This document shows, piece after piece, positions 1 to 64,000 of a stretch of DNA of 64,000 nucleotides. Below the pieces are notes generated by a model that was given only the letters and a program-made list of their open reading frames with translations, made no database searches and was not told the DNA's origin. The position numbers were made by a program, and so were the translations under genes. Numbering within the stretch: position 1 is the first letter of the stretch; each line of letters begins with the position of its first letter. This DNA comes from an uncultured Nitrosopumilales archaeon (GTDB lineage Archaea > Thermoproteota > Nitrososphaeria > Nitrososphaerales > Gagatemarchaeaceae): contig CAYYYU010000059.1 in the NCBI GenBank assembly GCA_964476175.1, positions 1,088-65,087 on the forward strand, written 5' to 3'.

Positions 1-108
1 AGGGTTGAGGCCGATACAATGGAGAAGGTGAAGGAGACCATCACCTGGAACATACGCCGGCTCGACAAGGTGAGGAGCACCCTCACTATGATCGTAGTCG
101 AAGCATAG
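1..108 (+). CDS. 3' end of an unidentified CDS entering from upstream (partial)
   Basis: Frame 1 is open from the window edge to TAG at 106-108 (...MEKVKETITWNIRRLDKVRSTLTMIVVEA*). No recognisable motif. Confidence 0.3.
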   Translation, partial: RVEADTMEKVKETITWNIRRLDKVRSTLTMIVVEA

Positions 109-154
109 CATTTCCATCTTCACGCTAAAATAACCGCCAGCCTAGCAGGCGGCA

Positions 155-1375
155 TTGCGGTGCCTCGTCGGCTTGGATGACACAGATTCCGCCAGGGGCT
201 ACTGCACAACATACCTCGCGTTCAGAATCGCCCGCGACCTAAGGCCGGATGTCCGCGTCCTCCCCTACCCGAGGCTGGTCAGACTCAACCCCAACATCCC
301 TTTCAAGACGAGGGGGAATGCCGCCGTCTGCCTGCAGGTCGAGACGACCGACCCGGGCAGGGCATTCGAGCTTGTCTCCTCTAAGCTCAGGGAGTTCTCT
401 GATGTCGACGGCGGAGCAAACTCCGGATTGGTCTTCCTCGATGAGCCCGCCCGGTCGTCCCTCTTCGAGCAGCTTTACAGTGATGCCCTCTCCGGCCTAG
501 TGAGCCCGAGCCGGGTCAGGAGGATGCTGACGGAGAACGGCGTGAGGTTCACCACCCTCGGGAACGGGATGGGGCTCGTCGGAGCGGCCTCGTCCCTGGC
601 TTTCGACGAACGCTACGACCATACTTTCGAGCTGATTTCGTACAGGACCAGCGATTCCTGGGGCTCGAGGCGCCTCGTCGACCCCTCATCTGTGACTGAG
701 ATGGACCGGGGGACCTTTCCCCACACATTCAACAGCTACGACTACCAGAAAAGAAAGGTCCTCATCGCTCCCCACGGCCCGGACCCTGTCTTCGTCGGAT
801 TGCGCGGAGACTCCCCTGCCGAAGTAATCGAAGCCTTCAGCCGCCTCAGATACGAAGGGGTCCCCGAGGGGCATATGGTCTACGTCTCCAACCAGCACAC
901 TGACGCGCATCTCGAGCGGCGGCTCGACTGGAAGGTCTTCTCCTCGGGCTGGGCCCGGGGCAAAGTGGACGAGGTCCGAACAGGGGCTGGGGGGCACTTG
1001 TATGCCACAATCAACGAAGAGGGGCGGAGACGCCTCTGCGCCTTCTACGAACCGACCGGTGACCTCCGGAGGGTGGCGAAAAGGCTGAAGAAGGGAGACT
1101 CGGTCAGGCTGTTTGGCGGAGTCCGCCGCGGTACCTCCATTCATCCGAAGATCCTCAATGTCGAAAAGATGGAGGTTCTGTCCCTCGCCCCCGGAAAGAG
1201 AGACGGGATTTTGGTCAAGGGGACCTACATCTCATCTCCACGGGCGAACAGGCATCTCACGAAACCTCTGGTCAGGTACGGCAGGGAGATGGCCGGGCAC
1301 GCGTCACCGGAGGCCTCCGGTTGGTTTGCGACGCAGGTCACAGAGAAGCGAGCGCTTGCCCGAAGTCGGCGATGA
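155..1375 (+). CDS. tiaS: tRNA(Ile2) 2-agmatinylcytidine synthetase TiaS
   Basis: 406 aa. The N-terminus 'LVGLDDTDSARGYCTTYLA' matches the TiaS kinase-domain signature as I recall it. Archaeal size and context fit. TTG start. Confidence 0.75.
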   Translation: MRCLVGLDDTDSARGYCTTYLAFRIARDLRPDVRVLPYPRLVRLNPNIPFKTRGNAAVCLQVETTDPGRAFELVSSKLREFSDVDGGANSGLVFLDEPARSSLFEQLYSDALSGLVSPSRVRRMLTENGVRFTTLGNGMGLVGAASSLAFDERYDHTFELISYRTSDSWGSRRLVDPSSVTEMDRGTFPHTFNSYDYQKRKVLIAPHGPDPVFVGLRGDSPAEVIEAFSRLRYEGVPEGHMVYVSNQHTDAHLERRLDWKVFSSGWARGKVDEVRTGAGGHLYATINEEGRRRLCAFYEPTGDLRRVAKRLKKGDSVRLFGGVRRGTSIHPKILNVEKMEVLSLAPGKRDGILVKGTYISSPRANRHLTKPLVRYGREMAGHASPEASGWFATQVTEKRALARSRR

Positions 1376-2504
1376 GGTCCTCTTCGTCCTCTATCCCCAC
1401 TGATACCCGAACAAGGGTATCCGGAATCCCAGTCCGCTCCCTTTCTTCGGCCGACATCTGAGTGTGGGTCATGTTCGCGGGCTGTGAAACGAGGGTCTCG
1501 ACCCCTCCGAGGCTCGCCGCTAGGCTCGCGACCTTCAACGATTCGGTGAACTTCATCGCGTCGCGCACGCTCCCCTTAATCTCGATGCTCATCATCCCCC
1601 CGAACCCGCTCATCTGCTTCTTGGCGAGGGCATGCTGCGGGTGCGTCTTCAGACCGGGGTAGTTCACCTTCTTGACCTTCTTGTGGGTCGAAAGATACTC
1701 CGCCAGAGCCTGAGCGTTGGCGTTCTGGACCCTGACCCTGACAGCCATCGTCTTCATCCCCCTCAGCACCAGCCACGCCGGCAGAGGGTCCAGCGTCCCG
1801 CCGAGTTCGCGCCTCATCATCTTTATGGTGTGGGCCTTCTCTTCGCTCGCCACGGCTCCCCCCGCAATCACGTCAGCATGCCCGTTCAGGTACTTGGTTG
1901 CGCTGTGCAGGACGACGTCGGCCCCAAACGTGAGCGGGTTCTGGTTTATGGGGGAGGCGAAGGTATTGTCCACGAGGACGATCGCCCCGGCGTCGTGCGC
2001 AAGTTTCGCGACCCGTGACAGGTCGACCAGTTTCAGGGTCGGGTTCGTCGGGGTTTCCACATAGATTATCTTCGTGTTGTTGCGAAGGGCTCCTGCCATC
2101 TCGTCGAAATCCGTTGTCTCGACAAGGGTCGTCCCGATTCCGATGCGAGGAAGCAGATTCTCGAGCAGCGCGTAGGTCCCTCCGTACAGGTCCCTGATTC
2201 CGACGACGTGGTCTCCTTTGGACAGGAACGAAAAGATAGACGTCGAAATTGCTGCCATTCCGGACGCGAAAGCTGCCCCGTCCCCGCCGTGCTCGAAGGC
2301 TGCGAGCTTCTTCTCCAGCCTGACCACAGTCGGATTGTCCCACCTGGAGTAGACGTACCCACCCTGCCCCGCAACCGCCTTCGGAACCTCTTCCGCCCTA
2401 GTGAAGCCGAAGGTCGCGGTTTCGAAGATCGGCGTAATGATCGAGCCGGTTTCTTCGTCCAACGGTTCTGCCTCGTGTACCGCCCTCGTGGAGTCTTTGG
2501 TCAT
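1338..2504 (-). CDS. PLP-dependent Cys/Met-metabolism enzyme (cystathionine gamma-synthase/lyase or O-acetylhomoserine sulfhydrylase family)
   Basis: 388 aa. Has 'HSATKYLNGHADVIAG' with the PLP lysine and 'YSRWDNPT'. Full-length family resemblance. Confidence 0.85.
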   Translation of the reverse strand: MTKDSTRAVHEAEPLDEETGSIITPIFETATFGFTRAEEVPKAVAGQGGYVYSRWDNPTVVRLEKKLAAFEHGGDGAAFASGMAAISTSIFSFLSKGDHVVGIRDLYGGTYALLENLLPRIGIGTTLVETTDFDEMAGALRNNTKIIYVETPTNPTLKLVDLSRVAKLAHDAGAIVLVDNTFASPINQNPLTFGADVVLHSATKYLNGHADVIAGGAVASEEKAHTIKMMRRELGGTLDPLPAWLVLRGMKTMAVRVRVQNANAQALAEYLSTHKKVKKVNYPGLKTHPQHALAKKQMSGFGGMMSIEIKGSVRDAMKFTESLKVASLAASLGGVETLVSQPANMTHTQMSAEERERTGIPDTLVRVSVGIEDEEDLIADFGQALASL

Positions 2505-2566
2505 TCCTGTTCCGTCGCGGGAAGAGCGGTGTAAATAAGTAGCACACTTTCACCTGACTGGCCCCG

Positions 2567-3436
2567 ATGAAAGCCACTTCGGTTGTGGGACTGCCCGTCT
2601 GCACGCTCGCACATCACAACGGAATCGCGAAGGCCCCCGAGAAGCTTCGGAAGGCAGGGATCATCAACGTCCTGCCGGGCTCGGTCATGGACGAGGGGGA
2701 CGTGGCGTTTCGCCAGATTGACAGAGACTCCCTGGAGGGGGGGATGAAGAACTTCGCCCACTTCAGAGAGACCACCTCGCAGGTCTACAGCTATCTGCGC
2801 GAACTCCAGACCGAGCGTGTATTCCTGATTGGAGGGGAGTGTTCTCTCGTTGTAGGGGGACTCGCCGGTCTCGGCGAGGTCTTCAAGGGCAAGCCAGGGA
2901 TGCTCTGGATGGACGCCCATGGCGACTTCAACACGCCGGAGTCGTCCCCTTCAAGCTACATCGGCGGGATGTGCCTGGCCATGGCGTGCGGCCGCGGTCC
3001 GAAGTTCTCGGATGAGATTGAAACACGAAGGCCGCTGTTGGAGGAGGAGCGTCTTGTTCATCTAGGCGCCCGAGCTCTCGACTCTCCAGAAGTGACGGCA
3101 TTCGAATCCTCTCCTGCGAAACTCTTCGAAATGGACGCAGTGCGAAAGAAGGGGGTGAAGGGGGTCGCGACAGAGGCGGCCAAACTACTGGCCGACAGGT
3201 CGGACTGGATCGTCTGCCATCTTGACGTGGACGTGGTCGACCCCGACCAGGTCATCGCAGTCAATTTTCCCACGCCGGGCGGTTTCACCACACAGGAAGC
3301 GGCCACGGTGATCGGCATTCTGAACAAGACCGGCAAGCTCGTGGCGGTCGACATCGCGGCGTACAACCCTTCCCTTGACTACGACGGGTCTTCCGCAGCG
3401 GCCGTAGTGAACATACTCAAAGAAAGCCTCCACTAG
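2567..3436 (+). CDS. Ureohydrolase (arginase/agmatinase/formiminoglutamase family)
   Basis: 289 aa. Metal-binding motifs 'DAHGDFNTPE', 'GGECS' and 'HLDVDVVDP'. Confidence 0.8.
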   Translation: MKATSVVGLPVCTLAHHNGIAKAPEKLRKAGIINVLPGSVMDEGDVAFRQIDRDSLEGGMKNFAHFRETTSQVYSYLRELQTERVFLIGGECSLVVGGLAGLGEVFKGKPGMLWMDAHGDFNTPESSPSSYIGGMCLAMACGRGPKFSDEIETRRPLLEEERLVHLGARALDSPEVTAFESSPAKLFEMDAVRKKGVKGVATEAAKLLADRSDWIVCHLDVDVVDPDQVIAVNFPTPGGFTTQEAATVIGILNKTGKLVAVDIAAYNPSLDYDGSSAAAVVNILKESLH

Positions 3437-3478
3437 TCGACATATGCGAAGCGATTAGGGACAAGAGTTCAGGGTGAG

Positions 3479-3488
3479 TAGCGAGGGG
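3479..3488. repeat. 10-bp direct repeat TAGCGAGGGG (copy 1) flanking the LAGLIDADG ORF
   Basis: Identical 10-mer at 3479-3488 and 3986-3995. It equals the reverse complement of the last 9 nt plus discriminator of the adjacent tRNA. Its last G is the first base of the ORF's GTG start. Confidence 0.8.
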
Positions 3489-3988
3489 TGGTTAAAGGGA
3501 ACCCAACAATAGTTCATCAGTTGGCAGAGGGAGAGGCTTGGTTTGCTGGGCTAGTTGACGGAGAAGGCTGTTTCACCCTTTCAATATATCGCCAACATAT
3601 GCACGCATTGAGATTCGATCTGGTTTTTTCTATCTCAATGAAAGAAGGGACTTGGTACCCTGAGGTAGCTCGGGTCCTTAGTCAGCATGAGATTCGCTTC
3701 AATGCTAGGAGACGCAAGAATCAGATAGAGGTCCACGTAGGAGGGCACGCAAGGGTGAAGAAGTTGATTGGGGTCTTGTTACCATATCTCGTAGTAAAGC
3801 AACCGTTGGCAAGGAAGCTTCTCACCTTTCCCATTTCGCCCCCAAGGAATCGATTTACCTCAATCAGCGAATCGTATCTGGCTGAGATCTGTGAGATGGT
3901 AGATTTCGTGCGGGAGTTCAATCGAGGCAAGAATCGGAGACACAAATGGAACAGCAGGACCATCAGAGAGTTCTACGGAATCAAATAG
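3488..3988 (+). CDS. Free-standing single-motif LAGLIDADG homing endonuclease
   Basis: 166 aa with 'WFAGLVDGEGCF'. Size fits an I-CreI-like homodimer. G+C is visibly lower than the neighbours. Its stop TAG lies inside repeat copy 2 and overlaps the tRNA 3' end. Confidence 0.85.
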   Translation: MVKGNPTIVHQLAEGEAWFAGLVDGEGCFTLSIYRQHMHALRFDLVFSISMKEGTWYPEVARVLSQHEIRFNARRRKNQIEVHVGGHARVKKLIGVLLPYLVVKQPLARKLLTFPISPPRNRFTSISESYLAEICEMVDFVREFNRGKNRRHKWNSRTIREFYGIK

Positions 3989-3995
3989 CGAGGGG
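3986..3995. repeat. 10-bp direct repeat TAGCGAGGGG (copy 2), which is the tRNA 3' end
   Basis: See copy 1. Confidence 0.8.
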
Positions 3996-4110
3996 AGGAG
4001 TTTCAGGCGCTGGGTTCTACCCAACACCATTTGAACCTCCGCTCTGCGGGTTATGAGCCCGCCGGGATGATCCTTGCCCCCCATCAGGGGACTGGCTTCC
4101 CCACCTCGCT
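3986..4110 (-). tRNA. Initiator tRNA-Met (CAU) with two putative introns
   Basis: Hand fold. Acceptor AGCGAGG/CCTCGCT with A1:U72 and discriminator A. Anticodon arm GCGGG-CTCATAA-CCCGC (anticodon 4055-4053) with three G:C pairs next to the loop. T arm GGAGG-TTCAAAT...CCTCC. Extra 24 nt after the D arm (about 4063-4086) and 30 nt after the T loop (3999-4028). Confidence 0.7.
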
Positions 4111-4134
4111 TTGATGGGCACCGTATTGTCACAT

Positions 4135-4146
4135 CTTATATCTTTC
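4135..4146 (-). promoter_or_regulatory. TATA-like box for the initiator tRNA
   Basis: Minus strand reads AAGATATAAGA, centred about 29 nt upstream of tRNA position 1. Confidence 0.4.
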
Positions 4147-4198
4147 TGGGGAATCTCAATCTTGTCGGGGGCGGGCGACCGGATTTCGACCGAATCGT

Positions 4199-4315
4199 CT
4201 ACCCTGCCGGGATGGGTTTCGGCATACAGGCGCACCTGTTGTAGGCGCAGCACGAGCACTTTCCACAGCTTTCGTAGTCCTTGTGTCTACAGACCCTGCA
4301 GATGCACGCGGCCAC
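4199..4315 (-). CDS. Possible 38-aa cysteine-rich micro-protein (not in ORF track)
   Basis: GTG start, then VAACICRVCRHKDYESCGKCSCCAYNRCACMPKPIPAG*. Nine Cys in 38 aa. Sits 15 nt downstream of the HD gene stop on the same strand. Confidence 0.25.
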   Translation of the reverse strand: MAACICRVCRHKDYESCGKCSCCAYNRCACMPKPIPAG

Positions 4316-4329
4316 GAAATGGCCGCCCC

Positions 4330-4881
4330 CTAACGAGATTCTTTAACGTTACCGAGGACGAGTTTCTCGGGGTCCTGGCCCAGCTCGTCCTGGAGCCCCC
4401 TCTTCAGGGCCAGAAGCCTCTCGACGTCGTGCCCCTTCTTGGCGAACCGCTGGACCTCCTGGTCGAAAGGCCTGACCCTGTCCGAAGCGACCATCTTGTC
4501 GGCGAAACAGACAATCCGTTCCTCCAATGTCCTAGGGATGAAATCCAGGTCAGGGAGGCCGACCCGTTTCACCTCTTCGGGGGACAGCCCGGCGCCGACA
4601 TGCCGCCTCACGATTTGAACGACCCGGTCGTCGACCCCTTCCCTTTCCAGGAGCTCGGCGCCGAGGAGACCGTGGTTAACCGTCCGCGACCTGTTCCTTC
4701 CTATGTCATGGAGAAGGGCTCCCGCGACCAATGTCTGGCTGTCGACCTTCCTTCCAGATCGTTGGAACGAGTCCGCAAGCGCCTTCGCGACCTCGGCGAC
4801 CTTCTTGCAGTGCCTGACGACGATTTCGTTGCTGCCGTACTTCCTGTGCAGCTCCAGTGCCTCCCCCTCGGAGGGGATCAC
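4330..4881 (-). CDS. HD-domain metal-dependent phosphohydrolase
   Basis: 183 aa with 'ALLHDIGR' and 'RRHVGAG'. Overlaps tfe by 4 nt. Confidence 0.8.
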   Translation of the reverse strand: MIPSEGEALELHRKYGSNEIVVRHCKKVAEVAKALADSFQRSGRKVDSQTLVAGALLHDIGRNRSRTVNHGLLGAELLEREGVDDRVVQIVRRHVGAGLSPEEVKRVGLPDLDFIPRTLEERIVCFADKMVASDRVRPFDQEVQRFAKKGHDVERLLALKRGLQDELGQDPEKLVLGNVKESR

Positions 4882-5387
4882 TTGACCAGTTCCTCTTCCA
4901 ACTGGTTGATCTTCCAGCGTAGGGCCGACTTCAGCATCTCGTTGTCAAGTCTGTTGAGAGGCTTCGAGCAGGTCGGGCACTTGAAGAAGTTCTCCATGGC
5001 GTCTTCGAAGGTCCTCGTCTGGCAGGTCGAAGTCCCACAGTGGTAGAATTCGTGCATCTCTTCGTACTCCAGCCTCTGCTTGAGCCTGTTCAGGACCTTG
5101 CGCCGCTGCGTCTGTATGAAGCCGTCTGTCTGGTCCCGCTGCGCCTTCCACCTGTAGACGAACCACCCGCGCTTGGGGTCCCTGACCCTGACTCCAGTAA
5201 TCAGGCTCCGCCCGAAGAGGTCGTAAAGCGCCTTCCTCACGGTCTTTATCTTGAGCCCAGTCGCTGATGCTATTTCTTCATCCGTAGCATTCTCGTTGTT
5301 CAGGAGCGCCCTGGCCACCCTCACGTAATTCGGACCGCCAATCAGGCCCGCGACCTTTACGAAGGTGTCCTCGTACTCTATTTTCAT
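4878..5387 (-). CDS. tfe: Transcription factor E (TFIIE-alpha homologue)
   Basis: 169 aa. N-terminal winged helix plus C-terminal zinc ribbon 'CGTSTC...CPTCSKPL'. Confidence 0.8.
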   Translation of the reverse strand: MKIEYEDTFVKVAGLIGGPNYVRVARALLNNENATDEEIASATGLKIKTVRKALYDLFGRSLITGVRVRDPKRGWFVYRWKAQRDQTDGFIQTQRRKVLNRLKQRLEYEEMHEFYHCGTSTCQTRTFEDAMENFFKCPTCSKPLNRLDNEMLKSALRWKINQLEEELVK

Positions 5388-5950
5388 AGTTCGACTACTC
5401 TCTTGCCCTTCGGCATGGGCAAGATCCTTAGCTTGCTTTTGTCGAAGGCCCTCTTAAGCTCTTCTCCGTTCTGAATCTCATGAAGGACTATCGCCAGCGC
5501 AGCAATCTCCGAATGAGGTTGGGAAGTGACAGCTATGTTGTAGTCGGCCTCCTGGTACACCCACCCGGGAACCTTGGGCCCTCCCACGACCACCAGTATC
5601 TTCTCGAGTCTCCTCAGCTCGTCCACCTTGTCCTGTATCGGCAACCCGTACATCGTCAGATGCACAACGCTCCTCCCCTCGCCCTTGGCCTCTCGTATGA
5701 CCTTCTTCCACGGCTCACCGAGGGTGACCCTGAAATCCCCGCCCCAGGTCTTGTTCACCCCGTCTACGGTCCCCAGAAGCTCCTTCTCAGCGTCCTCCAG
5801 GTAGATGCATTCGGCTCCGAGGGCCCTTGACACCAGGCACAGGTGCGTGAACGTCCTGTCGTCCCTGACGTACCGCTGCCCGACCCGAAGGACTCTGATG
5901 CTCTTGCCTGAGGAATTCACTGTCACTCTGCCGTCGAGGACCCCCGCCAC
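5384..5950 (-). CDS. trm56: tRNA (cytidine56-2'-O)-methyltransferase aTrm56 (SPOUT)
   Basis: 188 aa. 'LRVGQR..RD.R..TH..LVSRALGA', 'VHLTMYGL', 'ADYNIAVTSQPHSEIAALAIVL' and 'KGKRVVEL' align along the full length with Pyrococcus aTrm56 as I recall it. Confidence 0.9.
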   Translation of the reverse strand: MAGVLDGRVTVNSSGKSIRVLRVGQRYVRDDRTFTHLCLVSRALGAECIYLEDAEKELLGTVDGVNKTWGGDFRVTLGEPWKKVIREAKGEGRSVVHLTMYGLPIQDKVDELRRLEKILVVVGGPKVPGWVYQEADYNIAVTSQPHSEIAALAIVLHEIQNGEELKRAFDKSKLRILPMPKGKRVVEL

Positions 5951-6065
5951 CCTCGGAGATATATGCTGCAGGAGCTCCGGAGGCTCAGCTCGCGGGCAGA
6001 AGAGCCGCTAGGGGAAGCCGACCACTGGGGAGACCATTCACACCTTTTATCCCCTCCCTACGTCC

Positions 6066-6542
6066 GTGCCAGGGATGAAGGAATCCGACGAGCGCCGTCG
6101 CCTTTCAATCATCGTTGACTACCTCTTCGGCAGAGGGGTCAGCAAGGCGCTCCCGAAGGATGGGTTGCGGCTCGTCTATTCGCGCAAGTCCGGCAGAGTG
6201 AAGCTCGTCCTCCACGATGGGAAGGTCTTCGCCACTGTGAAGCCGAACGGTGCCATGGCCCTGTCACTTCACGGTGCGACTGTGCTTGCCCGGAGTCCGA
6301 AGTTCAGGGACAACTGCGTCATGGTGGCGGACGAAGTCGCCGAGTTCGTCAAGGGGGGCAAGTCAGTCTTCTGCAAGTTCGTCACCTGGTCCGGGAAGAG
6401 CGTCCTGCCGAAGGGAGAGGTGACCATCATCGACAGCAGCGGCAAGGTCCTCGGAGTCGGGATGGCGGTCATGAATGGAAAGTTCATGAGGCAGTTCGCT
6501 TCTGGGGTGGCTGTCAAGGTAAGGGTTGGGATACCAAGATGA
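6066..6542 (+). CDS. PUA-domain RNA-binding protein
   Basis: 158 aa. C-terminal PUA-like 'GEVTIIDSSGKVLGVGMAVMNG'. Confidence 0.7.
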   Translation: MPGMKESDERRRLSIIVDYLFGRGVSKALPKDGLRLVYSRKSGRVKLVLHDGKVFATVKPNGAMALSLHGATVLARSPKFRDNCVMVADEVAEFVKGGKSVFCKFVTWSGKSVLPKGEVTIIDSSGKVLGVGMAVMNGKFMRQFASGVAVKVRVGIPR

Positions 6543-6871
6543 AGATGGACAATAGGCAGGCGAGACGGATGATGGAGCGGATGGGGATCAACATGAAGGA
6601 GATTCCGGGGGTCAAGGAGGTCATAATCAGGACATCGGACAGGGAGATGCACATCACCAACGCATCGGTCTCCGAGGTCAACGCCCAGGGGAACAGGGTC
6701 TTCCAAGTGGTCGGGGAGGTCGAAGAGGTAGAGGTCGAGAAGAAGGCCTTCAGCGAAGAGGACGTCCTCTTGGTCCAGCAGCAGGCGGGGGTCACGAAGG
6801 AGCGTGCCATGGCCGCGCTGGAAGAGTCCGAGGGGGAAGTCGCGAGAGCGATACTGAAGCTCACCTCCTGA
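6539..6871 (+). CDS. nac: Nascent polypeptide-associated complex protein (NAC alpha homologue)
   Basis: 110 aa. NAC domain followed by a UBA-like tail 'EEDVLLVQQQAGVTKERAMAALEESEGEVARAI'. Confidence 0.85.
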   Translation: MKMDNRQARRMMERMGINMKEIPGVKEVIIRTSDREMHITNASVSEVNAQGNRVFQVVGEVEEVEVEKKAFSEEDVLLVQQQAGVTKERAMAALEESEGEVARAILKLTS

Positions 6872-6921
6872 GGCTGAACGTTTAATTACGCAACTTCAAG
6901 CCAGACCGCAAAGCAGCTGTA

Positions 6922-7251
6922 ATGAGCAAGACAATCGAAGACACACTCAAGGCGCTCGTCGAATTCGAGTCCGAGCTGGACGTTGCCAGGGCAGACGCGT
7001 CGGAAGCCCGGATCCAGATGGTCAAGAAGGCTGGTGAGTGGGCAGAGCGCGCGAAGGCCGACGCCATAGCCAAGGCCCAACAGGTTGCTGCCGAGACCCT
7101 CGCCCGGGCTCGGGATGAGGCCGAGAAGGAGGCGGAATCAATCAGGAAGAAAGGGGAAGCGGCGCTGAAGGGCTTCCAGGGGTCGATTTCAAAACACCAG
7201 TCTGATGCGGCTCAGATGGTCGCAAAGATTCTGCTAGGTGAATCAAGTTGA
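6922..7251 (+). CDS. atpH: A-type ATP synthase subunit H (peripheral stalk)
   Basis: 109 aa, charged coiled coil. First gene of an H-F-E run. Confidence 0.6.
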   Translation: MSKTIEDTLKALVEFESELDVARADASEARIQMVKKAGEWAERAKADAIAKAQQVAAETLARARDEAEKEAESIRKKGEAALKGFQGSISKHQSDAAQMVAKILLGESS

Positions 7252-7544
7252 AAGTGGTGGCAGTGGGAGGAAAGGCCTTCGTCACCGGTTTCGTCCTCTC
7301 CGGGGCCAGCGGCGAATACGTGAGTTCGCCAGGCGCGGCCCTTGAGAAGATCCAGAAGCTGATGAAGGACCCTGAGGTGGGTCTAGTCATGGTCAGCGAC
7401 GATGTGGCCAAACCAATCAGGGACGACCTTACGCTCCTGAAGTCCAAGAAGGCGGTCCCGCTCATCTATGAGGTCCCGGGGCCCGGGAGCAAGGCGGAGA
7501 AGGTCGAATACAGAGCGATGCTGAAGGCGATACTAGGAGTCTGA
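7248..7544 (+). CDS. atpF: A-type ATP synthase subunit F
   Basis: 98 aa. 'MKVVAVGGKAFVTGFVLSG' is typical of V/A-ATPase F. 4-nt overlap with atpH. Confidence 0.75.
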   Translation: MKVVAVGGKAFVTGFVLSGASGEYVSSPGAALEKIQKLMKDPEVGLVMVSDDVAKPIRDDLTLLKSKKAVPLIYEVPGPGSKAEKVEYRAMLKAILGV

Positions 7545-7549
7545 TTGTC

Positions 7550-8146
7550 GTGAGCAAAGCCGCTGCCGACACCCTTGACAAGGTCACCGACCAGTTCGAA
7601 GGGGAGGTCCTAGCCGAGCTTCAACAAGGAAGGGGTCAGGCGCTCGCGATCGTCCAGTCCACCAAGAGGGACGCGGCGGAAGCTGTGTCGAAGATACTGG
7701 AGACGAGCGTCAAGCAGGCCGAGTCGCTGAAAAGGCAGATAATAGGGGCGGCCGAGCTCGAAACTCGGAACGCCCAGCTCAGAGTCCTGGAAGGGGCGGT
7801 CAATGAAGTGTTCGAGGCTGCCATGGAGAGGGTTTCGAAGGCCTCCGGGGCCCCCTACCGTACCGCTTTGGCACGTTTGATTAAGGAAGGGGTTGACGTG
7901 ATCGGTCCGAAGGCCAAGGTGGCGTGCAGCGTGAAGGACAAGAAGGATGTTTCCTCGGCCCTGAAGAAGCTGGCATCGGGCGCGGCCAGGCTCACGCAAG
8001 ACGCCAAGAGCGTTGACACCATCGGGGGGGTCGTACTCACAACCACAGACGGTTCTGTCAAGTTTGACAACACATTCGAAGCCAGACTCGAGAGGATGAG
8101 ACCGTCGCTCAGAAAGGAAGTCGCTGGCATGCTGACGAGCGGCTGA
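7550..8146 (+). CDS. atpE: A-type ATP synthase subunit E
   Basis: 198 aa. Long N-terminal helix and C-terminal 'GGVVLTTTDGSVKFDNTFEARLE'. Confidence 0.75.
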   Translation: MSKAAADTLDKVTDQFEGEVLAELQQGRGQALAIVQSTKRDAAEAVSKILETSVKQAESLKRQIIGAAELETRNAQLRVLEGAVNEVFEAAMERVSKASGAPYRTALARLIKEGVDVIGPKAKVACSVKDKKDVSSALKKLASGAARLTQDAKSVDTIGGVVLTTTDGSVKFDNTFEARLERMRPSLRKEVAGMLTSG

Positions 8147-8154
8147 CCCGCGTC

Positions 8155-9045
8155 CTACTCCCCAGCGCTGACGTACATCGTCAATGTCCCGTTTCCTTCG
8201 ACAATCGCCGCCTGCGGGTTGGTGTGGAACGAGAACCACGGGAATGTCTGATGCGCGTCGTAGAACGTCATAGTCGCGCTGTTGTACGCTGGCCAAGTCA
8301 GGCGCATGACTTCTTGGGATCCGTCTGGAAACGCGACTTTCACGTTCTCACTGGGGGCGAATTGCAAGGGTGTCACGTAGAAAGCCACGCCCCCCTGCCC
8401 CCCTCCGACACTGCTGTTGCTGGACACGATAATGGTGAAATTACGCCCTCCAGACATGGTGGTGGCTCCTGCGGCGTTGATAATCGCGGGGGAAAAGGCC
8501 ACGAGTCCCGTGGGCACAAGCGTAAACCAGACTCCGTGAAAGAGGAACGAAAGGTTCTGGTCCATAGGGAGACCCGCAAGCGACAGTGTGGTGTACCAAT
8601 ATCCTCTCCCCGCGAGGGTGGACATCTCGGAAGGTTGAGCTGACAGCTGCGAGATCCGCAGCTGCTGAATCCCGGCGAACGCGGCGAGTATCACGATGAA
8701 GACGACAAGGCCCACGAGGACTGTTTTTCGAACCTCAATCGTTCTCCCCCTACGCGACACTTCGCCGCTCTTCTCTCTTGCGGCCCTGACCATCCTGAGC
8801 GCATCCTTTCCGTCCTCGGTCAGCTTGTACTGACCATCATCCCCCAAGACGACAAGGTGGTCGAGCTTCCCCAGGTGGAAAGCCAGATGCCCCGAACTCT
8901 CCATCCCCACCTTCTTCTTCAGCTCCGCGAAGCCCACGGGTCTTTCATCGAGAGCCTGGATGATCCTTATCCTGTTCGGATGGCCTAGAGCTTCAAACAG
9001 CTCGGCCTTTGCCGAGTCGAACCCGGAGGCGTCCTCTTTCCCCAA
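8155..9045 (-). CDS. Membrane-anchored ArsR-family winged-helix regulator with an extracytoplasmic domain
   Basis: 296 aa. '[17 protein letters not shown]' wHTH, one TM segment ([18 protein letters not shown]), then about 170 aa beta-rich C-terminal domain. Antisense to and inserted between atpE and atpA. Confidence 0.75.
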
Positions 9046-9078
9046 CGCTCTTCCCCCCAGACTTCAAAGACAAACCAG

Positions 9079-9086
9079 CGTTATAA
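9079..9086. promoter_or_regulatory. CGTTATAA TATA-like element, probably for the ArsR-like gene
   Basis: About 35 nt upstream of the minus-strand start at 9045. The same octamer recurs at 9155, and a related ACGTTTAATTA lies at about 6877 upstream of atpH. Confidence 0.3.
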
Positions 9087-9154
9087 TTCCTCGTTCGTGG
9101 ACAGGCCCTCGCCCGCGCCGAACGGGCGGTCTAGGCCAGTGGACAGTCTCTAAA

Positions 9155-9162
9155 CGTTATAA
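9155..9162 (+). promoter_or_regulatory. CGTTATAA TATA-like element for atpA-B-D
   Basis: Ends 35 nt upstream of the proposed TTG start at 9197. Confidence 0.3.
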
Positions 9163-9196
9163 GGCCCACAATTTCGAAGGTCGAGCAGGTTCTGTT

Positions 9197-12100
9197 TTGC
9201 CGGTCAAGGGAAAAATCGACTGGATTTCCGGGCCCGCGGTCAAGGCAAGCGGGATGAGTGCGGCTCGCATGTATGAAGTCACCCAGGTGGGAGAGGAGAA
9301 GCTGGTAGGGGAGGTCATCAAGCTGACCGGGGACGTCGCGTTCGTCCAGGTATACGAGTCGACAAGCGGTCTGCGCCCCGGAGAGCCTGTCATAGGCACC
9401 GGTCAACCGCTCTCCACGACCCTCGGCCCCGGCATGATTGGCACGATTTACGACGGCCTGCAACGACCGCTGGATGTGATAGCGAAGAAGGCCGGCTCGT
9501 TCATCACCAGGGGGGTCAGCGCGAATTCGATTCCGTTCGACAAAGAATGGGAGTTCGTCCCTTCCGTCAAGAAGGGGGATGAGGTCGAGGGCGGAACTGT
9601 CCTGGGAAGCGTGCAGGAGACTCCACTGATTGAACACAAGATCCTCGTCCCGCCCACCACGCCGAAAGCGAAGGTCAAGGACGTGGTCAAGACCGGGAAG
9701 TACAAGGTCGACGAAACCGTAGTCGTCGCCGAGGACAAGTCGGGGAAGAAACACGAGCTGATGCTTTACCACAAATGGCCGGTCAGGACCCCGCGGCCCA
9801 TCCGCGAAAGGCTCGACCCGGAGATCCCCCTGATCACTGGCCAGAGGGTGCTTGACTGCTTCTTCCCTATGTCGAAAGGGGGGACAGGGTCAATACCCGG
9901 GGCTTTCGGAACGGGGAAGTGCGTCCCCACAGGGACGCCCGTACTTCTGGCCGACGGGAGATTCCTCCCGATTGAGGAGGTCTACGGGAGGTTCGGCGGC
10001 AATCCAGTCGCCCAGGGTTCAGCGGACGAAGAGTTCCTCACTGCAGGGGGCGTCTCCGTCATCTCGTTCGACGGGTCGGGACTTGTCCCGCAGGAAATCT
10101 CTCACGTGTACAAGGGAAAGACCGACAGGCTCCTGAGAATCATCACGGCCAGCGGGCGGACGGCCACTGTCACCCCGGCCCACAAACTCGTCTATTTCCG
10201 GCCCGACGCAAGGTTCGAGGAACGCGCTTCAGCCCAGTTGGAAGTCGGGGATTTCATCGCTGCTCCCCGAAGAATCCCAATAGCTGGCTCTTTGCAGGAA
10301 ATCGACACTTACGCGATCGAAGCTCGCGTCGCCGAAAAGCACATTATTCAGGCCATGAAAGACACCATACGAAGGCTGGCAGCGCAGTACGGGTCAGTCA
10401 AGGCTGTTGCAGGCAAGCTAGGATTCTCAGTTGGGTTGGTGCGGGGGTATCTCAACGGTCCTAATCGTCCGACACCATCATTCGTTTCTAGACTCTATCG
10501 TCTGGCGGGGTTGGAGTTACCGGCGCTCTCCCTGCTCGCTGCCGAAAGCGGAGGGGCAACAGTTAGGGTTCCGAGAATCCTCGACGAAGATTTCGCGGAA
10601 CTCCTAGGGTTACTGCTTTCAGACGGGATGATAGCGGGCGGAGAGATACGCTTCTTCAACAACGACAAGGTCTTGCTGAAGAGGTTCGAATCACTCATGC
10701 GACTGCTCTTCGGGGTCGAGGTGACCTACGAGCGCTTCAGGACAGTCGATGGCGCGGCCGTCCACAGCATGGTCCTGATTAGGCTTCTGCGCCAGTTGGG
10801 GTTCCCTGAGAGGCGAAAGTCGCGGAACGCAACAATCCCCACTCTGATTCTAAGGTCCCCAGATAAAGTCCTGGCGGCTTTCATTCGAGGTTACTACCTT
10901 GGAGACGGGTCCTTCAGCGAGGGCATCATAGAGATAGGGACGGAGTCCAAACGGATGATTGAGGGATTGAGTTACTCTCTCAGCCGGCTAGGCGTGCTGT
11001 ACTCGATCATGTCGGGCAAGCGGGCTGGGAACAGGCTGATCGTCAGCAGCATCAAGGAGCTGAGGAATTTCCTGGAAGTAACCAGCCTCGACCAAACATT
11101 CGGGGAGCTCGGGAAAGTAGGGGGGATTCGCGAGCACGCTGCCAAGGAGTGGACCAGTCAGACAAGGGATTTGGTCCCGATTGACGCCAACCTCCTCCGG
11201 GCGAGTTTCAAGGGAAAGATAATCGAGAACTACGTAAGGGGAGGGGAGCGGCTCGGCAGCGCGAAATTCCAGGAGCTGGTGCAGCTGGGCGGCACGTCTG
11301 CAGGTGTCGCGAGAAGGCTGGCTGAGCTGGCGGAAGCTCTCCAATTCGTCTTCCTCGACAGGATTGAAATGATCGAAGTACTCGAAGGAGAGCAGACCGT
11401 CTACGACATAACTGTGCCCGACTTCCACAATTTCGTCGGGGGGCATCAACCGATGATACTTCACAATACGGTCTCCCTCCACAGCATCGCGAAGTACGCC
11501 GACGCCAAGGTCGTCTTCCACATCGGATGCGGCGAGAGAGGGAACGAGATGACAGAAGTCCTCGTGGAATTCCCCGAACTGATCGACCCACAGAGCGGCA
11601 GACCTCTGATGGAACGGACTGTCCTGGTGGCAAACGTAAGCAACATGCCTGTCGCTGCCAGGGAGGCGAGCATCTACACTGGGGTCACCATGGCCGAGTA
11701 CTACAGGGACATGGGCCTCGACACGGTACTCGTCGCGGATTCGACGAGTAGGTGGGCAGAGGCGCTCCGCGAGATCAGCGGAAGACTCGAGGAGATGCCC
11801 GCGGAGGAAGGCTATCCGTCTTATCTTGCGTCAAGGCTGGCCGAGTTCTACGAGCGGGCGGGAAGGGTCGACCTCATAGGCACCCCGTCGCGTACAGGCT
11901 CCATCACCCTGATCGGGGCTGTCTCCCCAGCAGGTGGGGACTTCACCGAGCCAGTGACCTCCCAGACAATAAGGTTCGTGAAGAACTTCTGGGCGCTGGA
12001 TGCCAGGCTCGCCTATTCCAGGCACTACCCGTCAATCAACTGGATGACGTCGTATTCGGGCTATACAGAATCCGTGAGCAAATGGTGGGGCGAAAGGGTT

Positions 12101-12532
12101 GCCAAAGACTGGTTCTCTGTCAGGGCCGAAGCCTACGGCATCCTGCAGAGGGAGGACGCGCTCAAGGAAATCGTCAGGCTCCTCGGTCCCGAGGCGCTCC
12201 CGGACGAGGAGAAACTGATACTCGATGTCGCGAGGATGATACAGATAGGGTTCCTACAGCAGAACGCCTACGACGACGTGGACGCCTACTGCAGCCCCCA
12301 GAAGCAGTACAGGATGATGAAGATGTTCGTTCAGTACCACCAGGAGGCGCTGAAAGCATTGCGTAACGGGGCCCCCCTGGCAAAGATCAGGGGGATGCAG
12401 GTCATCGCCCCGATGCTGAGGGCCAAGTTCGCGATAAAGAGCGAGGAACTCGACAAGCTGGACGCTCTCTCAAGACAGATGCTCGACGAATTCGCCTCCA
12501 TCAGCGGTCTCACGGAGGTCAGGGCTGCTTGA
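9197..12532 (+). CDS. atpA: A-type ATP synthase catalytic subunit A, interrupted by an intein
   Basis: Extein sequence '[27 protein letters not shown]', P-loop 'GAFGTGK|TV' split by the intein, and '[12 protein letters not shown]'. The track ORF begins at 8960, but that extension overlaps the divergent gene. TTG at 9197 gives a canonical N-terminus. The start is uncertain. Confidence 0.9.
9920..11467 (+). mobile_element. Intein (516 aa) with LAGLIDADG homing endonuclease in the AtpA P-loop
   Basis: Begins with Cys in 'GTGK|[13 protein letters not shown]' and ends 'PMILHN|T'. Endonuclease motifs '[11 protein letters not shown]' and '[12 protein letters not shown]'. Confidence 0.9.
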
Positions 12533-13941
12533 GCAAGTCCTCCTCTGGCTTGGAGTACAGCAAGGTCGCTGAGATCAGGGGGCCGCTACTGGTCGTCGAC
12601 GGGGTGGACAGGGCGGCCTTCGACGAGCTAGTCGAGATTGAAGACGGTTCCGGAAACAAGAGGCTGGCGAGGGTCCTTGAGACCGGTTACGGAAGGGCCG
12701 TCGTCCAAGTCTTCGAAGGGACCTCGGGGCTCTCGGTCAGCGGCACCAAGGCGCGGTTCCTCGGCCGGACGATGGAGCTCCCGGTCTCCGACCAGCTTCT
12801 GGGGAGGGTCTTCGATGGCCTCGGCCGGCCCCAGGACGGGCTCCCAGAGCCCATGGCGAAGAAGTTCCTCGACGTGAACGGTGCTCCCATCAACCCGGAG
12901 CGCAGGGACTACCCGACAGACCTCATCCAGACCGGAGTCTCCGTGATCGACGGCATGCTGACCCTCGTGAGGGGACAGAAGCTCCCGATCTTCTCCGGCG
13001 CCGGGATGCCTCACAACATGCTCGCGGCACAGGTCGCGAGGCAGGCCACAGTGGCGGGCGGGGGGGAAGAATTCGCAGTCGTCTTCGCGGCTGTAGGAGT
13101 CTCCCACAGCGAAGCCGCCTTCTTCCAGCGCACACTGGCCGAATCCGGCGCGATAAGGAGGAGCATCCTCTACCTTAACCTCGCGGACGACCCGGCGATT
13201 GAGAGGATCATCACCCCTCGTGTCGCCCTGACTGCTGCTGAGTACCTCGCCTTCGAGCTGGACATGCACGTCCTCGTGATAATAACAGACATAACGAACT
13301 ACGCGGAGGCGCTGAGAGAGATTTCGGCGGCCCGAGAGGAGGTTCCGGGGAGGAAGGGCTTCCCGGGATACCTCTACACCGACCTCGCCACCATCTACGA
13401 ACGCGCTGGGAGGCTCAAGGGGAAGAAAGGGAGCATCACCCAGATGCCGATTCTTTCGATGCCGAGCGACGACGTGACGCACCCCATCCCTGACCTCACC
13501 GGATACATCACCGAGGGGCAGGTCTTCCTCGGGAGGGAGCTCTTCAGGAAGGGTATCTACCCGCCGGTGTACGTCCTCTCTAGCCTCAGCAGGTTGATGG
13601 GCCCGGCTCTCGGGTACGTGATCAAGCAGGGGAAGGCGCGACCCGACCATCACCAGGTCGGCAACCAGCTCTACAACGCGTATGCCAGGGCGACAGAGCT
13701 CAGGGCTCTTGCCGAGATCGTCGGCAAGTCAGGCCTCACCAGCTCTGACCTGAAGTACCTCACCTTCGGCGACGCGTTCGAGAAGAACTACCTCAGCCAG
13801 GGTTATGACGAGAACCGCACCTTTGAGGACACCCTCCGTATAGCCTGGGAGACGCTTTCGATACTGCCGAAGAGCGAACTCACGAACATCAAGGAAGAGT
13901 TCATCGAGAAGCACTACGTGACTGAAAAGTCGGCTGGGTAG
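12529..13941 (+). CDS. atpB: A-type ATP synthase subunit B
   Basis: 470 aa. Full-length match to the family ('[10 protein letters not shown]', '[22 protein letters not shown]'). 4-nt overlap with atpA. Confidence 0.95.
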
Positions 13942-13942
13942 A

Positions 13943-14584
13943 ATGTCCGTAGCATCCGGCTCCAACGTCCTCCCGACGAAGATCGAACTGATCGGGACAA
14001 GGAAGAGGCTCCAGACTGCGGTGAGGGTCAAGAAGGTCCTCGACGACAAGCGAGACGTCCTACTGAAACGACTCGACGAGATGATCCAGCAGGCAACCCA
14101 AGCCAGGGACCAGATTTCACAACCCCTCTCCGACGCGTACCTGGCCCTCTACGACGCCTATCTCAAGTTGGGCCCGCTCAGGCTAGAGGGGATTGCAGCA
14201 AACACCCCTCCTATGGTCGACGCAGTCGTCAACGTCAGGCGGATCGTCGACGTAGACGTGCCCTCCATCACCCTATCCGAGAACGAGGTCGGAATGACGT
14301 ATGGTTTCGCTGACACAAACGTGGCGGTCGACATGGCGTCGATGAAGATGCGCAAGGTCCTGCCTTCGATTTTCAAAGCCGCGGAATTCGAGAACGCCAT
14401 CTTCAGACTCGCGAAGGAGCTCGAACGGACCCAGCGGCTCCTCAACGCCCTGGAATACATGATCATTCCAAGGTACGAGACCTCCATCCGCTACATCCAG
14501 CAGACCCTTGAGGAGAGGGAGAGGGAGGAGTTCACAAGACTAAAGCATGTAAAGAAGGTCCTGGAGAGGAAGGCGGCGCAATGA
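13943..14584 (+). CDS. atpD: A-type ATP synthase subunit D
   Basis: 213 aa. 'VLPTKIELIGTRKRL' and 'LNALEYMIIPR'. Confidence 0.85.
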   Translation: MSVASGSNVLPTKIELIGTRKRLQTAVRVKKVLDDKRDVLLKRLDEMIQQATQARDQISQPLSDAYLALYDAYLKLGPLRLEGIAANTPPMVDAVVNVRRIVDVDVPSITLSENEVGMTYGFADTNVAVDMASMKMRKVLPSIFKAAEFENAIFRLAKELERTQRLLNALEYMIIPRYETSIRYIQQTLEEREREEFTRLKHVKKVLERKAAQ

Positions 14585-14718
14585 GCGGAGAGATAGTCGA
14601 GGAGCAGTTCAGTACGGTGGCAGAGCAGGTCGAGGAGACTCATAATCAATCGGTCGCAGACCTGAAAGCCAAGGTCACGAGAGCCAAGACCGAGGCGCTG
14701 AAGAAGGTCAGCTCTTAG
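14581..14718 (+). CDS. Possible 45-aa coiled-coil micro-ORF coupled to atpD
   Basis: ATG overlaps the atpD stop (ATGA). Sequence MSGEIVEEQFSTVAEQVEETHNQSVADLKAKVTRAKTEALKKVSS*. Below the track cutoff. Confidence 0.3.
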   Translation: MSGEIVEEQFSTVAEQVEETHNQSVADLKAKVTRAKTEALKKVSS

Positions 14719-14944
14719 CCCAGCTGCTCCTCGTCACCAGGGCCGTTATCACCCTCACGAGGATGGCTATTGAAACCAGGAACCCGACAGTCGAGAATAC
14801 GATGGCCAGAATGGTCTTCGAGTACCCCACAGCATCTCCGACATAGTACCCCAGGTAGACGCCAAGCAGGACCAGCGGCGCAATGACGAGTGGGGTGACG
14901 ACGATCACGGCAAGGACCGGGTTCCTCCTCTTCTGGTTGGCCAA
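14708..14944 (-). CDS. Small membrane protein (two predicted TM helices)
   Basis: 78 aa, strongly hydrophobic. Confidence 0.5.
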   Translation of the reverse strand: MANQKRRNPVLAVIVVTPLVIAPLVLLGVYLGYYVGDAVGYSKTILAIVFSTVGFLVSIAILVRVITALVTRSSWAKS

Positions 14945-15011
14945 CCCTGAGCTGCCACCGAGACGGCTGTTAAATCGGTTGTGAGGACCGGAGGTTCCCG
15001 GTCCCTATGGT

Positions 15012-18000
15012 CTACTCACACTTTGAATATCCGCAGTTGCCACAGCGATAGCACCCGTTCTCGAAGACCAACGCGCTCTCGTGGCAGTCGGGGCAGGTTG
15101 CACCCTGAGAGACGCGGTCTGTCCCCACAGTCTGCATGGGAGCGTCCGGCTCCTTCACCACGTGGTTGAGGGTCAGCAGCTCGAGGGCCTTCGCTATCGC
15201 GTCCGGTATGGACAGCAACTGGGTCCCCTCGTCCCACGAGACGTACTTCCCCTTGATCCCCTTCAGGGTCGAGATGACGCTCTGCGTGTCTCCTCCATGC
15301 TGCAGATATAGGCTGATCAGCCTCCCGAGCGCCTCCGCGTCCGCCTTTTCGTCCCCTCCCGACTTGCCGAGGGTGACGAACACCTCCTTGAGCTCGCCAT
15401 CGACGAGGTTCGCTGTCAGGTAGAGCCCGCCTTGGGGGAGCTTCAGCTTCAAGGTCCTCCCCTCCATCAACCTGGGCCTCTCGAAGTTCAGCTTGGGGGC
15501 GTCGGCCTTCTTCACCATCTTCTCGGTCTCCAAGATCCCCTCCCTGCTCCCCTCCCTGTAGACTGTGATGCCCTTGCAATTGTGCACAGTCACTCCGTTT
15601 ACGACATAGGAGTCAGCTCCTTCGACGGCGAAATTGTAGACTGGCTCAGAACTGAAGAAATCCGACTTCCCCTTTACTCTGTAGCAAAGGAACTCGCCCC
15701 ACGCTTTGCCTGTGTAGCCTATGTCGCCCTCTGTGATCTGATACAGACCTGATTTTCTTTGGCTGAGTCGCATCGTTAGACGCGACAATTGGGCTTGCGC
15801 CATGAAGACCTCCCTCCATAAGCGCTTGGAGAAAGTTACCCCTCCATTGGCTGTCCCGTCGCTGTCGCCAGAAGACCAGGCCTTGATTAGCGTCTCAAGG
15901 AGGTCGGGCGAGATTCTAGTGAACCACTCCGGGAGGTGCTTGTTCTGAGCCCCGCGTCCCACTTGCTGCGAAAGGAACTGACTAAAGACACGGCTCCCCC
16001 ACTGCAACCTCAGCGAAGTTCCACCAGAGCGAATGATTTCCCTTCTTGCTCTGAGCCCGAATTTCTCGAGGACAATCTTTTGCAGCCGGTCTGCGATGTC
16101 TCCTTCTTTGGGACTGAGGGTCATTCGAACGTACGAACGGCCGTCGAAGTGTCCTTCTGCAGTGAACCAACCGAGGAACCATACGAGATTTTCGTCTATC
16201 GGTACCACGTTCTTGATGCCGTTTGAGTGGGCGGCGATTACGGTTTTGCCCTTCTTCCATGGCAGGGTGCGATATGGAAATGCTGTTCCATCGCGGACCA
16301 GGCTGTCGACGTGGTCAGAAACTATGATGCTTTCGACCCTCTCGTTTTCGAATTTGAATCTCGGCTGTAAGACGTGATCGCCGACTTGGATATCCGCCAT
16401 CTTCAGCCAAGTCATTTGGTGCTCTTGATCTGCCCATGCCTTCTTCTGCCAACTTCTTGCTGTCGGGCGTAGAACAAGAACTGGGTGCTCTGCGGTTGCC
16501 ACAAGATCTTCCATGCCTTGGATGTCGAGCCTTACGAACCTCCGGGCCTCTGGAGGCAGTTGGTAGGTTTCAGTTACCCTGTGGTACTGGCCGTCATGGG
16601 AGAGGACTTCATCACCAGCCGAAATTTCCGAGATGTCTCTTAGGCCCGTCTTGGTATAAACATCATTGCCTTTCGTGAAGCATCCCATCCTCCAGGCCAT
16701 GAGGTAGATCTTCTCCACCTCTTCAGGGGTTATCCCTTGCGCCAGGTTGACGGTGCTCGAGATGGCAGTGTCGATGTGTTTCTGGATCGTGGCCTGCATC
16801 TTCACCCTCATCTCGGCCCTTATCTGGTGAGAAGTGACAAAATAGCTGGGGAGTTGCCCTTCGTCGGCCGACCCCGTCAGCTGCATGTATTCCTTGACCA
16901 GAGGGTGGAAGACCTTGAACTCCCCTTCGCTAAGGGACTTGCTCCTCCTCGTGTAGGAAAGGGCGAAGACCGGCTCTACCCCGCTCGAGCATCCGGCCAG
17001 AATCGAGCCCGAGCCCACCGGTGGGATTGTGGTTATCGCTGCGTTCCTGATCCCTTGAGTCCTGATCTTCTCTCTGACCTTTTCGTCGAGCCTCTTTATG
17101 AAGGGCTGCGCCAGGTGTTTTTCGGCGTCGAAGGCGGGGAAGCTCCCCTTCTCCTTCGCGAGGTCGGTCGAGTAGTCGTAGATGATGTTCTTGATCCTCT
17201 CGAACAGGTGGTCGACGTACCCCATGGTCGAATCGTCGTCGTACTTGAGGCCCAGCTTGATCAGCATGTCACCCAGGCCGGTTACTCCCACCCCGATCCT
17301 CCTGCTCCATAGCGACGCCTTCTTCTGCTGCGGCAACGGGTGCCTCTCGGCGTTGTAGTCGAGGACGTTGTCAAGGAACCTGACCGCGAACTGGCACGCC
17401 TGCGTGAGAGAGACCTCGTCTATGCTCGCCCTTTCAGTGAAAGGCTCTTTGACGAACGCGCTCAGGTTCACCGAGCCGAGGCAGCAACACCCGTAACTCT
17501 CCAGAGTCTGCTCGCTGCACGGGTTGACCCCCTCCACCTCCATCCCGTTGTATTCGGTTGTCGATTCCCTCTTCATCGTATCCCAGAAGATGACCCCCGG
17601 CTCCGCCGACTCCCAAGCGCCCCTGACCAGCGACTTCCAGACGTCTCTGGCCCTGACCGTCTTCATTATCTCGGCCTTCTCGTTCTTGAACCGGAGAAGG
17701 AAGTCCCCGTCGGACTCGACCGCCCTCATGAAGTCGTCTGTGATCTTCACGGAGATGTTCGCATAGTTGACCTTCTTCAGGTCCCGCTTGACGTTGATGA
17801 AGTCGCCTATGTCCGGGTGGTCGACCCTCAGGGTTATCATGAGCGCCCCCCTCCTGCCGGCCTGGCCTATCGTCCCCGTCGTGGTGGACAGTAGCTCCAT
17901 GAAAGAGACTGACCCAGAGCTGTAGATCGCCGAGTTGTTGACCGGGGCCCCTTTCGGCCTCAGGACTGAAATGTCTGTCCCTACCCCTCCTCCAAAGCTG

Positions 18001-19472
18001 TAGGTCCTTGCCGCCTCCTTGCACCAATCAAAGATCGCTTCGATGGAGTCTTCCCTTATCTTGAAGAAGTAACAGTTTCCTGTCAGGATGCCGTTGCCCA
18101 CGGTGAAGGTGTGCGTAACAGGTTCCGTACAGCAGTAGACTGTCCTTTCTTCATTGAGGGGTATCACCTCCTTCACAGAGATGTGGTCTCCCACCTTGCG
18201 TGTTATCCGCCTCTTGGAGAACTTCAGTTTGTGGTCACTCCTGAGCAGGTCAGCCTCTGTCAGTGAGAATTTCGATATGTTAAAGCGGTAGAGGGAACTC
18301 GGCCGCCCACTGTAGGGATTCAATTCCCTTGACTTGAAGAGCCGGTTTGGAAACATTCCCACCCTTGCGGCTTGCTCTCTGATTGTCTTCAGATTGCTCA
18401 AGCCCGCTTGATCAATGCCGACTTGGCCGTTGGATGTGCAGTGCCCATCAGTTGCTATTAGACCGGATATGAATCCGTACCAGTAGGAGGCTGACATCTT
18501 GGATGACGGAATTGCCTTGAGGTTGAATTGAGACCTGATTCCTCCGACGAATAGCGCACCCTTGAGTGTCGGGTTGTCGCCGGAATATTCGACAACATGT
18601 CCGTAATCCTTGAGGTAAGACACGAGTTCTCGCTGGTCTCCGAACAGGTAAACTGCGTATGTCGTGGCCGCTCGATTCTTTTGGCCATCGCCGAAGATGA
18701 CCCCATGAACTACTCCATCACGGTAGTCCTGGTTGAGTTCGGGTCTCTCAGGTAGCGAAATGAGAAGTAGCTTTCCTCTGAGGTTCGTGGTAGTAACCTT
18801 GGATGGTCTCTGCTTCTTGCGATAGAAGACGGGCCATTCGTGATTTGCGGTAGCTATGAATTCGTCTCCGTTCCTGAGGACTACTCTGAATACCTCCTGT
18901 TTGCCGTATGGCTTGAAGACGACGGGCTTCCACCCTTCCCTCGTAAGCACTTCAACTTGCATGCCGACGACGTCTCTAATCTTGACCTTGCTGACACTCA
19001 CCATGGCCTGGGTGCTTACCGCAACTAGCGAGTTGTTGAAGCCAAGGGTCTTCCTTTCTGTCTCAACTGTCTGCCTGACCAGGACTTCCGTGTCTCCGTC
19101 TAAGCAGTTGAGGAGCGTCGACTTCCTGGATTGCCCTGCGCCGAACAGGATTCTGCCCCCAGGGACGAACCTGTAGTCCTGAAGCAGCCAGTAGAACTTC
19201 GTCGCCCATTCCTTCTTTTTCTCAGGGTCCTTCTCTGGCGAGGCGAGCTCCGTCGCCACCCTGCGCCAGAGCTCATCAGGCGTCTTCTCGACCTGTCTGC
19301 CTGACTGGTCCCTCAGTGCGTATTTTTCATAGAAGACTCTCGCACGCAGTTCATCTCCTCCGAACGCTGCAAGAGACTCCGGCGGAAGTTTGATCTCTCC
19401 CTGTTCCTCTGCATCCGCAGAATCACGTGGATTCTCAACAATTGACGTCATAATCCTTAGCCTCGAAGCCAT
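15012..19472 (-). CDS. nrdJ: Class II (adenosylcobalamin-dependent) ribonucleotide reductase carrying two inteins
   Basis: 1486 aa. Extein about 774 aa with 'TLLN|CYFF', 'NPCSEQTLESYGCCCLGSVNL', 'AWRMG|CKGITVYREGSR' and a C-terminal CxxC...CxxC ribbon. The real start may be Met8. Confidence 0.9.
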   Translation of the reverse strand: MASRLRIMTSIVENPRDSADAEEQGEIKLPPESLAAFGGDELRARVFYEKYALRDQSGRQVEKTPDELWRRVATELASPEKDPEKKKEWATKFYWLLQDYRFVPGGRILFGAGQSRKSTLLNCLDGDTEVLVRQTVETERKTLGFNNSLVAVSTQAMVSVSKVKIRDVVGMQVEVLTREGWKPVVFKPYGKQEVFRVVLRNGDEFIATANHEWPVFYRKKQRPSKVTTTNLRGKLLLISLPERPELNQDYRDGVVHGVIFGDGQKNRAATTYAVYLFGDQRELVSYLKDYGHVVEYSGDNPTLKGALFVGGIRSQFNLKAIPSSKMSASYWYGFISGLIATDGHCTSNGQVGIDQAGLSNLKTIREQAARVGMFPNRLFKSRELNPYSGRPSSLYRFNISKFSLTEADLLRSDHKLKFSKRRITRKVGDHISVKEVIPLNEERTVYCCTEPVTHTFTVGNGILTGNCYFFKIREDSIEAIFDWCKEAARTYSFGGGVGTDISVLRPKGAPVNNSAIYSSGSVSFMELLSTTTGTIGQAGRRGALMITLRVDHPDIGDFINVKRDLKKVNYANISVKITDDFMRAVESDGDFLLRFKNEKAEIMKTVRARDVWKSLVRGAWESAEPGVIFWDTMKRESTTEYNGMEVEGVNPCSEQTLESYGCCCLGSVNLSAFVKEPFTERASIDEVSLTQACQFAVRFLDNVLDYNAERHPLPQQKKASLWSRRIGVGVTGLGDMLIKLGLKYDDDSTMGYVDHLFERIKNIIYDYSTDLAKEKGSFPAFDAEKHLAQPFIKRLDEKVREKIRTQGIRNAAITTIPPVGSGSILAGCSSGVEPVFALSYTRRSKSLSEGEFKVFHPLVKEYMQLTGSADEGQLPSYFVTSHQIRAEMRVKMQATIQKHIDTAISSTVNLAQGITPEEVEKIYLMAWRMGCFTKGNDVYTKTGLRDISEISAGDEVLSHDGQYHRVTETYQLPPEARRFVRLDIQGMEDLVATAEHPVLVLRPTARSWQKKAWADQEHQMTWLKMADIQVGDHVLQPRFKFENERVESIIVSDHVDSLVRDGTAFPYRTLPWKKGKTVIAAHSNGIKNVVPIDENLVWFLGWFTAEGHFDGRSYVRMTLSPKEGDIADRLQKIVLEKFGLRARREIIRSGGTSLRLQWGSRVFSQFLSQQVGRGAQNKHLPEWFTRISPDLLETLIKAWSSGDSDGTANGGVTFSKRLWREVFMAQAQLSRLTMRLSQRKSGLYQITEGDIGYTGKAWGEFLCYRVKGKSDFFSSEPVYNFAVEGADSYVVNGVTVHNCKGITVYREGSREGILETEKMVKKADAPKLNFERPRLMEGRTLKLKLPQGGLYLTANLVDGELKEVFVTLGKSGGDEKADAEALGRLISLYLQHGGDTQSVISTLKGIKGKYVSWDEGTQLLSIPDAIAKALELLTLNHVVKEPDAPMQTVGTDRVSQGATCPDCHESALVFENGCYRCGNCGYSKCE
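15579..16682 (-). mobile_element. RNR intein 2 (368 aa, aa 931-1298) with degenerate LAGLIDADG domain
   Basis: Starts 'RMG|CFTKGNDVYT' and ends 'NGVTVHN|CKG'. 'LGWFTAEGHF' is endonuclease-like. Confidence 0.85.
18075..19106 (-). mobile_element. RNR intein 1 (344 aa, aa 123-466) with LAGLIDADG endonuclease
   Basis: Starts 'LLN|CLDGDTEVLV' and ends 'ILTGN|CYFF' (terminal GN rather than HN). Motifs 'HGVIFGDGQ' and 'FISGLIATDGH'. Confidence 0.85.
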
Positions 19473-19604
19473 CCTCTACGATATATATTTCACTCTTGGC
19501 TAATTCCCTGTTGACAAATCTGGCGGATGGCCGAGGATTGGAGGCAACATGAAGCGTTCATCTGTGAACTCTTTTTGACAGGATGTAAAGGTAATTCACG
19601 CGGC

Positions 19605-21716
19605 TCAGAGTGCTGTCGAATACTGGAGGGTGGCAACGGATTTGCACTTCTTGCACCGAACAGCCTTCTGAGGGAGCTTCGTACCACAGTTCCTGCAGAC
19701 CGAGATCGTCCTGTCCACCTTGAAGTACGGAAGCTTTGGGGTCGCGTTCAGTATCGTGCTGTAAATCCCTCTCACCTCCTCGGCTGATCCGTCAAGCGTC
19801 AGGGAAAGCCCGCCCATCAGCCCATTCGACAACTTGGTCATGTATTCCACCTTCTCGGGGTTCTCCAGGTCTGCCAGGGTCAGCCTCGGCGACTGGCTGT
19901 AAGCCCCCTTCTGCAACGGCTGAAGGTTGGCCTTCCCATACTTCTCTGAATCGAGGGTCGCGAGCCGGAACGCGCCGTCGAGGTCGAGCATGGCCACAGC
20001 GAGCCTGTCGTTCTTGGACGACTTGTCTAATGCAACCTGAGTCGCGGTCTGGACTATCTTCTCTGCAAGTTCGTACCTGGAACCGATCGTGGGGTCCCTG
20101 ATCAGGCTCGCGAGCGTCTCTTCGAGCCCGACCATGTTCATGATCAGGGGCATAGTGTCGGTGGTGACTGCGTCCGAGCCACCGGCTAGCGAGGGGAGGA
20201 GCCCCCTCTTGAGGGTCCTCTCGATGAGCCTCCTCCGCGTCGAGAGGGCGTCAGCCGCCACCCCTATCAAGAGGGCCAGCTTCGCCCTGAAATAGGTCTC
20301 GTCCTGGTTCGAGTCGTAGGCGAGCCTCGGGAGGTTGAGACTCAGCCCATGAAGCACGCTGATGTTGTCGGCCTGGAGCTCCTGCGGAAGAACGTTGGCG
20401 TTGAGCCCGAGGAAGCTCCTGCGCTGGTCCGAGGAGAAGAACGCTATCCGGCCTCCGTTGAAGATGGTAGCAGCGGCGAGCTTCAAGGTCTGGGTCTCGT
20501 CCACCCTGTTCGGCTTCGCCAGCAGGAGCCTGACGTCGGGCCTCGGGGTCTCCTCCACGAAGGTCCTGTATGCACCGAGAGCAGCGTCGAGCGCCTTGTC
20601 CATGACGTCTCTTGCTACGTCGTCGTGCCGGTACGGGTTGAGCTCTATGCTCACCGAAGGTATCCCGGTCCCGGCAATGGGGGTGCTGACCGTCTCGAAG
20701 AACCTGAGGAAGAGGCCTTCCAGCTCGCGCTTCCCCCTCGACTTGCAGAACGGTCCTACGTACTGGAGGAAGTTCCTGAACGTAATCTCGTCGGAGACCT
20801 CCCTGCAGAGCATGGACGACAGGTTGAGGACTATGTTGAGCGCCCTCTCGGCGCTTTCAGGGCTCGGTATCATCGCCGAGTTGACTATCCTCCCCCTAGG
20901 ATTCAGCCCTGCGTTCCTCATCGAGATCAGGTCGACGAAGACCGTATCCGGGGTCAGTCCCCACGTCCCTGCATTGGTGATGTGAATGTCCCCTGATAGG
21001 TGGGCGTCGGCCACGTCTCTGGGTAGCTGCTCCAGCAGAAGGTACTCTGAGAAGACCTGCTTCCCTGTCTGGTGGACGAGAGTTTCTACGCTCCCGCCGT
21101 CGTCCCCAGCCTTGCCCAGCAGCTGGGTCACGTCGTAAATCGGCATACCGAGCCTGGTCAGTTTGTGCCTGTACTCCTCAAGACTGTGCTCCACCAGTAG
21201 GGCGTTCACCACTTCGCGGATCAGGGGGGCGGTGAGGTACTGCGTCTGGAACTTGTATATCCTGGATTCGGTCTCGCTTGTTATCTTCTGAGCCAGCTCG
21301 ACGGGCATCCCGGCCTCTTTCACGAGGGACTGGAGGATCTTGTTGGCGTTGAACTCCTCCATCGTCTGGTGTGACGTCCTGACGTAGAGTTTGCCGCTCT
21401 CAACCAGCGACTGTTCCTCTATCTGTCGCGTGAGATTCAGGACCAGCCTCCCAAGATTGGTGACCGTGTACTTCCGCTCCTGCCTGTTCAGCTGTATGAG
21501 CAGTTGCTTGACGAGCTTCCTGAGGTGGTACGCGAACTTGCCTGACTCCTTCTTCGACTTGAAGCCGGCGAGCGTCTTGAGAGCGCTGTAGGTCAGAGGA
21601 CCCTTGATGTTCAGTATCCTTAGGATTTCCAGCCTCTGCGGAGATGCGATTACGCTGTAAATCGTCTTGACCCTTCTCGGAGCTGCCTGCAACCCAGGTC
21701 GAGAGGTCGTTGTCAA
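19605..21716 (-). CDS. wHTH + ATP-cone + class III RNR (NrdD)-like protein, probably non-catalytic
   Basis: 703 aa. ArsR-like 'SPQRLEILRIL', an ATP-cone (about aa 108-195), NrdD-like 'AHLSGDIHI' and 'LNLPRLAY', and a C-terminal CxxC..CxxC. I cannot find the glycyl-radical RVxGY motif after the ribbon. Confidence 0.6.
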   Translation of the reverse strand: MTTTSRPGLQAAPRRVKTIYSVIASPQRLEILRILNIKGPLTYSALKTLAGFKSKKESGKFAYHLRKLVKQLLIQLNRQERKYTVTNLGRLVLNLTRQIEEQSLVESGKLYVRTSHQTMEEFNANKILQSLVKEAGMPVELAQKITSETESRIYKFQTQYLTAPLIREVVNALLVEHSLEEYRHKLTRLGMPIYDVTQLLGKAGDDGGSVETLVHQTGKQVFSEYLLLEQLPRDVADAHLSGDIHITNAGTWGLTPDTVFVDLISMRNAGLNPRGRIVNSAMIPSPESAERALNIVLNLSSMLCREVSDEITFRNFLQYVGPFCKSRGKRELEGLFLRFFETVSTPIAGTGIPSVSIELNPYRHDDVARDVMDKALDAALGAYRTFVEETPRPDVRLLLAKPNRVDETQTLKLAAATIFNGGRIAFFSSDQRRSFLGLNANVLPQELQADNISVLHGLSLNLPRLAYDSNQDETYFRAKLALLIGVAADALSTRRRLIERTLKRGLLPSLAGGSDAVTTDTMPLIMNMVGLEETLASLIRDPTIGSRYELAEKIVQTATQVALDKSSKNDRLAVAMLDLDGAFRLATLDSEKYGKANLQPLQKGAYSQSPRLTLADLENPEKVEYMTKLSNGLMGGLSLTLDGSAEEVRGIYSTILNATPKLPYFKVDRTISVCRNCGTKLPQKAVRCKKCKSVATLQYSTAL

Positions 21717-21855
21717 TTGTATTTAACATTATGACGAGAGAAATTCAGCTTTAGGGAGGAGTCTCTCGGAAGGAGGGACCCCTACCGTGTTTCCTGAGAC
21801 GTCGGACCTTCAAGAGACTGTGGATTGAACCAATTCAAGAAGTGGCTGACGCGAT

Positions 21856-21967
21856 TGGGGTCGCCCGGATTTGAACCGGGGATCTTCAGCGGACTCGGCC
21901 CACAGGATCAGTGAATCCAGATGGGCTCCCAAGGCTGAAAGCCTAGACCAGACTAGCCGACGACCCC
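21856..21967 (-). tRNA. tRNA-Pro (UGG) with a 36-nt intron after position 38
   Basis: Hand fold. Acceptor GGGGTCG/CGACCCC. D stem GGCT/GGCT has two central Watson-Crick pairs and G:U wobbles at both ends (10-25 and 13-22). Anticodon arm TCAGC-CTTGGGA-[21891-21926]-GCTGA. T arm CCCGG-TTCAAAT-CCGGG. Lengths sum exactly to 112 nt. A Gln (UUG) register is a less likely alternative. Confidence 0.7.
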
Positions 21968-22092
21968 ACGACTTCGGCGTCGGCCTCCGCCGTAGTTATG
22001 GGTTCTGGCATTACTTTCAGTTGACTCTGGGCTAATGGGTGCGCGGACTGCGGCCTACCTAATATTGAAGCCGCTACGGTGGATCGACGGCA

Positions 22093-22929
22093 TTGGATGC
22101 CCTCGTTAACTCGGACGAGTCTAACCCGCCCTCATGTGAATGGATAGGAGGTTTTTTCGATGGTGAAGGTTCCATCGCTTTGACTTCGCGGAAGTTTTCA
22201 ATCGACCTAATGGTCAGTTTTACCCAGGCATATCGACCCATACTCGAACGGGTGAATTCGCATCTTCAAAGCGAGGGAATCCAAGGAGGAACTCCCCGGA
22301 CAGAAAGGGGTGGCAGGATAAGTCGGCTGATTTTCGTCTCCAATCTTCAAATCTTGCAGGTTCTGAAGAACCTCCTTCCCTCTCTCAGAATCAAAGCCGA
22401 GCAAGCGCGAGCCACAATCGATTATTTGGAAGACCGGATGACTGGCAACGAATTTCTTGCGATAATGAACTCTGAAATTGGGGTTCAGAAAAGGGGAGGG
22501 GACAGACACGAAGCGTCGTATCCTTGGCTCCGCTCCGAAGGCATTCGCATGACCCGTCTCAATTCAATCAGCTACGCAAGAGCTGTGCACAAGGAAAGAC
22601 GCAGTTCCCCCGATGCGAGAGAACGCGAGAGGTCCAAGGCAATCGAGAGGAACTTTCGAAGAGGTTTCTCAACTCAAAGAAAGGTTCTCACCTTGCTCGT
22701 CAATCGACCATTGACGACGGGTCTGGTAGCTCACGGCATGGGAAGGACCTGGCAACACACTAGGCTACTGTTGAAGGGGTTGTACGAAAGAGGGCTACTG
22801 GTAAGAAACCATTCAAGAATCACCGAGCCGTTCGAGTATAGCCTAACACCGTTGGGACGTAGTTATCTATCGGACAGCGGTGGGAAAGACATCCATGGAT
22901 TACCACCCCCTCACGAGAGCGTTTTATGA
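22093..22929 (+). CDS. Free-standing LAGLIDADG endonuclease fused to a C-terminal winged-helix domain
   Basis: 278 aa. 'WIGGFFDGEGSI', and a C-terminal 'GLVAHGMGRTWQHTRLLLKGLYERGLLV' MarR-like wHTH. Lower G+C. Overlaps the mpg start by 50 nt. Confidence 0.8.
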   Translation: MDALVNSDESNPPSCEWIGGFFDGEGSIALTSRKFSIDLMVSFTQAYRPILERVNSHLQSEGIQGGTPRTERGGRISRLIFVSNLQILQVLKNLLPSLRIKAEQARATIDYLEDRMTGNEFLAIMNSEIGVQKRGGDRHEASYPWLRSEGIRMTRLNSISYARAVHKERRSSPDARERERSKAIERNFRRGFSTQRKVLTLLVNRPLTTGLVAHGMGRTWQHTRLLLKGLYERGLLVRNHSRITEPFEYSLTPLGRSYLSDSGGKDIHGLPPPHESVL

Positions 22930-23482
22930 GAGGAACACAGTTCAGGTCGGACGAGATCTGCTGGGTAATGTCGTGGTTAGGCGCTTGGGTGACTCGCTGG
23001 TTGTTGGACAGATTGTAGAGACAGAGGCTTACGGAGGGCGTGATGATCCCGGAAGTCACGCGTACAGGGGAATTACACAACGAAATCATCTGATGTTTGA
23101 ACGTGCCGGATTCGCATACATCTATCTGGCGTACGGAGTGAACTGGTGTCTCAATGTGACTGCCGAACCTGCGGGAACCCCTGGGGCTGTTCTCATTCGA
23201 GCTTTGCAGCCCCTTTCTGGCGAAGAATTGATGAAGAAACATCGCAACGGAAAGGAAGGGACGACCCTGACGAATGGTCCAGGCAAACTAACACAAGCCC
23301 TGAGAATTACTGGGAAACTCAACGGGATTGACTTGACTTCGAAAGGCGATCTCTACATCGGCGGATTGCCTCAAAAAGGGACAATCTCCACGATAGCAAG
23401 TGAGCGAATCGGCCTTAGCAGAGGCGGTCGACTGCCCTGGAGGTTCTACCTCGGAGGAAACCAATTCGTCTCGAACAAGTAA
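22880..23482 (+). CDS. mpg: DNA-3-methyladenine glycosylase (AAG/MPG family), intact copy
   Basis: 200 aa. 'IVETEAYGGRDDPGSHAYRG', 'GFAYIYLAYGVNWCLNV' and 'AVLIRALQP'. Confidence 0.85.
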   Translation: MGKTSMDYHPLTRAFYERNTVQVGRDLLGNVVVRRLGDSLVVGQIVETEAYGGRDDPGSHAYRGITQRNHLMFERAGFAYIYLAYGVNWCLNVTAEPAGTPGAVLIRALQPLSGEELMKKHRNGKEGTTLTNGPGKLTQALRITGKLNGIDLTSKGDLYIGGLPQKGTISTIASERIGLSRGGRLPWRFYLGGNQFVSNK

Positions 23483-23746
23483 GTATACGTACGCGTACCC
23501 AGCCTCCCCGAACATGACAGCGTTTCGGGGAGTTCTCCCTGTGAACGCGTGACTCGCCGGGTCCCTGTTCCCCCTGTACGCTTCAGTCTCCACAATCCTG
23601 CCTGAGAGCCTTCTGCCGTCCACCACCCTGACCAAGACCTTGCCCAAGAGTCGCCTTGCCACCGAAGGCGAATAATCCTCGAAGAACGAGCGTCCTAGCC
23701 TCGACGCCCTGGGAGCCGTTTTCGAGTTCATCCTATTAGGCCCCAA
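23480..23746 (-). pseudogene. Truncated 5' remnant (89 codons) of a second, divergent mpg gene
   Basis: 'FFEDYSPSVARRLLGKVLV..GRIVETEAYRGNRDPASHAF..MFGEAGYAYVYL' parallels the intact copy at about 50% identity. It then breaks exactly where the plus-strand copy's TAA (23480-23482) sits. Confidence 0.7.
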
Positions 23747-23780
23747 TGAATAACCTAACCCCTGTCTGCCGCAAGCAAGA

Positions 23781-25004
23781 CTACCCCCTCGGTTTCACGT
23801 TCTTGAAGTACGTGTAAATCAACCCAATGCCAACCACGTACAGGATAGACGCCAACAACCACGGAAGGTCGTACTGACCCGACGCCAAGATGAGCCCGCC
23901 AAGAATCGTGCTGATGCTGTTCGGAAGCCTCCAGACTATGGCGCTGATTGAGCTCGCCAACCCTCTCATCTGAGGGGCTATGCTCATTACAAACGAATCC
24001 ATCAGAGGGGCTGACATGTTCATCAGGGCCGCCCTGACTATGTAGACGCCCCCGGCCAGGAAGACGTTGGGTATGAGCGCCAGACTGAGCATGAAAGGCA
24101 CAGAACTCCCGGTCGCAAGAAGCATCGCCCGGAGTCGACCGAGTCTTGCAGACAGCCTCGCACTGCCAACAGCTGAGAACGCGATTGTCATGCCAGCCAC
24201 TGCCAGAAACGGGCCACTGATGTTGTCAGGCACCGTGAACTTCAGCCACAGCCAGGTTCCCATCAACGGGATTATCAAACCGGCTCCGAGGCCTATGATC
24301 CCGTTCATGCCAGAGAACTTCAGGACAAGTTTCATGTCACTCGACCGGGATGCCCTGTCGACCGGCGCGATTCTTTCTTCGTAGCCTTTGAGAAGTATGA
24401 TAATCAGCACAGGGGATGCGAAATTCGCAAGGCCGAGCAGGAACAGGGAACCCATGTGCATCGGGGTCGACCCTATCCCCAAAGCGACCTCCAGAATCGG
24501 GAACGCGAGGGGCAAGGCCATCCCCAAAGAAAGAAAGACGTTGCTAACTATGAACGAAAGGGAGAACGCCGCGTCTCTGTTCCCCAAGTCGGTCTGGTCC
24601 GCTATGATGGCATTCCAGGAAGAAAGAGACAACGCCTCGGCAACACCGCCGATGACAGCGGCAAGGAGCAGGAGCGCCACGTCCATGGTCAGCGCGAACA
24701 CAAGGATTGTCGGAGCCATGAGAAGGTTCCCCACGATCAGGAACCATTTGCGTCCCCAGCGGTCGGAGAGGATGCCAAACGGAATTCCTGCGCAAATCAC
24801 GACGATTCCCTCCACCCCGAGGATGGCACCCACTACTCCGGCGTAGCTGGCGCTGTTGATTTCGGTCAAGTAAGCGGTCAGATAGATCAGGAAGTATCCG
24901 AAGCTGAGAGTGTTGATGACCTGCGTGAGGATGAGGAGTTTGACGCGCCTCGGGACAGTCGCCGAAGGCACGGGTTCGGCACCGCCCGTTCCACCAGACA
25001 TCAT
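23781..25004 (-). CDS. MFS transporter
   Basis: 407 aa, about 12 TM segments, motif A 'GILSDRWGRK'. Confidence 0.85.
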   Translation of the reverse strand: MMSGGTGGAEPVPSATVPRRVKLLILTQVINTLSFGYFLIYLTAYLTEINSASYAGVVGAILGVEGIVVICAGIPFGILSDRWGRKWFLIVGNLLMAPTILVFALTMDVALLLLAAVIGGVAEALSLSSWNAIIADQTDLGNRDAAFSLSFIVSNVFLSLGMALPLAFPILEVALGIGSTPMHMGSLFLLGLANFASPVLIIILLKGYEERIAPVDRASRSSDMKLVLKFSGMNGIIGLGAGLIIPLMGTWLWLKFTVPDNISGPFLAVAGMTIAFSAVGSARLSARLGRLRAMLLATGSSVPFMLSLALIPNVFLAGGVYIVRAALMNMSAPLMDSFVMSIAPQMRGLASSISAIVWRLPNSISTILGGLILASGQYDLPWLLASILYVVGIGLIYTYFKNVKPRG

Positions 25005-25045
25005 AAGCCCTTCCGCCGAACCCGTTAATTAACCACCACGGATTC

Positions 25046-26269
25046 ATGCCTTCGATGCGAGTCATAGCCGACCTGCAGCTCCATTCGAAATACGCCCTCG
25101 CCACAAGCAGGGACATGGACCTCGAGCACATCGCAGACGGCGCCAAAGCGAAAGGCCTGAACCTGGTGGGGACAGGGGACTTCACCCACCCTGTCTGGTT
25201 CTCAGAGCTAAAGACGAAGCTGGAGCCCATCTCAGGGACTGGGCTCTACTCATACCGAGGAACCACCTGGATGCTCGCCGGGGAGGTCAGCACGGTCTAC
25301 GAGCAGGACGGGAAGACGCGGAAGGTCCACCACCTCGTGTACTCTCCTGACATGGAGACGGCGGCCCAGATTAACAGCATCCTTTCGAAGTACGGCAATC
25401 TGAGCTCCGACGGGAGGCCGGTCCTCACCGGGATCGATTCAGCCGAGTTGGTGGAGCTCCTCACTGGTCTTTCAGACGGCGTCGTGGTGATTCCCGCCCA
25501 CGCGTGGACTCCCTTTTTCGGGGTCTTTGGCAGCAGGTCAGGTTTCGATTCGTTGAAGGAGTGTTATCAGGACCAGGTGGGGAAGATTTTCGCAATCGAA
25601 ACAGGTCTCAGCTCCGACCCTCCCATGAACTGGAGGCTTTCGTCTCTCGACAGGGTCGCACTCGTTTCGAACTCTGACGCCCATTCCCCCAACCCCTGGA
25701 GACTGGGGAGGGAGGCCAACGTCTTCGACCTGGAGAATCTGGACTACAGGAGCGTCTTCGATGCGATTCGGCAGAAGGACCCAGTGAGATTCAAGTTCAC
25801 GATAGAGGTAGACCCTGCTTACGGGAAGTACCACTACTCCGGTCACAGGAAGTGCGGCGTTTCTCTGTCTCCCCAAGACTTCCTCCGCGTCAAGGGGGTG
25901 TGTCCAAAGTGCGGAAAGAAGGTGACGGTCGGAGTCATGGGGCGGCTCGAGCAGCTCGCCGACCGTCCAGAGGGACACAGGCCTCCCGGCGCGATTCCGT
26001 ACAAGGGCCTACTTCCCTTGTACGAGGTCATCTCAGTCGCCACCGGAGTGAACCGCCTCTACGTCGAGCGGGTGATTGAAGAGCAAGACAGGCTGATCAA
26101 CGCCTTTGGGAGTGAACTGGCCGTCCTCCTCGAAATCAGCCCGGAACAGCTGAACAAGGTCACCAAGAAGACCATCTCTGAAGCGATCATTTCGATGAGG
26201 GAGGGAAGGACAACGTTCACTCCAGGGTACGACGGAGTGTACGGGGTACCCCACTTCGTGTCACCATGA
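25046..26269 (+). CDS. Endonuclease Q (PHP-domain nuclease for deaminated bases)
   Basis: 407 aa. 'ADLQLHSKYALATSRDMDLEHIA..AKGLNLVGTGDFTHPVW' and the zinc finger 'CPKCGKKVTVGV'. Confidence 0.8.
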   Translation: MPSMRVIADLQLHSKYALATSRDMDLEHIADGAKAKGLNLVGTGDFTHPVWFSELKTKLEPISGTGLYSYRGTTWMLAGEVSTVYEQDGKTRKVHHLVYSPDMETAAQINSILSKYGNLSSDGRPVLTGIDSAELVELLTGLSDGVVVIPAHAWTPFFGVFGSRSGFDSLKECYQDQVGKIFAIETGLSSDPPMNWRLSSLDRVALVSNSDAHSPNPWRLGREANVFDLENLDYRSVFDAIRQKDPVRFKFTIEVDPAYGKYHYSGHRKCGVSLSPQDFLRVKGVCPKCGKKVTVGVMGRLEQLADRPEGHRPPGAIPYKGLLPLYEVISVATGVNRLYVERVIEEQDRLINAFGSELAVLLEISPEQLNKVTKKTISEAIISMREGRTTFTPGYDGVYGVPHFVSP

Positions 26270-26305
26270 AGGCCGGGCGCGGGTCGCCGAACGTGGACAG
26301 GCCGA

Positions 26306-27295
26306 ATGGTTTTTAGTTCAACTGGACTCGTTCGCGGCGCAGCGTTGAAGGGACCTGACCACGGGACGCAGAGGTTTCTCCTGTGGACGGGGCTTTCTGT
26401 CGGGTCGAGCCTCACAGTCTACTATCAGCAGATTGTGGCGCTCTCGTCGAACCTGGGTGGACTGCTGGTAGACACCTTCGGAACGGTCTACTCGGCAATA
26501 CCCTTCGCTGCGCTCCTCATCCTCGTGTTCGCTCTCCGGTGGAACGACCTTCACGGACTTCTTCAGGATGAGCAGGGCTTCTCGTCGTTCCCCCGAAGGA
26601 GGGTGGCGGGGGCGCTCTTCGTTGCGTCCCCCCTCGTCCTTCAGCAGTTGGCCTTGGCATTCAGCCCCCTCTCGACATACGCCGCGATCGAGCTGGCTGG
26701 GGTCACCATCGTGCTCGTGTTCTACGGCATGTCGCTGCTTGTGAATCCCTCCACCCTGCGGTTCATGCTACCTTACGCCTCAGTGTACGTCGTCGGCATA
26801 GTTGCCCCGGTCCAGCTTCAGTCAATGTTCGGAGAGCCCCTCGCGTCGCTATCTGCATCCATGAGCGCGTGGATCACGGGCGTGGGGGGATTACCTATCA
26901 CGTGGCAGGGGGTCTTGTTCGGATTCGCGTCGAGGGTTGGGGGGAGTCAGGTCACCGGAGTGGTGACTCCAGGCTGCTCAAGCATCTACTCGATCACGAC
27001 CTTCCTGGGACTTCTCGGGCTGATGTATGTGGACTTCAGGGGGCCGTTGCTTTACACAACCAAAATCGCTATCGTGGGGGTGGTGGCACTCGTTCTCCTG
27101 AACGTTGTGAGGATCAGCCTGCTGATATGGGTGGGATATGACTTCGGACAAGATTCCCTCCTAGCACTGCACAACTGGGTCGGCTACGCGATGTTCGTCG
27201 GCTTCTACGTCGTCCTGCTGTATGTCTATTCCAACAACGCAGGGGGACGACGACCCGCTGTACTGCGAAGTGCACAGCGCTCCCGGACGGTCTGA
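26306..27295 (+). CDS. Archaeosortase (exosortase/archaeosortase family transpeptidase)
   Basis: 329 aa polytopic membrane protein. Candidate catalytic Cys 'VVTPGCSSIYS', Arg 'NVVRISLL' and His 'LHNWVGY' occur in the family order. Adjacent to a PEF-CTERM substrate. Confidence 0.65.
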   Translation: MVFSSTGLVRGAALKGPDHGTQRFLLWTGLSVGSSLTVYYQQIVALSSNLGGLLVDTFGTVYSAIPFAALLILVFALRWNDLHGLLQDEQGFSSFPRRRVAGALFVASPLVLQQLALAFSPLSTYAAIELAGVTIVLVFYGMSLLVNPSTLRFMLPYASVYVVGIVAPVQLQSMFGEPLASLSASMSAWITGVGGLPITWQGVLFGFASRVGGSQVTGVVTPGCSSIYSITTFLGLLGLMYVDFRGPLLYTTKIAIVGVVALVLLNVVRISLLIWVGYDFGQDSLLALHNWVGYAMFVGFYVVLLYVYSNNAGGRRPAVLRSAQRSRTV

Positions 27296-27335
27296 CATCG
27301 TCTCTGGAGTGGAAGACTTCGTCCGGAGTCAGAGC

Positions 27336-28058
27336 CTACTTGCGTACGATTCCCGTCATCATCTTCTGTCTGCCCGAGTTCCTTCTCGCGAGGAAATACA
27401 ACGAAACGAGAATGGCAGTGAATGCGACGATGATCAGAGGCTGAAACGGAAACTCTGGGATTCCTCCACTCGAGGAACTCGAACTCGAAGTAGTCGACGA
27501 GCTGGCTGTGCTCGTGGAAGAGCTAGGGGTCGTCGTGGTTGTGGTTGTCGAGCTTGACCGAGAGGTGCTACTCGTGGTGGTGGTCGTGCTCGTCGTGGAT
27601 GAGCTCGTCGTTGTCGTTGTTGAGCTTGTTGTCGTCGAACTCGTGGAGGTTGTAGTGGTGGTCAAAGCGTACGTGAATGTTGCGGCACCATGAATGGTCG
27701 GCGGATAGGCTCCCCAGGTCGCGTTGACCGTGTAGGTCCCCGCCCTCCAGGCCGACGAGCCGCCAGTCACAAAGCCAAATTGATAGGCTCCAGTGGTCGG
27801 GTTTACCGACGCATAGCCTGCAACGACCACAGACCCGGCTGGGTTGATTACCTTCACCGTAACCGCAGTGTTCGGCCCTGGGGCAGGAGTGACCGAGCCT
27901 GAGACCGTGGCTGATTGCGTCCCGGAGTACGAACTTGCGTCAGTCTTCACTGTAATGGTATAAGTGGTTTGAGAATAGGCCGGCTGCACCAGCAACAGTG
28001 CGAAGATGCCCGCTACTAGGATGACCTTCATTGCCTGCTCGTCCCCAAGCGTGTGCAT
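27336..28058 (-). CDS. Secreted surface protein with Ser/Thr-rich stalk and PEF-CTERM sorting signal
   Basis: 240 aa. Signal peptide, then an Ig-like region, a 65-aa S/T tract, and 'GGIPEFPF' + TM + 'ARRNSGRQ'. Confidence 0.75.
   Translation of the reverse strand: MHTLGDEQAMKVILVAGIFALLLVQPAYSQTTYTITVKTDASSYSGTQSATVSGSVTPAPGPNTAVTVKVINPAGSVVVAGYASVNPTTGAYQFGFVTGGSSAWRAGTYTVNATWGAYPPTIHGAATFTYALTTTTTSTSSTTTSSTTTTTSSSTTSTTTTTSSTSRSSSTTTTTTTPSSSTSTASSSTTSSSSSSSGGIPEFPFQPLIIVAFTAILVSLYFLARRNSGRQKMMTGIVRK
27468..27662 (-). repeat. Low-complexity Ser/Thr-coding tract (aa 133-197)
   Basis: Degenerate ACN/AGC/TCN codon repeats. Confidence 0.8.
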
Positions 28059-28059
28059 C

Positions 28060-28458
28060 CTACAGAGTCACCTTCACGCTGGTCAAATTCGACACTGGGA
28101 CTCCGTCGCCCGTGGCCGCAAAGAGGAATGCAGTGTATGTCCCATGAGCCAGTCCGGTGAACCCGAAGAAGGTTGTGCTGTTCAGTCCTGCACCCATAGA
28201 CGTGCCAGCAGTCGTTACGTAGACCGTCTGGCCGACGGAATTAGTCAGGTCGACGTAGATGAGAACGAAGAGGGAATTCGCGAACGTACTTCGGTACGTT
28301 ACGGAGACCCCCTGAAAGCCTCCCTGCGTCGACTGAGCTGCGTCTGAAGCGACCAGTCCGGTGGTAAGATAGGTGCTGGACCCGGTCGCAGAAACAGCAG
28401 GGACCAAGAATACCATGACGGAGAGCAATACGGCGAACGCAGATGCCCTCGTGTTCAT
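28060..28458 (-). CDS. Small secreted protein
   Basis: 132 aa. Signal peptide 'AFAVLLSVMVFLVPAVSA'. 1-nt gap to the PEF-CTERM gene. Confidence 0.5.
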   Translation of the reverse strand: MNTRASAFAVLLSVMVFLVPAVSATGSSTYLTTGLVASDAAQSTQGGFQGVSVTYRSTFANSLFVLIYVDLTNSVGQTVYVTTAGTSMGAGLNSTTFFGFTGLAHGTYTAFLFAATGDGVPVSNLTSVKVTL

Positions 28459-28532
28459 GCCTGCGCTGTTCTAGCTTCATCATGCTATTTAATCCTAAGA
28501 CTTTGAACGTGCGACGGAACAAATCGGGCGTG

Positions 28533-28609
28533 TGGGGACGGTCGGATTCGAACCGACGGTATACAGGTTTCTGCAGCTCCAATGCCTAATCATCCACGTT
28601 GCTGTGTCA
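28533..28609 (-). pseudogene. Orphan tRNA-Trp 3' fragment (distal intron plus 3' exon)
   Basis: About 75% identical over about 77 nt to 30057-30136. Contains 'TTGGAGC', A-CCTGT, variable ATACC, T arm GTCGG-TTCGAAT-CCGAC with compensatory changes, and acceptor CGTCCCC-A. No matching 5' exon found in the window. Confidence 0.6.
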
Positions 28610-28750
28610 TCAAACGTTTTATGAACCAATCGACTGTTGACTCGCCTCTGCCGTCGAACTAATAGTTTCAGGATAGTCTCCTCATCTACGTCGGTTCCCA
28701 ACTGAATCGCTTATCCAGCAGAATTCCATCGAGGGCAATTTGTATCATCC

Positions 28751-30049
28751 TTGACGTCGGCGAGTGTGGAGAGTTACGAGTCAGAGGCCAAGGTAGTCCC
28801 GTTTCAATCTCACTCCAATGTCGAAGTCGGTAAGCCGCACGCTGCTTGCAACACACCCGACGGGAGATTCACGGTGAAGGTGAGGAGAGACGGTTCACTA
28901 TTCTTGTTTTCTGGTTCGGGCAGGATGAGTTATCTGAAAGCTGAAATTCTTGAGAAGGTAATTCCTCGTTTCAAAGCTTTCGTTCCAGCCGTGCTGAGTG
29001 TTTCCTATGAAGATGCCAACACGGTTCTGTACCATTTCTACAAGGGCGGGAAGGGCTGGCGAGCAACAGTTCCAAACGACATAGCAGTACCGGGTGACGT
29101 CCTTCAACTCTGCGTCCATCTCCTCAGTGAGGGGGAGTTCGTAAGAAACCTGCCCAAGTTATCTCTCATGAATCCTAGCTTCAAGGATTGGCTCTCAAGC
29201 AAAGTGGAATTGGGCAGCGTCTCTATCGTTAGCAACAAGCTTGAATTGAACTTCAACCAAATACCTCCCCTCGAGGGGGTAACGAATTTCTCGATTGTTG
29301 GTTCTGCGCACGAATCACTCGGTTTCAATTCAGGCAGAACAACTCTTGATTTCGAAGTGAACGATCTCTTCGGTCAGACTAGAGTCATCAGAATGAACCA
29401 CGATGGGCACAAGGCGATGTGGTTGGGCGTAAAATATGGCGACAAATTCGAAAGAATTCTCTTTGTCTCCTCAGATGGCATGAGGACGCGGTTTGTCAAG
29501 AATGCAGGTGGGGGAGAAGTTGACGTTTTGACAAAATACCTTCGGGAACCTTCTGATTTCTATCAGTCAAGCGGACTGGAGGAAATCGAGAATCAATTCC
29601 ACGCCGCCGGCGCGTTCCGGGTCTTTCAAGTTAACGAGGTAAGATTGGAAAGACAGTTGGAATCAGAAATGCTACGCCGAGGCTCTAACTACGAACTCGG
29701 AAGACTGGGCGCCGAGATTGCGTACACCATCGCGAGAAAGGATCTTGGCCTAGGCGATATTGTACTAGTCGAACCGTCCAAAGAGGGCCGGGACCTCTTT
29801 ACAAGAGATGGCAAGGTAGTGATTCAAACGAGATTTGTGAGAGACTGGGAACGGCTTTCGCCGAGCAGAATTGACGATACTGTCAGGAGGCAAGTTCTGA
29901 GCGTTCTCTTCAAACTGAGACAGGATTTCGCATACAATCCTCATTCCAACCTAGGCTACGGAGTATTCTCCTATGCCGTAGGTAGTATTGTGAAGTCCAT
30001 TGTTGTGGCTTCGCGACGTGCAAACAGCAAAGAATCGGTCGAGTACTAA
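28751..30049 (+). CDS. Orphan 432-aa protein of unknown function (low G+C, candidate mobility gene)
   Basis: Long ORF with sampled G+C of about 37-45% against about 60% nearby. No family recognised. The C-terminal 'LGLGDIVLVEPSKEG' is only loosely PD-(D/E)XK-like. Confidence 0.6.
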   Translation: MTSASVESYESEAKVVPFQSHSNVEVGKPHAACNTPDGRFTVKVRRDGSLFLFSGSGRMSYLKAEILEKVIPRFKAFVPAVLSVSYEDANTVLYHFYKGGKGWRATVPNDIAVPGDVLQLCVHLLSEGEFVRNLPKLSLMNPSFKDWLSSKVELGSVSIVSNKLELNFNQIPPLEGVTNFSIVGSAHESLGFNSGRTTLDFEVNDLFGQTRVIRMNHDGHKAMWLGVKYGDKFERILFVSSDGMRTRFVKNAGGGEVDVLTKYLREPSDFYQSSGLEEIENQFHAAGAFRVFQVNEVRLERQLESEMLRRGSNYELGRLGAEIAYTIARKDLGLGDIVLVEPSKEGRDLFTRDGKVVIQTRFVRDWERLSPSRIDDTVRRQVLSVLFKLRQDFAYNPHSNLGYGVFSYAVGSIVKSIVVASRRANSKESVEY

Positions 30050-30056
30050 GTCGGAG

Positions 30057-30229
30057 TGGGGACGGCCGGATTTGAACCGGCGGTCTACAGGTTTCTTGGG
30101 CCGCTCCAAAGCTCATTCATCCACGTTTCCGTGTCAGCGGCTGTAATCTTTGTTGCACTGGAGCCTGTCGCCCTGCCTTTCCAGGGTGAAGTTGTACACC
30201 TGCCCCTCACCAAGCTGGGCTACGTCCCC
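30057..30229 (-). tRNA. tRNA-Trp (CCA) with two introns (32 nt at 26/27, 65 nt at 37/38)
   Basis: Hand fold. GGGGACG-TA-GCCC..GGGC-A | [30169-30200] | ACAGG-CTCCAG | [30093-30157] | A-CCTGT-AGACC-GCCGG-TTCAAAT-CCGGC-CGTCCCC-A. The pieces sum exactly to 173 nt. The intron 'TTTGGAGC' is complementary to the anticodon loop. Confidence 0.75.
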
Positions 30230-30283
30230 ATACGGTTAAGGCCGACCGACGGTGGCTTTATGGTTTCTTTCGTGACCGCTAAT

Positions 30284-31609
30284 CTACTTTCGGGGCCTGT
30301 CCTTCAGACCCTTGACGTCTACTAGTTCGTCAAGCGTCGGCCTCCCCACCTCGAAGGCTTCGAAACTTACCCGCGCCACAGGCTTTCTGATGTTAATCAT
30401 CTTCGTCAGGTCCGAAGGCGTCCCCAGCACCACAGCATCGCACTCGACCGCGTTGATGCTCTTCTCCAGCTCCTTGAGCTGCCCCTCGCTATAACCCAAT
30501 GCAGGCAAGACTTTGCCGAGTTTCGGGAACCTGGAGTAGGCGTTCTTTATCGAACCAACCGCCCTGTCCTTCGGGTCCACAAGGGTGGCGCCCACTGACT
30601 TCGCAGCGACTGCCCCGGCTCCGACCGAAAGTCCCCCATGCGTGACGGACGGGCCATCTTCCACGACGAGCACCCTCTTCTTTCGGATGAGTTCAGGCTT
30701 GTCTAGAACGGCCTCAGACCTGGTCTTCACCACCTTGACATCCGGGTTGAGCATCGTGCAGTTCTCGACTAGCTGGTCCACGGCCTTCTTACTGGCAATG
30801 TTCACCTTGTTTATCACAATCACATCGGCCATCCTCACATTCGTCTCTGCGGGATAGTATACCAACTCGTCTCCGACCCTGACCGGGTCTGCCACAACGA
30901 TGTTCAGGTCAGGTTTGTAGAAGCTGAAGTCGTTGTTCCCGCCGTCCCACAGGATCACGTCCGCCTCTTTCTCGGCTTGGTCAAGAATCGCTTGGTAGTC
31001 GACCCCTGCGTACACCACCATCCCCTTGTCGATGTGCCCCTCGTACTCCTCTCTCTCTTCTATCGTCGTGTGGAACCTGTCAAGGTCTTCATGAGTCGCG
31101 AATCTCTGGACGGCGACAGAGAGGTCACCGTACGGCATAGGGTGCCTCACGGCAACCGGTCTCAGCCCCTGCTTCAGCAGTACGTCCGCAACTCTCCTGC
31201 TGATAGTGCTCTTGCCGGCCCCAGTCCTCGTGGCAACGACCGCGACTACAGGTTTCTTCGACTTTATCATGGTGTCTGAAGGACCGAGCAGGTGGTAGCT
31301 CGCCCCCCTGGCCTGCGCAATCGAGGCAAGGTTCATCACGTATTGATTCGACACGTCGCTGTACGAGAAGAAGACATCCGTGACCTTCTCAGTCTCTATC
31401 AGCCCCTCGAGCTTCTCTTCAGGGTAGATTGGGATTCCTTCCGGGTACAGCTTACCCGTCAGCGACGGCGGGTAGACTCTGTTCGAGATGTACGGGATCT
31501 GGGTCGCGGTGAACGCCACCACCCTGTATTCAGGGTTGTTGCGGAAGAAGACGTTGAAATTGTGGAAGTCTCTTCCGGCGGCCCCCAGTATTATCGCGTT
31601 TCTTGGCAA
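30284..31609 (-). CDS. COG2403-type P-loop protein (cyclic 2,3-diphosphoglycerate synthetase-like)
   Basis: 441 aa. 'ILGAAGRDFHNFNVFF', 'ATRTGAGKST', 'RHPMPYGDL' and 'ILWDGGNNDF'. Confidence 0.7.
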   Translation of the reverse strand: MPRNAIILGAAGRDFHNFNVFFRNNPEYRVVAFTATQIPYISNRVYPPSLTGKLYPEGIPIYPEEKLEGLIETEKVTDVFFSYSDVSNQYVMNLASIAQARGASYHLLGPSDTMIKSKKPVVAVVATRTGAGKSTISRRVADVLLKQGLRPVAVRHPMPYGDLSVAVQRFATHEDLDRFHTTIEEREEYEGHIDKGMVVYAGVDYQAILDQAEKEADVILWDGGNNDFSFYKPDLNIVVADPVRVGDELVYYPAETNVRMADVIVINKVNIASKKAVDQLVENCTMLNPDVKVVKTRSEAVLDKPELIRKKRVLVVEDGPSVTHGGLSVGAGAVAAKSVGATLVDPKDRAVGSIKNAYSRFPKLGKVLPALGYSEGQLKELEKSINAVECDAVVLGTPSDLTKMINIRKPVARVSFEAFEVGRPTLDELVDVKGLKDRPRK

Positions 31610-31672
31610 CTGAAAACACCTGAGCCGGCCTTCCTGACCGTCTTTATATCTGATTTCCCGAAACCGGCGGTT

Positions 31673-31987
31673 TCAGTGAGGGCCCGGCGGCCCTGAACTC
31701 AGGTTCCATGGCTTCCCTCCCCTGACGACTTCACCCGGCATCCTGTCCTTCCACTTCTCAAGGAACTCCAAGTCTTCCTTCCTGTTTCTGAGGTTGTCGG
31801 GGAGCATCACAGGAATCTCGTCGATTATAGGATAGTATCTCCTGCACTGGTCGCAGAGTAGGACGCCGCTGACCACGACCACATCCCTTGCTTCAAACTC
31901 GAGCAGCTGGAGTGGGGAGTGCTTGTCGATGGGGCAGGCAAGGATGTCGAGAAGCTTTCTCTGCACAAGGCAAGAACCCGCTCTCAC
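31673..31987 (-). CDS. Trm112-family small zinc-ribbon protein
   Basis: 'LLDILACPIDKH...LLCDQCRRYYPIIDEIPVMLP'. The true start is probably internal. Confidence 0.7.
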   Translation of the reverse strand: MRAGSCLVQRKLLDILACPIDKHSPLQLLEFEARDVVVVSGVLLCDQCRRYYPIIDEIPVMLPDNLRNRKEDLEFLEKWKDRMPGEVVRGGKPWNLSSGPPGPH

Positions 31988-32051
31988 AGTATTAAACTGT
32001 TGGCCGGCCTTCGCAGAAAACTTAATCTAGCCATTCCGGCGGCATTCCACT

Positions 32052-32168
32052 CAGCCGGCCATAGCGTGTGGGTCCGACCCAGACTCGCTCCGATCCTGGA
32101 AGTCAAACCACGCGTCGTCAGGGTGATAGTGAGATGCGAGAGCTCTCGCGAAGTCCTGATGCCGGCGC
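32052..32168 (+). rRNA. 5S rRNA (stand-alone)
   Basis: 'GCCGGCCATAGCG...CCGATCCTGGAAGTCAAACC...GATGCCGGC'. The terminal helix GCCGGC/GCCGGC closes. About 117 nt. A TATA-like TTAATCT lies about 28 nt upstream. Confidence 0.85.
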
Positions 32169-32256
32169 CTATCCCGAACCACCTAGTGAGAATGTTGGAC
32201 TTCTGCTACAGAATGTTTAAGTCCGAGGCGTTGTAGGCGATTTTTGGGGCTTCGGC

Positions 32257-33375
32257 TTGTCCGCAATTGCCAACATCGCACTACAGCTCTCGAGCGACTC
32301 AGGGACTCTGCTGTACGTAGCGAGCCTTGGCTTCTTCGTCGTCTACGGGCTCTACGCCACAAGAATCCAGGTCTACTTCGCTCTCAATGACATAGGGAGG
32401 GGGCTCAACAAGCTGAAGGTGATGAAGGACAAGTCCAGAAAGGAGGCGATAGAATACCTGGTTAACGTCGGAAAGGCTTCTAACGACCCCACCGGGAGGG
32501 TGGACCAGTTCCTAGACTACGTTACGATCATGCCGGTGGACCTCGACCCTCAGGGAATCGTCAACAAGATCGACCACGTCGTGACTACAAACAACGACAG
32601 GGTCAGGGCGGAGGTCTCGGGTCTGCTAGGTCAGAACAACGCGGTTACGGTCTCGATTTCCGAGAACCTTCTTGAGGTTGCGTCCGCCCTCAACATGATC
32701 CACAAGATTGTCCGCCATTACTACCTCCTCGGCAAGAAGACGAACTCGTACTTCACTCTGATACAGCTTCAGATGCTCCTGCCGATGATCCTCCAGGAGG
32801 CCGACGCGTTGCTCAACGCCGTCGACTCCTTCAAGGTGGGACAGCCGGTCGGTGACGGCATCGGAGCGGTCGCAGTCTCGAAGTACATGGTCGGCAAGGA
32901 GAAGCGGGTGATCGCAAAGGACACGGTAATGGCAATCACCGAATTCAAGGGACGGAAGCTCTATGTCCTGAAGGCGGACGGACCGATGGGATACGTCGGT
33001 CAGCCGGGGGTCGCGATAAGAAAGGTGATCGAGGAGATGGGTGCGAAACCAAGCGCGATAATCATGATCGACGCGGCGCTGAAACTTGAAGGAGAGAAGA
33101 CGGGAGAGATTGCGGAGGGGGTCGGCGCTGCAATAGGAGGCATCGGGGTAGAGAAATACCAGATCGAGGAAGTGGCCACCAATCATAAAGTCCCGCTGTA
33201 CGCAATTCTTGTGAAGGAGAGCATCCTTGAGGCGATCACGGTCATGAGAAAGGAAATCGCAGAAGCTTCCGACAAGGTCACTCAGGCGCTCACTAGGCTG
33301 ATCGAAGAAAAGACGAAGGAAGGAGACGAGGTGCTCGTCGCAGGAATAGGCAACAGCTTGGGTGTGGCTCAATGA
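32257..33375 (+). CDS. Conserved archaeal membrane-associated protein (DUF1512-like)
   Basis: 372 aa with an N-terminal TM. Family assignment is from memory only. Confidence 0.45.
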   Translation: MSAIANIALQLSSDSGTLLYVASLGFFVVYGLYATRIQVYFALNDIGRGLNKLKVMKDKSRKEAIEYLVNVGKASNDPTGRVDQFLDYVTIMPVDLDPQGIVNKIDHVVTTNNDRVRAEVSGLLGQNNAVTVSISENLLEVASALNMIHKIVRHYYLLGKKTNSYFTLIQLQMLLPMILQEADALLNAVDSFKVGQPVGDGIGAVAVSKYMVGKEKRVIAKDTVMAITEFKGRKLYVLKADGPMGYVGQPGVAIRKVIEEMGAKPSAIIMIDAALKLEGEKTGEIAEGVGAAIGGIGVEKYQIEEVATNHKVPLYAILVKESILEAITVMRKEIAEASDKVTQALTRLIEEKTKEGDEVLVAGIGNSLGVAQ

Positions 33376-33575
33376 TGAGCTCTGTGCCTGCTGCAGACAA
33401 GAAGTCGAAGCTGCTGGTCTATTCGATTGAAGAGTGCCCAGTGGACGGTCAGAAGACGAAGAGGGCATTCCAGGTGGGGGATTACGTGACTAAGGAAGCT
33501 GCGAAGTGCACGAAGTGCGGCAATCCGACCAGGATCAGCCTGGTCTACGCCGAGAGCTCAAAGCCTTCAGGTTAG
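33372..33575 (+). CDS. Small zinc-ribbon protein
   Basis: 67 aa with 'ECPVDG...CTKCGN'. 4-nt overlap with the upstream gene. Confidence 0.5.
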   Translation: MMSSVPAADKKSKLLVYSIEECPVDGQKTKRAFQVGDYVTKEAAKCTKCGNPTRISLVYAESSKPSG

Positions 33576-34460
33576 CACGACCAGTCCTTCTTCGTCGAGC
33601 GCCATCGTGTGTTCGAACTGCGCGACCGGCTTCTTAGAAGCTTCCACCAAAGTCGGGTAGGAGCGCACCACCCGCTTCTTTATGAGCTCCCTCAGGGCCT
33701 TCCCGAGCTTCTCTTCTCCGGAATCTTGGGAGTACCATCTCGGAGTGAAGGGAAGGGTGCGCCTCTCGGACCAGACCCGCTCGGTGATGTCATCCAGGTC
33801 CTTGTCCCCGGTCTTTCTGCGCGCCACGATTGAGAATATCGTCTCTGAAGGGGAGTCGACGACATAGCCGGCAGCCGTCCCGGGAGTGAGGAACGGTTCT
33901 ATGGCGAAGACGTCCCCCTTCTTCAGCGCCGGGAGATTGGGCACGAAGACATTCGGGATGCTCTTCCCCGCGTGGACGGTGTACCTGTCGAGAGTGTGCC
34001 CTGTAAGGTTCCGTATGGTCTTGAAACCGAGCCGCGACGCCTCCCTGAATATCTCACCCCCTATCTCTCCCGCCCTCTGGTCCTTCTTCGCAGTCGCAAT
34101 CGCCGCGTTGAGCGCTCTCTCGGTAGCCTCCAGCAGCAGTTCGTATTGGGGGTTGAAGGTGATGCTTGTCGCAGTGTCAGCCACGTATCCGTCTACATGC
34201 ACGCCGAAATCCACCTTGATTACGTCCCCTTCGGTAAATCTTGACCTGTCGTTCCCCTGGGGCGCGTAGTGTGCCGTGACTTCGTTCACCCCTATCCCGG
34301 TCGGGAAGGCGGGGCTCGCGCCCCTGGCGACAATCTCCCGCTCTATCATCTCGCACGTCTCCAGATAACCGACCCCGGGTTTCACGAAGCCCTTGACCAG
34401 GGTCCGCACTTCGCTCGTTATCCTCCCAGCCCTGCGATATTGATCTGGAATCAAGCCCAC
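33567..34460 (-). CDS. map: Methionine aminopeptidase, type 2
   Basis: 297 aa. 'AFPTGIGVNEVTAHY', 'IKVDFGVHVDGY' and 'GHTL..Y..HAGKSIP'. Confidence 0.9.
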   Translation of the reverse strand: MGLIPDQYRRAGRITSEVRTLVKGFVKPGVGYLETCEMIEREIVARGASPAFPTGIGVNEVTAHYAPQGNDRSRFTEGDVIKVDFGVHVDGYVADTATSITFNPQYELLLEATERALNAAIATAKKDQRAGEIGGEIFREASRLGFKTIRNLTGHTLDRYTVHAGKSIPNVFVPNLPALKKGDVFAIEPFLTPGTAAGYVVDSPSETIFSIVARRKTGDKDLDDITERVWSERRTLPFTPRWYSQDSGEEKLGKALRELIKKRVVRSYPTLVEASKKPVAQFEHTMALDEEGLVVLT

Positions 34461-34479
34461 TCACCTCAAAAGTCTTTTA

Positions 34480-35025
34480 TTGCGTTCCGGGGGAGTCCGG
34501 AAAACCTGTGCTATTTCAACTGATTCCAACCGAAGTGAGCGAGACGTGAGGTACAGGGTCGTAGCGACTGGCGGCACCTTCGACCACCTTCACATTGGGC
34601 ACGAGGCGTTGCTTTCAAAGAGCTTCGAAGAGGGGGGGAAGGTCGTCATCGGGGTGACTTCGGACGCCTTTGCAGTCCGTGAAGGAAAGGCCCCGGACGA
34701 GTCCTACGCCGACCGGGTCAGGAACCTCAAGGAGTTCCTGCGCAGGAGGTTTCCCGGCAGGAAATACTTCATCGTGAAGCTGGACGACTACTTCGGACCC
34801 GGCATAGCTTCTCCAGACGTCGAAGCGATCGTAGTCAGCCGAGAGACAGCGTCACGCGTCCCAATCGCCAATGCGCTCAGGGCGAAGAAGGGGTACCCTC
34901 CCCTCAAGGTCACGGTGGTGGACTACGTCCTTGCCGAAGACAAGACACCTATTTCTTCGACCAGGATCAGGCAGGGGGAAATCGACAGATTGGGAAGGCT
35001 CCTCGGGCGCACCCCGCGAGAGTGA
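34480..35025 (+). CDS. Archaeal phosphopantetheine adenylyltransferase (cytidylyltransferase fold)
   Basis: 'VVATGGTFDHLHIGHEALL' and 'ISSTRIR'. The start is likely internal (around the VRYRVV region). Confidence 0.75.
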   Translation: MRSGGVRKTCAISTDSNRSERDVRYRVVATGGTFDHLHIGHEALLSKSFEEGGKVVIGVTSDAFAVREGKAPDESYADRVRNLKEFLRRRFPGRKYFIVKLDDYFGPGIASPDVEAIVVSRETASRVPIANALRAKKGYPPLKVTVVDYVLAEDKTPISSTRIRQGEIDRLGRLLGRTPRE

Positions 35026-36209
35026 GAGTGCCGCTTCACGAAAGGGATTTAATGCGAATTCTCAAAGGCAGGAGTATTGTGGAGAAGGACAATCTGGACC
35101 CATGGGGTTCCACCACCATCAAGGACTACTCAAGGCTCCAGGCCGAGTTCGGCATCGAGCCGGTGGCCCCGCTCCTCCCTCGTTTCAAGAAACTGAGCCA
35201 CCACCTGAGCCGGGGGATCGACTTCGGGCAGAGGGACCTGGGTCGAATCCTTGACGCCATAGACCACAGCAAGCCCTTCGCTGTGATGAGCGGCATCAAG
35301 CCGACCGGGGATTTCCACCTGGGGACCAAGATGACCGCCGACGACATGGTCTATTTCCAGTCTCTGTCAAAGAAGGGGACGGTCTTCTATGCGATCGCTG
35401 ACGTCGAAGCTTACTGTGACAACGGTCTTTCATTCAACGAGACCTCGAAGATAGCGGTTCAGAACGTGGCCGACATTCTGGCGCTGGGGCTCGACCCCGA
35501 GAGGTCCGTGGTCTACCTCCAGAGCGAGGAAATGAGGGTGATGCGCTTCGCCACGATTTTCTCGCGGGGGGTGACAAACAACATGCTGAAGGCAATCTAC
35601 GGGGAGAGGCAGCTCGGGCTCTATATGTCCGCGCTTATCCAAGCAGGGGACATCTTGATGCCACAGCTCCCGGAGTTCGGCGGGCCGAAGCCGGTCCTGG
35701 TTCCGGTCGGGGCCGACCAGGATCCCCATATCCGTCTGAGCAGAGACCTCGCAGCCAAGTACCACGACGACTTCGGATTCATTGCGCCGTCCGCAGTCTA
35801 CCACAGGCTGATGCTCAGTCTCAGCGGCGAGCAGAAGATGTCCAAACGGACCGTGTCCGCTTCGTTCACACTCGATGACCCTCCGACGGGTGCCACCAAG
35901 AAGGTGATGACTGCGTTCACTGGAGGGAGGGCGACCGTGGAGGAGCAGCGCCGGCTCGGAGGGAGACCCGACATCTGCCCTGTCTTTGACCTCTACCGAT
36001 TCCACTTCGGGCTGAACGACGAGCACGTCGAGCGGGTTCGCTACGAGTGCGCCGGTGGGATCAGGATGTGTGGCGAATGCAAGCAGGAAGCCGCCGGGCT
36101 CGTAAGACAGTTCTTGGAGCAGCACCAGAAGAAGCGCAATTCCCTCAAGAAAGAGGCCAAGGAGCTTATTGCAAGGAGCAGAAGCTACCTTCTGTCAGCA
36201 GGTAAGTAG
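35022..36209 (+). CDS. trpS: Tryptophanyl-tRNA synthetase
   Basis: 'DPWGSTTIKDYSRLQAEFGIEP', a 'HLG' HIGH-like motif and 'KMSKR'. The start may be ATG at 35052. Confidence 0.85.
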   Translation: MRVPLHERDLMRILKGRSIVEKDNLDPWGSTTIKDYSRLQAEFGIEPVAPLLPRFKKLSHHLSRGIDFGQRDLGRILDAIDHSKPFAVMSGIKPTGDFHLGTKMTADDMVYFQSLSKKGTVFYAIADVEAYCDNGLSFNETSKIAVQNVADILALGLDPERSVVYLQSEEMRVMRFATIFSRGVTNNMLKAIYGERQLGLYMSALIQAGDILMPQLPEFGGPKPVLVPVGADQDPHIRLSRDLAAKYHDDFGFIAPSAVYHRLMLSLSGEQKMSKRTVSASFTLDDPPTGATKKVMTAFTGGRATVEEQRRLGGRPDICPVFDLYRFHFGLNDEHVERVRYECAGGIRMCGECKQEAAGLVRQFLEQHQKKRNSLKKEAKELIARSRSYLLSAGK

Positions 36210-36213
36210 ATAG

Positions 36214-37722
36214 TTGTCAACCTCGCTCCACCCAATCGAGCAGAAAGTCCTGGCGGCCCTCAGGGGAAAATCTGGCCTTTATCTGGACGAGCTGGTCGCA
36301 GCCACCGGCCTGCAGGTCGATCAGGTCAGACGCTCACTGGAATGGCTGAGTACCAAGAACTTGGTCCGGCAGGAGTCCGAGGTAGGAGACCGGTGCGTAT
36401 GGACGGGGAGACAACCTCCGGAATCGGTCCTGGTCGCGAGGCTGGAGTCTAAAGCATCCCCAATGACAATCCAAGAACTCAAGAAGGACTTCGGCTCAGA
36501 AGATGAATTCTCAGCCGCGGTCGGCAATGCGAGGCGCTTGCGCTGGATAGAGCTCTCGGGAGGGGTCGTCCGTCTATCAAACCCCCGTGGCAGGCAGGGG
36601 CTCCAGGACTTGCTCCAGTCGCTATCCGCACCGGGGAAGGGATGGGACGCTCTCGCTGCGGACGAGCGCGTGATGATCGACGAACTGCGTTTGGTCAGCA
36701 GGGGGCTGCTCCGAATGGAACACACGAAGTTCGTAAGGGTCCACCTGACCGACGAAGGGACAAGAAACGCGGAGGAGCTGATAGCTGCGGCGCAGACTGA
36801 GGCGAGCACTGGCATCGACAGGCTCACCCCGGAGATGCTCGCGAGGGGAACGTGGCGCGGCTCCAAACTCAGGCCAATCGACGTCGAGGCGAAGGCCCCG
36901 CAGTTCTACCCTGGACGCAGGCACCCGGTCCGCGATTTCATCCGGGAGGTCAAGGAAACCTACGTCTCGATGGGGTTCACTGAGCTCGAGGGGGGAAGCG
37001 TGCATCCGGCATTCTGGAACTTCGATGCCCTGTTCATCCCGCAGGACCACCCCGGCCGCGATATGCAAGACACGTTCTACCTCGAAGGTCTCTCCGACAA
37101 GAGCCTCGACAGGACAGGGGTCGTGGCCAGGGTTGCGTCTACCCATGAGGACGGATGGAGAACCGGGAGCCGCGGCTGGGGCTACTCTTGGTCGATTGAG
37201 GAAGCCCGGCGCTTGGTGCTGAGGACGCACAACACAGTCCTCACGGTCAGGGCCCTCTCGGAATCTCGCGAGAGAGAAACCAGGGTCTTTGCGGTCAGCA
37301 AGGTTTACAGGAATGAAAACCTCGATTACAAACACCTGGCCGAGTTCTATCAGATGGACGGCATCATTGTCGGCGAGGGGCTCAACGTCAGGCACCTCAT
37401 GGGTTTCCTCAAGGAGTTCTACAAGAAGCTCGGGATGAAGGACGTCAAGCTCTGGCCGACTTACTTCCCCTACACTGAGCCGTCCCTTGAAGTAGTCGGG
37501 TACTCCGAGGCTGCCAAGGCGTGGATAGAACTCAGCGGGTCCGGGTTATTCAGGCCGGAGGTCACGCTACCACTGGGAGTCAGAGTCCCAGTCCTAGCCT
37601 GGGGGCCGGGGATCGAACGGTTGATGCTCATGAGGTTCGGATTGGACGACATGAGAGAGCTCTACGGGACCGACCTCTCTTGGCTGAGAAGGAGGGTGGA
37701 GTATGCCAGTCGTAGCCATTGA
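36214..37722 (+). CDS. pheS: Phenylalanyl-tRNA synthetase alpha subunit
   Basis: 502 aa. N-terminal wHTH repeats and a class II core ('FIPQDHPGRDMQDTFY', 'GPGIERL'). Confidence 0.9.
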   Translation: MSTSLHPIEQKVLAALRGKSGLYLDELVAATGLQVDQVRRSLEWLSTKNLVRQESEVGDRCVWTGRQPPESVLVARLESKASPMTIQELKKDFGSEDEFSAAVGNARRLRWIELSGGVVRLSNPRGRQGLQDLLQSLSAPGKGWDALAADERVMIDELRLVSRGLLRMEHTKFVRVHLTDEGTRNAEELIAAAQTEASTGIDRLTPEMLARGTWRGSKLRPIDVEAKAPQFYPGRRHPVRDFIREVKETYVSMGFTELEGGSVHPAFWNFDALFIPQDHPGRDMQDTFYLEGLSDKSLDRTGVVARVASTHEDGWRTGSRGWGYSWSIEEARRLVLRTHNTVLTVRALSESRERETRVFAVSKVYRNENLDYKHLAEFYQMDGIIVGEGLNVRHLMGFLKEFYKKLGMKDVKLWPTYFPYTEPSLEVVGYSEAAKAWIELSGSGLFRPEVTLPLGVRVPVLAWGPGIERLMLMRFGLDDMRELYGTDLSWLRRRVEYASRSH

Positions 37723-39337
37723 ACTGAATCGCTTCGCCCGCATGGTCGGGACTGGCCGCAAGCGGATTCTTGACCGACTCCCCTACATCGGCCTCGACAT
37801 CGAGAGCGTAGACAACGACGTGGTCAGGGTGGAATACAGCCCTAATCGCCCCGACTTTGGCACAGACTTCGGCATAGCGCGCGCGCTCCGCGGGCTGCTC
37901 GGCAGGGAAGTCGGACTCCCCAGCTACAGGGCGTCTCCGTCGGGGATCTCGGTGCGCGTCGACAGGCGGCTATCCTCAGTGAGGCCGTACATAGCTTGTG
38001 CGACTGCAACCGGGCTCAAGCTCGGCGACGAGGATGTCAGGCAGATCATCTCTCTGCAGGAGGACCTGCACAACGGGCTCGGCCGGAGAAGGAAAGTGGT
38101 AGCCATCGGTCTCCACGACCTCAACAAGATATCAGGCCCCTTGCGGTACGACGCAGTGGACCATACTTTCAGCTTCGTGCCCCTCGATTCCAGCAGGGAG
38201 CTCACTATCAGTGAGATTCTGGAAGGGACGGAGCAGGGCAAGCTCTACGGCAAGGCCCTTTCAGGGGCCAAGCTGGTCCCCATAATCGTAGACTCGGAGG
38301 GGACGGTCCTCTCTTTCCCTCCGGTGATCAACGGGAACGTTACAAAGGTATCAACAAAGACCCGTGACATCTTCATCGACGTGACGAGTACCGATTCCAG
38401 GGCGGGGGAGGACGTCCTCGCGATCCTTTCGACGACCTTGGCTGAGGCTGGGGCGAAGCTCGGCTCCGTGTCGGTCAAGTATCCTGGTGAAACGAGAATC
38501 ACGCCGGACCTCACCGAGAAGGAACTTCGGTTGGACCTCGGGCTAATCGAAAGGGTCCTCGGCCTCGGGTTGACACGGGCCCAGGTGGTCGAAGCTCTGC
38601 GACGCAGCAGACTGGCAGTTCGCGGTTCCAAGGTGTTCTCGCCGAGGTACAGAATAGACCTTCTTCACCCGGTTGACCTGGCCGAGGAGGTCGCCCTCGG
38701 CTACGGCGTCGACAGAATCGGGTCCCTCTACCCGGCAAGCAAGCAGCCAGGCTCATTCAACCCACTCGAGCGATTCCTGGACACCGCATCGACCGTTATG
38801 GCGGGGGCGGGCATGACCGAGCTGATGACCTTTGAGCTCGTCGACGCAAAGACGCTCTACGATAACTTCGGCAGGGCGTCCGACTCCAAGGTAGCTGTCC
38901 ATGACCCTCGAAGCCTGGAACACTCACTCCTCCGTGACTCCCTAATCCCATCGCTCATGGCAGCGCTCTCGCATAATTCGAAGGAGGACTACCCTCAGCT
39001 GGTGTTCGAAATTGGAAGGGTGTACTCTAGGAACGCGAGGGGGGTCGACGAATCTTGGCGGCTTGGATGCCTGGTGGCCCACACGCAGTCGTCGTACACA
39101 GAGGCGAAGAAGTACCTGGAAGCCGTTTGCTGGACCCTAATTGGGGCGGAAGCAACCGCGACGCAAGGTGGGCACTGGGCCTTCTCTGAGGGACGGTCGG
39201 CGTCGGTGGCCGTCCGCGGCAAGCGGGCTGGCTGGGTCGGCGAAGTGAAGCCCGAGGCTCTTGCTGCCTTCGGAATCAACGTGCCTGTGGCGGGGTTCGA
39301 GCTTGACCTCACGCTACTCCACAAACAGCTAAAATAG
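37703..39337 (+). CDS. pheT: Phenylalanyl-tRNA synthetase beta subunit
   Basis: 544 aa, archaeal type. Overlaps pheS by 20 nt. Confidence 0.9.
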   Translation: MPVVAIELNRFARMVGTGRKRILDRLPYIGLDIESVDNDVVRVEYSPNRPDFGTDFGIARALRGLLGREVGLPSYRASPSGISVRVDRRLSSVRPYIACATATGLKLGDEDVRQIISLQEDLHNGLGRRRKVVAIGLHDLNKISGPLRYDAVDHTFSFVPLDSSRELTISEILEGTEQGKLYGKALSGAKLVPIIVDSEGTVLSFPPVINGNVTKVSTKTRDIFIDVTSTDSRAGEDVLAILSTTLAEAGAKLGSVSVKYPGETRITPDLTEKELRLDLGLIERVLGLGLTRAQVVEALRRSRLAVRGSKVFSPRYRIDLLHPVDLAEEVALGYGVDRIGSLYPASKQPGSFNPLERFLDTASTVMAGAGMTELMTFELVDAKTLYDNFGRASDSKVAVHDPRSLEHSLLRDSLIPSLMAALSHNSKEDYPQLVFEIGRVYSRNARGVDESWRLGCLVAHTQSSYTEAKKYLEAVCWTLIGAEATATQGGHWAFSEGRSASVAVRGKRAGWVGEVKPEALAAFGINVPVAGFELDLTLLHKQLK

Positions 39338-39556
39338 CCGGCCACCCCCTGACCACCAGACGGCTTTCGTTCTAAAGCGCGTTTAACGGCCACCTGCGAA
39401 GGCGGAAACGCTTTGATGAGCAGATGGTTTACCCAGACGCGCGACAGACGAAGGCCGTTTGCCCGTTGAAGAGGCTCGGTGAAGCTCCCCGCTCAAAGCT
39501 GGGACATGATCCGTGCTAGTCAGAGACGGGCAACAATCCACCAAGAGTGATGAAGA

Positions 39557-40006
39557 GTGATTGACCGTAAGAAGAAGGGGTTCCAGGCCTTCGCTGACTT
39601 CCTGTCAGACTTCGTCTTCCAACTCAACCAGTCGTCTTCCGAAGGGTGGTCTTTGCTCGTCGAAGGCAAGCGCGACAGGGACGCGATGAAGACGCTCGGC
39701 TACGAAGGGGTCATGGTTACTGTGTCCATGGCTGCGAAGGGACCAGACAGGGTCTTCAAAGGCTCGAAGAAGGTGATCATCCTGACCGACCTTGACAGGG
39801 AGGGGAGCGTCCTGGCCGCCCGGTTCGTCAAGAGACTCTCGCACGACGGCATGAGGGTCTCGCTGGTGGAAAGAAAGAGGCTGAAGGCCGCCTCTCGAGG
39901 AACCTTCCTTCACGTGGAGAACCTTTCAAGGTTCGCAGAAACATCGGCATTCCGCAATCGAAAACAAGAGTTTATATCCACGGAGTTTTCGCCTGAAAAA
40001 AGTTAA
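39557..40006 (+). CDS. Small Toprim-domain protein (RNase M5/primase-like)
   Basis: 149 aa. 'LLVEGKRDRDAM' and 'VIILTDLDREG'. Confidence 0.7.
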   Translation: MIDRKKKGFQAFADFLSDFVFQLNQSSSEGWSLLVEGKRDRDAMKTLGYEGVMVTVSMAAKGPDRVFKGSKKVIILTDLDREGSVLAARFVKRLSHDGMRVSLVERKRLKAASRGTFLHVENLSRFAETSAFRNRKQEFISTEFSPEKS

Positions 40007-40058
40007 GCTAGTTACGCTTAATCCGAAAGAAACGAGTTGAAACAAGAGTTGAAAGAAA

Positions 40059-41243
40059 TTGCCAGATTCAGGTATAGTAAAGTACTTAGTAAGACTGAAG
40101 TTCGAAGTTGACGGAGTAGTCGAAAGGGCCGACGTAATAGGCGCCATATTCGGGCAGACCGAAGGGCTCTTCGGCCCCGAGATGAACCTCAACGAGCTTC
40201 AGAAAAGCTGGAAGGTCGGCAGGATAGAGATCAACCTCGAATCGAAGAACGACAGGACAAGGGGGGAGGTCATCGTCCCGATGTCAACCGACATCGGAAC
40301 AGCCGCCCTCATTGCGGCCGCGGTCGAAAGCGTCGACAAAGTGGGCCCGTGCAGCGCCAGAGTGACCCTGGGCTCCATCGATGACGTCAGGGCGACCAAG
40401 AGGAAACAGATCGTCGACAGGGCTAAGGTGATTGTCCGCGAGTGGAGCTCAAAGACCTCAAGCGAAGGCGAAAACGTCCTGAAGGACGTAACCGAATCTA
40501 CAAAGAGGGCCAAGGTCATCAACTACGGCCTTGAGAACCTACCGGCTGGACCAGGGGTCTACAGTTCGGACACCGTCTTCCTCGTCGAGGGGAGGGCGGA
40601 CGTCGTCCTATTCCTCAGGGCTGGCATCGAGAACGTCGTAGCATTGGAAGGGACCAGCGTTCCTGACTCGATTATAGAACTCGGGAAGAAGAAGCGGCTC
40701 ATTGCAGTATTGGACGGGGACAGGGGAGGGGACCTCATCGAGAAGGAGCTCGCCCAGGTCGTCAAGGTCGAGAAGGTGTACAGGGCGCCTTCTGGAAAGG
40801 AAGTCGAGGACCTCACCCCGATAGACGTGCTGAACATGCTCCGCGCCGAACGCGTGGAGGCACCGCCCCAAGGCCCCCGCAGGGAACGGACTCGAGAGCG
40901 TGCCCCAGAGCGGGTGGAGGAGAAAGCCAAAGAAGAGCCGGAGGAACCCATCGTTGTCAAGACCCGAGAGCTTTACCCTGATCTGAACGGCACTCTAGAA
41001 GCAGTCCTTCTCGACCAAGGTCTCCAAGAAGTGGGAAGGTATCCGATTAGCGAGCTCGTCCAGAAGATGGAGGGCGCCAACGGTGCGTACTTCCTGGTCT
41101 TCGACGGAATCGTCACCCAGAGGCTTGTCGAGTCGGCGACAAAGGTCGGGATCAAGGGGATCATCGGCCACAGAACAGGGGAGCTAGGCGACATCCCTGA
41201 CGACGTGCGGATAGGCACATTCAGGGACCTCGGTCTCGAGTAG
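40059..41243 (+). CDS. dnaG: Archaeal DnaG (Toprim, exosome-associated)
   Basis: 394 aa. 'KYLVRLKFEVDGVVERADVIGAIFGQTEGL', 'VFLVEGRADV' and 'LDGDRGGDLI'. Confidence 0.9.
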   Translation: MPDSGIVKYLVRLKFEVDGVVERADVIGAIFGQTEGLFGPEMNLNELQKSWKVGRIEINLESKNDRTRGEVIVPMSTDIGTAALIAAAVESVDKVGPCSARVTLGSIDDVRATKRKQIVDRAKVIVREWSSKTSSEGENVLKDVTESTKRAKVINYGLENLPAGPGVYSSDTVFLVEGRADVVLFLRAGIENVVALEGTSVPDSIIELGKKKRLIAVLDGDRGGDLIEKELAQVVKVEKVYRAPSGKEVEDLTPIDVLNMLRAERVEAPPQGPRRERTRERAPERVEEKAKEEPEEPIVVKTRELYPDLNGTLEAVLLDQGLQEVGRYPISELVQKMEGANGAYFLVFDGIVTQRLVESATKVGIKGIIGHRTGELGDIPDDVRIGTFRDLGLE

Positions 41244-41252
41244 CTCTATCCG

Positions 41253-42311
41253 TTGATAGTAACCGAACTCAATCCCAAGCACGGCCACTGCTCCCTCACC
41301 ATAGACTCTGCTGAAGACCTCTGGACTCTGAGGAGGCTCATAACGAAGGGGGATGTCGTGGTCACTAGAAGTTCCCGAGTCGTAAAGCGCGAAGAGGAAT
41401 TCTCGAGGCCCGACAAGGGGGAGAGGGTCGGCGTCACCATCGCTCTGTCAGTCGAGGAGGTCCATCTCGACAGCAGCATAGAACGGGTCAGGGTGAGAGG
41501 CAAGATAGTGGAGGCCAGCGACGAAAGCGTAGGGAAGGTCGGTTTCCACGCTGTCACGCTGTCACCCGGGCACTCTCTCACGCTGCGCAAGAAGCAATGG
41601 CGGCACATCGACACGGAGCTCCTCCGTTCGACTAAGGCGGGAGCCAAGAGGTTCATCCTTCTTACAATCGACAGGCGGGAGGCTGGAATCGGGTCACTCA
41701 CGGGTTCGCATCTCTCGCTGCTGGCCACCGTTGAATCAGGGCTTGGGGGCAAGATGTGGGAGGAACAGAGTTCCAGGTCCTACTTCGCAAGAGTCGTAGG
41801 GGTGGTCTCCCAAGTCTTCAAGGAAGGGGACGAGGTCGTAGTGGCAGGACCGGGGAACACGAAGAACGTGATGGCCAATCAGCTCTCGGGAGCGCTGAAG
41901 TCTTCATCGGTAAAGGTCGTCGAGGGATTCGACATGACCGGTTCGGACGGGGTCAGGGCCCTCGTCAAGGACCCGTCGTTCCAGCAGGTCGCCAAAGGTT
42001 CGGTTCTCGTCGAGATGCAGAAAATGGTCAGCGAAGTCGTCAAACGGGTCTCAACCTCGGACCCGAAGGTGGCGTACTCGCTCCCGAGGGTGAAGGAGGC
42101 GGCACTGGCCGGGGCCGTCGAAGCGTGCGGCGTCTCTAACAACATCTTTTCTGCTGGGGTGGACGAAGAAGAGCTCGTCGCAGTCCTCAACACCGTCGAG
42201 GAGAAGGGGGGCTCTGTCTATCTGGCAGATTCGTCGCTGGAATTCGGGAAACAGATCTCCGCCTTCGGGGGGGTTGTCGCTCTCCTTAGGTATGCGGTCA
42301 GAGCTTACTGA
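41253..42311 (+). CDS. pelA: Pelota/Dom34 mRNA surveillance factor
   Basis: 352 aa. 'AEDLWTLRRLI' and three-domain eRF1-like organisation. Confidence 0.85.
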   Translation: MIVTELNPKHGHCSLTIDSAEDLWTLRRLITKGDVVVTRSSRVVKREEEFSRPDKGERVGVTIALSVEEVHLDSSIERVRVRGKIVEASDESVGKVGFHAVTLSPGHSLTLRKKQWRHIDTELLRSTKAGAKRFILLTIDRREAGIGSLTGSHLSLLATVESGLGGKMWEEQSSRSYFARVVGVVSQVFKEGDEVVVAGPGNTKNVMANQLSGALKSSSVKVVEGFDMTGSDGVRALVKDPSFQQVAKGSVLVEMQKMVSEVVKRVSTSDPKVAYSLPRVKEAALAGAVEACGVSNNIFSAGVDEEELVAVLNTVEEKGGSVYLADSSLEFGKQISAFGGVVALLRYAVRAY

Positions 42312-42564
42312 TTTCGGGAAAGACGAACTCCGACAGCACGGCGAGGATTACTCCTCCCTTGATTAGGTCCTTCCCCAACCTCCTCTCGATGTGGGTGAAG
42401 TAGAGGAGCAGACCAATCATGAGGATTGACACATATGCGAGGCGAGAGATTTCCATGACGGTCGAGTTAATCGTAGATAGAACCAGCGTCATCACGGAAG
42501 AGAACTGCTGAGCGAGCTGTTGGATTATGGTTCCGATGTCCGGGGGAGCCTGGATGTCAAGCAT
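42298..42564 (-). CDS. Small membrane protein
   Basis: 88 aa with two hydrophobic helices. Confidence 0.45.
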   Translation of the reverse strand: MLDIQAPPDIGTIIQQLAQQFSSVMTLVLSTINSTVMEISRLAYVSILMIGLLLYFTHIERRLGKDLIKGGVILAVLSEFVFPEISKL

Positions 42565-42606
42565 CGGTCAGAGATTCCCAATCGTTATTTAACGGACGCT
42601 CGCGAT

Positions 42607-43830
42607 CTAGATCAGGTTCAGGTACGCCGCCAATGGCACGCTGAAGACAGCGAAAATGACGGCCAGCGTGACCGCAACAGTGATTCTCGACAGCGTCTTC
42701 TCGCTCAGGCGTCCCCTCCCAAGGGACTTCACCCCCAGCTTGAACGCCTGTCCGCCGTCCAAGGGATAGAGCGGGAGAGCGTTGAAGATTGCCAGATTGA
42801 AGTTGAGGAAGAAGAACCAGTAGAGCAGCGTAGCGAGGGGCGCGAGAGAAGTTCCGTACGGAGAGGAATAGAGGGCCGACAGGCTTCCGGAGAACGGGGC
42901 TGCGTCCTGGCACTGAGGGAACGTGGGAATACAGAGGTAGAGCGCCGGCCTTGTGAAGAATGAACCGGTGTACCTTGACACAAGCCCCTGAAGGCCGGCG
43001 TAGCCGGCGTCCGACACACCCAAGTACGCACTCGAGCTGTTCTCGGGGTTTGTCGCCAGGGTCACGTTGCTGAACTGCTTCACCGTCCCGTCTCGCCAAA
43101 CGGTTATGTTAATCACCTGTCCTGGCCTGTACCAACTGCTCTTTGCTGCCAGAACGGGGTCGTTGTAGTGGATCCCGTTGACCGCAATTATGAAATCGCC
43201 AGGTCGAAGCCCCGCAGTGGCAGCCGGGGACGGCACAACTACCTGCGCGATTCCAATCCCATTCGTCGCAGGGGTCATCGAGGAGACCACGCTGAAGAGG
43301 AGTAGAAGAGATACGATGCCGACGACGAAATTGACCCCCGCCCCCCCTGCGAGGACCCGGCCGGAGTCCTTCGCGCTAGCCGCCTTCATTGCTTCCTCGT
43401 CGACCTCCACGAACGCTCCGATTGGGATGACTAAGAAGAGAAGAAGGCCGGCCGACTTCACAGGGAGCCCGAGGCTCCTGGCAATCACCCCGTGCGCTCC
43501 TTCGTGAATCACCATCGCAACGACCAGGGCTATCCATCCGTCGACCAGCGGGAGGTACGGGTTGATTCCTGGCAGACCGAGGTAGGCCAGGGGGCTGATT
43601 TCTCGTACCACCGTCCCCACGTTGTGCACTGCCGGAGAGAGGAACACCCCCAGCTGCGACAGGAAAATGAACAGGCCTATTGCAGCGGCGACAGGCATGA
43701 GGTAAAGGAGGAACCAACCGCCCGGCTTCGAAATCCTGTTCCTCCCGAGCCTTTCCATGAGAGATTGGAAGCGCCTTGTCCTTAGAAGGACCACCCCATA
43801 CTGAAACTCTACTGACTTGTATTCCTCCAA
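42607..43830 (-). CDS. Site-2 protease (M50) with PDZ domain
   Basis: 407 aa. 'HEGAHG', PDZ 'GLRPGDFIIAVNG' and 'NALPLYPLDGG'. Confidence 0.9.
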   Translation of the reverse strand: MEEYKSVEFQYGVVLLRTRRFQSLMERLGRNRISKPGGWFLLYLMPVAAAIGLFIFLSQLGVFLSPAVHNVGTVVREISPLAYLGLPGINPYLPLVDGWIALVVAMVIHEGAHGVIARSLGLPVKSAGLLLFLVIPIGAFVEVDEEAMKAASAKDSGRVLAGGAGVNFVVGIVSLLLLFSVVSSMTPATNGIGIAQVVVPSPAATAGLRPGDFIIAVNGIHYNDPVLAAKSSWYRPGQVINITVWRDGTVKQFSNVTLATNPENSSSAYLGVSDAGYAGLQGLVSRYTGSFFTRPALYLCIPTFPQCQDAAPFSGSLSALYSSPYGTSLAPLATLLYWFFFLNFNLAIFNALPLYPLDGGQAFKLGVKSLGRGRLSEKTLSRITVAVTLAVIFAVFSVPLAAYLNLI

Positions 43831-43888
43831 TCTGATTCCTTCCTCCGCCGAATCAGTTGGCGCTTTAAGCGTTCACGCTTAATAGCTG

Positions 43889-44845
43889 ATGTTCACACCG
43901 GCCGGTGAGACCCTGACCAGCTGTACGAGGTGCGGCGGCAGACCCTTCTACACGAGAAGATACTCCGGCGAAACCCTCTGTGCCCCCTGTTTCAAAGAAT
44001 CGATAATCGAGAAGACCATGAGGAGTGTCGTCAGGCACCAGATGATCAGGCGGGGGGACCGGGTCGGAGTGGCTGTGTCCGGAGGAAAGGACAGCCTATC
44101 GCTCCTGAAGATCCTCCATACGCTCAAAGACAGGCACGGAGGGGAGCTCGTAGCCATATCTGTGGACGAGGGGGTGAAGGGGTACCGAGATGAGGCGCTC
44201 AAACATGCGAGCTCCCTCACCTCCGAGCTCGGCGTGGAGCATCACATTGTATCGTACGAAGGACTCTTTGGCTTCTCCCTGGACCAGGCGCTGAACTGGA
44301 AGGACGAAAGGGACGTCTCGTCTTGCAGCTTCTGCGGCGTCTTCAGGAGGCGCGCCATCGACGATGCCGCAGCGGAGGCGAAGGTTTCTGTCGTGGCTAC
44401 GGCGCACAACCTCGACGACTACGTTCAGACTTTCATGATGAACCTGCTTCACGGGGACGTGAGACGACTGGGATGGCTCGACCCTTCTCACGAAGACGAT
44501 TCCTTCCCAGTGCGGCGTGTGAAACCCTTCATGGAAATCTACGAAGAGGAGATCGCCCTCTTTGCCTATCAATCAGGGCTCCCCTTTCAAAGCGTCAGCT
44601 GCCCCTACATGCACGAGGGGCTGAGGAGCGACGTCCGCGACTACCTGAACGAGATGGAGGCGAAGCATCCCGGCATGAAGAACGTCCTCTTCAGCTCGGC
44701 GCTTGACGTCATATCACGTTACGACAGGACGTCGGAGAAGCAACTCGTTGAGTGCACGAGCTGCGGCAGGCCTTCGTCGAACAGACTCTGCAATGTTTGC
44801 AGGATGAAGGAGAAGTTGAAACAGCACATTAATTACGAGGGCTAG
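43889..44845 (+). CDS. TtuA/Ncs6-family tRNA 2-thiolation PP-loop ATPase
   Basis: 318 aa. N- and C-terminal CxxC pairs, 'SGGKDS', 'ATAHNLDD'. Confidence 0.85.
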   Translation: MFTPAGETLTSCTRCGGRPFYTRRYSGETLCAPCFKESIIEKTMRSVVRHQMIRRGDRVGVAVSGGKDSLSLLKILHTLKDRHGGELVAISVDEGVKGYRDEALKHASSLTSELGVEHHIVSYEGLFGFSLDQALNWKDERDVSSCSFCGVFRRRAIDDAAAEAKVSVVATAHNLDDYVQTFMMNLLHGDVRRLGWLDPSHEDDSFPVRRVKPFMEIYEEEIALFAYQSGLPFQSVSCPYMHEGLRSDVRDYLNEMEAKHPGMKNVLFSSALDVISRYDRTSEKQLVECTSCGRPSSNRLCNVCRMKEKLKQHINYEG

Positions 44846-44854
44846 GCCGCGCTC

Positions 44855-45180
44855 GTGTGGCGGTGGGGAGGGCCCGGGGGATAGCCGTCCCCGCGAGGCT
44901 GAAACCGGCTTCACGCAGCGGCCAGCAACCTTCGGGTAAAGCCATCTTCCCCGTCACCTGCGCCGTGTAGAGGAGACGAACTCACGCCGAAGCGGGCGGT
45001 CATGAGGAGCAGTCCTCTCGAAGGAGAGGTCCTGACCCCTAATTGCCGAATCGGGCGAGGTCCGGGAGGGAGCAGCCCTAAGGCGACGCGGCCACGCTGC
45101 CTCGTCTACGTGGGGGATTCTCTGCTGGCGAGACGGGGGCGGAGAGTGGTGGTGAACTCCGGAGGGCCTGCCGCCACTTT
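44855..45180 (+). ncRNA. SRP (7S) RNA
   Basis: Terminal pairing GTGGCGG...CCGCCAC. Helix-8 core 'GAGGTCCGGGAGGGAGCAGCCCTAAGGCG' (cf. 'CAGGTCCGGAAGGAAGCAGCC'). About 325 nt, followed by T6. Confidence 0.85.
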
Positions 45181-45184
45181 CAAC

Positions 45185-45190
45185 TTTTTT
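45185..45190 (+). terminator. Oligo-T terminator after SRP RNA
   Basis: TTTTTT lies 8 nt after the closing helix. Confidence 0.4.
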
Positions 45191-45218
45191 AACTGTCAAA
45201 GCTCGGCTCCCTACTTGA

Positions 45219-45371
45219 GCAGGGGTAGCCTAGAGACACGATCGGGAAGCCTGGTAAGGCGCAGGCTTGCTAAGCCTGTGTCTCGCAAGGGACTCGTGGG
45301 TTCGAATCCCGGGGCCAAAATGAGCCCGGTTAGAACGGGTCGCGCCTCGGGCGAAAGTCCCACCCCCTGCG
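45219..45371 (+). tRNA. tRNA-Ser (GCU) with D-loop and T-arm introns
   Basis: Hand fold. GCAGGGG...CCCCTGC-G. Anticodon arm CAGGC-TTGCTAA-GCCTG (45269-45271). Long variable arm GTCTC-GCAA-GGGAC. T stem GTGGG/CCCAC split by about 51 nt (45308-45358). About 14 extra nt in the D loop (45234-45247). Confidence 0.75.
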
Positions 45372-45396
45372 CTTCTTTCCCGAAAGTGGTCTGTTC

Positions 45397-46275
45397 CTAG
45401 GTATTCGGAGCGAACCACCCAATACCCAGGACCCTGTCTAGGCGACGTCTTTTCCTAACAATAGTCAACCCTATCCCTTCACGAAACCTACCGAGGGACC
45501 TTCTCCGAACATGGATGGAATGGCAATCGACCCTACGTTGATAGGACTTCCCCCTTCTGGTTATAATGCTGCCCTTTCTTGTCCCTAGATACGGTCCTGT
45601 AGTCTCAATGCCAAAATATCTGCTCAAGAGATAACGGACGTATCGCAAGAGTTCCAAGTTAGAGTTACTCGCGGTCAAGGTTCCGTCCGTCGCCACACAG
45701 CCTTCTGAGTCGAAGAATCCCCTGGCGAACGCGGACACACACCGCTTGTTGTGTTCAATGAAAGGCACAAATGTCTGAAAGGGAGACCACAGGAATTGAT
45801 ACAGGCGGTAGCTCCCAAATTCGACGTGGATTTCTGCAGACGTTTTCCCCTTCCACAAGCGATGCGCTGGGATTCCCAATGATTTAGCCACAGATTGGTT
45901 GAACGCTTCCACGAATTCTCTATCGACTGCCTGCAGACGTGTCCTATACTGGTACGTCTTCTGTTTGAGGTTCAACGAGGCATCTCCCATCTTCACGCCG
46001 ATTACATATGCCAACTCGGGGGTAGAACGAGGGACGAAAGCGTGCCCGATTCTTGTTGGTGAAGCACTCCCATTGACCCAGTTCGACAATGTTGATTTCA
46101 CAAGCGAAATATGATACCTTTCGGTCACTTCCGCCCTAATCTCCCTGTAACTCCGGGAGTCTCTCCGGAGCTTAATCACTTCTTCGAAGAGTTTGAGTCT
46201 CGTAGCAAGGGGCAAATACCTGCCACGATGGATCACAACTTCGGTAGTACTTGATTCATGACCGATGTCTACCAT
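45397..46275 (-). CDS. Free-standing double-motif LAGLIDADG endonuclease with N-terminal HTH
   Basis: 292 aa. 'LAYVIGVKMGDASL' and 'FARGFFDSEGCV'. Lower G+C. Convergent with tRNA-Ser, 25 nt away. Confidence 0.8.
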   Translation of the reverse strand: MVDIGHESSTTEVVIHRGRYLPLATRLKLFEEVIKLRRDSRSYREIRAEVTERYHISLVKSTLSNWVNGSASPTRIGHAFVPRSTPELAYVIGVKMGDASLNLKQKTYQYRTRLQAVDREFVEAFNQSVAKSLGIPAHRLWKGKTSAEIHVEFGSYRLYQFLWSPFQTFVPFIEHNKRCVSAFARGFFDSEGCVATDGTLTASNSNLELLRYVRYLLSRYFGIETTGPYLGTRKGSIITRRGKSYQRRVDCHSIHVRRRSLGRFREGIGLTIVRKRRRLDRVLGIGWFAPNT

Positions 46276-46327
46276 ACATCAGGAACTCCTTTGGTTTCAC
46301 CAGGATAAACTCACACCTTAGTATTTA

Positions 46328-46392
46328 GGCCCCCATGAGTAGAATTCCTTAGGGGGCGTCATCTCGTTTGAGGGTCCACACACCTGAGCTAC
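46328..46392 (+). other. Degenerate copy of the tRNA-Ser T-arm intron plus 3' end
   Basis: By-eye alignment: GGCC-CCCATGAG..TTAG..CTCG..GTCCACACACCTGAGCT versus tRNA GGCC-AAAATGAG..TTAG..CTCG..GTCCCACCCCCTGCGCT. Roughly 60-65% identity. Confidence 0.35.
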
Positions 46393-47672
46393 TTGCCCGA
46401 GCTTCTCCCCGCGTAGAGCGCCTTGGAGCCGATCGCCTGCTCGATTCTAATCAATTCGTTGTACTTGGCGACCCTTTCTCCCCTGGCAGGAGCCCCGGTC
46501 TTTATGAAATCCGCACCGAAAGCTGTGGCAAGATGGGCGATGAAGGGGTCCTCGGTCTCTCCTGACCTGTGCGACACGACGACCCCCCACCCTGCCCCAT
46601 TTGCGGCCAGAATCGCCTTTTCAGTCTCCGAGACGGTCCCTACCTGATTGAGCTTGATCAGGACTGCGTTCGATGCCTTCTCATGGATGCCTCGCCTTAT
46701 CCTGGCGACATCCGTGACATAGATGTCATCTCCTATGATTTTCGTCTCCTTCCCTAGCCTCTTCGTAATCGACACGAACGAGTCGAAGGCATCTTCCCCG
46801 AACGGGTCCTCGATTGTCAGCAGTCCGAATTCGTCCCTGAGGTTGGCGTAGAAGTCCTCGAGGGCCTCTGCGGACAGTCTGTGACCGTCGAGCTTGTAGA
46901 CTCCCTCTCCGGGTTCGTGGAAGACCGTGGCCGCTGCGTCGATTCCCATCCTGACCTCCCTCTCACCATATCCGCTCAGTTTGATCGCTTCAGCGATTGC
47001 GGAGAGGGCGTCCCTGGTCAAGCTCAGAGGGGGGGCGAATCCTCCTTCGTCCCCCACGTTGATTGAGCTCCTTCCGTACTTTTTCAGAAGTATTTCCTTC
47101 AGAGTCTGGTACACTTCGGCTCCGACCCTAATCCCTTCTGTACACGTCTTCGCACCTACGGGTTCGATGTGAAATTCCTGTACCGCCAGCTCATTCCCGG
47201 CGTGCTCCCCGCCGTTGATTACATTCATCATGGGAACTGGGAGACGATACGACTTCGACTTCCTCAACTGAGTGAAAAGGCCGACGCCTTTGGAATCCGC
47301 CGCCGCCCTGGCCGCTGCCATGGATACGGCGAGGATCGCGTTGGCTCCTAGTCTGCCTTTGTTGGGAGTCCCGTCAAGCTTGATCATGACCTCGTCCAGT
47401 CGGTTCTGGTCTGCGCAGTCCAGACCTTTCAGCTTCGGTCCGATGACTGAGTCGACGTTTGCGACCGCCTTGGTAACCCCTTTCCCGTGGAACCTCCTCT
47501 CGTCTCCGTCCCTCAACTCGAGGGCTTCGTGCGAACCAGTCGAGGCTCCTGACGGGACGCTCGCTATTCCCACGGCCGAGCCGGCAACGACTTCGGCTTC
47601 CACCGTAGGGTTCCCGCGCGAATCAAGGACCTCCCTCGCCCTAACCGCTGTTATCATACGACTTCTTGTCAC
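46389..47672 (-). CDS. eno: Enolase
   Basis: 427 aa. 'SRGNPTVE', 'SHRSGETED' and 'IKTGAPARGERVAKYN'. Confidence 0.95.
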   Translation of the reverse strand: MTRSRMITAVRAREVLDSRGNPTVEAEVVAGSAVGIASVPSGASTGSHEALELRDGDERRFHGKGVTKAVANVDSVIGPKLKGLDCADQNRLDEVMIKLDGTPNKGRLGANAILAVSMAAARAAADSKGVGLFTQLRKSKSYRLPVPMMNVINGGEHAGNELAVQEFHIEPVGAKTCTEGIRVGAEVYQTLKEILLKKYGRSSINVGDEGGFAPPLSLTRDALSAIAEAIKLSGYGEREVRMGIDAAATVFHEPGEGVYKLDGHRLSAEALEDFYANLRDEFGLLTIEDPFGEDAFDSFVSITKRLGKETKIIGDDIYVTDVARIRRGIHEKASNAVLIKLNQVGTVSETEKAILAANGAGWGVVVSHRSGETEDPFIAHLATAFGADFIKTGAPARGERVAKYNELIRIEQAIGSKALYAGRSSGK

Positions 47673-47768
47673 ACTGGAGGCTCCCCCTGAGGCTTCTACC
47701 CGGGGAAATTAAAGTGGCTTGCGCACTCCGCTCCAAGACTTATTAGAAGATTGAACCGCGCGGCCATT

Positions 47769-47875
47769 GGGCCGGTCGTCTAGCTTGGTTAGGACGTCAG
47801 GAAACCCCGTCAAGCCCTTACACGGCGAAACGCGCATGCGCGCAATGGCCAGGGGTCCGATTCCCCTCCGGCCCA
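47769..47875 (+). tRNA. tRNA-Val (UAC) with two putative introns
   Basis: Hand fold. GGGCCGG/CCGGCCC-A. D arm GTCT..GGAC. TC|[47799-47813]|GCC-CTTACAC-GGCGA gives stem TCGCC/GGCGA (anticodon 47819-47821). About 17 extra nt containing the palindrome GCGCATGCGC in the variable region. T arm AGGGG-TCCGATT-CCCCT, with an unusual C at position 55. Confidence 0.6.
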
Positions 47876-47974
47876 TCTACAATCCGATTCTCACAATACT
47901 TTCAGCTATCCGTCCTCGCGCAGACCAGATTTTGCTAAATTGATTATAGTCGATTCATTATTGCCAGACGTGCC

Positions 47975-48856
47975 ATGCGAAAATCATGGAGTCAGCCCAT
48001 TCTTCTCGACGGTGCTGATCCACAGTGGCCTGTGGGCCGTCTGCGTGCGTTGAGTTATCTTGTCGGGGTGCTCCTGAAAGGAGACGCTTCAACTTACACG
48101 ACTACAGCGAAGGCGCTTTGTTCAGGTCGCTGGAAGAAGTATGTTGGCTACAGACTCGAACTTAAGTGCAATTCAAGGGCCTTCATGCAGGCATTCAATT
48201 CTGCCAGCTCAAGTGTGTTAGATCGGGAGGAGGTCAGGATACATGGCCCTTATGATGATGGGCATTTCATTCTACAGTACTATGCCAAAGACTTCGTGAG
48301 TTGGTGGCGGATTCAGACTCTGGGAGACCTAAAAGAACTCATCAACGCATTTCCGATTGACTACCTAAGAGGAAGATTTGACAGTGACGGTAACGTGAAT
48401 AGATACGAGGTCGTTCTCTGCGGGGCAGAGAGTCATCGTGAATTGATGGAATTCGAAAGGTCGGTATGCATCAGGTTGGGAATGAGAACGGGCAAACTGA
48501 GATACTACGGCAAACCTGGCCAGAGATCAACCATCGGAAAGAGGGAGATTGTAACAACTCAGCGGAAATTGCGTTTCTCGGTAAACTCATCAGATTTCCT
48601 TCATACCATCCGTTGGCTCAACGTCGAACTGAGAAACCAAAGACTTCGGACCAACATCAGAAGAAGAGCTTGGACTGCGAGGAATGCAGACGCCAGAAGA
48701 CGCGCGATCGAACTCAGAACGAAATTCGGTTGGGGGTACAGTCGAATAGCTGAAGTTCTTAGTGAAGAGACTCAAAGTCACCTTTCTCCCTCGACGATAT
48801 TCGGATGGACTTCTGGGAAGCACGTCAGCTGGTGTGAGTACGACGCAAGGCGTTGA
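47975..48856 (+). CDS. Free-standing double-motif LAGLIDADG endonuclease with C-terminal HTH
   Basis: 293 aa. 'LSYLVGVLLKGDAS' and 'YLRGRFDSDGNV'. Lower G+C. 100 nt downstream of tRNA-Val. Confidence 0.8.
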   Translation: MRKSWSQPILLDGADPQWPVGRLRALSYLVGVLLKGDASTYTTTAKALCSGRWKKYVGYRLELKCNSRAFMQAFNSASSSVLDREEVRIHGPYDDGHFILQYYAKDFVSWWRIQTLGDLKELINAFPIDYLRGRFDSDGNVNRYEVVLCGAESHRELMEFERSVCIRLGMRTGKLRYYGKPGQRSTIGKREIVTTQRKLRFSVNSSDFLHTIRWLNVELRNQRLRTNIRRRAWTARNADARRRAIELRTKFGWGYSRIAEVLSEETQSHLSPSTIFGWTSGKHVSWCEYDARR

Positions 48857-48878
48857 ATCTCTACCCATCTCGCTATGA

Positions 48879-48903
48879 TGTATCGAATCCCCTCGCCCCT
48901 ACT
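48879..48903 (+). other. Degenerate tRNA-Val T-arm/acceptor-like remnant
   Basis: TGTATCGAATCCCCTCGCCCCTAC versus tRNA GGTCCGATTCCCCTCCGGCCCATCTAC. In addition, CCCATCT occurs at both 47872-47878 and 48864-48870. Confidence 0.3.
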
Positions 48904-48964
48904 CTTCACACTTACCTGCAAAACCAGTCTCGAAGAGTTATTTACGATACCGGTCTGACGCGAT

Positions 48965-49462
48965 TTGTTGACCGAGTTCCGGTACGTCAGCTGGTCGGAG
49001 TACGGCAACCTCGCCGACGCCCTAGCCGAGAAGATCCGTTCAACCGGCAAGTCCTTCGACCTCGTAATCGGAATCGCCCGCGGCGGAATCCCTGTTGCGA
49101 TGGTCGTCTCTGACCACCTCGACGTCACGATTGATTTCATCAACGTGAAGTCCTACAGCGGAATCGCGGAAAGGGGTTCCCCGAGAATCCTCTCGACACT
49201 CACGAACACTGTGAAGGACAAGAGCGTCCTTCTCGTGGACGACTTGGTCGATCAGGGGGACACAATGACAATGTTGAAGCGCTACCTCAGTGAGCAGGGC
49301 CCGAAGCTCCTCGAGACTGCAGTGCTCTTCAAGAAACCGTGGAGCAAGACGGAGCCCGACTACTACCTCGAGGTGGTGGACAAATGGATAGTCTTCCCCT
49401 TTGAGCTAGGCGAAGTGAACAGACTCAGGCAGGCCCGCGGGGAAACGCTACAGGGTCAGTAA
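48965..49462 (+). CDS. Purine phosphoribosyltransferase (hypoxanthine/guanine type)
   Basis: 165 aa. 'GIARGGIPVA' and PRPP motif 'VLLVDDLVDQGDT'. Confidence 0.8.
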   Translation: MLTEFRYVSWSEYGNLADALAEKIRSTGKSFDLVIGIARGGIPVAMVVSDHLDVTIDFINVKSYSGIAERGSPRILSTLTNTVKDKSVLLVDDLVDQGDTMTMLKRYLSEQGPKLLETAVLFKKPWSKTEPDYYLEVVDKWIVFPFELGEVNRLRQARGETLQGQ

Positions 49463-50707
49463 CAGGTACGCGTTTAATGCGATTATTACACCCGCGAAAA
49501 TCATCGCGATTATCGTCGTAGCCTTCTGGTTGACGAACTCCCCCATGTACTTCTTCTTGCTTGTGTAGTACAGCAGGGGCACCATGGGAAGCGGTATCAT
49601 TAGACTAAGAACGACCTGGCTGTAGACGAGCAGGGACAGAGGCTGGAGGCCGATTGAGATCGCTGTGAAGGTCGGGACGACGTTGATGAATCGTGTGACG
49701 AGTCTACGAACGTAGATGTTGACCTTCCTCCCAAGCAAACCCTCCATTATCGCCTGGCCCGCGAGGGTCCCTGTTGTCGATGAGGCGATACCAGAGGACA
49801 GCAGCGTGATTGCGAAGACGGTTGCTGCGAGAGCCCCGAAGAGAATGCTCATGACTCCCGCGGCATCGTTCACCGTGAGAGAATTGATGTCAACATTCGG
49901 AGGGCTGGCACAACCATACTGAGGGCAGAGAATCTTTGCCGCAACAACCAGGATGGCTACGTTTACCAAGGCCGCCACGGTGAGCGTCACCACGCATTCA
50001 ACGAGGTGCAGCTTCCTCAGACGCCTCTTCTCCTCGACAGTGTCGTTCTTCAGCTTGTTCCTGGCCAGCTCCGAGTGGACGAAGAGGGCGTGCGGCATCA
50101 CCGTCGCCCCTATGATTCCGACTACGAACGTAGCGTTGTTGGAACTCAAGGTAGGGAGGAAGGTATGGACAGTTATGTCTGCCAGGTTTGGGCCTGAGAC
50201 GAAAATCTCATAGAGGAACCCGATGCTGATTATGGAGACAAAGAGCATGAAGAGGTACTCTATTACCCGGAACCTTCTGGAGGCGAACGCCAGTATTATC
50301 AGGACATCGGCCGCTCCGAAGATCGCTGCGTATTGTAATGGAATGTGAAAGAGGATGTTCAGGGCGAGAACAGTCCCGAGGTATTCAGCAAGGTCTGTCG
50401 CCACAGCTGCAGATTCCGCCGCCAGCCAATAGGTGAATGTGTAGTACCGCGAATTCAGCGAAGTACGGATCATTTCAGGAAGGCTTCTGCCAGTTGTAAT
50501 CCCAAGCTTACCAGACAAGTATTGCAGCATCATGGCCATGAAGCTCGCCAGCCAGACCGACCACACCAGTCCGTTGTTGAAGAGTGCCCCCGCCTGGATG
50601 GCCGTTCCGTAGTTCCCAGGGTCCATGTATGCCATGCTGACGATGAGAGCAGGGCCAAGATATGCGAAGAACTCCCTCAAGGAGCCGGTGAAACGGTATG
50701 TCTGCAC
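49448..50707 (-). CDS. mntH: Nramp-family divalent metal (Mn/Fe) transporter
   Basis: 419 aa. 'AYMDPGNYGT' and about 11 TM segments. Confidence 0.9.
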   Translation of the reverse strand: MQTYRFTGSLREFFAYLGPALIVSMAYMDPGNYGTAIQAGALFNNGLVWSVWLASFMAMMLQYLSGKLGITTGRSLPEMIRTSLNSRYYTFTYWLAAESAAVATDLAEYLGTVLALNILFHIPLQYAAIFGAADVLIILAFASRRFRVIEYLFMLFVSIISIGFLYEIFVSGPNLADITVHTFLPTLSSNNATFVVGIIGATVMPHALFVHSELARNKLKNDTVEEKRRLRKLHLVECVVTLTVAALVNVAILVVAAKILCPQYGCASPPNVDINSLTVNDAAGVMSILFGALAATVFAITLLSSGIASSTTGTLAGQAIMEGLLGRKVNIYVRRLVTRFINVVPTFTAISIGLQPLSLLVYSQVVLSLMIPLPMVPLLYYTSKKKYMGEFVNQKATTIIAMIFAGVIIALNAYLLLTL

Positions 50708-50723
50708 TCTCAGGGCACCAAAG

Positions 50724-50737
50724 TTAGAGGCATCTAA
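50724..50737. promoter_or_regulatory. Palindromic operator 1 (TTAGA-N4-TCTAA)
   Basis: TTAGAGGCATCTAA in the mntH/regulator intergenic region. Confidence 0.55.
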
Positions 50738-50742
50738 AATCC

Positions 50743-50756
50743 TTAGATACGTCTAA
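50743..50756. promoter_or_regulatory. Palindromic operator 2 (TTAGA-N4-TCTAA), abutting a TTTATAA TATA box
   Basis: TTAGATACGTCTAA, followed immediately by TTTATAA (50758-50764) about 30 nt before the regulator start. Confidence 0.55.
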
Positions 50757-50793
50757 TTTATAACCTTTTGAGGAGACAGTCGGACAACGGGGC

Positions 50794-51231
50794 ATGGTCA
50801 CGGGTAAGCGTCGTCCAGAACAGACGCCCAGGTCGGAGGACTACTTGGAGGCAGTGTATCACCTGATTCAGGACAAGGGCTACGCCACTACTTCAGACAT
50901 CTCTGTAGCCCTTGACGTCACGCCACCGACGGTCTCGAACATGATCGGCAAGCTCGCCAGCAGGGGGTACCTGGAGCACCAGCCATACCGCGGCATGAAA
51001 TTGACTCAAGACGGGGAGCGCATGGCGAAATCGGTCATCGAGAGGCACCAGGTCATCGCGGAGTTCCTGTCGATGCTCGGGGTCGACGACCAGACTGGCT
51101 TTGAGGATACCGAGGGGATTGAGCATCACGTGCAGCCCACGACTCTGCGCAGGCTGGAGAGGCTCGCAGAGTACCTGCGGAAGAACCCGGCCGCCCTCAA
51201 AGCGATGAGAAAGTACATCGATTCCGGCTAG
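50794..51231 (+). CDS. DtxR/MntR-family metal-dependent transcriptional regulator
   Basis: 145 aa. 'SEDYLEAVYHL', an 'ATTSDISVALDVTPPTVSNMIGKL' HTH, and a metal-site region 'ERHQVIAEFL'. Confidence 0.9.
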   Translation: MVTGKRRPEQTPRSEDYLEAVYHLIQDKGYATTSDISVALDVTPPTVSNMIGKLASRGYLEHQPYRGMKLTQDGERMAKSVIERHQVIAEFLSMLGVDDQTGFEDTEGIEHHVQPTTLRRLERLAEYLRKNPAALKAMRKYIDSG

Positions 51232-51266
51232 TTCCTCGGCGACCCGCACTTCGCTCTTGCTGCCAA

Positions 51267-51863
51267 TCACTCGCAGAGAGCCGAGATTATCCTGTGGGTC
51301 AGCCCCCATACTAGGTAGTCCCCCACCTGAAGGGCAGGTACTTCTCTCTCCCCGCCCGGGACACCAAGCCTGTATGAGGTGCTAGCTTCTGGCGACATGA
51401 ACCGGTTGAACCCGACCCACCTGAAGGACGAAACTTCCTCGTTGGGTTTCACCTCGACCCTTCTCTTCAGCAGGAAGACAGAGGGCACGACGTCCAACGT
51501 TCCCGTATGTGCCCTGAATATCCCGTAGTATCCGAGGAACTCCGAAGACGATCGCAGGTCTACCCCCACCTCCTCGAGTGTCTCTCTAATCGCAGTGTCC
51601 TTCGAGCTCTGGTCCCCTTCCTGCGACTTCCCGCCGGGGAAGGCCACCTGCCCCGACCACGGGTCTCCAGTGCGGTACGCCCTCTTGATTAGAAGTGTCT
51701 CTGGGGAGATCCGACTCGTGAGTATCACCGACACAGAGGCTCGCCTCACGCCGCTGACCCGCGGTTCATTCGCATCCAACTTCCTTACCAAAGTCTCGAA
51801 GATTTCATCGCGCATGCGGAGAACTCCAAATTCGCCTGGCAATCTTAAATACACATCGCACAT
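51267..51863 (-). CDS. Nudix hydrolase (CoA pyrophosphatase-like)
   Basis: Nudix box 'GGKSQEGDQSSKDTAIRETLEEVG' preceded by 'LLIKRA...G.VAFPGG'. Confidence 0.8.
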   Translation of the reverse strand: MCDVYLRLPGEFGVLRMRDEIFETLVRKLDANEPRVSGVRRASVSVILTSRISPETLLIKRAYRTGDPWSGQVAFPGGKSQEGDQSSKDTAIRETLEEVGVDLRSSSEFLGYYGIFRAHTGTLDVVPSVFLLKRRVEVKPNEEVSSFRWVGFNRFMSPEASTSYRLGVPGGEREVPALQVGDYLVWGLTHRIISALCE

Positions 51864-51875
51864 CGCGACAGAAGA

Positions 51876-52253
51876 GTGGTCTATGCGATGTCGAACGAAT
51901 CACAACGCCATGGTTCAACTGTAAGGTTAACCGAGGGGAACTTCGACGAGCTAAGTTCCGGAAAGAAGGTCTTGTTCGTGGATTTCTGGGCCACATGGTG
52001 CGGCCCCTGCAGAATCATGGACCCAATAGTGGAGAAGCTCGCGGCAAAGTACTCGGACAGGGTCGTCTTCGGCAAGGTCAACGTGGACGAGGAGATGAAC
52101 ATCTCCTCGCGCTATCAGGTCTTCTCCATTCCCACATTCATGGTGTTCAAGGGAGGAAAACCGATGGACGCAGTGATAGGGGCCGTCGGTGAAGCCTCCC
52201 TCGAGCAGCTCGTAAGGAAGGCAATCGACGGGCACTCCCCGGGCGTCCAGTAG
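51876..52253 (+). CDS. trx: Thioredoxin
   Basis: 125 aa with 'WATWCGPC'. Confidence 0.9.
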   Translation: MVYAMSNESQRHGSTVRLTEGNFDELSSGKKVLFVDFWATWCGPCRIMDPIVEKLAAKYSDRVVFGKVNVDEEMNISSRYQVFSIPTFMVFKGGKPMDAVIGAVGEASLEQLVRKAIDGHSPGVQ

Positions 52254-52259
52254 CGGCCT

Positions 52260-53018
52260 TCAGCTGACCCTGGTTCCGTCGAGCAGGAATATGTCGGCGT
52301 CCTCGAGGCTCAGCGACCTCGAAGACAGCACCGGCCCGAACTGAAACGACCTGCTTCTGTTTATCGGCTGGCCTCCGACCAGCCGGTTGAACGGGGGCAT
52401 CACTGTGAGCTTTCCCACCCCCGTGGCCCCTGCCTCATATCCGGCGCCCTTCATCAGTTCCACGACGTCGTACTTCGCGAAGACCCATACCGATTCCCTG
52501 CTCCTCGTGCCCAGGTTGTCTCTCATTTCATACGTGAAGTGGGAGTGGCCGATCACCAGGTTCCTTGACGCTATCGCCTCCATCGACGGCCAGGCATGCC
52601 CGTGGGCAACGCCGATCCTCCCCCTTCCTTCGCCGAGGACCGCGCCGTGCGACGGGTACAACCTCACCCGCTGGGGGAGCACTGTCTTGATGCTGCCGTC
52701 GTGGTTCCCCGGGACGACCTCCACAGACCCGAAGATGTCCAGCATCGTATCGAAGAACCAGGGGACCGCCCCCCAGTCGACGTCCTCGACCTTCCCGACC
52801 GAATGCTTGACGTCCCCGAGGACCACGAGCTTGTCCGGGCCGTACTTCTCGGCGAGGTCCCTTACCCGCCCGACCATCCTTACGGTGTGAGAGGGAATCC
52901 TGAAGCCCTTCCGAGCCATCTCCTTCTCCAGACCCAGATGCAGGTCAGAGATGAGGAGGGTCTTCTCCCCAGAGTTCTCGAAAATGATTGCGGCCTCCCC
53001 CGGGACTATCTTGAGCAA
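52260..53018 (-). CDS. Calcineurin-like metallophosphoesterase (MPE)
   Basis: 252 aa. 'ISDLHLG', 'LGDVKH', 'GNHD', 'GHAW' and 'GHSH'. Last gene of the Lhr operon. Confidence 0.85.
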   Translation of the reverse strand: MLKIVPGEAAIIFENSGEKTLLISDLHLGLEKEMARKGFRIPSHTVRMVGRVRDLAEKYGPDKLVVLGDVKHSVGKVEDVDWGAVPWFFDTMLDIFGSVEVVPGNHDGSIKTVLPQRVRLYPSHGAVLGEGRGRIGVAHGHAWPSMEAIASRNLVIGHSHFTYEMRDNLGTRSRESVWVFAKYDVVELMKGAGYEAGATGVGKLTVMPPFNRLVGGQPINRSRSFQFGPVLSSRSLSLEDADIFLLDGTRVS

Positions 53019-53019
53019 G

Positions 53020-53703
53020 CTAACCTATCAGCGGGAGGATCTCCCCCTTGATGAAGGAGCTGAACTCGTTCATGTCCATCTTGCTGAACCCGGTTACTAC
53101 CGAGTTCCTCGTTACTCCAAGGACATAGCCTGTCTTCCTGCTCTTGATCACTATGTACCACAACTTCCCATGAGTCAGGTAGTCGTTGTAGAGGCTCGTG
53201 TTGCCGAGCTCGGCCCCGTAAAGCGAAAGTTTCGAGATGTTGGGGAGGTCCACCTGGTCGTAGAAGATGACCTTCGTGTCGTCAAAGTTCTCCTCATGGA
53301 ACTTCTTCATGGTCTCCGGGTCGATCCTGGCTTCGACCACCTGTCCGAGGCTCAGGAAGACTGCCTTGCTGATTTCGTTGGCTATGTTGTTGGCCCTGTT
53401 CTTCTTGTCGTACACAGTCAGGAAGATTCTATCCCTGAAGAGGTCGAACGAGAAAGGAGCCTCAAACGTCCTCGCTACTGAGACGGCCTTCCCCCTGTGC
53501 GGGACCACGAAGACTGTATCTGACGAGAATGTCCCTTCAAGGGTCCCCTTTCCAGCTCTCAGGTCGGTGATCTCTGAGACGAGCTTGAAATCCTGCCCCT
53601 CGACGCTGGTTTCAGTCTCGATCTTGAAGACCTTCAGCTTCTCCGCCAGGACGTCCATGTCGTAGTTTTCCCTGACCAGGAAGACCTTGCCGGCGAGGAC
53701 CAA
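53020..53703 (-). CDS. Uncharacterised 227-aa protein between Lhr and MPE
   Basis: Clean ORF with a 1-nt gap to the MPE and a 36-nt gap to Lhr. No motif recognised. Confidence 0.6.
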   Translation of the reverse strand: MVLAGKVFLVRENYDMDVLAEKLKVFKIETETSVEGQDFKLVSEITDLRAGKGTLEGTFSSDTVFVVPHRGKAVSVARTFEAPFSFDLFRDRIFLTVYDKKNRANNIANEISKAVFLSLGQVVEARIDPETMKKFHEENFDDTKVIFYDQVDLPNISKLSLYGAELGNTSLYNDYLTHGKLWYIVIKSRKTGYVLGVTRNSVVTGFSKMDMNEFSSFIKGEILPLIG

Positions 53704-53739
53704 ACTGGGCTGCCCCCGTCCTTCCTCGTTTATGGACTT

Positions 53740-56649
53740 TCAGTTCCCCCAGAACTGTCTGGTGGTCACGAACCTGATCTTCGCCTCGAGGAGAGCCCTG
53801 TAAAAGGCCTCCTCGTCTTCGTGCATCTCCGCGAGGATCCGGGACGCGGTCTGGGGCCCGATGCCGTACACGGTCTGGGCCACGACTGCCTTCTTCCCAT
53901 ACGAAAGCACGAGGTCCGCCCCCCTCCTCGCCTTCGCAAGCTCCCCTCTCTCCTCCTCGTTCAACGCCTCCCTCCTCCCCTTTCTCCTGATCAGTTCGGC
54001 CACCTTCGCAGTCCCCCAGTAGCACGGCACGAGCAGCCCGGCCCCGCACGCCCTGCACCGTGGCTCCTCGTCGAGCTCACCGACTGTGGTATCGCCCTGG
54101 TCCAGGCCGCACTTGAAGCAGACCAGCCCTATTCTTGTGCCGAAGATGCTCGCCTTCATCCGCTGGTACGAGGATTTCCCAAGCGAGTCCGGGGCCACTG
54201 CCTCCGGGACCTCTAGGTATCTGTAGAGGAGGCCGTAGGCTATGGGGGTCGGCCGGTCTCCCGCCCTGAACGTCTGAACAGCAATCTCGCCTTCCGCGAC
54301 CATAGTGAGTATCTCCTTGCCCCTCGCCATGTCGATCAGGTCCCGCCCGGTCTCCTGGAGGGCTTCTTCGAGGATGGGAGTCCTCTCGAACCTCGTAGGG
54401 AGGGAGCAGAGATTCGGGTGGGCCATCAGCTTCCCCCGCTTCAGAGCCCCGAACCGCTCCGCGACCTGCTTGACCCTTGCCGGGAATGGGAAGTTCCTCT
54501 GCGCAGCCACAGCGTACGTCCTCTCAAGCTCGTCGGGGGAGAGCCCCATGAGCTCCTTGGCCATGGAGTCGAGGTCAAGGTCCTCCGTGTCAGCAGTAAG
54601 CTCCATCAGGAGCCTGTACCCGTCGAGCCACCAGAGCCTTACAAGCCCCCTCCTCGAAAGTATCTCCTCAAAGACGTAGGCAAACGTCCTGTTGACCGAT
54701 TCCCCGAAGCACATGTGCACGATCAGGTACTTCCCGAACCCCTCGAAGAGAACCAGGTTGTCTGACGGCACTGGCGCCCCCATCTTCTTGTGCTCAGCGA
54801 TCTCGTCGACTACGAGCGCCCTTGCCGCTGCGTCCCCGCGTATCTGCTCGAGGACCCTCTCCAGTGCTGTCTCGTCCCCGAGTGCTTCGGAGATCTCCCT
54901 CCTCAGCTTCCCGGTCCTCTGGGCAAGGTCGAAGGGGATCGGGAGCATCTCGCCGTCCCACGTAGCCAGCGCGGCCATGGGGTCCTCGACCGGAGTGACG
55001 TAGATCTTCCTGTCGTCTGCTATCTGCTCCACCTGCCAGACCTTGCCCTTGCAGATGAAGTGGACCCCGACCTTCGCCTTCAGGAGCACGAACTCCTCCC
55101 CGAGTATCCCGACGGACTGGTTGGTCGTCACGTCGATGACCAGATACCTCGTCTCGTCCGGTATCATGGAGAGGTTCTCGAAGTAGTAATCCCGTGTCAG
55201 CCGGGTCCTCGACAGTCGTCGTCCGTCGAGCCGTATCTTCCTCAACTCCCCCAGGTACCCGACCGTTCTCCAGAACGCGTCCTCCGGCAGCCCGCTGAAC
55301 GGGGCCGCCTTCCTAATCTCGCTCAGCAGTTCGTTCCCGTCCACCGTCTCCACGTCCATCAGGTAGCCTGCCACCTGATGGGACAGCACATCGAGGCAGT
55401 TGGAGTAGGGCCGAGTCGGCTCGATCCTCCCCTCCGACGCGCCCAGAATGCTCGACGACGATTCCAGTATGTCGTCCGCAGACACTGTGACGAGAACTCC
55501 CTCCGAGACCCTCCCGAGCCTGTGCCCGCTTCTCCCCACCCTCTGCACCAGGGAGGTGACCTGCCTCGGAGACATGTACTGCACCACAAGGTCGACCGAG
55601 CCGATGTCAATGCCAAGCTCGAGGGTCGAGGTGCAGACCAGGGCCTTCAGCTGTCCTAACTTGAACGCCTGCTCGACCCTTTCCCTCTCCTCCCTTGGGA
55701 GAGACCCGTGGTGGACTCCGACATCCTTCCGCAGCCGCGACAGCTTCTCCCCCAGCATCTCGCCAACGGTCCTGCTGTTGACGAAGATCAGAATAGACGT
55801 ATGGTCTTCGACGAGCCTGTCAATCCTCGTGAGCCTCGCTGCCAGGTCAGGGGCTGAATAGGTCTCCCTCGCAGCTGTCTGGTCCCCCGGGTCGGGCACA
55901 GGATACTCTATCCTGTACGTGAACTCCTTGGGGGCGTCCGCCATCACCACCTTGTGTTCCCTCTCCCCGAATAGGAACCTGGCGGCGACTTCAGGCGTTC
56001 CGACCGTGGCCGAGAGTGCCACGAGCTGGTACTCCCCGGCGACCTTCCTCAATCTCTGCAGGCCCACGCAGAGCTGCACCCCTCGCTTGCTCTCGACCAG
56101 GTTGTGCAGCTCATCCACTACCACGGCCTTCAGGTGCCCCAAGTTCTGCCTCATCCTGCTCCCAGGGAGCACTGCTTGCAGAGTCTCAGGGGTCGTGACG
56201 AGGACGTCCGGAGGGTGTGAGGACTGTCTCGTGCGCTGTTTCTGCGGGGTGTCCCCGTGTCTGACATCCACTGTGAGACCGAGCCTGGAGCACCAGACTT
56301 CGAGCCGTTTCAGCATGTCCCGGTTCAAGGCTCTCATCGGAGTGATGTAGAGCAACGAGATCCCTTCCCCGTGCCCTTCGGCGACGATCCTACCCAACAG
56401 GGGGAGGAGGGCCGCCTCTGTCTTCCCCGAGCCAGTCGGTGCCACAATGAGGACGTTCTCCCTGGCGGCGACAATGGGCCAGGCCTGTACCTGGGGTGGG
56501 GTCGGTTCCGTTATCCCCGCGGCTGCGAGGAAATCCCTCACCGGTGGTTCGAGGTGCTCGAACGGGTTCTGGGGGGTCACTTTCACAGTCGAGAGAGCGA
56601 CTGTCGATTTAAGCCCTTTCGCGAACTCAGAATCCACAAACATGCGCAA
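53740..56649 (-). CDS. lhr: Lhr-type large SF2 helicase (paralogue 1)
   Basis: 969 aa in the track. 'APTGSGKTEAA', 'DELH', 'SATV', 'QRVGRSGHR', 'YYFENLSMIPDE' and a C-terminal zinc ribbon. ATG at 56643 is a likelier start than TTG at 56649. Confidence 0.85.
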   Translation of the reverse strand: MRMFVDSEFAKGLKSTVALSTVKVTPQNPFEHLEPPVRDFLAAAGITEPTPPQVQAWPIVAARENVLIVAPTGSGKTEAALLPLLGRIVAEGHGEGISLLYITPMRALNRDMLKRLEVWCSRLGLTVDVRHGDTPQKQRTRQSSHPPDVLVTTPETLQAVLPGSRMRQNLGHLKAVVVDELHNLVESKRGVQLCVGLQRLRKVAGEYQLVALSATVGTPEVAARFLFGEREHKVVMADAPKEFTYRIEYPVPDPGDQTAARETYSAPDLAARLTRIDRLVEDHTSILIFVNSRTVGEMLGEKLSRLRKDVGVHHGSLPREERERVEQAFKLGQLKALVCTSTLELGIDIGSVDLVVQYMSPRQVTSLVQRVGRSGHRLGRVSEGVLVTVSADDILESSSSILGASEGRIEPTRPYSNCLDVLSHQVAGYLMDVETVDGNELLSEIRKAAPFSGLPEDAFWRTVGYLGELRKIRLDGRRLSRTRLTRDYYFENLSMIPDETRYLVIDVTTNQSVGILGEEFVLLKAKVGVHFICKGKVWQVEQIADDRKIYVTPVEDPMAALATWDGEMLPIPFDLAQRTGKLRREISEALGDETALERVLEQIRGDAAARALVVDEIAEHKKMGAPVPSDNLVLFEGFGKYLIVHMCFGESVNRTFAYVFEEILSRRGLVRLWWLDGYRLLMELTADTEDLDLDSMAKELMGLSPDELERTYAVAAQRNFPFPARVKQVAERFGALKRGKLMAHPNLCSLPTRFERTPILEEALQETGRDLIDMARGKEILTMVAEGEIAVQTFRAGDRPTPIAYGLLYRYLEVPEAVAPDSLGKSSYQRMKASIFGTRIGLVCFKCGLDQGDTTVGELDEEPRCRACGAGLLVPCYWGTAKVAELIRRKGRREALNEEERGELAKARRGADLVLSYGKKAVVAQTVYGIGPQTASRILAEMHEDEEAFYRALLEAKIRFVTTRQFWGN

Positions 56650-56676
56650 TGTCTAAATCCGTCCCGGGATTGCGCA
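56643..56676. promoter_or_regulatory. 8-bp perfect inverted repeat TGCGCAAT-N18-ATTGCGCA in the divergent Lhr / SMC-like promoter region
   Basis: Arms at 56643-56650 and 56669-56676. A TATA-like TCTAAAT lies between the arms and AAATTT just beyond the right arm. The left arm overlaps the Lhr ATG. Confidence 0.35.
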
Positions 56677-56686
56677 GCTACGAAAT

Positions 56687-58693
56687 TTGTCAAGAAGAGC
56701 AGAAGAGGTCTCGCAGGAGAGGGGGCTCCCCCGCACAAGCATAAAGGAGATAATCCTCGAGAACTTCATGAGTTATGAATACGCCCGGATACCCCTAAGG
56801 GACGGCCTCAACCTGATAGTAGGACCCAACGGCGCCGGCAAGTCCTCGGTCCTCCTGGCCATATCCGTGGCCTTCGGTCAGGCCTACACCGAGCGCTCCC
56901 GGAAGCTCTCCGACCTGATACGGCGTGGGAAGGACATAGCCAGGGTCTCACTGGTCTTCGACAATTCGCAGCAGAACGGCCGTCGGCCGATCCCCTACTC
57001 GAAATCGGATACCTTCATGCTCAGCCGCTATCTCAGGCGGGACGGCTCCTACTGGTTCGAGGCGGACTACAAGGAGATTGACAAGAGCGAAGTCGTGAGA
57101 CTTCTCGGGGAGTTCGGAATCAACCCTGACAACCTGCTGATCATCATGCATCAGGGGATGATCGAAGAGCTTGGAGCAGTCACTCCGCAGGAGAGGCTCA
57201 GAATGGTGGAGGAGGCCGTCGGATTCTCCGAGTACAGGCAGCGAATCCTGCTTGCAGAGCAGGAGCTGGGGGGCCTTATCGGCGAAGAGAGCTCGCTCCT
57301 TCAGCTTATCGACAACGCCAACCAGGCCCTGGAATACTGGAAGCAGGTCTACGACAGGTTCCAAGAAAAGAAAAGACTGCAGGAGCACAGGGAGCTCCTC
57401 GCGAAGGAGCTGCTCTGGAGCACAGAATCCAAGCTGGCGAAGTCCCTCGCGTCCGTCCAGGAGAAGATAGGCGCCAAGACAAGGGCGCTCGAGGACCTAA
57501 GGTCGCAGCAACAGGAAGCGGCAAAGGACGCAGAGGAGGCGTACAAGACCCTCCTGGACAGGCAGGTGGAACTCAGGAAGCTGTACTACGCGCTTGTAAG
57601 GGCTGAAAGCGAGAAGGCGAAGGACGAGGCCTCCCGGGGCGCCTTCGCCTCATTGAAGCAGGAAATGGATAGCCTGACGGCCGCTGCCGACGAGATTCTC
57701 GCCCAAGGTACGCAGAGAAGCGCGAAGAGGGTGAAAGAGCTCGTCGAATATGTGGCAGGAAAGGCCTCTGCGGCGGAGGAGGACGCGGGGAGGCGCAGAA
57801 CGGAGCTGGAGAGGGAGGTCTCCTCCCTCCAGCCTGAGATTGGCAGGACCGAGGAGCTGATCAGGAAGACGATGGAGTCCTGCATCTCGCTCAGGGTGAA
57901 GTCCGAAGTCCTCTCCTACAAGGCCAGGGTGACCGAGTCCGACCTCAGGGAGCTCGAAAGGAGCGCGCGCGAATACGCGGGCGAGCTGGAGAAGTTGAGG
58001 CCTGACCTGGAAAAGGCAGGGGCTCGCATGGAGACCTTGAGGCAGCCCTACGAAGTATCCGAGGAGCTGAAGTTGGTCTCTGCGCATCTTCAGAAGATGC
58101 AGGACGTACCGGACGAGGCGGAGAAGATATACAACGATTACTCTGGCAGCATAGAAGAGCTCAAGCTGAAGCTGGCAAAGCTGCAGGAAAACAAGAAGGC
58201 GCTTCTGGCAGAGCTCCAGTCAAGGAAGAAGGTCTGGAGGGAGGCCATGGAGAGCCTGGTCATGTCTACCGACCCCGTCTACCAGTCCGTGCTTGCGGCC
58301 TCAGACGCCTCAGGTTTCATAAAGTTCGAAGAGGGGGCCGAGATAGAAGAAGCGGGGATAGACCTGTACGTGGGCTTCAGGGGAGGAGCGCCGACCACTC
58401 TCGACCCATTCACCCAGAGCGGTGGGGAGCGCTCGGTGGCCCTAGTGGCGTTCATCCTTTCTCTTCAGGCGAGAATAGTCTCCCCGCTGCGAGCTATGGA
58501 CGAGTTCGACATCCACATGGACCCGAAGAACCGGGAGGCGATGTTCAAGATGATTCTCTCTCAGATGAGACAGCACGAGGCTTCCCAATACATCGTCATC
58601 ACCCCCTCAATCCTCACTGTCTTCGACAAGAGCGCGCACGTCATCACAGTGCAGGCGGTGCACGGTCCGTCAGAGGTCAGGGAGCTGAAGTAG
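56687..58693 (+). CDS. Hingeless SMC-family ATPase with SMC5/6-like head motifs
   Basis: 668 aa. 'LENFMSY', 'GPNGAGKSS', 'HQG', then about 350 aa coiled coil without a hinge or zinc hook, then 'SGGERSVALVAFILSL', 'SPLRAMDEFDIHMDPKNR' and 'QYIVITPS'. Confidence 0.7.
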   Translation: MSRRAEEVSQERGLPRTSIKEIILENFMSYEYARIPLRDGLNLIVGPNGAGKSSVLLAISVAFGQAYTERSRKLSDLIRRGKDIARVSLVFDNSQQNGRRPIPYSKSDTFMLSRYLRRDGSYWFEADYKEIDKSEVVRLLGEFGINPDNLLIIMHQGMIEELGAVTPQERLRMVEEAVGFSEYRQRILLAEQELGGLIGEESSLLQLIDNANQALEYWKQVYDRFQEKKRLQEHRELLAKELLWSTESKLAKSLASVQEKIGAKTRALEDLRSQQQEAAKDAEEAYKTLLDRQVELRKLYYALVRAESEKAKDEASRGAFASLKQEMDSLTAAADEILAQGTQRSAKRVKELVEYVAGKASAAEEDAGRRRTELEREVSSLQPEIGRTEELIRKTMESCISLRVKSEVLSYKARVTESDLRELERSAREYAGELEKLRPDLEKAGARMETLRQPYEVSEELKLVSAHLQKMQDVPDEAEKIYNDYSGSIEELKLKLAKLQENKKALLAELQSRKKVWREAMESLVMSTDPVYQSVLAASDASGFIKFEEGAEIEEAGIDLYVGFRGGAPTTLDPFTQSGGERSVALVAFILSLQARIVSPLRAMDEFDIHMDPKNREAMFKMILSQMRQHEASQYIVITPSILTVFDKSAHVITVQAVHGPSEVRELK

Positions 58694-58695
58694 GC

Positions 58696-59454
58696 TTGGA
58701 CAAAGAGAAACTGGAAGACCTATTGCGGGTGATTGCACTGTGCCAGTCTGTCGAATCGAGTAGTGCGAACCCCTTTGATGTGGATATCATAGAGAAATTG
58801 CTTATCTTGAAGCAACGGCTCCCCGAGCTAAAGTTTCTAGACGAACTCCTTGTCGACTCAGAGGCTATGCTGGAACTGTCTCGGATAATTCGTCTCCAAG
58901 ACCAATATCTCAAATCTCGAGCATCCTCTCTCTACATCGACCCCTTGCTGATTCAGCTCAAGGTAAAGCTCCTGACGAAGAACGAACTGAGTGAGGCTTT
59001 TGTCAAGAGCTGGCATCCGATAGTCCAGCTCGACCAGATCTCCCCGAGGGGGCTTGAGAAGGCCTTCGTGTACTGGAGGGACCTCGCACCAATGGCCGAG
59101 AGGTTCAAGGAGGAGTTCGGCAACTACGGGGTCAGGCCCGGGATCGTAGACTACCCGGAACTCATCAAGCTGGGAGTCTTCACCCAGCAGCAATTCGAGA
59201 AGGACCTGAACGACCTGCACCAGACCCTGCTCCAGAAGTCCGACGGCAACTGGATCGACTACAGGGAGTTCATCGGCGCAGAGGCCTTCGAGAAGAAGGT
59301 CCTCAAGGCATACCTCCTCGCATTCCTCATCAGCGAAGGCAGGGCGTCCCTCCGCACGGACCCCCTCACAGGCAAGGTCTGGACGATGGGCCTGAGCGAG
59401 AAGGCGGTGGGGGTCCCGAAGTCGGTCGCTATATCCGTAACCAGTGATACATGA
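58696..59454 (+). CDS. ScpA/kleisin-like protein
   Basis: 252 aa. N-terminal 'NPFDVDIIEKLL...AMLELSRIIRLQ' and a C-terminal winged helix 'VLKAYLLAFLISEGRASL'. Confidence 0.6.
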   Translation: MDKEKLEDLLRVIALCQSVESSSANPFDVDIIEKLLILKQRLPELKFLDELLVDSEAMLELSRIIRLQDQYLKSRASSLYIDPLLIQLKVKLLTKNELSEAFVKSWHPIVQLDQISPRGLEKAFVYWRDLAPMAERFKEEFGNYGVRPGIVDYPELIKLGVFTQQQFEKDLNDLHQTLLQKSDGNWIDYREFIGAEAFEKKVLKAYLLAFLISEGRASLRTDPLTGKVWTMGLSEKAVGVPKSVAISVTSDT

Positions 59455-60011
59455 TGGAAGCCACAGACAAAGCCCTGCTTGAGAGAAAGGTCAGGAAGGC
59501 CTTCCAGATTCTCGTACTCCAGCGGAGCAGGAATCCGGGGGTAAAAGGGTGGGAGATGAAGAGGCACCTCGGCCGGGAATACAAGAAGATCATAGAGGTT
59601 CTTTCGGAGGACGTGTCGTCGATGGGGATGGAGGTCTTCGAAGTGAAGGGGCCGGACGGGACGGACGACACCTCTCGCTTCCTCCTGAGGTTCAAGGAGC
59701 CACCGACCGTCAGCGAGGCCGAGACGTCCGGGATCAGGATCGACGACCTGGCGGTGCTGGCCGCCACCATCGCCTTCGTCAATTCGAAGCAGGGGCGAGC
59801 ATCCCGCCGGGAAGCGGAGCACTTCCTGCGCGAAAAGTTCCCGAAGTGGAGGGTCGAGTATTCCCTGGACCGGTACGTCAAGAGGGGCTACCTGGAGCAG
59901 GATGACAGGTCGCTTCTGCACATAGGCTGGAGGACACGCGCGGAGGTGGACGAGAAGACCCTGATGACTATGATCCTCTCAAGAGGATCCAAGGAAGTAG
60001 CGCCGTCGTAG
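59451..60011 (+). CDS. Tandem winged-helix 'kite' protein with MAGE/Nse3-like sequence pattern
   Basis: 186 aa. 'AFQILVLQRSRNPGVKGWEMKRHLGREYKKI', 'LAVLAATIAFV' and 'RYVKRGYLEQ...HIGWRTRAEVDEKTLMTMIL'. 4-nt overlap with the kleisin gene. Confidence 0.55.
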   Translation: MMEATDKALLERKVRKAFQILVLQRSRNPGVKGWEMKRHLGREYKKIIEVLSEDVSSMGMEVFEVKGPDGTDDTSRFLLRFKEPPTVSEAETSGIRIDDLAVLAATIAFVNSKQGRASRREAEHFLREKFPKWRVEYSLDRYVKRGYLEQDDRSLLHIGWRTRAEVDEKTLMTMILSRGSKEVAPS

Positions 60012-62888
60012 CGCCTCTCGTTCCCCTTCTATGATCGTCTCGACGATGTCCCTGCCTTCCTTCTGCATCTTCGCAGCCAGGTTTGCCGCTTCAGAGAGGG
60101 TTATCCCCCTCCCCGCCATCAGCATCTCGGCCGCATGCCCGTACTTCTTCCTGAGCTCGGCCGACTTCCTTACCGACTCGACCAGCTTCAGATTCCTCCC
60201 CCGGAGGTCAGACCTGCTCCTGGCCTTCATCGCGAGCGAGAAGACGTTTTCGTACGAGTCCGTCGAGAGTCCGATCGCGTCCTTCCCGCAATACGCGCAC
60301 TTCTCCAGTCCCTCCATGTCCCGCACCCTCTTCAGCTCAAGATAGTTCCAGCAGTTCGTGCAGACTGCCACCAGGAAGGTGTCGGATATCCTTGCCCCCG
60401 TTGATTGTCTGAGTAGGGCCCTGAGCCGCTCCGGGGACACGATCTCCCCCCTCCGGCTGATCTCCTCCACGCCTATCCTCGCTATCGGCGAAAGCCCCTC
60501 GTACGCTATCTCTTTGACCTCGATCTCCCCCCTGCTCATCCCGTCAATCACCTTGGCCGCTCCGTCAACGTCCAGGTCGTCGTGGAAGATCATGTTCATC
60601 GCTTCATCGTACACCGGTGTGTCCCGAAGCGCCTCTATCAGGCCGGATATCGAGACGCTCGCGTAGTCTGCGTCCTTCGCAATCGCCCCGCACTTCTTCC
60701 CCGCATGGATAAGTCTCCGTTTGAAGATCCCGGACCTTTCTACAGCCTCCCCCGTGGCCGCCCTGAGGTCCGCGTCCTTCAGCTCTCTCAGTAGCGTCAG
60801 AACGGTCGACGGCGCGACGTCTGCCTCGATGACCAGGCGGTAGGGGTCTTGGTGGACAGCCACGGACTGCCCAATCTTCTCGGAGATCTTGTGGCCGAGC
60901 AACCTCGCGAGCAACCGGTTGACCTTGTGGCCGAAGGCTGCCTGGATTATGAGGTACCTGTCCCACCTTTCGATCGTGACGACCTTCTCAGACGGGATCG
61001 GGAGCTTCGCCGCGAGCTGTTCTTCGACCTCCTTCAGCGCCTCCAGGAGTGCATCCTTCGAGACCGGATACTTTCCGCTCAGTTCTTCTACGAAGGACTC
61101 CGCTACTCCCTTCTCAATCGCCTCGGCATATCTCCTCCTGATTGTCCCGACTTCCTGAGCTACCTCGAAAGGAACTGGAATCTCGTCCCCCACCCAGTTC
61201 GGGACGGCTCCGGTCGGATCCTCCTCGGCTTTGACGTAGACCTTGTTCCCATAGATCTGCTCTATCTTCCAACACCGCCCGGCCTCCACGAACTTGACCC
61301 CGACCTCCCCGTATTCAGAAACGAAGGCCTCGTCTAGCGCCCCGACGAAGTTCTCCCCTTCGATCACGAGGTACTGCCGCTCGTCAGGAATCATCGACAG
61401 GTTGTCGAAGTAGTACTGGAACAACGGCTTGACGTCCCTTGCCCTGGAGACTCTTCCGTCAGATTCGCTGTAGTAAGCAAGCCTCGGGTACCGCTCGCGC
61501 ATGTATGTCAACACGCGCTTCAGCTTCAGGTCGTCCATCCCCGAGTAGGCGTAGCTCCGCCTGAGGAGCGCGGCTATGTCGCTGAAGTTCCAGTTGCTCT
61601 GCTCGATTAGCAGCCCAGCGACTTGGTGCACCGCCACGTCGTATGGCGCTTCCAGTGGGACGAGAGGCTCCAGCTCTCCGTTGATCGATTTCCTGCAGAG
61701 GACCGCCGCCTCGAGGGTGTCGTCGGAGTCCTGCGTGACGACCAACCCGTTGGACACCTGGCCGATTCTGTGTCCGCTTCTCCCCACCCTCTGGATGAGC
61801 CTGGTCACCTGCCTTGGGGAGTTGTACTGGACCACGAAGTCCAGGAATCCGATGTCGATGCCGAGCTCCAGGCTGCTCGTACAGATCACCCCCAAGAGCT
61901 TCCCGTCTTTCAGATTCCTTTCAACAGCCTCCCTGGTCGCCTTCGAAAGCGAGCTGTGATGGATTCCCACCGGGAAATCGGGGTCCCAGACTCTGAACCT
62001 GTTCGCAAGGGCCTCGGCCTCGCTGCGCGTGTTGGTGAACACGAGGACCGACTTGTACTTCTCGATCGACTCCCGTATCACCCTGAGCCTAGCCGCCACC
62101 TCCGGGAAAGAGTAGATCGCTTCCGCGAATTCCTTGTCGCGGGGTGTCGCTCTCGGGGCCACCACGTGGAGTGACAGGCTCTTCTCGACAGGAACCCTGA
62201 CCACCTCGCACGGCCTTCCGCTTCCGACGAGGAACTGGGCTATCCTTTCCGGTGAGCCGACTGTGGCAGACAGGCCCACAGTCTGGAATTCGTTATCCAC
62301 AGCATCCCTTAGCCGCTCGAGCCCCACGCTAAGCTGGCTCCCCCTCTTGTCCTCAGCCAGTTCGTGGACCTCGTCGACCACCACCCACCTGAGCTTGGAA
62401 AGGTTCTGCCTAATCCTCCTGCCGACGAGCAGTATCTGGAGGGTCTCGGGGGTCGTGATCAGGATGTCCGGGGGCGCGAAGCTCATGTTTGTCCGCTCCG
62501 CTTGGGTGCTGTCCCCGTGTCTGACTCCGAGTCTGATGTCGAACCTCTTGCACCACCACTGCATCCTCTCCAGCATGTCCCTGTTGAGCGCCCTGAGCGG
62601 GGTGATGTACAGCAGCTTGGTCCCCTTCACCCTCGCCGGGCCTTCTCTGACCATGGCGTCGAGAATGGGGAGGAGCGCCGCCTCAGTCTTCCCGGTCCCG
62701 GTGGGAGCCATCAGCAGGGCGTTCCGCCCCTCGATCACAAGGGGGACCAGTTTCATCTGCGGGTCTGTCGGGGACCCGAACCCCTTCTCCTTCAGGGCCT
62801 CGAGCAGGGGAGGAGAGAACAGCTCGAAGACGTTTTGCTCAGCCAAGCTGCAGTCCTCTCGATGTGCCAACAGGGTCGGGCGTGACAT
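59979..62888 (-). CDS. lhr: Lhr-type large SF2 helicase (paralogue 2)
   Basis: 969 aa. 'APTGTGKTEAA', 'DEVH', 'SATV', 'QRVGRSGHR', 'YYFDNLSMIPDE' and a C-terminal 'CTNC...CAYCG'. Roughly 35% identical to paralogue 1 by eye. Confidence 0.85.
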   Translation of the reverse strand: MSRPTLLAHREDCSLAEQNVFELFSPPLLEALKEKGFGSPTDPQMKLVPLVIEGRNALLMAPTGTGKTEAALLPILDAMVREGPARVKGTKLLYITPLRALNRDMLERMQWWCKRFDIRLGVRHGDSTQAERTNMSFAPPDILITTPETLQILLVGRRIRQNLSKLRWVVVDEVHELAEDKRGSQLSVGLERLRDAVDNEFQTVGLSATVGSPERIAQFLVGSGRPCEVVRVPVEKSLSLHVVAPRATPRDKEFAEAIYSFPEVAARLRVIRESIEKYKSVLVFTNTRSEAEALANRFRVWDPDFPVGIHHSSLSKATREAVERNLKDGKLLGVICTSSLELGIDIGFLDFVVQYNSPRQVTRLIQRVGRSGHRIGQVSNGLVVTQDSDDTLEAAVLCRKSINGELEPLVPLEAPYDVAVHQVAGLLIEQSNWNFSDIAALLRRSYAYSGMDDLKLKRVLTYMRERYPRLAYYSESDGRVSRARDVKPLFQYYFDNLSMIPDERQYLVIEGENFVGALDEAFVSEYGEVGVKFVEAGRCWKIEQIYGNKVYVKAEEDPTGAVPNWVGDEIPVPFEVAQEVGTIRRRYAEAIEKGVAESFVEELSGKYPVSKDALLEALKEVEEQLAAKLPIPSEKVVTIERWDRYLIIQAAFGHKVNRLLARLLGHKISEKIGQSVAVHQDPYRLVIEADVAPSTVLTLLRELKDADLRAATGEAVERSGIFKRRLIHAGKKCGAIAKDADYASVSISGLIEALRDTPVYDEAMNMIFHDDLDVDGAAKVIDGMSRGEIEVKEIAYEGLSPIARIGVEEISRRGEIVSPERLRALLRQSTGARISDTFLVAVCTNCWNYLELKRVRDMEGLEKCAYCGKDAIGLSTDSYENVFSLAMKARSRSDLRGRNLKLVESVRKSAELRKKYGHAAEMLMAGRGITLSEAANLAAKMQKEGRDIVETIIEGEREALRRRYFLGSS

Positions 62889-63019
62889 TCACCTTTTGTA
62901 GAACGCGGAGAAACTCTCGCCCCCTGACCCACTCCAATAAGTTTGCGGTCGGGGAGATAGGCCGTGGGCATTCCGCCGGCTAGCCTTAAATAGAACGATA
63001 TAACATAGGTGATAAATTC

Positions 63020-63445
63020 ATGATCAACCCCTACGAGATGGTTTCGCGTTCAGCCCTGCCTGCGCTGAGGGCCATGGTGGCCAAACGGATGCAGGGAGAG
63101 TACCACATGACCCAGCAGCAGGTTGCAAAGCGCCTCGGTGTCACGCAGGCCTCGATCAGCAACTACGCCCGCAGGGCGAGAGGCTCGATGTTCAACTTCG
63201 AGACTGACCCCACTGTCTCCAAGGCTGCCGACAGAATCGCCGAAATACTCTCCGGAGAGAACCCAAACGAACGCGAAGCACTCCAGACGATGACTGAAGT
63301 GTGCGACTACATCCGGTTCAACCGCCTGATGTGTTCGTTCCACCAAGACCTCGAGCCGACCTACGACATCAACAGCTGTGCCGCCTGCGAAGGGGTCCTG
63401 ACCGGAAAGGAATTTCAAAGGCTGAAGATGGCAGTCGGTCAGTAG
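63020..63445 (+). CDS. HTH transcriptional regulator with C-terminal Cys/His cluster
   Basis: 141 aa. 'MTQQQVAKRLGVTQASISNY' XRE-type HTH, and 'C..H....C..C' in the tail. Confidence 0.65.
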   Translation: MINPYEMVSRSALPALRAMVAKRMQGEYHMTQQQVAKRLGVTQASISNYARRARGSMFNFETDPTVSKAADRIAEILSGENPNEREALQTMTEVCDYIRFNRLMCSFHQDLEPTYDINSCAACEGVLTGKEFQRLKMAVGQ

Positions 63446-63447
63446 CT

Positions 63448-64000
63448 TTGCAGACCGAAGCGAAGCCCGAGTGGCTCACCGTACAGCCTCCGCATGGGGG
63501 CGACTACCGGAACCTCAAGGGAATCTTCTCGACACTCAACCTCCACACCGTGTGCGAGGAAGCTCACTGCCCGAACGTGCACGAGTGCTGGGGCGGAGGG
63601 ACTGCGACGCTCATGCTGATGGGGGACACGTGCTCAAGGGCTTGCCGTTTCTGCATGGTCACCCCTGGGAAGCCGAACGGGGTCCTTGACCCCCTCGAAC
63701 CCGAGAACGTCGCCTTCGCGCTCTCCCAGATGGGGTTGACCTACGTGGTCCTGACCTCTGTGGACAGGGACGACCTGCCTGACGGAGGAGCCAGCCACTT
63801 CGCCAGGACAATCAGCCTCGTCAAGGAACGGCTCCCAGCGATGTTGGTCGAGGTCCTGATCCCAGACTTCCAGAACGACCTGGACGCCTTGGAAGCGATC
63901 GTAAGGTCCAGGCCCGACGTTGTTGCTCACAATCTGGAGACCACCCTCCGGCTCACCCCCACAGTCAGGGACCCCAGGGCGGGCTACTGGCAGTCACTTT
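63448..64000 (+). CDS. lipA: Lipoyl synthase (partial, runs off the window)
   Basis: Not in the track because it has no stop. TTG at 63448, then 'KPEWLTV', 'LHTVCEEAHCPNVHECW', radical-SAM 'CSRACRFC' and 'TSVDRDDLPDGGA'. Confidence 0.85.
   Translation, partial: MQTEAKPEWLTVQPPHGGDYRNLKGIFSTLNLHTVCEEAHCPNVHECWGGGTATLMLMGDTCSRACRFCMVTPGKPNGVLDPLEPENVAFALSQMGLTYVVLTSVDRDDLPDGGASHFARTISLVKERLPAMLVEVLIPDFQNDLDALEAIVRSRPDVVAHNLETTLRLTPTVRDPRAGYWQSL

What the first reader, a model, noticed from the sequence alone, without database searches (positions are those of the whole stretch)
3479..48903. Every tRNA gene in the window has a private selfish ORF: a tRNA-3'-end-targeting homing system?
All five tRNA genes (initiator Met, Pro, Trp, Ser, Val) are flanked within 0-125 nt by a low-GC ORF. 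Four of these are structurally different LAGLIDADG proteins (single-motif, motif + wHTH, HTH + double-motif, double-motif + HTH) and one is an orphan. Four loci retain a duplicated or decayed tRNA 3' segment distal to the ORF.

This suggests repeated, independent homing of free-standing endonuclease genes into or next to tRNA genes, with co-conversion or replacement of the target's 3' portion. It is analogous to free-standing Seg/Mob endonucleases in T-even phages (segB sits in the T4 tRNA cluster). To my knowledge this has not been described as a systematic feature of an archaeal chromosome. The non-canonical tRNA introns may be linked, either as cleavage-site disruptors giving immunity or as recombination scars.
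Basis: inference. Interest (0 to 1): 0.65.

Follow-up and report, generated by a model that had tools for sequence, protein, structure and literature searches.

The report
Homing-endonuclease genes parked at tRNA genes
In this soil archaeon (Nitrososphaerales) each of the five tRNA genes in the window has a small foreign gene next to it, four of them encoding DNA-cutting "homing" enzymes, and one of these enzyme families is found beside tRNA genes in dozens of related archaea, which points to selfish genes that use tRNA genes as landing sites.

Summary
The window holds five tRNA genes with multiple introns: iMet, Pro, Trp, Ser and Val. Standard tRNA finders miss all of them. Each lies 0-125 nt from a low-GC3 ORF (P about 2e-5 to 4e-4 by permutation). 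Four ORFs are LAGLIDADG endonucleases of different architectures. The fifth belongs to an uncharacterised family, not an orphan (182 cluster representatives).

Five syntenic relatives lack the Ser- and Val-linked ORFs, so these are about 1-kb insertions at the tRNA 3' ends. The Ser-linked family is large. In 53 of 72 metagenomic loci a convergent tRNA lies just past the ORF stop codon, sub-lineages track tRNA type, and the gene on the other flank varies.

Copies of the tRNA 3' end beyond the ORF are solid at Trp (81 nt) and Val (19/20 to another allele), positional at iMet (12/13), and unsupported at Ser.

Two corrections. The Pro-side ORF is part of a [LAGLIDADG + mpg] cassette that replaced most of the host mpg gene, so its target is probably mpg. 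A link to tRNA introns is not supported.

Best reading: free-standing homing endonuclease genes using tRNA genes as homing sites, like phage T4 SegB. Cleavage is untested.

The parts
3986..4110 (-). tRNA-iMet(CAT), exons 4110-4087, 4063-4029, 3998-3986 (two non-canonical introns)
   Evidence: The spliced construct is called tRNA-Met(cat) by default ARAGORN. It has an A1:U72 pair and a GGG/CCC anticodon stem, read directly from the sequence.
3488..3988 (+). L1 ORF, 166 aa. Single-motif (homodimer-type) LAGLIDADG endonuclease, convergent with tRNA-iMet. The stop codon TAG is the complement of tRNA nt 71-73.
   Evidence: Full-length phmmer matches to I-MsoI, I-CvuI and I-CreI, E 3e-8 to 4e-3. Pfam LAGLIDADG_1 at 22.4 bits. 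PHROG homing-endonuclease families. GC 0.475, GC3 0.53.
3479..3491 (-). Relic copy of the tRNA-iMet 3' end (T-stem 3' strand + acceptor 3' strand + discriminator), 12/13 identical to 3986-3998. Its TAG opens the L1 reading frame, and its single mismatch creates the GTG start codon.
   Evidence: Weak similarity continues into the intron (…GGG..CCCAACA).
21856..21967 (-). tRNA-Pro(TGG) with one 36-nt intron
   Evidence: Rfam tRNA 46.8 bits. ARAGORN with introns allowed.
22093..22929 (+). L2 ORF, 278 aa. I-MsoI-like LAGLIDADG domain plus a C-terminal wHTH-like region. Divergent from tRNA-Pro, 125 nt from its 5' end. Overlaps the next gene by 50 nt.
   Evidence: Pfam LAGLIDADG_3, E 7e-6. I-MsoI, E 8e-12. 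GC3 0.53.
22880..23482 (+). Complete foreign-looking methylpurine-DNA glycosylase gene (mpg), GC3 0.53, forming a cassette with L2
   Evidence: Pfam Pur_DNA_glyco, E 2e-63, profile positions 2-180 of 181. GC3.
23473..23746 (-). Truncated 5' fragment (about 89 codons) of the host's own mpg gene, GC3 0.70, only 49% identical to the complete copy. It ends where the foreign copy ends.
   Evidence: Pfam Pur_DNA_glyco, profile positions 2-70 of 181. BLASTP and GC3.
28532..28609 (-). Relic copy of the 3' half of tRNA-Trp (3' half of the 37/38 intron plus the 3' exon), about 85% identical to 30056-30136. Its T-arm GTCGG/TTCGAAT/CCGAC equals that of the outgroup allele in L162.
   Evidence: Alignment score 92 against a shuffle maximum of 28. 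Three-way alignment A5.
28751..30049 (+). L3 ORF, 432 aa, a member of an uncharacterised protein family. Convergent with tRNA-Trp, 7 nt from its 3' end.
   Evidence: No Pfam, PHROG, NCBIfam or PDB match. 182 cluster representatives found by HMMER. GC3 0.545.
30057..30229 (-). tRNA-Trp(CCA), exons 30229-30201, 30168-30158, 30092-30057. Its T-arm GCCGG/TTCAAAT/CCGGC is derived relative to both the relic and L162.
45219..45371 (+). tRNA-Ser(GCT), exons 45219-45230, 45248-45310, 45362-45371
   Evidence: Orthologous tRNA-Ser genes in L002-L006 and L109.
45397..46275 (-). L4 ORF, 292 aa. N-terminal three-helix (HTH-like) domain plus an I-DmoI-like double-LAGLIDADG endonuclease. Convergent with tRNA-Ser, 25 nt from its 3' end. 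Absent from five syntenic relatives.
   Evidence: Pfam LAGLIDADG_3, E 1e-11. AF2 pLDDT 87.9. Foldseek PI-PfuI 2e-8 and I-DmoI 6e-8. The acidic residues D98 and D189/E191 are invariant in alignment A1. Insertion polymorphism.
47769..47875 (+). tRNA-Val(TAC), exons 47769-47798, 47814-47829, 47848-47875, with an unusual T-loop TCCGATT
47975..48856 (+). L5 ORF, 293 aa. Double-motif LAGLIDADG plus a C-terminal HTH-like region. Same strand as tRNA-Val, 99 nt downstream of it. Absent from syntenic relatives.
   Evidence: hhalign to the L4-family profile, probability 90.6%, both motifs aligned. BLASTP to L4, E 1.6e-4. No tblastn hit in L002-L006 or L109. GC3 0.52.
48883..48902 (+). Relic of a tRNA-Val 3' end (T-loop to discriminator) of the other allele type (acceptor CGCCCCC). 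It lies about 30 nt before the conserved PRT promoter motif, where relatives have their tRNA 3' end.
   Evidence: 19/20 identical to L006's tRNA-Val 3' end; score 36 against a shuffle maximum of 26-27, 0 of 300 shuffles. Positional context.

Best explanation
The window comes from a soil or peat Nitrososphaerales (thaumarchaeal) genome. Small single-gene foreign cassettes have repeatedly inserted at its tRNA genes.

Three of them (L1 at tRNA-iMet, L4 at tRNA-Ser, L5 at tRNA-Val) are free-standing LAGLIDADG homing endonuclease genes. They most likely use the conserved tRNA gene itself, in its T-arm/acceptor 3' region, as their recognition and homing site. The proposed mechanism is as follows. 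The enzyme cuts an unoccupied tRNA allele. Repair from an occupied allele copies the endonuclease gene in just beyond the tRNA 3' end, together with the donor's version of the tRNA 3' part. When the far flank is not homologous, the recipient's original 3' end is left behind as a relic beyond the ORF.

The cassette at tRNA-Trp (L3) has the same architecture and the clearest relic, but it carries a protein of unknown function. It may be a new nuclease or merely cargo.

The fifth (L2) is a LAGLIDADG gene coupled to its own mpg copy. It landed in, and replaced most of, the host mpg gene. Its target is more likely mpg than tRNA-Pro.

Shown: the insertions, their foreign composition, the endonuclease folds with conserved catalytic residues, the family-wide tRNA linkage, and the relics.
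Inferred: that the enzymes cut tRNA genes, and the repair route.
For: 1. Insertion polymorphism. Five relatives (enolase 69-73% identical) keep the order PRT, tRNA-Val, enolase, tRNA-Ser, SRP RNA, TtuA. They have 8-35 nt where the window has about 1 kb carrying L4 or L5.

2. Family-wide linkage. The L4 family has at least 178 proteins and at least 416 metagenome relatives. In 53 of 72 loci a T-loop motif lies on the opposite strand within 260 nt of the stop codon, against 1 of 72 on the same strand and about 2.6 expected by chance. ARAGORN calls a convergent tRNA in 47 of 72 loci, and the median gap from stop codon to tRNA 3' end is 35 nt.

3. Specificity. HEG clusters track tRNA type: Ser for the closest homologs, then Cys, Asp and Arg.

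4. The other flank varies (enolase, hisI, peptidase M29) while the tRNA-Ser/SRP side is constant.

5. Patchy, incongruent distribution. L109 is a close host (SRP RNA 86%) with a HEG 46-48% identical. L089 is a more distant host (SRP RNA 78%, TtuA 66%) with a HEG 57% identical. L002-L006 have none.

6. Intact enzymes. The catalytic acidic residues are invariant in A1. L4 has an I-DmoI/PI-PfuI fold. L1 and L2 are I-MsoI/I-CreI-like.

7. Relics. Trp has 81 nt. Val has 19/20 to another allele. iMet has 12/13, bracketing the ORF exactly. The same arrangement occurs in L161 and L157 (Arg), and L166 has a scar. The 16-mer test gives 2 hits against 0 in three controls, with about 0.03 expected.

8. 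The working tRNA-Trp 3' exon has four derived changes concentrated in the T-arm, including a compensatory pair, whereas the relic equals the outgroup allele.

9. Precedent. [quoted passage not shown]

10. There are no integrase or viral genes in or beside the cassettes, and neither family is found in viral contigs in any meaningful way.
Against: - No cleavage site is known, and nothing here shows that any of these proteins cuts a tRNA gene.
- Classical homing does not duplicate the target, so the relics need an extra assumption: one-sided homology, or a cassette that carries a tRNA 3' arm.
- Most L4-family loci show no relic.
- Mature tRNA-Ser sequences of HEG-plus and HEG-minus alleles are nearly identical. 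Self-immunity would therefore have to come from disruption of a site that spans the tRNA end.
- L3 has no recognisable nuclease domain. Its only second context is syntenic.
- An unrelated membrane-protein gene occupies the same tRNA-Val spacer in L004. tRNA 3' flanks therefore also accept non-endonuclease DNA.
Confidence: 0.6

Rival explanations
1. tRNA 3' ends are generic hot spots for foreign DNA, and the endonuclease genes are passengers rather than drivers. Insertion would occur through integrase-mediated site-specific recombination (classic tRNA att sites, here with the integrase lost or acting in trans), or through homology-facilitated illegitimate recombination anchored on the conserved tRNA.
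For: - Direct repeats of the tRNA 3' part flanking an insert are the hallmark of integrase-type integration (established knowledge). They are seen at Trp, iMet and Val, and in L161 and L166.
- A non-endonuclease gene sits in the same tRNA-Val spacer in L004.
- L3 has no nuclease signature.
- A P-loop gene is inserted on the 5' side of tRNA-Trp relative to L162.
Against: - The cassettes are 0.5-1.5 kb with a single ORF and no integrase.
- The repeats have no long identical core: they are about 85% identical over 81 nt.
- One endonuclease family keeps the same orientation and a gap of 35 nt or less to the tRNA in dozens of genomes, and its sub-lineages track tRNA type. Random cargo would not show this.
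- Neither family occurs in viral contigs.
Confidence: 0.2
2. The LAGLIDADG proteins are domesticated host factors linked functionally to their neighbouring tRNA. They could be DNA-binding regulators like WhiA, or maturase-like helpers for intron-rich pre-tRNAs. They would not be mobile elements.
For: - L2, L4 and L5 carry extra HTH-type domains.
- WhiA appears among the structural matches of L4.
- The Ser-linked gene is present at the same site in several lineages.
- All five tRNAs have unusual introns.
Against: - The catalytic acidic residues are invariant, unlike in WhiA.
- The genes are absent from the five closest syntenic relatives, which have the same intron-rich tRNAs.
- Their GC3 is strongly foreign.
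- The HEG tree is incongruent with host relatedness.
- Intron pattern does not correlate with presence of the gene.
Confidence: 0.08
3. For L2 only: the ORF targets tRNA-Pro like the others, and the mpg rearrangement is unrelated.
For: The ORF is 125 nt from tRNA-Pro. Some L4-family members also lie on the 5' side of a second tRNA, for example L135 and L137.
Against: - It lies on the 5' side and no tRNA-Pro relic is present.
- It overlaps, and shares low GC3 with, a complete mpg copy that abuts a truncated host mpg only 49% identical. This is the pattern expected if the cassette landed in mpg.
Confidence: 0.25

Closest known systems
Free-standing homing endonucleases of T-even phages, especially SegB (GIY-YIG) in the T4 tRNA gene cluster
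   Same: Both are stand-alone endonuclease genes lying between genes, not inside an intron or intein. Both sit next to tRNA genes. Presence or absence varies between relatives, and flanking markers are co-converted. [quoted passage not shown]
   Different: The enzyme family differs (LAGLIDADG, not GIY-YIG). The host is a cellular archaeal chromosome, not a phage. There are many sub-lineages, each tied to one tRNA isoacceptor. The orientation is fixed, convergent, with the stop codon within tens of nt of the tRNA 3' end. Relic tRNA 3' ends are sometimes present. Cleavage was not tested here.
Archaeal intron- and intein-encoded LAGLIDADG endonucleases (I-DmoI, I-Tsp061I, PI-PfuI)
   Same: L4 has the same fold and catalytic motifs as these enzymes. 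They are also archaeal, and they also target conserved genes for stable RNAs or housekeeping proteins.
   Different: Those enzymes are encoded inside BHB introns of rRNA genes or inside inteins, and are removed by splicing. The genes here are free-standing, lie outside the mature tRNA, and are mostly antisense to it. No group I intron or other intron model fits these segments (PMC6125680 reports archaeal group I introns only in rRNA genes).
Integrase-mediated integration of archaeal viruses and plasmids into tRNA genes (my own knowledge of SSV-type and pTN3-type integrases)
   Same: The target is the 3' part of a tRNA gene. The element supplies a replacement 3' part, and the original is displaced to the far end as a direct repeat.
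   Different: No integrase or other element genes are present. The inserts are 0.5-1.5 kb. The repeats are diverged, without an identical core.
I-CreI / I-MsoI / I-CvuI homodimeric LAGLIDADG enzymes
   Same: L1 and the L2 N-terminal domain align to them over the full length, with the catalytic motif intact.
   Different: Those enzymes are encoded in group I introns of chloroplast 23S rRNA genes. L1 is free-standing at a tRNA-iMet 3' end. L2 is fused to a wHTH-like domain and paired with mpg.

Membership tests
LAGLIDADG homing endonuclease (protein family) | LAGLIDADG fold: alpha-beta-beta-alpha-beta-beta-alpha core(s) with the motif helices at the domain or dimer interface | tested here: met
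   The L4 model has pLDDT 87.9 and matches I-DmoI and PI-PfuI with probability 1.00 and target TM 0.66-0.72. L1 and L2 align over the full length to I-MsoI, I-CvuI and I-CreI. L5 matches the L4 profile over both motifs with probability 90.6%. Not met for L3: no hit.
LAGLIDADG homing endonuclease (protein family) | Conserved acidic catalytic residue at the end of each LAGLIDADG motif | tested here: met
   - L1: FAGLVDGEG.
- L2: IGGFFDGEG.
- L4: GVKMGDAS and GFFDSEG, with D98, D189 and E191 invariant in 27 sequences.
- L5: LLKGDAS and GRFDSDG.
LAGLIDADG homing endonuclease (protein family) | Site-specific double-strand cleavage of a long (14-40 bp) DNA target | not testable with these tools
   Needs purified protein and substrates carrying unoccupied tRNA alleles.
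Free-standing (intronless) homing element | The gene is not embedded in an intron or intein | tested here: met
   The ORFs lie outside the mature tRNA exons. No group I/II intron model is hit even at E<=10. No Hint or intein domains are found in L1-L5.
Free-standing (intronless) homing element | Presence/absence polymorphism at the same locus among relatives, with a distribution incongruent with host phylogeny | tested here: met
   - L4 and L5 are absent in L002-L006.
- An L4-family gene is present at the same site in L109 and in more distant hosts.
- HEG identity runs opposite to host identity.
- Not tested for L1-L3.
Free-standing (intronless) homing element | The endonuclease cuts the unoccupied allele near its own insertion site, and its gene is copied in by repair | not testable with these tools
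   Inferred only from position, conservation of the tRNA as the sole shared sequence, and the SegB precedent.
Integrase-type integrative element at a tRNA gene | Encodes, or is accompanied by, a tyrosine or serine recombinase | tested here: not met
   No integrase domain is found in or beside any cassette.
Integrase-type integrative element at a tRNA gene | Direct repeats (attL/attR) sharing an identical core derived from the tRNA 3' part | tested here: inconclusive
   Repeats exist at Trp, iMet and Val, but they are diverged. The longest identical runs are about 10-17 nt.
Archaeal BHB intron carrying an endonuclease gene | The ORF lies within a segment excised from the precursor RNA at a bulge-helix-bulge motif, in the sense orientation | tested here: not met
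   A complete tRNA can be assembled without the ORF segment at all five loci. The ORFs are antisense to the tRNA at iMet, Trp and Ser.

The most novel reading that the evidence does not exclude
Nitrososphaerota harbour a distinct class of tRNA-gene-resident homing cassettes. Each is a single nuclease gene that travels together with a replacement tRNA 3' segment. The tRNA itself then supplies portable homology on both sides, which lets the cassette move between species whatever the neighbouring genes are. The class would include a new, non-LAGLIDADG nuclease family (the L3 family, 182 clusters). The resulting arms race would explain the aberrant T-arms seen in these tRNAs: compensatory T-stem changes in tRNA-Trp, and T-loops such as TCCAAGT and TCCGATT in tRNA-Val.
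Probability: 0.25. Interest if true: 0.8.

Novelty: new variant of a known kind. Interest (0 to 1): 0.62.

Why it matters
Homing endonucleases are known mainly from introns, inteins and phage genomes. A large, diversified family of free-standing LAGLIDADG genes tied to tRNA 3' ends in cellular archaeal chromosomes would be a new ecological niche for these elements.

It would also:
- provide a natural source of meganucleases with ready-made, highly conserved targets;
- give a possible driver of tRNA gene evolution in an environmentally important phylum, through replacement of 3' halves and unusual T-arms;
- explain why gene content next to tRNA genes is variable in these genomes.

There is a practical point as well. 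Standard tRNA finders miss these tRNA genes entirely because of their multiple introns, so routine annotation does not show the association.

I found no description of this arrangement in the searchable literature. That library is incomplete.

Tried and rejected
- ARAGORN with default settings and Rfam at gathering score found no tRNAs. A brute-force single-deletion search was too permissive to be informative and was replaced by explicit spliced constructs.
- Exact-protein look-ups for enolase, TtuA and P0122 found nothing. Arginase gave only a 1.7-kb Logan contig.
- Group I intron idea: no Rfam hit even at E<=10.
- PD-(D/E)xK nuclease idea for the L3 C-terminal domain. The AF2 model is only moderately confident (pLDDT 60). 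Foldseek, a PDB profile search and Pfam all gave nothing. It remains an unsupported guess.
- The relic search across the L4 family was mostly negative, with z<3. The Ser relic in the window and a possible relic in L109 were not significant.
- Viral origin: scans of viral contigs with L2, L5 and the L3 and L4 family alignments gave nothing meaningful.
The contexts of the L1, L2, L5 and wider L3 families therefore remain unexamined.
- L162 as independent support for an L3-tRNA-Trp link was rejected, because L162 is syntenic with the window.

Full report
**What the window is.** The window carries an archaeal SRP RNA and a 5S rRNA. Its enolase is 69-73% identical to those of soil and peat Nitrososphaerales MAGs. 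So this is a non-marine thaumarchaeon with about 58% GC, not a member of the Thermoproteales.

**Checking the observation.** ARAGORN with default settings finds no tRNA. Rfam at gathering score finds none. In E-value mode Rfam finds tRNA-Pro (46.8 bits) and a fragment of tRNA-Trp. Reading the sequence showed five tRNA genes, each interrupted by one or two introns, several at non-canonical positions. After I removed the proposed introns, default ARAGORN calls all five:
- iMet(CAT), minus strand, 4110-3986;
- Pro(TGG), minus strand, 21967-21856;
- Trp(CCA), minus strand, 30229-30057;
- Ser(GCT), plus strand, 45219-45371;
- Val(TAC), plus strand, 47769-47875.

A map of regions not covered by host-like ORFs leaves only these loci, the 5S and SRP genes and a few short promoter regions. 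Five is therefore very probably the full count.

Each tRNA has a neighbouring ORF:
- L1 (3488-3988, +) overlaps the iMet 3' end with its stop codon.
- L3 (28751-30049, +) ends 7 nt from the Trp 3' end.
- L4 (45397-46275, -) ends 25 nt from the Ser 3' end.
- L5 (47975-48856, +) starts 99 nt after the Val 3' end.
- L2 (22093-22929, +) starts 125 nt from the 5' end of Pro.

The four ORFs of 250 aa or more are the four lowest-GC ORFs of that size in the window. Their GC3 is 0.51-0.56, against about 0.69-0.84 for typical host genes. A permutation test gives P about 2e-5 to 4e-4 for five of five tRNAs having such a neighbour.

**What the ORFs encode.**
- L1 aligns over its full length to the homodimeric enzymes I-MsoI, I-CvuI and I-CreI.
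- The L2 N-terminal domain does the same and is followed by a wHTH-like region.
- L4 hits LAGLIDADG_3. Its AlphaFold model (pLDDT 87.9) matches PI-PfuI and I-DmoI with probability 1.00 and has an extra N-terminal three-helix domain.
- L5 has no Pfam hit but matches the L4-family profile across both motifs.
- All four keep the catalytic acidic residues.
- The five ORFs are not recent paralogs of each other.
- L3 has no match in Pfam, PHROGs, NCBIfam or the PDB. Its model is only moderately confident and has no structural neighbour. It is not an orphan, however: exhaustive HMMER finds 182 cluster representatives, 89 of them at E<=1e-30. My guess that its C-terminal domain is a PD-(D/E)xK nuclease has no tool support.

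**The ORFs are insertions.** Five relatives (L002-L006) keep the gene order PRT, tRNA-Val, enolase, tRNA-Ser, SRP RNA, TtuA, and none has a homolog of any of the five ORFs. The spacer between the tRNA-Ser 3' end and the enolase stop codon is 8-30 nt in the relatives and 1014 nt in the window. The spacer between tRNA-Val and the conserved PRT promoter motif is about 35 nt in the relatives and about 1 kb in the window.

**The L4 family is tied to tRNA 3' ends.**
- The family has at least 178 proteins in Nitrososphaerota. Sources annotate them as DNA endonuclease or LAGLIDADG homing endonuclease. At least 416 relatives occur in JGI metagenomes.
- In 72 loci with downstream sequence, a T-loop motif lies on the opposite strand within 260 nt of the stop codon in 53, against 1 on the same strand and about 2.6 expected by chance.
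The median gap from stop codon to tRNA 3' end is 35 nt.
- The closest homologs sit at tRNA-Ser(GCT), as in the window. More distant clusters sit at Ser(TGA), Cys, Asp and Arg. Some anticodon calls are unreliable because of the introns.
- The gene on the far side of the ORF differs between hosts (enolase, hisI, peptidase M29), while the tRNA-Ser/SRP RNA side is constant.
- The distribution is patchy and incongruent. L109 is syntenic with the window (SRP RNA 86% identical) and has a HEG only 46-48% identical. L089 comes from a more distant host (SRP RNA 78%, TtuA 66%) and has a HEG 57% identical. The five closest relatives have none.
- Neither the L4 nor the L3 family is found in viral contigs in any meaningful way.

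**Relics of the tRNA 3' end.**
- At Trp, the last 81 nt of the gene (the 3' half of the canonical-position intron plus the 3' exon) are repeated 1524 nt away at about 85% identity. The alignment score is 92 against a shuffle maximum of 28.
- A three-way alignment with the syntenic outgroup L162 adds detail. In the exon the relic equals the outgroup. The working copy has four derived changes, three of them in the T-arm including a compensatory pair. In the intron part it is the relic that has decayed.
- At Val, a 20-nt fragment (48883-48902) lies about 30 nt before the PRT promoter motif, where relatives have their tRNA 3' end. It is 19/20 identical to the 3' end of the other tRNA-Val allele type seen in L006, with 0 of 300 shuffles reaching that score.
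- At iMet, a 13-nt repeat (12/13) brackets the ORF exactly. Its TAG opens the reading frame, its one mismatch creates the GTG start codon, and the proximal copy supplies the stop codon. In a free alignment it is borderline (16 of 300 shuffles).
- At Ser the proposed relic is not significant (57 of 300 shuffles). At Pro there is none.
- Elsewhere relics are rare. Most L4-family loci show none. A strict 16-mer test on 65 tRNAs in the relatives' loci found two downstream same-strand copies, none in three controls, and about 0.03 expected. One brackets an Arg-linked HEG in L161, with a homologous relic in L157. The other is a 160-nt scar after tRNA-Val in L166.

**L2 is different.** Immediately after L2, and overlapping it by 50 nt, lies a complete mpg gene with GC3 0.53. 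Abutting its end on the other strand is the first ~89 codons of a second mpg, with host-like GC3 of 0.70 and only 49% identical. The simplest reading is that a [LAGLIDADG + mpg] cassette landed in the host mpg gene and replaced its 3' two-thirds. The closeness to tRNA-Pro, on the tRNA's 5' side, may be incidental.

**Introns.** HEG-plus and HEG-minus tRNA-Ser alleles carry D-loop, anticodon-stem and T-arm introns in no consistent pattern. HEG-free relatives also have intron-rich tRNA-Val genes. The suggested link between introns and the ORFs is not supported.

**Mechanism.** The only sequence shared by all hosts of a given HEG sub-lineage near the insertion point is the tRNA gene itself. LAGLIDADG enzymes need long conserved targets. 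[quoted passage not shown] I therefore infer that these enzymes cut unoccupied tRNA alleles in or near the T-arm/acceptor 3' region. Repair from an occupied allele would then copy in the gene together with the donor's tRNA 3' part. A relic of the recipient's own 3' end would remain when the distal join is not homologous. This step is inferred, not shown.

**Rivals.** Three rival readings are less well supported:
- generic integration or recombination at tRNA genes, with the endonuclease genes as passengers;
- domesticated tRNA-related factors;
- for L2 alone, a tRNA-Pro target.

The first cannot be dismissed. L004 has an unrelated membrane-protein gene in the same tRNA-Val spacer, and L3 has no nuclease signature.

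**Limits.**
- The second L3 context (L162) is syntenic with the window, so it is not independent. Its ORF copy is frameshifted.
- Among 14 bystander tRNAs in the relatives' loci, none has a further LAGLIDADG gene at its 3' end. The five-of-five occupancy may therefore be peculiar to this genome or region.

**Novelty.** Literature searches found no description of tRNA-linked free-standing LAGLIDADG genes in this phylum. Archaeal group I introns with such genes are reported only in rRNA genes (PMC6125680). I rate this a new variant of a known kind: free-standing homing endonucleases, here in a cellular archaeal chromosome and specialised on tRNA 3' ends.

Noticed in passing
window 15012-19472 (-): The class II ribonucleotide reductase gene (1486 aa) carries two inteins (Intein_splicing and Hint hits). 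One has a LAGLIDADG_3 endonuclease domain at aa 1098-1151, which matches the low-GC dip at 18-19 kb. This genome is rich in homing elements of several kinds.
   Followed up: partly
window 3479-3998: The L1 ORF is bracketed exactly by the 13-nt repeat TAGCGAGGGG(T/A)GG. The distal TAG closes the upstream frame. The single T/A mismatch creates the GTG start codon. The proximal TAG, which is the complement of tRNA-iMet nt 71-73, is the stop codon.
   Followed up: yes
L004 8623-9480: In the relative L004 an unrelated 191-aa ORF with an N-terminal membrane anchor is inserted in the same tRNA-Val/PRT spacer that holds L5 in the window. This spacer therefore also accepts non-endonuclease genes.
   Followed up: partly
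L166 ~1867-1890 and 2051-2126: On a 2.25-Mb Nitrososphaerota contig, a perfect 15-nt copy of the tRNA-Val 3' end lies 160 nt downstream of the gene. It looks like the scar of a lost insertion.
   Followed up: partly
L161 ~3601-3616 and L157 ~1071-1087: Two Arg-linked L4-family genes from different contigs both have a decayed copy of the tRNA-Arg 3' end and T-arm beyond the ORF. The two relic regions are homologous to each other, so the relic stays with the gene in that sub-lineage.
   Followed up: partly
window 47848-47875; L002, L003, L004, L005 tRNA-Val; L003 tRNA-Ser: The T-loops depart from the near-universal TTCRAAT. Variants seen are TCCGATT (window), TCCAAGT (L002, L004) and TCCGAAT (L005 tRNA-Val and L003 tRNA-Ser). 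T-stems of tRNA-Val differ in nearly every relative. This could reflect selection on the DNA as an endonuclease target, or an unusual tRNA biology.
   Followed up: no
window 30284-31609 (-): A 441-aa P-loop protein gene (weak CobW/HypB-like hits, host-like GC3 0.74) lies between tRNA-Trp and Trm112. It is absent from the otherwise syntenic locus L162.
   Followed up: partly
window 27336-28058 (-): A 240-aa low-GC3 ORF with a weak PEF-CTERM sorting signal (a putative archaeal surface protein) lies about 470 nt beyond the tRNA-Trp relic. It is another compositionally foreign gene near a tRNA locus.
   Followed up: no
L162 1-989: The L3-family homolog next to tRNA-Trp in L162 is split by a frameshift near nt 60-70, so it may be decaying. 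A sequencing error cannot be excluded.
   Followed up: partly
window 19605-21716 (-): The anaerobic ribonucleotide reductase-like gene (NRDD) has an N-terminal HTH/DUF7347 domain plus an ATP-cone. It lies next to the class II RNR and tRNA-Pro.
   Followed up: no
whole window: All five tRNA genes escape ARAGORN with default settings and Rfam at gathering score because of multiple non-canonical introns. Routine annotation of such genomes will under-call tRNAs and hide the tRNA-ORF association.
   Followed up: yes

Follow-up and report, generated by a model that had tools for sequence, protein, structure and literature searches.

A foreign DNA segment of 1.5 kb with a single gene has likely integrated into the tRNA-Trp gene of a soil archaeon of the Nitrososphaerales, replacing the 3' part of that gene and leaving the displaced original part at the far end of the insert. 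The process is already known from archaea, and the present locus is a clear and probably recent example of it. In the window, here the whole 64,000-nt stretch of DNA that was analysed, two copies of intron 2 plus exon 3 of tRNA-Trp lie in direct orientation at a spacing of 1524-1527 nt and flank a low-GC segment with one open reading frame, ORF432 (Table 1). The GC content of the insert is 0.47-0.51 compared with 0.55-0.60 in the flanks, a base composition unlike that of the host that had been pointed out in an earlier note on this DNA and was confirmed here. Additionally, the same arrangement was found at 100% identity in an independent assembly (L002, SRR12217123) covering window positions 25800-30075, so that an assembly artefact does not explain it.

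A variant contig, L003, departs from the window directly after the stop codon of the ORF, which we count against the preferred explanation; the 145 nt of L003 past that stop were searched, and no identification was obtained.

Table 1. Features assigned at the tRNA-Trp locus, in window coordinates, with the evidence for each.
Feature	Position	Strand	Length	Evidence
Working tRNA-Trp(CCA), chimeric	30057..30229	-	173 nt	Spliced cloverleaf; nhmmer; aligns with 49 orthologues
Exon 1 of working tRNA-Trp	30229-30207	-	23 nt	
Intron 1 of working tRNA-Trp, hypervariable	30206-30174	-	33 nt	
Exon 2 of working tRNA-Trp	30173-30158	-	16 nt	
Intron 2 of working tRNA-Trp	30157-30093	-	65 nt	
Exon 3 of working tRNA-Trp	30092-30057	-	36 nt	
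Resident 5' part (exon 1, intron 1, exon 2)	30158..30229	-		L027 identity; upstream synteny
Foreign part (all of intron 2 and exon 3)	30057..30157	-		L037 and L012-clade identity
ORF432, sole cassette gene, short-form family member	28751..30049	+	432 aa	Intact
Cassette end between ORF start and fragment	28621..28750	-		
Stranded resident 3' part of tRNA-Trp (fragment)	28533..28631	-		L009 identity; nhmmer E 3.6e-27; downstream synteny
Most of resident intron 2, in fragment	28631/28620-28569	-		
Fragment exon 3	28568-28533	-		

The working gene and the stranded 3' part

The complete, two-intron tRNA-Trp(CCA) proposed in the earlier note was supported by both folding and homology: the 173-nt gene, spliced by hand, gives a perfect tRNA-Trp(CCA) cloverleaf in ARAGORN, and a profile of orthologues (n=16) matches it from end to end (nhmmer E 9.8e-48). 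Automated tRNA finding, which had been suggested as a check, succeeded with the hand-spliced gene and failed with the unspliced one. Default ARAGORN and Rfam at the gathering threshold report zero tRNAs in the window, a miss that results from the two introns of the gene. With introns allowed, ARAGORN returns a Cys(ACA) with a single 98-nt intron, which was rejected as a spurious call of the tRNA-Trp gene.

The second copy, said to hold only the distal intron and the 3' exon, was also recovered, with homology running farther 5' than had been noted. Between 28609-28532 and 30136-30056, 67 of the 81 alignment columns are identical with one 3-nt gap, an identity of 83% that replaces the previous estimate of about 75%. 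The two blocks are significantly alike (blastn E 1.5e-14), their alignment scoring 90 against a null of 14 +/- 2.2, and a repeat search recovers both copies, split into one block of 41 nt at 90% identity and another of 37 nt at 81%. The homology of the fragment to orthologues reaches at least 28620 and is weaker at 28631-28648, with nhmmer extending the match to 28648 at a posterior probability of ~0.5-0.6. As had been described, the T stems differ by compensatory changes (GCCGG/CCGGC versus GTCGG/CCGAC) and the acceptor strand is identical. Resident exons 1 and 2 joined to fragment exon 3 likewise form a perfect tRNA-Trp cloverleaf, and the perfect folding of either spliced product counts in favour of the explanation preferred here.

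The fragment is almost unmutated and would yield a valid tRNA-Trp with the 5' exons, as expected of a functional 3' half of a split tRNA (an alternative raised in the earlier note) or of a local tandem duplication unrelated to the ORF. Both are extremely improbable: the working gene is present in full at a distance of 1.5 kb, a search of the 64-kb window revealed no second 5' half, and a split or duplicated gene is present in 0 of ~50 relatives. A local duplication would moreover predict near-identical copies, whereas the observed copies have different nearest relatives.

Origins of the segments and empty sites in relatives

Because its segments differ in their nearest relatives, the tRNA-Trp gene is best described as a chimera of a resident 5' part and a foreign intron 2 and exon 3. 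The working 5' part is identical to that of L027 at 69 of 72 positions, intron 1 included. Working intron 2 agrees with that of L037 from its first base and at equal length (62/65), but with type-A relatives at just 44-45 of 66-67 positions. All 36 positions of working exon 3 are shared with L012, L015, L020 and L022, and a tree of 3' parts groups the working copy with L037 and the L012 clade. The fragment, for its part, is identical to the tRNA-Trp of L009 at 87 of 88 positions, with 36/36 in its exon 3. Gene order was also compared: a GTPase gene and Trm112 lie upstream of the working gene and a gene for a PEF-CTERM protein lies downstream of the fragment, on both sides an ancestral synteny shared with relatives.

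About 50 related Nitrososphaerales loci carry one tRNA-Trp with neither an ORF432 homologue nor a fragment and are thus empty sites; in several of them, a conserved 407-aa gene is located 35-48 nt from the tRNA. The comparison of orthologous loci therefore came out in favour of an insertion, with empty sites present and the two-copy architecture found in none of 80 loci from relatives. In L001 (contig Ga0376158_022649), a 42%-identical homologue of ORF432 occupies the same position beside tRNA-Trp. Within the set of relatives, the tRNA-Trp alleles are mosaic, one exon 3/intron 2 type occurring in a subclade embedded among genomes that carry the other one.

Junction, bounds of the cassette and integration model

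The identity of the two copies does stop at GTGTCA, as previously noted, but the crossover is not located there, the motif only marking the start of a conserved module. TGACAC opens an intron module that is invariant in 49/49 relatives, which accounts for the position at which the identity ends. Since intron 2 is foreign throughout and the fragment keeps resident intron sequence for 11-22 nt past GTGTCA, the junction maps either to the anticodon loop or to intron 2 within ~12 nt of its start. The bounds of the cassette, formerly drawn at 28610-30136, are redrawn to about 28621/28632-30155, giving a length of ~1.53 kb. At the putative junction there is no core of perfect identity (the best candidate is TCCAGTG vs TCGATTG, 5/7), and terminal inverted repeats sought at the cassette ends were not found.

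Adjoining the 5' side of the fragment, 23 nt (28648-28626) resemble a degenerate tRNA anticodon arm; when the comparison was anchored, a score as high as theirs was attained by 0.11% of 23-mers drawn at random from genomic sequence (P about 0.001). An anticodon-arm likeness in this place is to be expected of a tRNA-like att arm borne by an element, and these 23 nt may be the element-side arm of the attachment site. A profile of the 5' half alone detects nothing significant upstream of the fragment. The stranded copy was also considered as a whole decayed tRNA gene and rejected in this form, the 5'-half profile being null and similarity being confined to the adjoining 23 nt under anchoring.

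Combined, these data show that the cassette bore a tRNA-Trp-like attachment segment (intron 2 in full, exon 3 and a few trailer bases) directly beside the 3' end of ORF432. By recombination in the anticodon loop of the chromosomal gene, or right where its intron 2 begins, the resident stretch from exon 1 through intron 1 to exon 2 became linked to the cassette-borne intron 2 and exon 3, yielding the working chimeric tRNA. The resident intron 2 and exon 3 were thereby moved 1.5 kb downstream as a dead-end fragment beside the original downstream genes. The cassette model of the earlier note is thus kept in its foreign 3' part, restored tRNA and stranded resident half, and revised in its boundaries and in the orphan status of the ORF.

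The reaction itself would be a site-specific, att-type recombination of a circular form, with the classical anticodon-loop sublocation of a tRNA target; we infer this mechanism, since no integrase is present. In agreement with the earlier note, no integrase, transposase or other recombinase was found in the cassette or within ~15 kb (neighbours at 12.5-31.6 kb were checked), and with none encoded there the recombinase would have been supplied in trans or since lost. The lack of a recombinase, of inverted repeats and of a perfect core counts against this reading, as does the lack of detectable flanking repeats at most family loci. The same holds for copies that are 83% alike, where a recent integration of the textbook kind has identical att repeats; such divergence is expected only if the tRNA-like segment of the element came from another lineage. 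The event was probably recent, because the fragment shows one difference in 88 nt from a relative whose GTPase gene is just 76% identical at the DNA level and because ORF432 is intact.

Dispensing with a site-specific recombinase, the locus could have formed from linear DNA of another Nitrososphaerales lineage in which ORF432 already lay beside its tRNA-Trp. After uptake, such DNA would have paired with the conserved, homologous block of exon 2 and the adjoining end of intron 1, and its other end would have been attached where resident intron 2 begins, illegitimately or through microhomology. The route would be homology-facilitated illegitimate recombination or the entry of a circle by a Campbell-type single crossover. 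The ~30 nt around exon 2 that are identical across lineages could have served as anchor, L037 and the L012 clade have the foreign intron 2 and exon 3 as ordinary alleles of the chromosome, and the L001 chromosome displays the required donor order of tRNA-Trp and then ORF. The lack of an integrase and of an identical core at the junction also fits. We nevertheless consider this origin unlikely. The ORF432 family is linked to many tRNA genes and has att-like repeats at L101 and L115, both features being more typical of site-specific integration, and illegitimate joining at the exact homologous position with nothing lost would be a coincidence. Nor does a recombinase-free origin predict the degenerate anticodon-arm likeness 5' of the fragment. 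Site-specific integration is the reading preferred here.

ORF432 and its family

The antisense ORF reported in the earlier note is intact but is not an orphan, as 206 clusters in a representative library match it; this family has no known domain. The stop codon of ORF432 is 7 nt from the 3' end of the tRNA, in convergent orientation. No Pfam, PHROG, NCBIfam or PADLOC match was obtained for ORF432, and with the family alignment Pfam gave only three hits (best E 0.0029), each of them weak, confined to one member and not shared with others. Word-indexed homologue searches returned just three proteins each, and scans with the family patterns found no relatives in GTDB genomes and none in IMG/VR. 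The domain search also detected no homing-endonuclease domain in ORF432, in keeping with the earlier statement that no LAGLIDADG gene is present; besides, the 3' part of the target is duplicated, whereas a homing-endonuclease gene would insert with no duplication of its target.

Members of the family adjoin tRNA genes far more often than expected by chance, with a tRNA gene within 350 nt at about 30 of the 63 metagenomic loci that carry ORF432 homologues. The tRNA genes concerned include those for His, Pro, Thr, Glu, Gln, Leu and Val. At these tRNA-adjacent loci, the stop codon is often 2-17 nt from the tRNA and convergent with it as in the window, and at some loci the tRNA is on the 5' side of the module. 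At L101 (tRNA-Gln) and L115 (tRNA-Leu), the tRNA and a second copy of its 3' end enclose family genes alone, and the L101 insert has a GC content of 0.476 against 0.56-0.60 in its flanks. When all family loci were searched for flanking repeats, most had none, and only L101 and L115 had them in a tRNA 3' end; the repeats at L131 and L093 (z>6), like a few of lower score, are not linked to a tRNA. No integrases were found beside family modules, the neighbours being ordinary host genes. Exceptions are L105, where a Cas1-domain protein is encoded, and L084, which has a TnpB-like gene. Several copies are frameshifted. In the long-form members, an N-terminal membrane anchor occurs together with a sequon-rich segment, and neither the long forms nor the ~290-aa partner protein of the family matched Pfam or PADLOC.

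These patterns raise the question of whether ORF432 is itself the mobility enzyme, a new tRNA-targeting recombinase or nuclease of a one- or two-gene element that carries a replacement tRNA 3' part. In the window, L101 and L115, only family genes are found between the tRNA and the 3'-part repeat. The gene adjoins the tRNA-like segment, as integrase genes usually do, and the frameshifts seen in several copies are common in selfish genes. The C-terminal domain, conserved in an alpha-beta-beta-beta-alpha-beta order, also resembles PD-(D/E)xK nucleases in its fold order and in the spacing of Glu, Asp and (Q/E)-x-R, with E322 (an invariant Glu in the first helix), D348 (an invariant Asp in the second strand) and Q359-x-R361 fitting the respective positions. 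However, the (Q/E)-x-R of the third strand usually presents Gln and Arg where the nuclease has Glu/Asp and Lys, and searches by sequence and fold returned no match to a nuclease or recombinase. An AlphaFold model of ORF432 with a pLDDT of 90.2 (compared with 60 for an earlier model built from a three-sequence alignment) found nothing at E<0.001 when searched with Foldseek against PDB and BFVD, the best nuclease hint being at E 0.11. Profile searches of PDB gave one chance-level match with the full-length alignment (E 0.81) and none with the C-terminal-domain alignment, and hhalign against an Hjc sequence was negative. A membrane anchor and a sequon-rich segment, as in the long forms, would also be unusual in an enzyme that acts on DNA; at most loci flanking repeats were not detected, and in some cases the tRNA is 5' of the module. 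We judge an enzymatic role in mobility quite improbable.

A wider proposal is that the family constitutes an unrecognised class of minimal, integrase-less elements of soil Thaumarchaeota, with one or two genes, many tRNA targets and a family protein that catalyses insertion by way of its conserved, nuclease-like C-terminal domain. We regard it as improbable; if it were true, such elements would carry replacement tRNA 3' parts, introns included, and would shuffle tRNA introns and exons between lineages, which would explain the mosaic tRNA-Trp alleles in relatives. For ORF432 itself, the likeliest roles are those of cargo or of a selfish gene within a mobile family that is linked to tRNAs.

Significance

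The locus offers a very clean natural case in which mobile DNA has rewritten an essential, intron-containing tRNA gene and not broken it, with donor-type and resident-type alleles both identifiable in other genomes. It bears on the idea, put forward in the Caldiarchaeum model, that integrating elements spread or create archaeal tRNA introns and fragments. It also bears on the idea that introns shield tRNA genes from integration, as the incoming DNA here brings the intron along. Because the tRNA-Trp alleles of relatives are mosaic, the data suggest that such insertions recur and then lose their traces, which would make them an under-appreciated source of variation in tRNA genes. The ORF432 family, comprising 206 clusters with a confident unmatched fold and a strong link to tRNA genes, is a candidate for experimental study.

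Comparison with known systems

The classical comparison for the targeting of tRNA genes is archaeal integration of the SSV1 and pNOB8 types. Williams reportedly distinguished, in 2002, sublocation classes of tRNA-targeting integrases that include crossover in the anticodon loop. A summary of these systems is given in PMC3293823. The present locus resembles the products of classical anticodon-loop integrases in that, in the working gene, all sequence 3' of the inferred crossover is derived from the element and the resident 3' part is displaced as a second att site. It differs in that the insert is not flanked by an integrase gene, be it whole or partitioned; the partitioned int gene of the SSV type overlaps the tRNA, and ORF432 does not.

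Cryptic integrated elements and other mobile elements in thaumarchaeal tRNA genes were described by Krupovic et al. 2019 (Environ Microbiol 21:2056; PMC6563490). These share with the present insert the host group, a 3'-distal tRNA target that includes intron-containing tRNA genes (10/39), direct repeats flanking the insert, and restoration of the tRNA by element sequence. However, they carry genes for a tyrosine integrase or casposase, and even the smallest of them (2.6 kb, four genes) has an integrase; their att repeats, with a median of 17 bp, are short and located in the 3' exon. The insert described here is 1.5 kb and without an integrase, and its repeat of ~80-100 nt is diverged and includes the whole intron.

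The closest precedent is an insertion in a tRNA-Thr gene of Caldiarchaeum (Sugahara 2012, PLoS One 7:e32504; PMC3293823). There the 5' part was replaced and a new intron arose at 24/25, whereas here the replacement concerns the 3' part, and one allele of an existing intron has been exchanged for another. The Caldiarchaeum insert is multi-copy, and its 270-aa ORF is a weakly predicted recombinase; judged by that description, ORF432 (432 aa, no recombinase signal) looks unrelated. In other respects the two cases are alike. Both are small (~1.5-1.9 kb), essentially single-ORF inserts within an archaeal tRNA gene that supply a tRNA part together with an intron and so produce a multi-intron chimera. 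In both, the displaced original part is stranded on the far side of the insert, the rebuilt tRNA is directly adjoined by the ORF, and empty and occupied sites coexist among relatives. A precedent for the phenomenon is therefore already published (PMC3293823).

tRNA-Trp gene and its second 3' region

Archaeal SRP RNA and 5S rRNA genes in the window identify the DNA as archaeal. The tRNA-Trp(CCA) gene (Table) was missed or miscalled by standard tRNA finders because of its two introns; its spliced sequence was recognized by ARAGORN as a perfect tRNA-Trp(CCA) cloverleaf, and the gene matched a profile of 16 orthologous genes end to end (nhmmer, E 9.8e-48). Of 81 alignment columns, 67 are identical between the second and the working copy, and the alignment has one 3-nt gap (blastn E 1.5e-14; score 90 vs. 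a null of 14 +/- 2.2), and a repeat search of the window recovered the same two blocks. GC content is 0.47-0.51 between the copies vs. 0.55-0.60 outside. Additionally, window positions 25800-30075 recur with 100% identity in L002, a contig of an independent Logan assembly; the arrangement is therefore no assembly artefact, and the two copies around an ORF described in the earlier note are confirmed.

A further Logan contig (L003, SRR12217122) is 100% identical to window positions 28569-30050 and departs completely one base past the stop of ORF432, at the point where the tRNA 3' end lies in the window. Its 145-nt tail (1483-1627) matched neither the window nor any fetched locus, and IMG/VR and PLSDB gave no match either; the contig could be a strain variant that carries an additional insertion, or an assembly chimera.

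Table. Features of the window and nearest relatives (L handles, loci of related genomes) of the parts of the tRNA-Trp locus, as identical/aligned positions.
Feature	Position	Strand	Details	Nearest relative
tRNA-Trp(CCA) gene, 173 nt	30229-30057	-	exons of 23, 16 and 36 nt; introns of 33 and 65 nt	
Exon 1, hypervariable intron 1, exon 2		-	intron 1 at 30174-30206	L027, 69/72
Working intron 2	30093-30157	-	equal length in relative; match begins at first base	L037, 62/65
Working exon 3		-		L012/L015/L020/L022, 36/36
Second copy, distal intron and 3' exon	28609-28532	-	extent of alignment to working copy	
Stranded fragment		-	exon 3, 36/36	L009, 87/88
Anticodon-arm-like 23 nt	28648-28626		directly 5' of fragment	
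ORF432	28751-30049	+	intact; stop codon 7 nt from tRNA 3' end	
Ribonucleotide reductase large subunit, 1486 aa	15012-19472	-	two apparent intein insertions: Intein_splicing, residues ~185-464; Hint and LAGLIDADG_3, residues ~928-1151	
Second intron-containing tRNA gene	21856-21967	-	Rfam tRNA model, 46.8 bits; ~39-nt intron	
Free-standing 278-aa ORF	22093-22929	+	LAGLIDADG_3 domain; about 130 nt from preceding tRNA gene	
407-aa gene	25046-26269			
Archaeosortase-family membrane protein	26306-27295	+		
Ser/Thr-rich protein	27336-28058	-	PEF-CTERM sorting signal	
Secreted protein, 132 aa	28060-28458	-		

Comparison with related loci

Eighty loci were taken from GTDB species representatives using the nearby DUF1512 gene as anchor; the closest relatives of the window were uncultured Nitrososphaerales (Thaumarchaeota). 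An orthologous locus, comprising the conserved 407-aa gene, tRNA-Trp, often a GTPase gene, Trm112, 5S rRNA and DUF1512, was found in about 50 of the 80. Each has exactly one tRNA-Trp match and none holds an ORF432 homologue or a stranded fragment; these loci are empty sites, of the kind that the earlier note had looked to relatives for.

Between working intron 2 and that of fragment-type relatives, only 44-45 of 66-67 aligned positions agree, and the fragment's exon 3, when joined to the resident exons, also yields a perfect tRNA-Trp. A same-strand PEF-CTERM protein gene lies downstream of the fragment, and GTPase and Trm112 genes lie upstream of the working gene, both as in relatives. Combined, the differing nearest relatives, the kept flanking contexts and the valid resident splice product lead us to conclude that the working gene is a chimera of a resident 5' part with foreign intron 2 and exon 3, and that an insert of about 1.53 kb displaced the resident 3' part, now the fragment. 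A reading of the fragment as a split-tRNA half, considered beforehand, or as a local duplication is not supported, given the single tRNA-Trp in each relative; no second 5' half was found in the 64-kb window, which speaks against a split half, and the different nearest relatives of the two copies speak against duplication.

Empty sites in the subclade L012/L015/L020/L022 likewise carry the foreign exon 3, together with an intron 2 of related but less similar type; the members of this subclade share 90-92% GTPase DNA identity, and it is nested among genomes of the other type (85-90% identity to L005/L013/L019). A stretch of ~0.5-1.5 kb between the tRNA and the 407-aa gene, present in sister genomes, is absent from this subclade; such a pattern would be expected if a comparable integration had occurred and both the insert and the old 3' part had later been deleted.

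Intron 1, hypervariable among relatives, is nearly the same in the window and L027 despite only 76% DNA identity between their GTPase genes, and in L004, to which L027 is closest, intron 1 differs; exchange between lineages may also have involved the 5' part of tRNA-Trp. The 3' two-thirds of intron 2 is invariant in 49 related loci. Its sequence, (A/C)TGA-CACG-tetraloop-CGTG-GATGA, allows a K-turn-like hairpin similar to a box D'/C' pair to be drawn, and the TGGAGC that comes next is the complement of GCTCCA in the anticodon loop. The euryarchaeal tRNA-Trp intron acts as a box C/D guide that directs 2'-O-methylation of C34, and intron 2 may be a thaumarchaeal counterpart; canonical terminal C and D boxes were not seen in it.

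Position of the junction

The crossover had been placed at GTGTCA (TGACAC on the tRNA strand), but this motif marks the end of the likeness between the copies and not the junction, TGACAC being the first invariant block of an intron module common to all 49 aligned relatives. The match of the fragment to L009 continues 11 nt 5' of TGACAC and loosely to about 28631, and the working copy is L037-like from base one of intron 2. Since the fragment is resident beyond TGACAC and working intron 2 is foreign throughout, the alignments place the exchange point no earlier than the anticodon loop and no later than about base 12 of intron 2. The insertion interpretation of the earlier note was largely right, with its boundaries and junction now moved.

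The 23 nt directly 5' of the fragment resemble a degenerate anticodon arm: the nhmmer alignment of the fragment runs on into them at moderate posterior probability, and, with the position fixed there, a score at least as high was reached by only 0.11% of random genomic 23-mers. The 5'-half profile on its own gave no match there. Identity is uneven along the fragment side (99% over 88 nt, then about 65%), which an element-borne tRNA-like arm joined to resident sequence would suit better than uniform decay.

ORF432 family and its linkage to tRNA genes

ORF432 had no match in Pfam, PHROGs, NCBIfam or PADLOC; an exhaustive profile search recovered a family of 206 clusters, so that its first description as an orphan is not borne out. 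The short form of the family (~400-430 aa) is ORF432-like and mostly alone, and the long form (~730-780 aa) is, in 63 metagenomic loci (L084-L146), almost always found with an overlapping downstream ~290-aa partner gene, which had no Pfam or PADLOC match. The long form has a membrane anchor at its N terminus and a segment rich in sequons, and may have a second hydrophobic helix; with its partner it forms an uncharacterised two-gene module.

An AlphaFold model of ORF432 from a 49-sequence alignment (pLDDT 90.2) confidently predicts an N-terminal part rich in beta structure and, C-terminally, an alpha/beta domain, and a Foldseek search with it returned no match at E below 0.001 in PDB or BFVD. 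In the C-terminal domain, ordered alpha-beta-beta-beta-alpha-beta, E322 and D348 are invariant and strand three carries a conserved (Q/E)-x-R. The resemblance of this domain to the PD-(D/E)xK layout is a lead only, for which sequence and profile comparisons gave no support. The family is the most interesting open lead from this analysis.

A tRNA gene lies within 350 nt of the family module in about 30 of the 63 metagenomic loci (intron-aware ARAGORN). Eleven are convergent and window-like, with the tRNA 3' end 2-17 nt from the module stop codon; their tRNAs are His, Pro, Thr, one called Glu, and a group in which identity calls are unreliable because of introns. L001 comes from a relative of the window's organism and carries, in exactly this position beside its tRNA-Trp, a homologue with 42% identity. 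A lone short-form gene in L101 has tRNA-Gln on one side and, on the other, a 21-nt repeat that matches the 3' end of this tRNA at 19/21 positions, with an insert GC of 0.476 vs. 0.56-0.60 in the flanks, and in L115 the long form and partner lie between tRNA-Leu and a degenerate copy of the tRNA-Leu 3' end. Flanking repeats were not detected at most family loci, and at some the tRNA has its 5' side facing the module. No integrase was found among the neighbouring genes, which are ordinary host genes; several copies are frameshifted, and no members were found in IMG/VR or in GTDB representatives searched with narrow patterns. Judged from these loci, the family behaves as mobile and tRNA-linked.

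At L105, the short-form gene (3741-5061) abuts tRNA-His, and immediately upstream of it is an 855-aa ORF (625-3192, minus strand) whose residues 584-770 form a Cas1 domain. The arrangement may represent a casposon-like element.

Mechanism of insertion

The comparisons show that foreign DNA was inserted at the anticodon-loop/intron-2 boundary: its intron 2 and exon 3 restored the tRNA, and the resident 3' part was displaced. The enzymology is a matter of inference. In the main rival to the favoured mechanism, integration was anchored by homology and the DNA came from another lineage in which the ORF already stood beside tRNA-Trp; this reading is supported by a ~30-nt identical exon-2 block, by foreign alleles of ordinary chromosomal types, and by the lack of an integrase and of an identical core. 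It is also possible that ORF432 mobilises itself, a reading with no homology behind it. Integration of a circular form by att-type site-specific recombination, with a recombinase supplied in trans or lost since, is favoured because the insertion point is a classical tRNA sublocation, the element side bears a tRNA-like arm, the family is linked to tRNA genes, and L101 and L115 have att-like repeats.

Other features of the region

The second intron-containing tRNA gene was missed by default ARAGORN and by a whole-window Rfam scan at gathering threshold. The archaeosortase/PEF-CTERM pair is frequent here in relatives, but with the archaeosortase on the opposite strand, and the region downstream of tRNA-Trp varies between genomes. 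In L012, the homologue of the 407-aa gene lies in three separated pieces (3947-7396), suggesting an insertion or an intein-like interruption.

Comparison with known systems

At tRNA-Thr(GGU) of Ca. Caldiarchaeum subterraneum, an insertion of 1,868 bp with a single ORF brings part of the tRNA with an intron, rebuilds the gene and strands a tRNA fragment, and exactly this kind of model was proposed for it (Sugahara et al. 2012, PMC3293823). Among 68 mapped thaumarchaeal integrated elements, 39 lie in tRNA genes (10 of these intron-containing), with short att sites (median 17 bp); the smallest element is 2.6 kb and has an integrase (Krupovic et al. 2019, PMC6563490). The window case has the 3' side replaced and a whole intron swapped between allelic types, and its 1.5-kb insert holds no integrase and a single gene of an uncharacterised tRNA-linked family. 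The kind of event is already known, and the present case is a well-documented variant of it and not a new category.

What the first reader, a model, noticed from the sequence alone, without database searches (positions are those of the whole stretch)
56687..60011. Compact SMC5/6-like ATPase, kleisin and MAGE/Nse3-like kite operon in an archaeon
Three tightly coupled genes (2-nt gap, then 4-nt overlap).

Gene 1 (668 aa) has split SMC head halves: Walker A GPNGAGKSS, Q-loop HQG, signature SGGERS and Walker B MDEFD. They are joined by about 350 aa of heptad-rich sequence. I see no Gly-rich hinge and no CxxC zinc hook.

The head motifs resemble eukaryotic SMC6/SMC5 more than condensin-type Smc, Rad50 or RecN:
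- 'LENFMSY' versus SMC6 'LKNFMCH'.
- 'SGGERSVALVAFILSL..SPLRAMDEFDIHMDPKNREAMFKMIL' versus SMC6 '[42 protein letters not shown]'.
- 'QYIVITPS' replacing the H-loop histidine, as in the SMC5/6 'Q(F/Y)xxLTP' motif.

Gene 2 looks like ScpA: 'NPFDVDII' (cf. 'DPWDIDI') plus a C-terminal wHTH.

Gene 3 reads like a MAGE homology domain:
- 'AFQILVLQRSRNPGVKGWEMKRHL..YKKI' versus NSMCE3 '[24 protein letters not shown]..YKDI'.
- 'RYVKRGYLEQ..HIGWRTRAEVDEKTLMTMIL' versus '[32 protein letters not shown]'.

The eukaryotic sequences are recalled from memory. If this holds, it is a minimal, presumably homodimeric, prokaryotic relative of the Smc5/6-Nse4-Nse3 core. That is relevant both to the origin of Smc5/6 and MAGE proteins and to possible anti-plasmid or viral DNA surveillance.
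Basis: partly seen in the sequence, partly recalled or inferred. Interest (0 to 1): 0.85.

Follow-up and report, generated by a model that had tools for sequence, protein, structure and literature searches.

The report
Archaeal hinge-less SMC5/6-type complex operon
Three tightly coupled genes in a soil thaumarchaeon encode a compact relative of the eukaryotic Smc5/6–Nse4–Nse1/3 genome-maintenance complex; this kind of operon is already published for archaea, but its short, hinge-less arms and a conserved Lhr helicase neighbour are not mentioned in the papers I could search.

Summary
Three co-directional ORFs lie at 56687-58693, 58696-59454 and 59451-60011, with a 2-nt gap and then an ATGA overlap.

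- **Gene 1 (668 aa)** is an SMC-family ATPase. Its best matches among solved structures are Smc5 and Smc6, ahead of SMC2, prokaryotic Smc and Rad50.
- **Gene 2's family** matches the Nse4 C-terminal domain, not ScpA.
- **Gene 3** folds confidently as a tandem winged-helix kite. Its nearest structures are NSMCE3/MAGE-G1, Nse3 and Nse1. ScpB is absent from the top 50.
- **Arms:** the model of gene 1 shows about 158-residue arms joined by a 6-residue loop. There is no hinge, and none of 65 homologues has a CxxC hook.
- **Organism:** a Nitrososphaerales archaeon.

An archaeal "SMC5/6-related" SMC clade that includes Thaumarchaeota was published in 2021. Archaeal SMC5/6-related SMC, Nse4-like kleisin and Nse1/3-like kite operons were described in 2024/25.

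Two points I did not find in those papers:
- The short hinge-less SMC is the norm across Nitrososphaerota, Bathyarchaeia and Methanomethylicia (572-695 aa).
- A convergent Lhr helicase abuts the operon in 60 of 82 assessable loci.

Function is inferred: an ATP-driven DNA clamp in repair or fork maintenance.

The parts
56687..58693 (+). g1: 668-aa SMC5/6-related SMC ATPase. N-head about 19-180, arm helix 181-338, 6-residue apex loop 339-344, returning arm 345-537 with two conserved breaks (445-453, 471-477), C-head 541-660. No hinge domain.
   Evidence: Pfam SMC_N 2.7e-35 and no SMC_hinge hit at E<=1. PDB sequence hits are best to Smc5 and Smc6. AF2 model has pLDDT 84.3. Foldseek top hits are Smc6 and Smc5. 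The TTG start is presumed; the N-terminal 17 residues are conserved only among close relatives.
58696..59454 (+). g2: 252-aa kleisin with an Nse4-type C-terminal winged-helix domain and a kleisin-type N-terminal helical domain.
   Evidence: Weak single-sequence hit to the ScpA N-domain 6ivh (E=0.025). The family profile (A3) hits human EID3/NSMCE4-type at 8.4e-4 and yeast Nse4 at 9.9e-3, covering profile positions about 145-262. Pfam Nse4_C matches 10 of 15 members, best 2.4e-7. The window protein alone has no Pfam or NCBIfam hit.
59451..60011 (+). g3: 186-aa kite (tandem winged helix), Nse1/Nse3(MAGE)-like, with no RING domain.
   Evidence: AF2 pLDDT 93.2, pTM 0.81. Foldseek: 5hvq_D MAGE-G1 1.2e-6, 7dg2_C Nse3 4.4e-6 (TMq 0.65), 5hvq_C and 7dg2_A NSE1 (TMq 0.58-0.67), then MukE and JetB; no ScpB in the top 50. 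The family profile against PDB sequences hits Nse3/MAGE-G1/NSMCE3 and NSMCE1. Pfam SMC_Nse1 matches 8 of 36 members.
59979..62888 (-). Convergent 969-aa Lhr-type helicase whose 3' end overlaps g3 by 33 nt. It is a conserved neighbour and a possible functional partner (inference).
   Evidence: Pfam DEAD, Helicase_C, WH_Lhr and DEAD_assoc. An orthologue lies within 400 nt of the kite stop, on the opposite strand, in 60 of 82 assessable loci. These include other Nitrososphaerota, Methanomethylicia (L080) and a divergent lineage (L086-L088).
52260..56649 (-). Divergent upstream cluster: a second Lhr paralogue (53740-56649), a 227-aa protein of unknown function (53020-53703) and a metallophosphoesterase (52260-53018). 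This is context only and is conserved only among close relatives.
   Evidence: Pfam hits. The two Lhr paralogues are 37.6% identical. The upstream copy is syntenic in most of the closely related Nitrososphaerales loci (L002-L038), and lies elsewhere or is not seen in the more distant ones.

Best explanation
The locus is a member of the archaeal 'SMC5/6-related' SMC-kleisin-kite complexes.

**Shown**
- g1 is an SMC-family ABC ATPase whose head halves are closest to eukaryotic Smc5/Smc6.
- g2 belongs to a kleisin family with an Nse4-type C-terminal winged-helix domain.
- g3 is a tandem winged-helix kite closest to Nse3/MAGE and Nse1.
- The three genes are translationally coupled. Their order is conserved across Nitrososphaerota, Bathyarchaeia and Methanomethylicia.
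- The catalytic residues, including the Walker B Glu, are invariant in the family.
- The SMC has short arms (about 158 residues, roughly 23 nm) that turn at a 6-residue loop without a hinge or a zinc hook.

**Inferred, by analogy with Smc-ScpAB and Smc5/6-Nse1/3/4**
- Two copies of g1 engage their heads around two ATP.
- One kleisin bridges the neck of one head and the cap of the other.
- A kite homodimer sits on the kleisin's middle.
- DNA is clamped on top of the engaged heads by the kleisin and kite.
- Without a hinge, the two arms cannot close a separate SMC compartment covalently. The complex would then work as an ATP-gated DNA clamp or short rod rather than a long-range loop extruder.

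**Inferred from context**
- The complex is a chromosomal housekeeping genome-maintenance factor acting at stalled forks or recombination intermediates, possibly together with the adjacent Lhr helicase. It is not a mobile defence system.
For: **Identity of g1:**

**Identity of g2:**

**Identity of g3:**

**Coupling and synteny:** for the junctions. Searches show SMC of 572-695 aa, then kleisin of about 250-277 aa, then kite of about 184-204 aa. One search shows the same in a lineage whose kite is only 29% identical, with an SMC of 593 aa.

**Active ATPase:** Walker A, Q-loop, signature and D605/E606/D608 are invariant in 65 sequences.

**No hinge:**
- AF2 gives helix 181-338, loop 339-344 and helix 345-444.
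- The apex (about 300-380) is the least conserved stretch, and about 80 residues of it are deleted in Methanomethylicia.
- There is no Pfam SMC_hinge match.
- No CxxC occurs in any of the 65 sequences.

**Housekeeping context:**
- GC content is like its surroundings.
- Neighbours are the A-ATPase, ribonucleotide reductase, enolase, SRP RNA and 5S rRNA.
- 283 relatives occur among GTDB species genomes.
- The flanks are stable in dozens of species.

**Repair link:** the Lhr helicase abuts the operon in 60 of 82 loci. There is an Lhr plus metallophosphoesterase cluster upstream.

**Published phylogenies** place a TACK aSMC clade, including Thaumarchaeota, next to SMC5+6 (PMC8665677). They also describe SMC5/6-related operons with Nse4-like and Nse1/3-like subunits (10.1101/2024.01.07.573240).
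Against: - No interaction, stoichiometry or DNA binding was tested. No multimer prediction was available.
- The window's own g2 and g3 have no significant single-sequence hit to any curated family. Their assignment rests on family profiles and, for g3, a predicted fold.
- The kleisin profile hits are modest (8.4e-4 to 1e-2) and cover only the C-terminal half.
- The apex of the g1 model has lower confidence (pLDDT 61-77). A monomer model cannot show how, or whether, the arms dimerise.
- Lhr adjacency is not universal. It is absent in the Bathyarchaeia loci L069 and L074 and in L077, L081 and L084. It could be inherited synteny without functional meaning.
- I built no phylogeny here, so placement of this exact sequence in the published SMC5/6-related clade is inferred from similarity ranking.
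Confidence: 0.8

Rival explanations
1. It is an SMC-like anti-plasmid or anti-virus defence module of the Lamassu/LmuB or Wadjet type. A short-armed sensor ATPase detects foreign DNA.
For: - g1 matches PADLOC models mad3 (3e-28) and LmuB (1.8e-18, nearly full length).
- LmuB is about 650 aa with about 20-nm coiled coils (PMC10586767), a similar size to g1.
- Kites also occur in Wadjet (JetB appears among the fold hits).
- Human Smc5/6 restricts viral DNA (PMC10586767).
- Lhr-like helicases occur in BREX (BrxHI match).
Against: - Matches to Smc5/6 are far stronger (109 bits with the single sequence, 176-180 bits with the profile).
- g2 and g3 have no PADLOC match.
- There is no effector gene (LmuA or JetD nuclease) in or next to the operon.
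- The Walker B Glu is retained, whereas LmuB generally carries E-to-Q. There is no zinc hook.
- The locus sits in a housekeeping region with stable flanks in dozens of species, not in a variable island.
Confidence: 0.07
2. It is a divergent, shortened version of the canonical prokaryotic condensin Smc-ScpA-ScpB and carries out bulk chromosome organisation.
For: - The best NCBIfam match of g1 is SMC_prok_A (1e-47).
- The g2 N-terminus weakly resembles the ScpA N-domain (E=0.025).
- The gene order SMC-kleisin-kite is the same as in archaeal condensin-type operons (gene cluster examples).
Against: - The SMC_prok_A score (162.6 bits) is far below its cutoff of 729. NCBIfam covers bacterial and archaeal proteins, so it would not be expected to hold an SMC5/6 model (my assumption, not checked).
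- Against solved structures, Smc5 and Smc6 outrank Smc by 12-16 orders of magnitude.
- The kleisin family matches Nse4_C, not ScpA.
- The kite matches Nse1/Nse3, and ScpB is essentially absent (1 of 36 members at E=0.072; none in the top 50 fold hits).
- A published table reports a separate ScpA-like plus ScpB-like neighbouring pair in related Nitrososphaerales, for example UBA183.
Confidence: 0.06
3. It is a Rad50-, ASRP/ClsN- or arcadin-4-type SMC-related protein with unrelated small partners.
For: NCBIfam lists Rad50 (about 1e-17), arcadin-4 (1.2e-11) and ASRP (1.9e-10) among the hits. The short coiled coil resembles SMC-related proteins more than true SMCs.
Against: - All these scores are 40-63 bits, against cutoffs of 300-1087, and mostly cover only the Walker A region.
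- There is no zinc hook, which most ASRPs and Rad50 have.
- There is no Mre11 neighbour.
- The partners are demonstrably kleisin- and kite-like.
Confidence: 0.02

Closest known systems
Archaeal 'SMC5/6-related' SMC complexes (Yoshinaga & Inagaki 2021, PMC8665677; Yoshinaga et al. 2022, PMC9389158; van Hooff et al. bioRxiv 10.1101/2024.01.07.573240)
   Same: - An SMC whose head groups with SMC5/6.
- An Nse4-related kleisin and an Nse1/3-related kite.
- Genes encoded as neighbours in the order SMC-kleisin-kite.
- Found in TACK archaea, including Thaumarchaeota, Bathyarchaeota and Verstraetearchaeota.
- A presumed homodimeric SMC.
   Different: There is no difference in kind; this locus is a member.

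Not found by word searches of the main texts of PMC8665677 and the van Hooff preprint, and of the preprint's supplements; in PMC9389158 'hinge' occurs only in other contexts:
- The 572-695-aa length.
- The absence of a hinge.
- The conserved Lhr neighbour.

Both phylogenetic studies removed the coiled-coil region before analysis. In the van Hooff table, related Nitrososphaerales families score only for the kite. The authors state that their SMC and kleisin sets were downsampled.
Eukaryotic Smc5/6-Nse1-Nse3-Nse4 core
   Same: - Head sequence motifs, including QY..ITP after Walker B.
- An Nse4_C-type kleisin C-terminus.
- A tandem winged-helix kite with the Nse1/Nse3 (MAGE) fold.
   Different: - One SMC gene instead of the Smc5 plus Smc6 pair, and one kite instead of Nse1 plus Nse3.
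- The kite is only 186 aa, with no room for the RING domain that Nse1 carries.
- No Nse2, Nse5 or Nse6 is recognisable in the operon.
- The arms are roughly half as long or less, and there is no hinge.
Prokaryotic Smc-ScpA-ScpB (condensin type)
   Same: A three-subunit SMC-kleisin-kite architecture with the same gene order. The kleisin is about 250 aa. The SMC is presumably a homodimer and the kite presumably a dimer.
   Different: - Smc is about 1100-1200 aa with about 47-nm arms (abstract of PMC5344682, seen) and a hinge.
- The kite here is not ScpB-like, and the kleisin C-terminus is Nse4-like.
Lamassu LmuB and Rad50-like short coiled-coil ABC ATPases
   Same: Overall size (about 650 aa) and arm length (about 20 nm). 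There is a full-length but weak profile match.
   Different: - LmuB is Rad50-like, often has a zinc hook and a Walker B E-to-Q change, and partners with LmuA effectors and LmuC.
- Here the Glu is kept, there is no hook and no effector, and the partners are a kleisin and a kite.
MukBEF and Wadjet JetABC
   Same: Kite-containing SMC complexes. MukE and JetB appear as weaker fold matches of g3.
   Different: MukB and JetC are long, have hinges and are distant in sequence. JetC3 scores only 8.7e-11, on the coiled coil alone. There is no JetD.

Membership tests
SMC proteins sensu stricto | Split ABC ATPase head with Walker A, Q-loop, signature motif and Walker B/D-loop | tested here: met
   Pfam SMC_N 2.7e-35. 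Motifs are located and invariant in the family.
SMC proteins sensu stricto | Intramolecular antiparallel coiled-coil arm between the head halves | tested here: met
   The AF2 model has helices 181-338 and 345-537 folding back on each other. The arm is short, about 158 residues.
SMC proteins sensu stricto | Globular hinge dimerisation domain at the arm apex | tested here: not met
   No Pfam SMC_hinge hit at E<=1. A 6-residue loop forms the apex in the model. The apex is the least conserved region and is partly deleted in Methanomethylicia.
SMC proteins sensu stricto | Partner kleisin and kite/hawk subunits | tested here: met
   The adjacent genes g2 (Nse4_C-type family) and g3 (kite fold). Physical binding was not tested.
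SMC5/6-related clade | Head sequence closer to SMC5/SMC6 than to SMC1-4, prokaryotic Smc, Rad50, RecN or MukB | tested here: met
   Ranking in phmmer and hmmsearch against PDB sequences and in Foldseek.
SMC5/6-related clade | Placement inside the clade in a head-domain phylogeny | not tested
   No tree was built here. Published trees place TACK aSMCs, including Thaumarchaeota, with SMC5+6 (PMC8665677).
SMC5/6-related clade | Nse4-type kleisin | tested here: met
   The family profile hits EID3 and Nse4 only. Pfam Nse4_C matches 10 of 15 members. The window protein alone is below detection.
SMC5/6-related clade | Nse1/Nse3-type kite | tested here: met
Eukaryotic Smc5/6 holo-complex | Smc5/Smc6 heterodimer, Nse1 RING, Nse2 SUMO ligase, Nse5/6 | tested here: not met
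   The operon has a single SMC gene and a single 186-aa kite made only of two winged helices. No further operon genes are present.
MAGE homology domain (Pfam PF01454) | Sequence match to the MAGE model at its threshold | tested here: not met
   g3 has no MAGE hit at E<=1. Only 2 of 36 family members match, with a best E of 0.021.
MAGE homology domain (Pfam PF01454) | Tandem winged-helix fold of Nse3/MAGE | tested here: met
   Foldseek: 5hvq_D 1.2e-6, 7dg2_C 4.4e-6 (TMq 0.65), MAGE-A4 3.1e-4. Nse1 chains match about as well (E 2.6e-5 and 8.2e-5; TMq 0.58-0.67), so the kite is Nse1/3-like rather than MAGE-specific.
ScpA/ScpB (condensin-type kleisin and kite) | Sequence or fold match to ScpA and ScpB | tested here: not met
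   ScpA appears only at E=0.025, on the N-terminal 70 residues, and not with the profile. ScpB matches 1 of 36 members at E=0.072 and is absent from the top 50 fold hits.
Lamassu (LmuABC) | LmuB with LmuA effector (and LmuC); frequent zinc hook and Walker B E-to-Q | tested here: not met
   LmuB model scores 1.8e-18, but g2 and g3 have no PADLOC hit. There is no effector gene nearby. The Glu is retained and there is no CxxC.
Rad50 / ASRP / arcadin-4 | Model score above cutoff; zinc hook | tested here: not met
   Scores of 40-63 bits against cutoffs of 300-1087. No CxxC.

The most novel reading that the evidence does not exclude
The TACK-archaeal SMC5/6-related complex may be a naturally minimal, hinge-less Smc5/6.

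- It would be a homodimeric, roughly 23-nm-armed ATP-gated DNA clamp held together only by heads, kleisin and kite.
- It would work as a unit with the adjacent Lhr helicase on stalled forks or recombination intermediates.
- If so, the DNA-clamping and repair function of Smc5/6 would not require a hinge-closed SMC compartment or loop extrusion.
- The Smc5/6-helicase partnership seen in eukaryotes would then have an archaeal counterpart.
Probability: 0.3. Interest if true: 0.65.

Novelty: new member of a known kind. Interest (0 to 1): 0.4.

Why it matters
The locus itself confirms what two recent phylogenomic studies already concluded. Archaea of the TACK group carry a second SMC complex that is the prokaryotic counterpart of eukaryotic Smc5/6, with the ancestors of Nse4 and of Nse1/Nse3/MAGE proteins.

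The useful additions are practical:
- **Size.** In Nitrososphaerota, Bathyarchaeia and Methanomethylicia the complex is very small: an SMC of 572-695 aa, a kleisin of about 250 aa and a kite of about 185 aa.
- **Architecture.** It lacks a hinge.
- **Neighbour.** It usually sits back to back with an Lhr repair helicase.

That makes it an attractive minimal system for structural and biochemical work on how Smc5/6-type complexes clamp DNA. It also raises a concrete question: how does an SMC-kleisin-kite machine work without a hinge?

Tried and rejected
- **Single-sequence scans of g2 and g3 gave nothing usable.** This covers Pfam and NCBIfam and PDB sequences for g3. The only 'hits' were Sec61_beta (E=0.092) and a hydrolase (E=0.059), which I regard as noise.
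- **A spurious top hit.** The best PDB hit of the kite profile, the designed helical repeat 7udk, comes from summing four weak repeat matches and was discarded.
- A 12-sequence subset worked.
- **Source record not found.** Exact look-ups of the window's own g1 and g3 products were not on record. The source assembly could not be named, and the rest of the genome could not be checked for a canonical Smc-ScpAB.
- **Most divergent kites uninformative.** Look-ups of P0338, P0313 and P0295 returned contigs too short upstream to show an SMC. P0269 was informative.
- **Defence-system reading rejected.** See the first rival explanation.
- **Long ORFs are artefacts.** The 771-1029-aa 'SMC' ORFs come from taking the earliest in-frame start, not from longer proteins. 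Database homologues are 572-695 aa.
- **Zeros in the van Hooff table are not a missed detection.** I first read the zeros for Nitrososphaerales SMC and kleisin that way. The supplement states that those two protein sets were downsampled, so I make no such claim.

Full report
**Observation**

- g1, 56687-58693, 668 aa
- g2, 58696-59454, 252 aa
- g3, 59451-60011, 186 aa

Reading the junctions confirms a 2-nt gap between g1 and g2 (TAG-GC-TTG). It also confirms an ATGA overlap between g2 and g3.

g1 has these motifs:
- Walker A GPNGAGKS at 46-53
- Q-loop HQG at 155-157
- Signature SGGE at 578-581
- Walker B AMDEFD at 603-608
- QYIVITP at 634-640
- One cysteine and no CxxC

The organism is a Nitrososphaerales (thaumarchaeal) archaeon. 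This follows from the names attached to near-identical homologues and loci. One of them is labelled Candidatus Gagatemarchaeaceae. The window also holds an archaeal SRP RNA and a 5S rRNA.

**Gene 1**

Pfam gives SMC_N at 2.7e-35 and no hinge match. NCBIfam's best model is SMC_prok_A, but at 162.6 bits against a cutoff of 729. The Rad50, arcadin-4, ASRP, RecF and RecN models are much weaker.

Against all PDB chain sequences, the single sequence ranks as follows:

| Target | E-value |
|---|---|
| Yeast Smc5 | 2.9e-30 |
| Yeast Smc6 | 1.3e-24 |
| Human SMC5 / SMC6 | about 1e-23 / 1e-22 |
| Pyrococcus Smc | 3.4e-17 |
| SMC3 | about 1e-16 |
| Rad50 | about 1e-8 |

The C-terminal head half alone scores 57.5 bits with Smc5. 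It scores about 23 bits with the Pyrococcus Smc C-half.

A 65-sequence family profile widens the gap:

| Target | E-value |
|---|---|
| SMC6 | 1e-51 |
| Smc5 | 8e-51 |
| SMC2 | 1.7e-39 |
| Prokaryotic Smc | 3.8e-35 |
| Rad50 | about 1e-8 |

An AlphaFold2 model built on that alignment has mean pLDDT 84.3. It shows:
- N-head, about 19-180
- One continuous helix, 181-338
- A 6-residue loop, 339-344
- A returning helix, 345-537, with two breaks at 445-453 and 471-477
- C-head, 541-660

The breaks fall in a well-conserved stretch. By position they resemble the SMC 'joint'; that is my inference. The Pyrococcus head-plus-joint structure 5xei ranks third among the fold hits. Foldseek's top hits are Smc6 and Smc5 chains.

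The apex region (about 300-380) is the least conserved part of the protein. About 80 of its residues are missing in Methanomethylicia homologues. None of the 65 homologues has a CxxC in the arm.

The arm is about 158 residues. At 0.15 nm per residue, which is my own conversion, that is roughly 23 nm.

**Gene 2**

Alone, g2 has no curated-family hit. It gives only a weak match of its first 70 residues to a ScpA N-domain (E=0.025).

I assembled 15 orthologues from syntenic loci. Their profile hits only Nse4-type kleisins among solved structures:
- Human EID3 at 8.4e-4
- Yeast Nse4 at 9.9e-3
- Both over the C-terminal winged-helix region
- No ScpA

Pfam Nse4_C matches 10 of the 15 orthologues, best 2.4e-7. 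So g2 is a kleisin whose C-terminal domain is of the Nse4 type.

**Gene 3**

Alone, g3 matches nothing. An exhaustive search of 1.84 billion representative proteins found 116 relatives.

A 36-sequence alignment shows two conserved blocks and a near-invariant GYL...GWR..AE.D motif. Its profile gives these hits against PDB sequences:
- Xenopus Nse3 at 2.8e-5
- Human MAGE-G1/NSMCE3 at 1.1e-4 and 4.2e-4
- NSMCE1 at about 8e-3
- Several MAGE-A and MAGE-B proteins, weakly
- No ScpB

The nominal top hit, a designed repeat protein, is an artefact of summing repeats. Pfam SMC_Nse1 matches 8 of 36 members, MAGE 2 and ScpB 1.

The AlphaFold2 model is confident (pLDDT 93.2, pTM 0.81) and shows two winged-helix domains. 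Foldseek against the PDB returns, in order:
- MAGE-G1 (1.2e-6)
- Xenopus Nse3 (4.4e-6, TMq 0.65)
- Human and Xenopus NSE1 (TMq 0.58-0.67)
- MAGE-A4
- Yeast Nse3
- MukE and JetB
- No ScpB in the top 50

g3 is therefore an Nse1/Nse3 (MAGE)-like kite. It is not decidably closer to Nse3 than to Nse1, and it has no RING domain.

**Conservation**

A scan of one genome per GTDB species found 283 kite relatives, and 80 loci were fetched. In these, the order SMC, then kleisin, then kite recurs.

| Subunit | Size range |
|---|---|
| SMC | 572-695 aa |
| Kleisin | about 250-277 aa |
| Kite | about 184-204 aa |

The lineages are Nitrososphaerales, other Nitrososphaerota, Bathyarchaeia and Methanomethylicia. 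A lineage whose kite is only 29% identical has the same arrangement, with a 593-aa SMC.

Database homologues of g1 are all 572-695 aa. JGI's pipeline already labels several of them 'structural maintenance of chromosomes protein 5'. The short, hinge-less form is thus the family norm, not a truncation.

**Context**

Both flanking 969-aa genes are Lhr-type helicases, with DEAD, Helicase_C, WH_Lhr and DEAD_assoc domains. They are 37.6% identical to each other.

The downstream one is convergent and overlaps g3 by 33 nt. An orthologue sits within 400 nt of the kite stop, on the opposite strand, in 60 of 82 assessable loci:
- It is present in other Nitrososphaerota, Methanomethylicia (L080) and the divergent lineage L086-L088.
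- It is displaced by 0.4-6 kb in some loci.
- It is absent in the Bathyarchaeia loci examined.

The upstream Lhr is followed on its strand by a 227-aa protein of unknown function and a metallophosphoesterase. That pairing recalls the bacterial Lhr-MPE repair operon. The comparison draws on an abstract seen (PMC7826289) and on general knowledge.

The wider window is housekeeping:
- An intein-containing A-ATPase subunit A
- An intein-containing ribonucleotide reductase
- Enolase
- Nramp
- SRP RNA
- 5S rRNA

GC content is uniform. PADLOC gives g1 generic SMC-like hits (mad3 3e-28, LmuB 1.8e-18) and gives g2 and g3 nothing. There is no effector gene nearby.

**Mechanism**

*Shown:*
- The three protein identities
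- Their translational coupling
- Invariant catalytic residues
- The hinge-less hairpin arm

*Inferred, by analogy with Smc-ScpAB and Smc5/6-Nse1/3/4:*
- g1 forms an ATP-engaged head dimer.
- A single kleisin bridges the neck of one head and the cap of the other.
- A kite homodimer sits on the kleisin.
- DNA is clamped on the heads.

Without a hinge, the arms cannot close a separate SMC compartment. I therefore favour an ATP-gated clamp or short rod acting locally over a long-range loop extruder.

The conserved Lhr neighbour and the housekeeping setting point to fork or recombination-intermediate maintenance rather than defence. None of this was tested.

**Comparison with the literature**

- Yoshinaga & Inagaki (2021, PMC8665677) found a clade of archaeal SMCs that groups with SMC5+6. 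The sequences came from Crenarchaeota, Verstraetearchaeota, Thaumarchaeota and Bathyarchaeota.
- The term 'SMC5/6-related archaeal SMC' is used in their 2022 paper.
- van Hooff et al. (bioRxiv 10.1101/2024.01.07.573240) add Nse4-related kleisins and Nse1/3-like kites. They show that these are organised in operons. They propose a whole-complex duplication in the TACK-Asgard ancestor.
- Their table lists an Nse1/3-related kite in Nitrososphaerales families related to this window, including UBA183, JACPRH01 and JACQRY01. The SMC and kleisin columns are zero there. The authors state that those two protein sets were downsampled.

Searches for 'hinge' and 'shorter' in the two main papers, and in the preprint's supplements, found no comment on arm length or hinge loss. 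Searches for 'Lhr' in combination with SMC turned up nothing relevant. Both studies removed the coiled-coil region before analysis.

**Verdict**

The locus is a new member of an already described kind. What may be new is the recognition that this clade is uniformly short-armed and hinge-less, and that it is commonly paired with an Lhr helicase. Interest is moderate.

Noticed in passing
window 59979-62888 (-) and 53740-56649 (-): Two paralogous 969-aa Lhr-type helicases (37.6% identical) bracket the operon. The downstream one overlaps the kite gene's 3' end by 33 nt. An orthologue abuts the kite in 60 of 82 related loci across several archaeal classes.
   Followed up: partly
window 52260-53703 (-): Downstream of the upstream Lhr on the same strand lie a 227-aa protein with no Pfam match and a calcineurin-like metallophosphoesterase. 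This resembles the bacterial Lhr-MPE DNA-repair gene pair.
   Followed up: no
window 8960-12532 (+): A 1190-aa A/V-type ATPase catalytic subunit is interrupted by an intein with a LAGLIDADG homing-endonuclease domain (Intein_splicing 365-836, LAGLIDADG_3 637-706).
   Followed up: no
window 15012-19472 (-): A 1486-aa ribonucleotide reductase large subunit carries an intein-splicing match (residues 185-464) and a separate LAGLIDADG match (1098-1151), which could mean two inteins. An NrdD-like reductase with an ATP-cone lies next to it at 19605-21716.
   Followed up: no
window 45397-46275 (-), next to SRP RNA at 44861-45173: A free-standing 292-aa ORF with a LAGLIDADG_3 domain sits just downstream of the archaeal SRP RNA gene.
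   Followed up: no
window 1-64000: ARAGORN finds no tRNA gene in the whole 64 kb. A lone 5S rRNA gene is at 32051-32170.
   Followed up: no
homologues of g3 (P0044, P0059, P0061, P0062): NCBI records name several orthologues of the kite 'SEC61-beta family protein'. This probably stems from a sub-threshold Sec61_beta match (E=0.092, 13 bits against a cutoff of 27, residues 89-110) and looks like a misannotation.
   Followed up: partly
L086 14762-15412 and L088 12209-12859: In a divergent lineage with the same SMC-kleisin-kite-Lhr arrangement, an ERCC4 (XPF/Hef-type) nuclease gene lies about 6 kb downstream of the kite.
   Followed up: no
window 63020-63445 (+): A 141-aa protein has an N-terminal HTH (HTH_3 / ParB-HTH matches) and several cysteines near its C-terminus. 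It lies downstream of the second Lhr gene. Its function is unknown.
   Followed up: no
window 56650-56686: Only 37 nt separate the divergent starts of the upstream Lhr gene and g1. Both promoters must overlap, or the transcripts are leaderless. g1 and g2 both appear to start with TTG.
   Followed up: no
window 59259-59921 (-) and many others in 54000-62900: Long antisense or out-of-frame ORFs (100-290 aa) overlap the real genes throughout this 57-62% GC region. They are mechanical ORF-finder products, not genes.
   Followed up: partly
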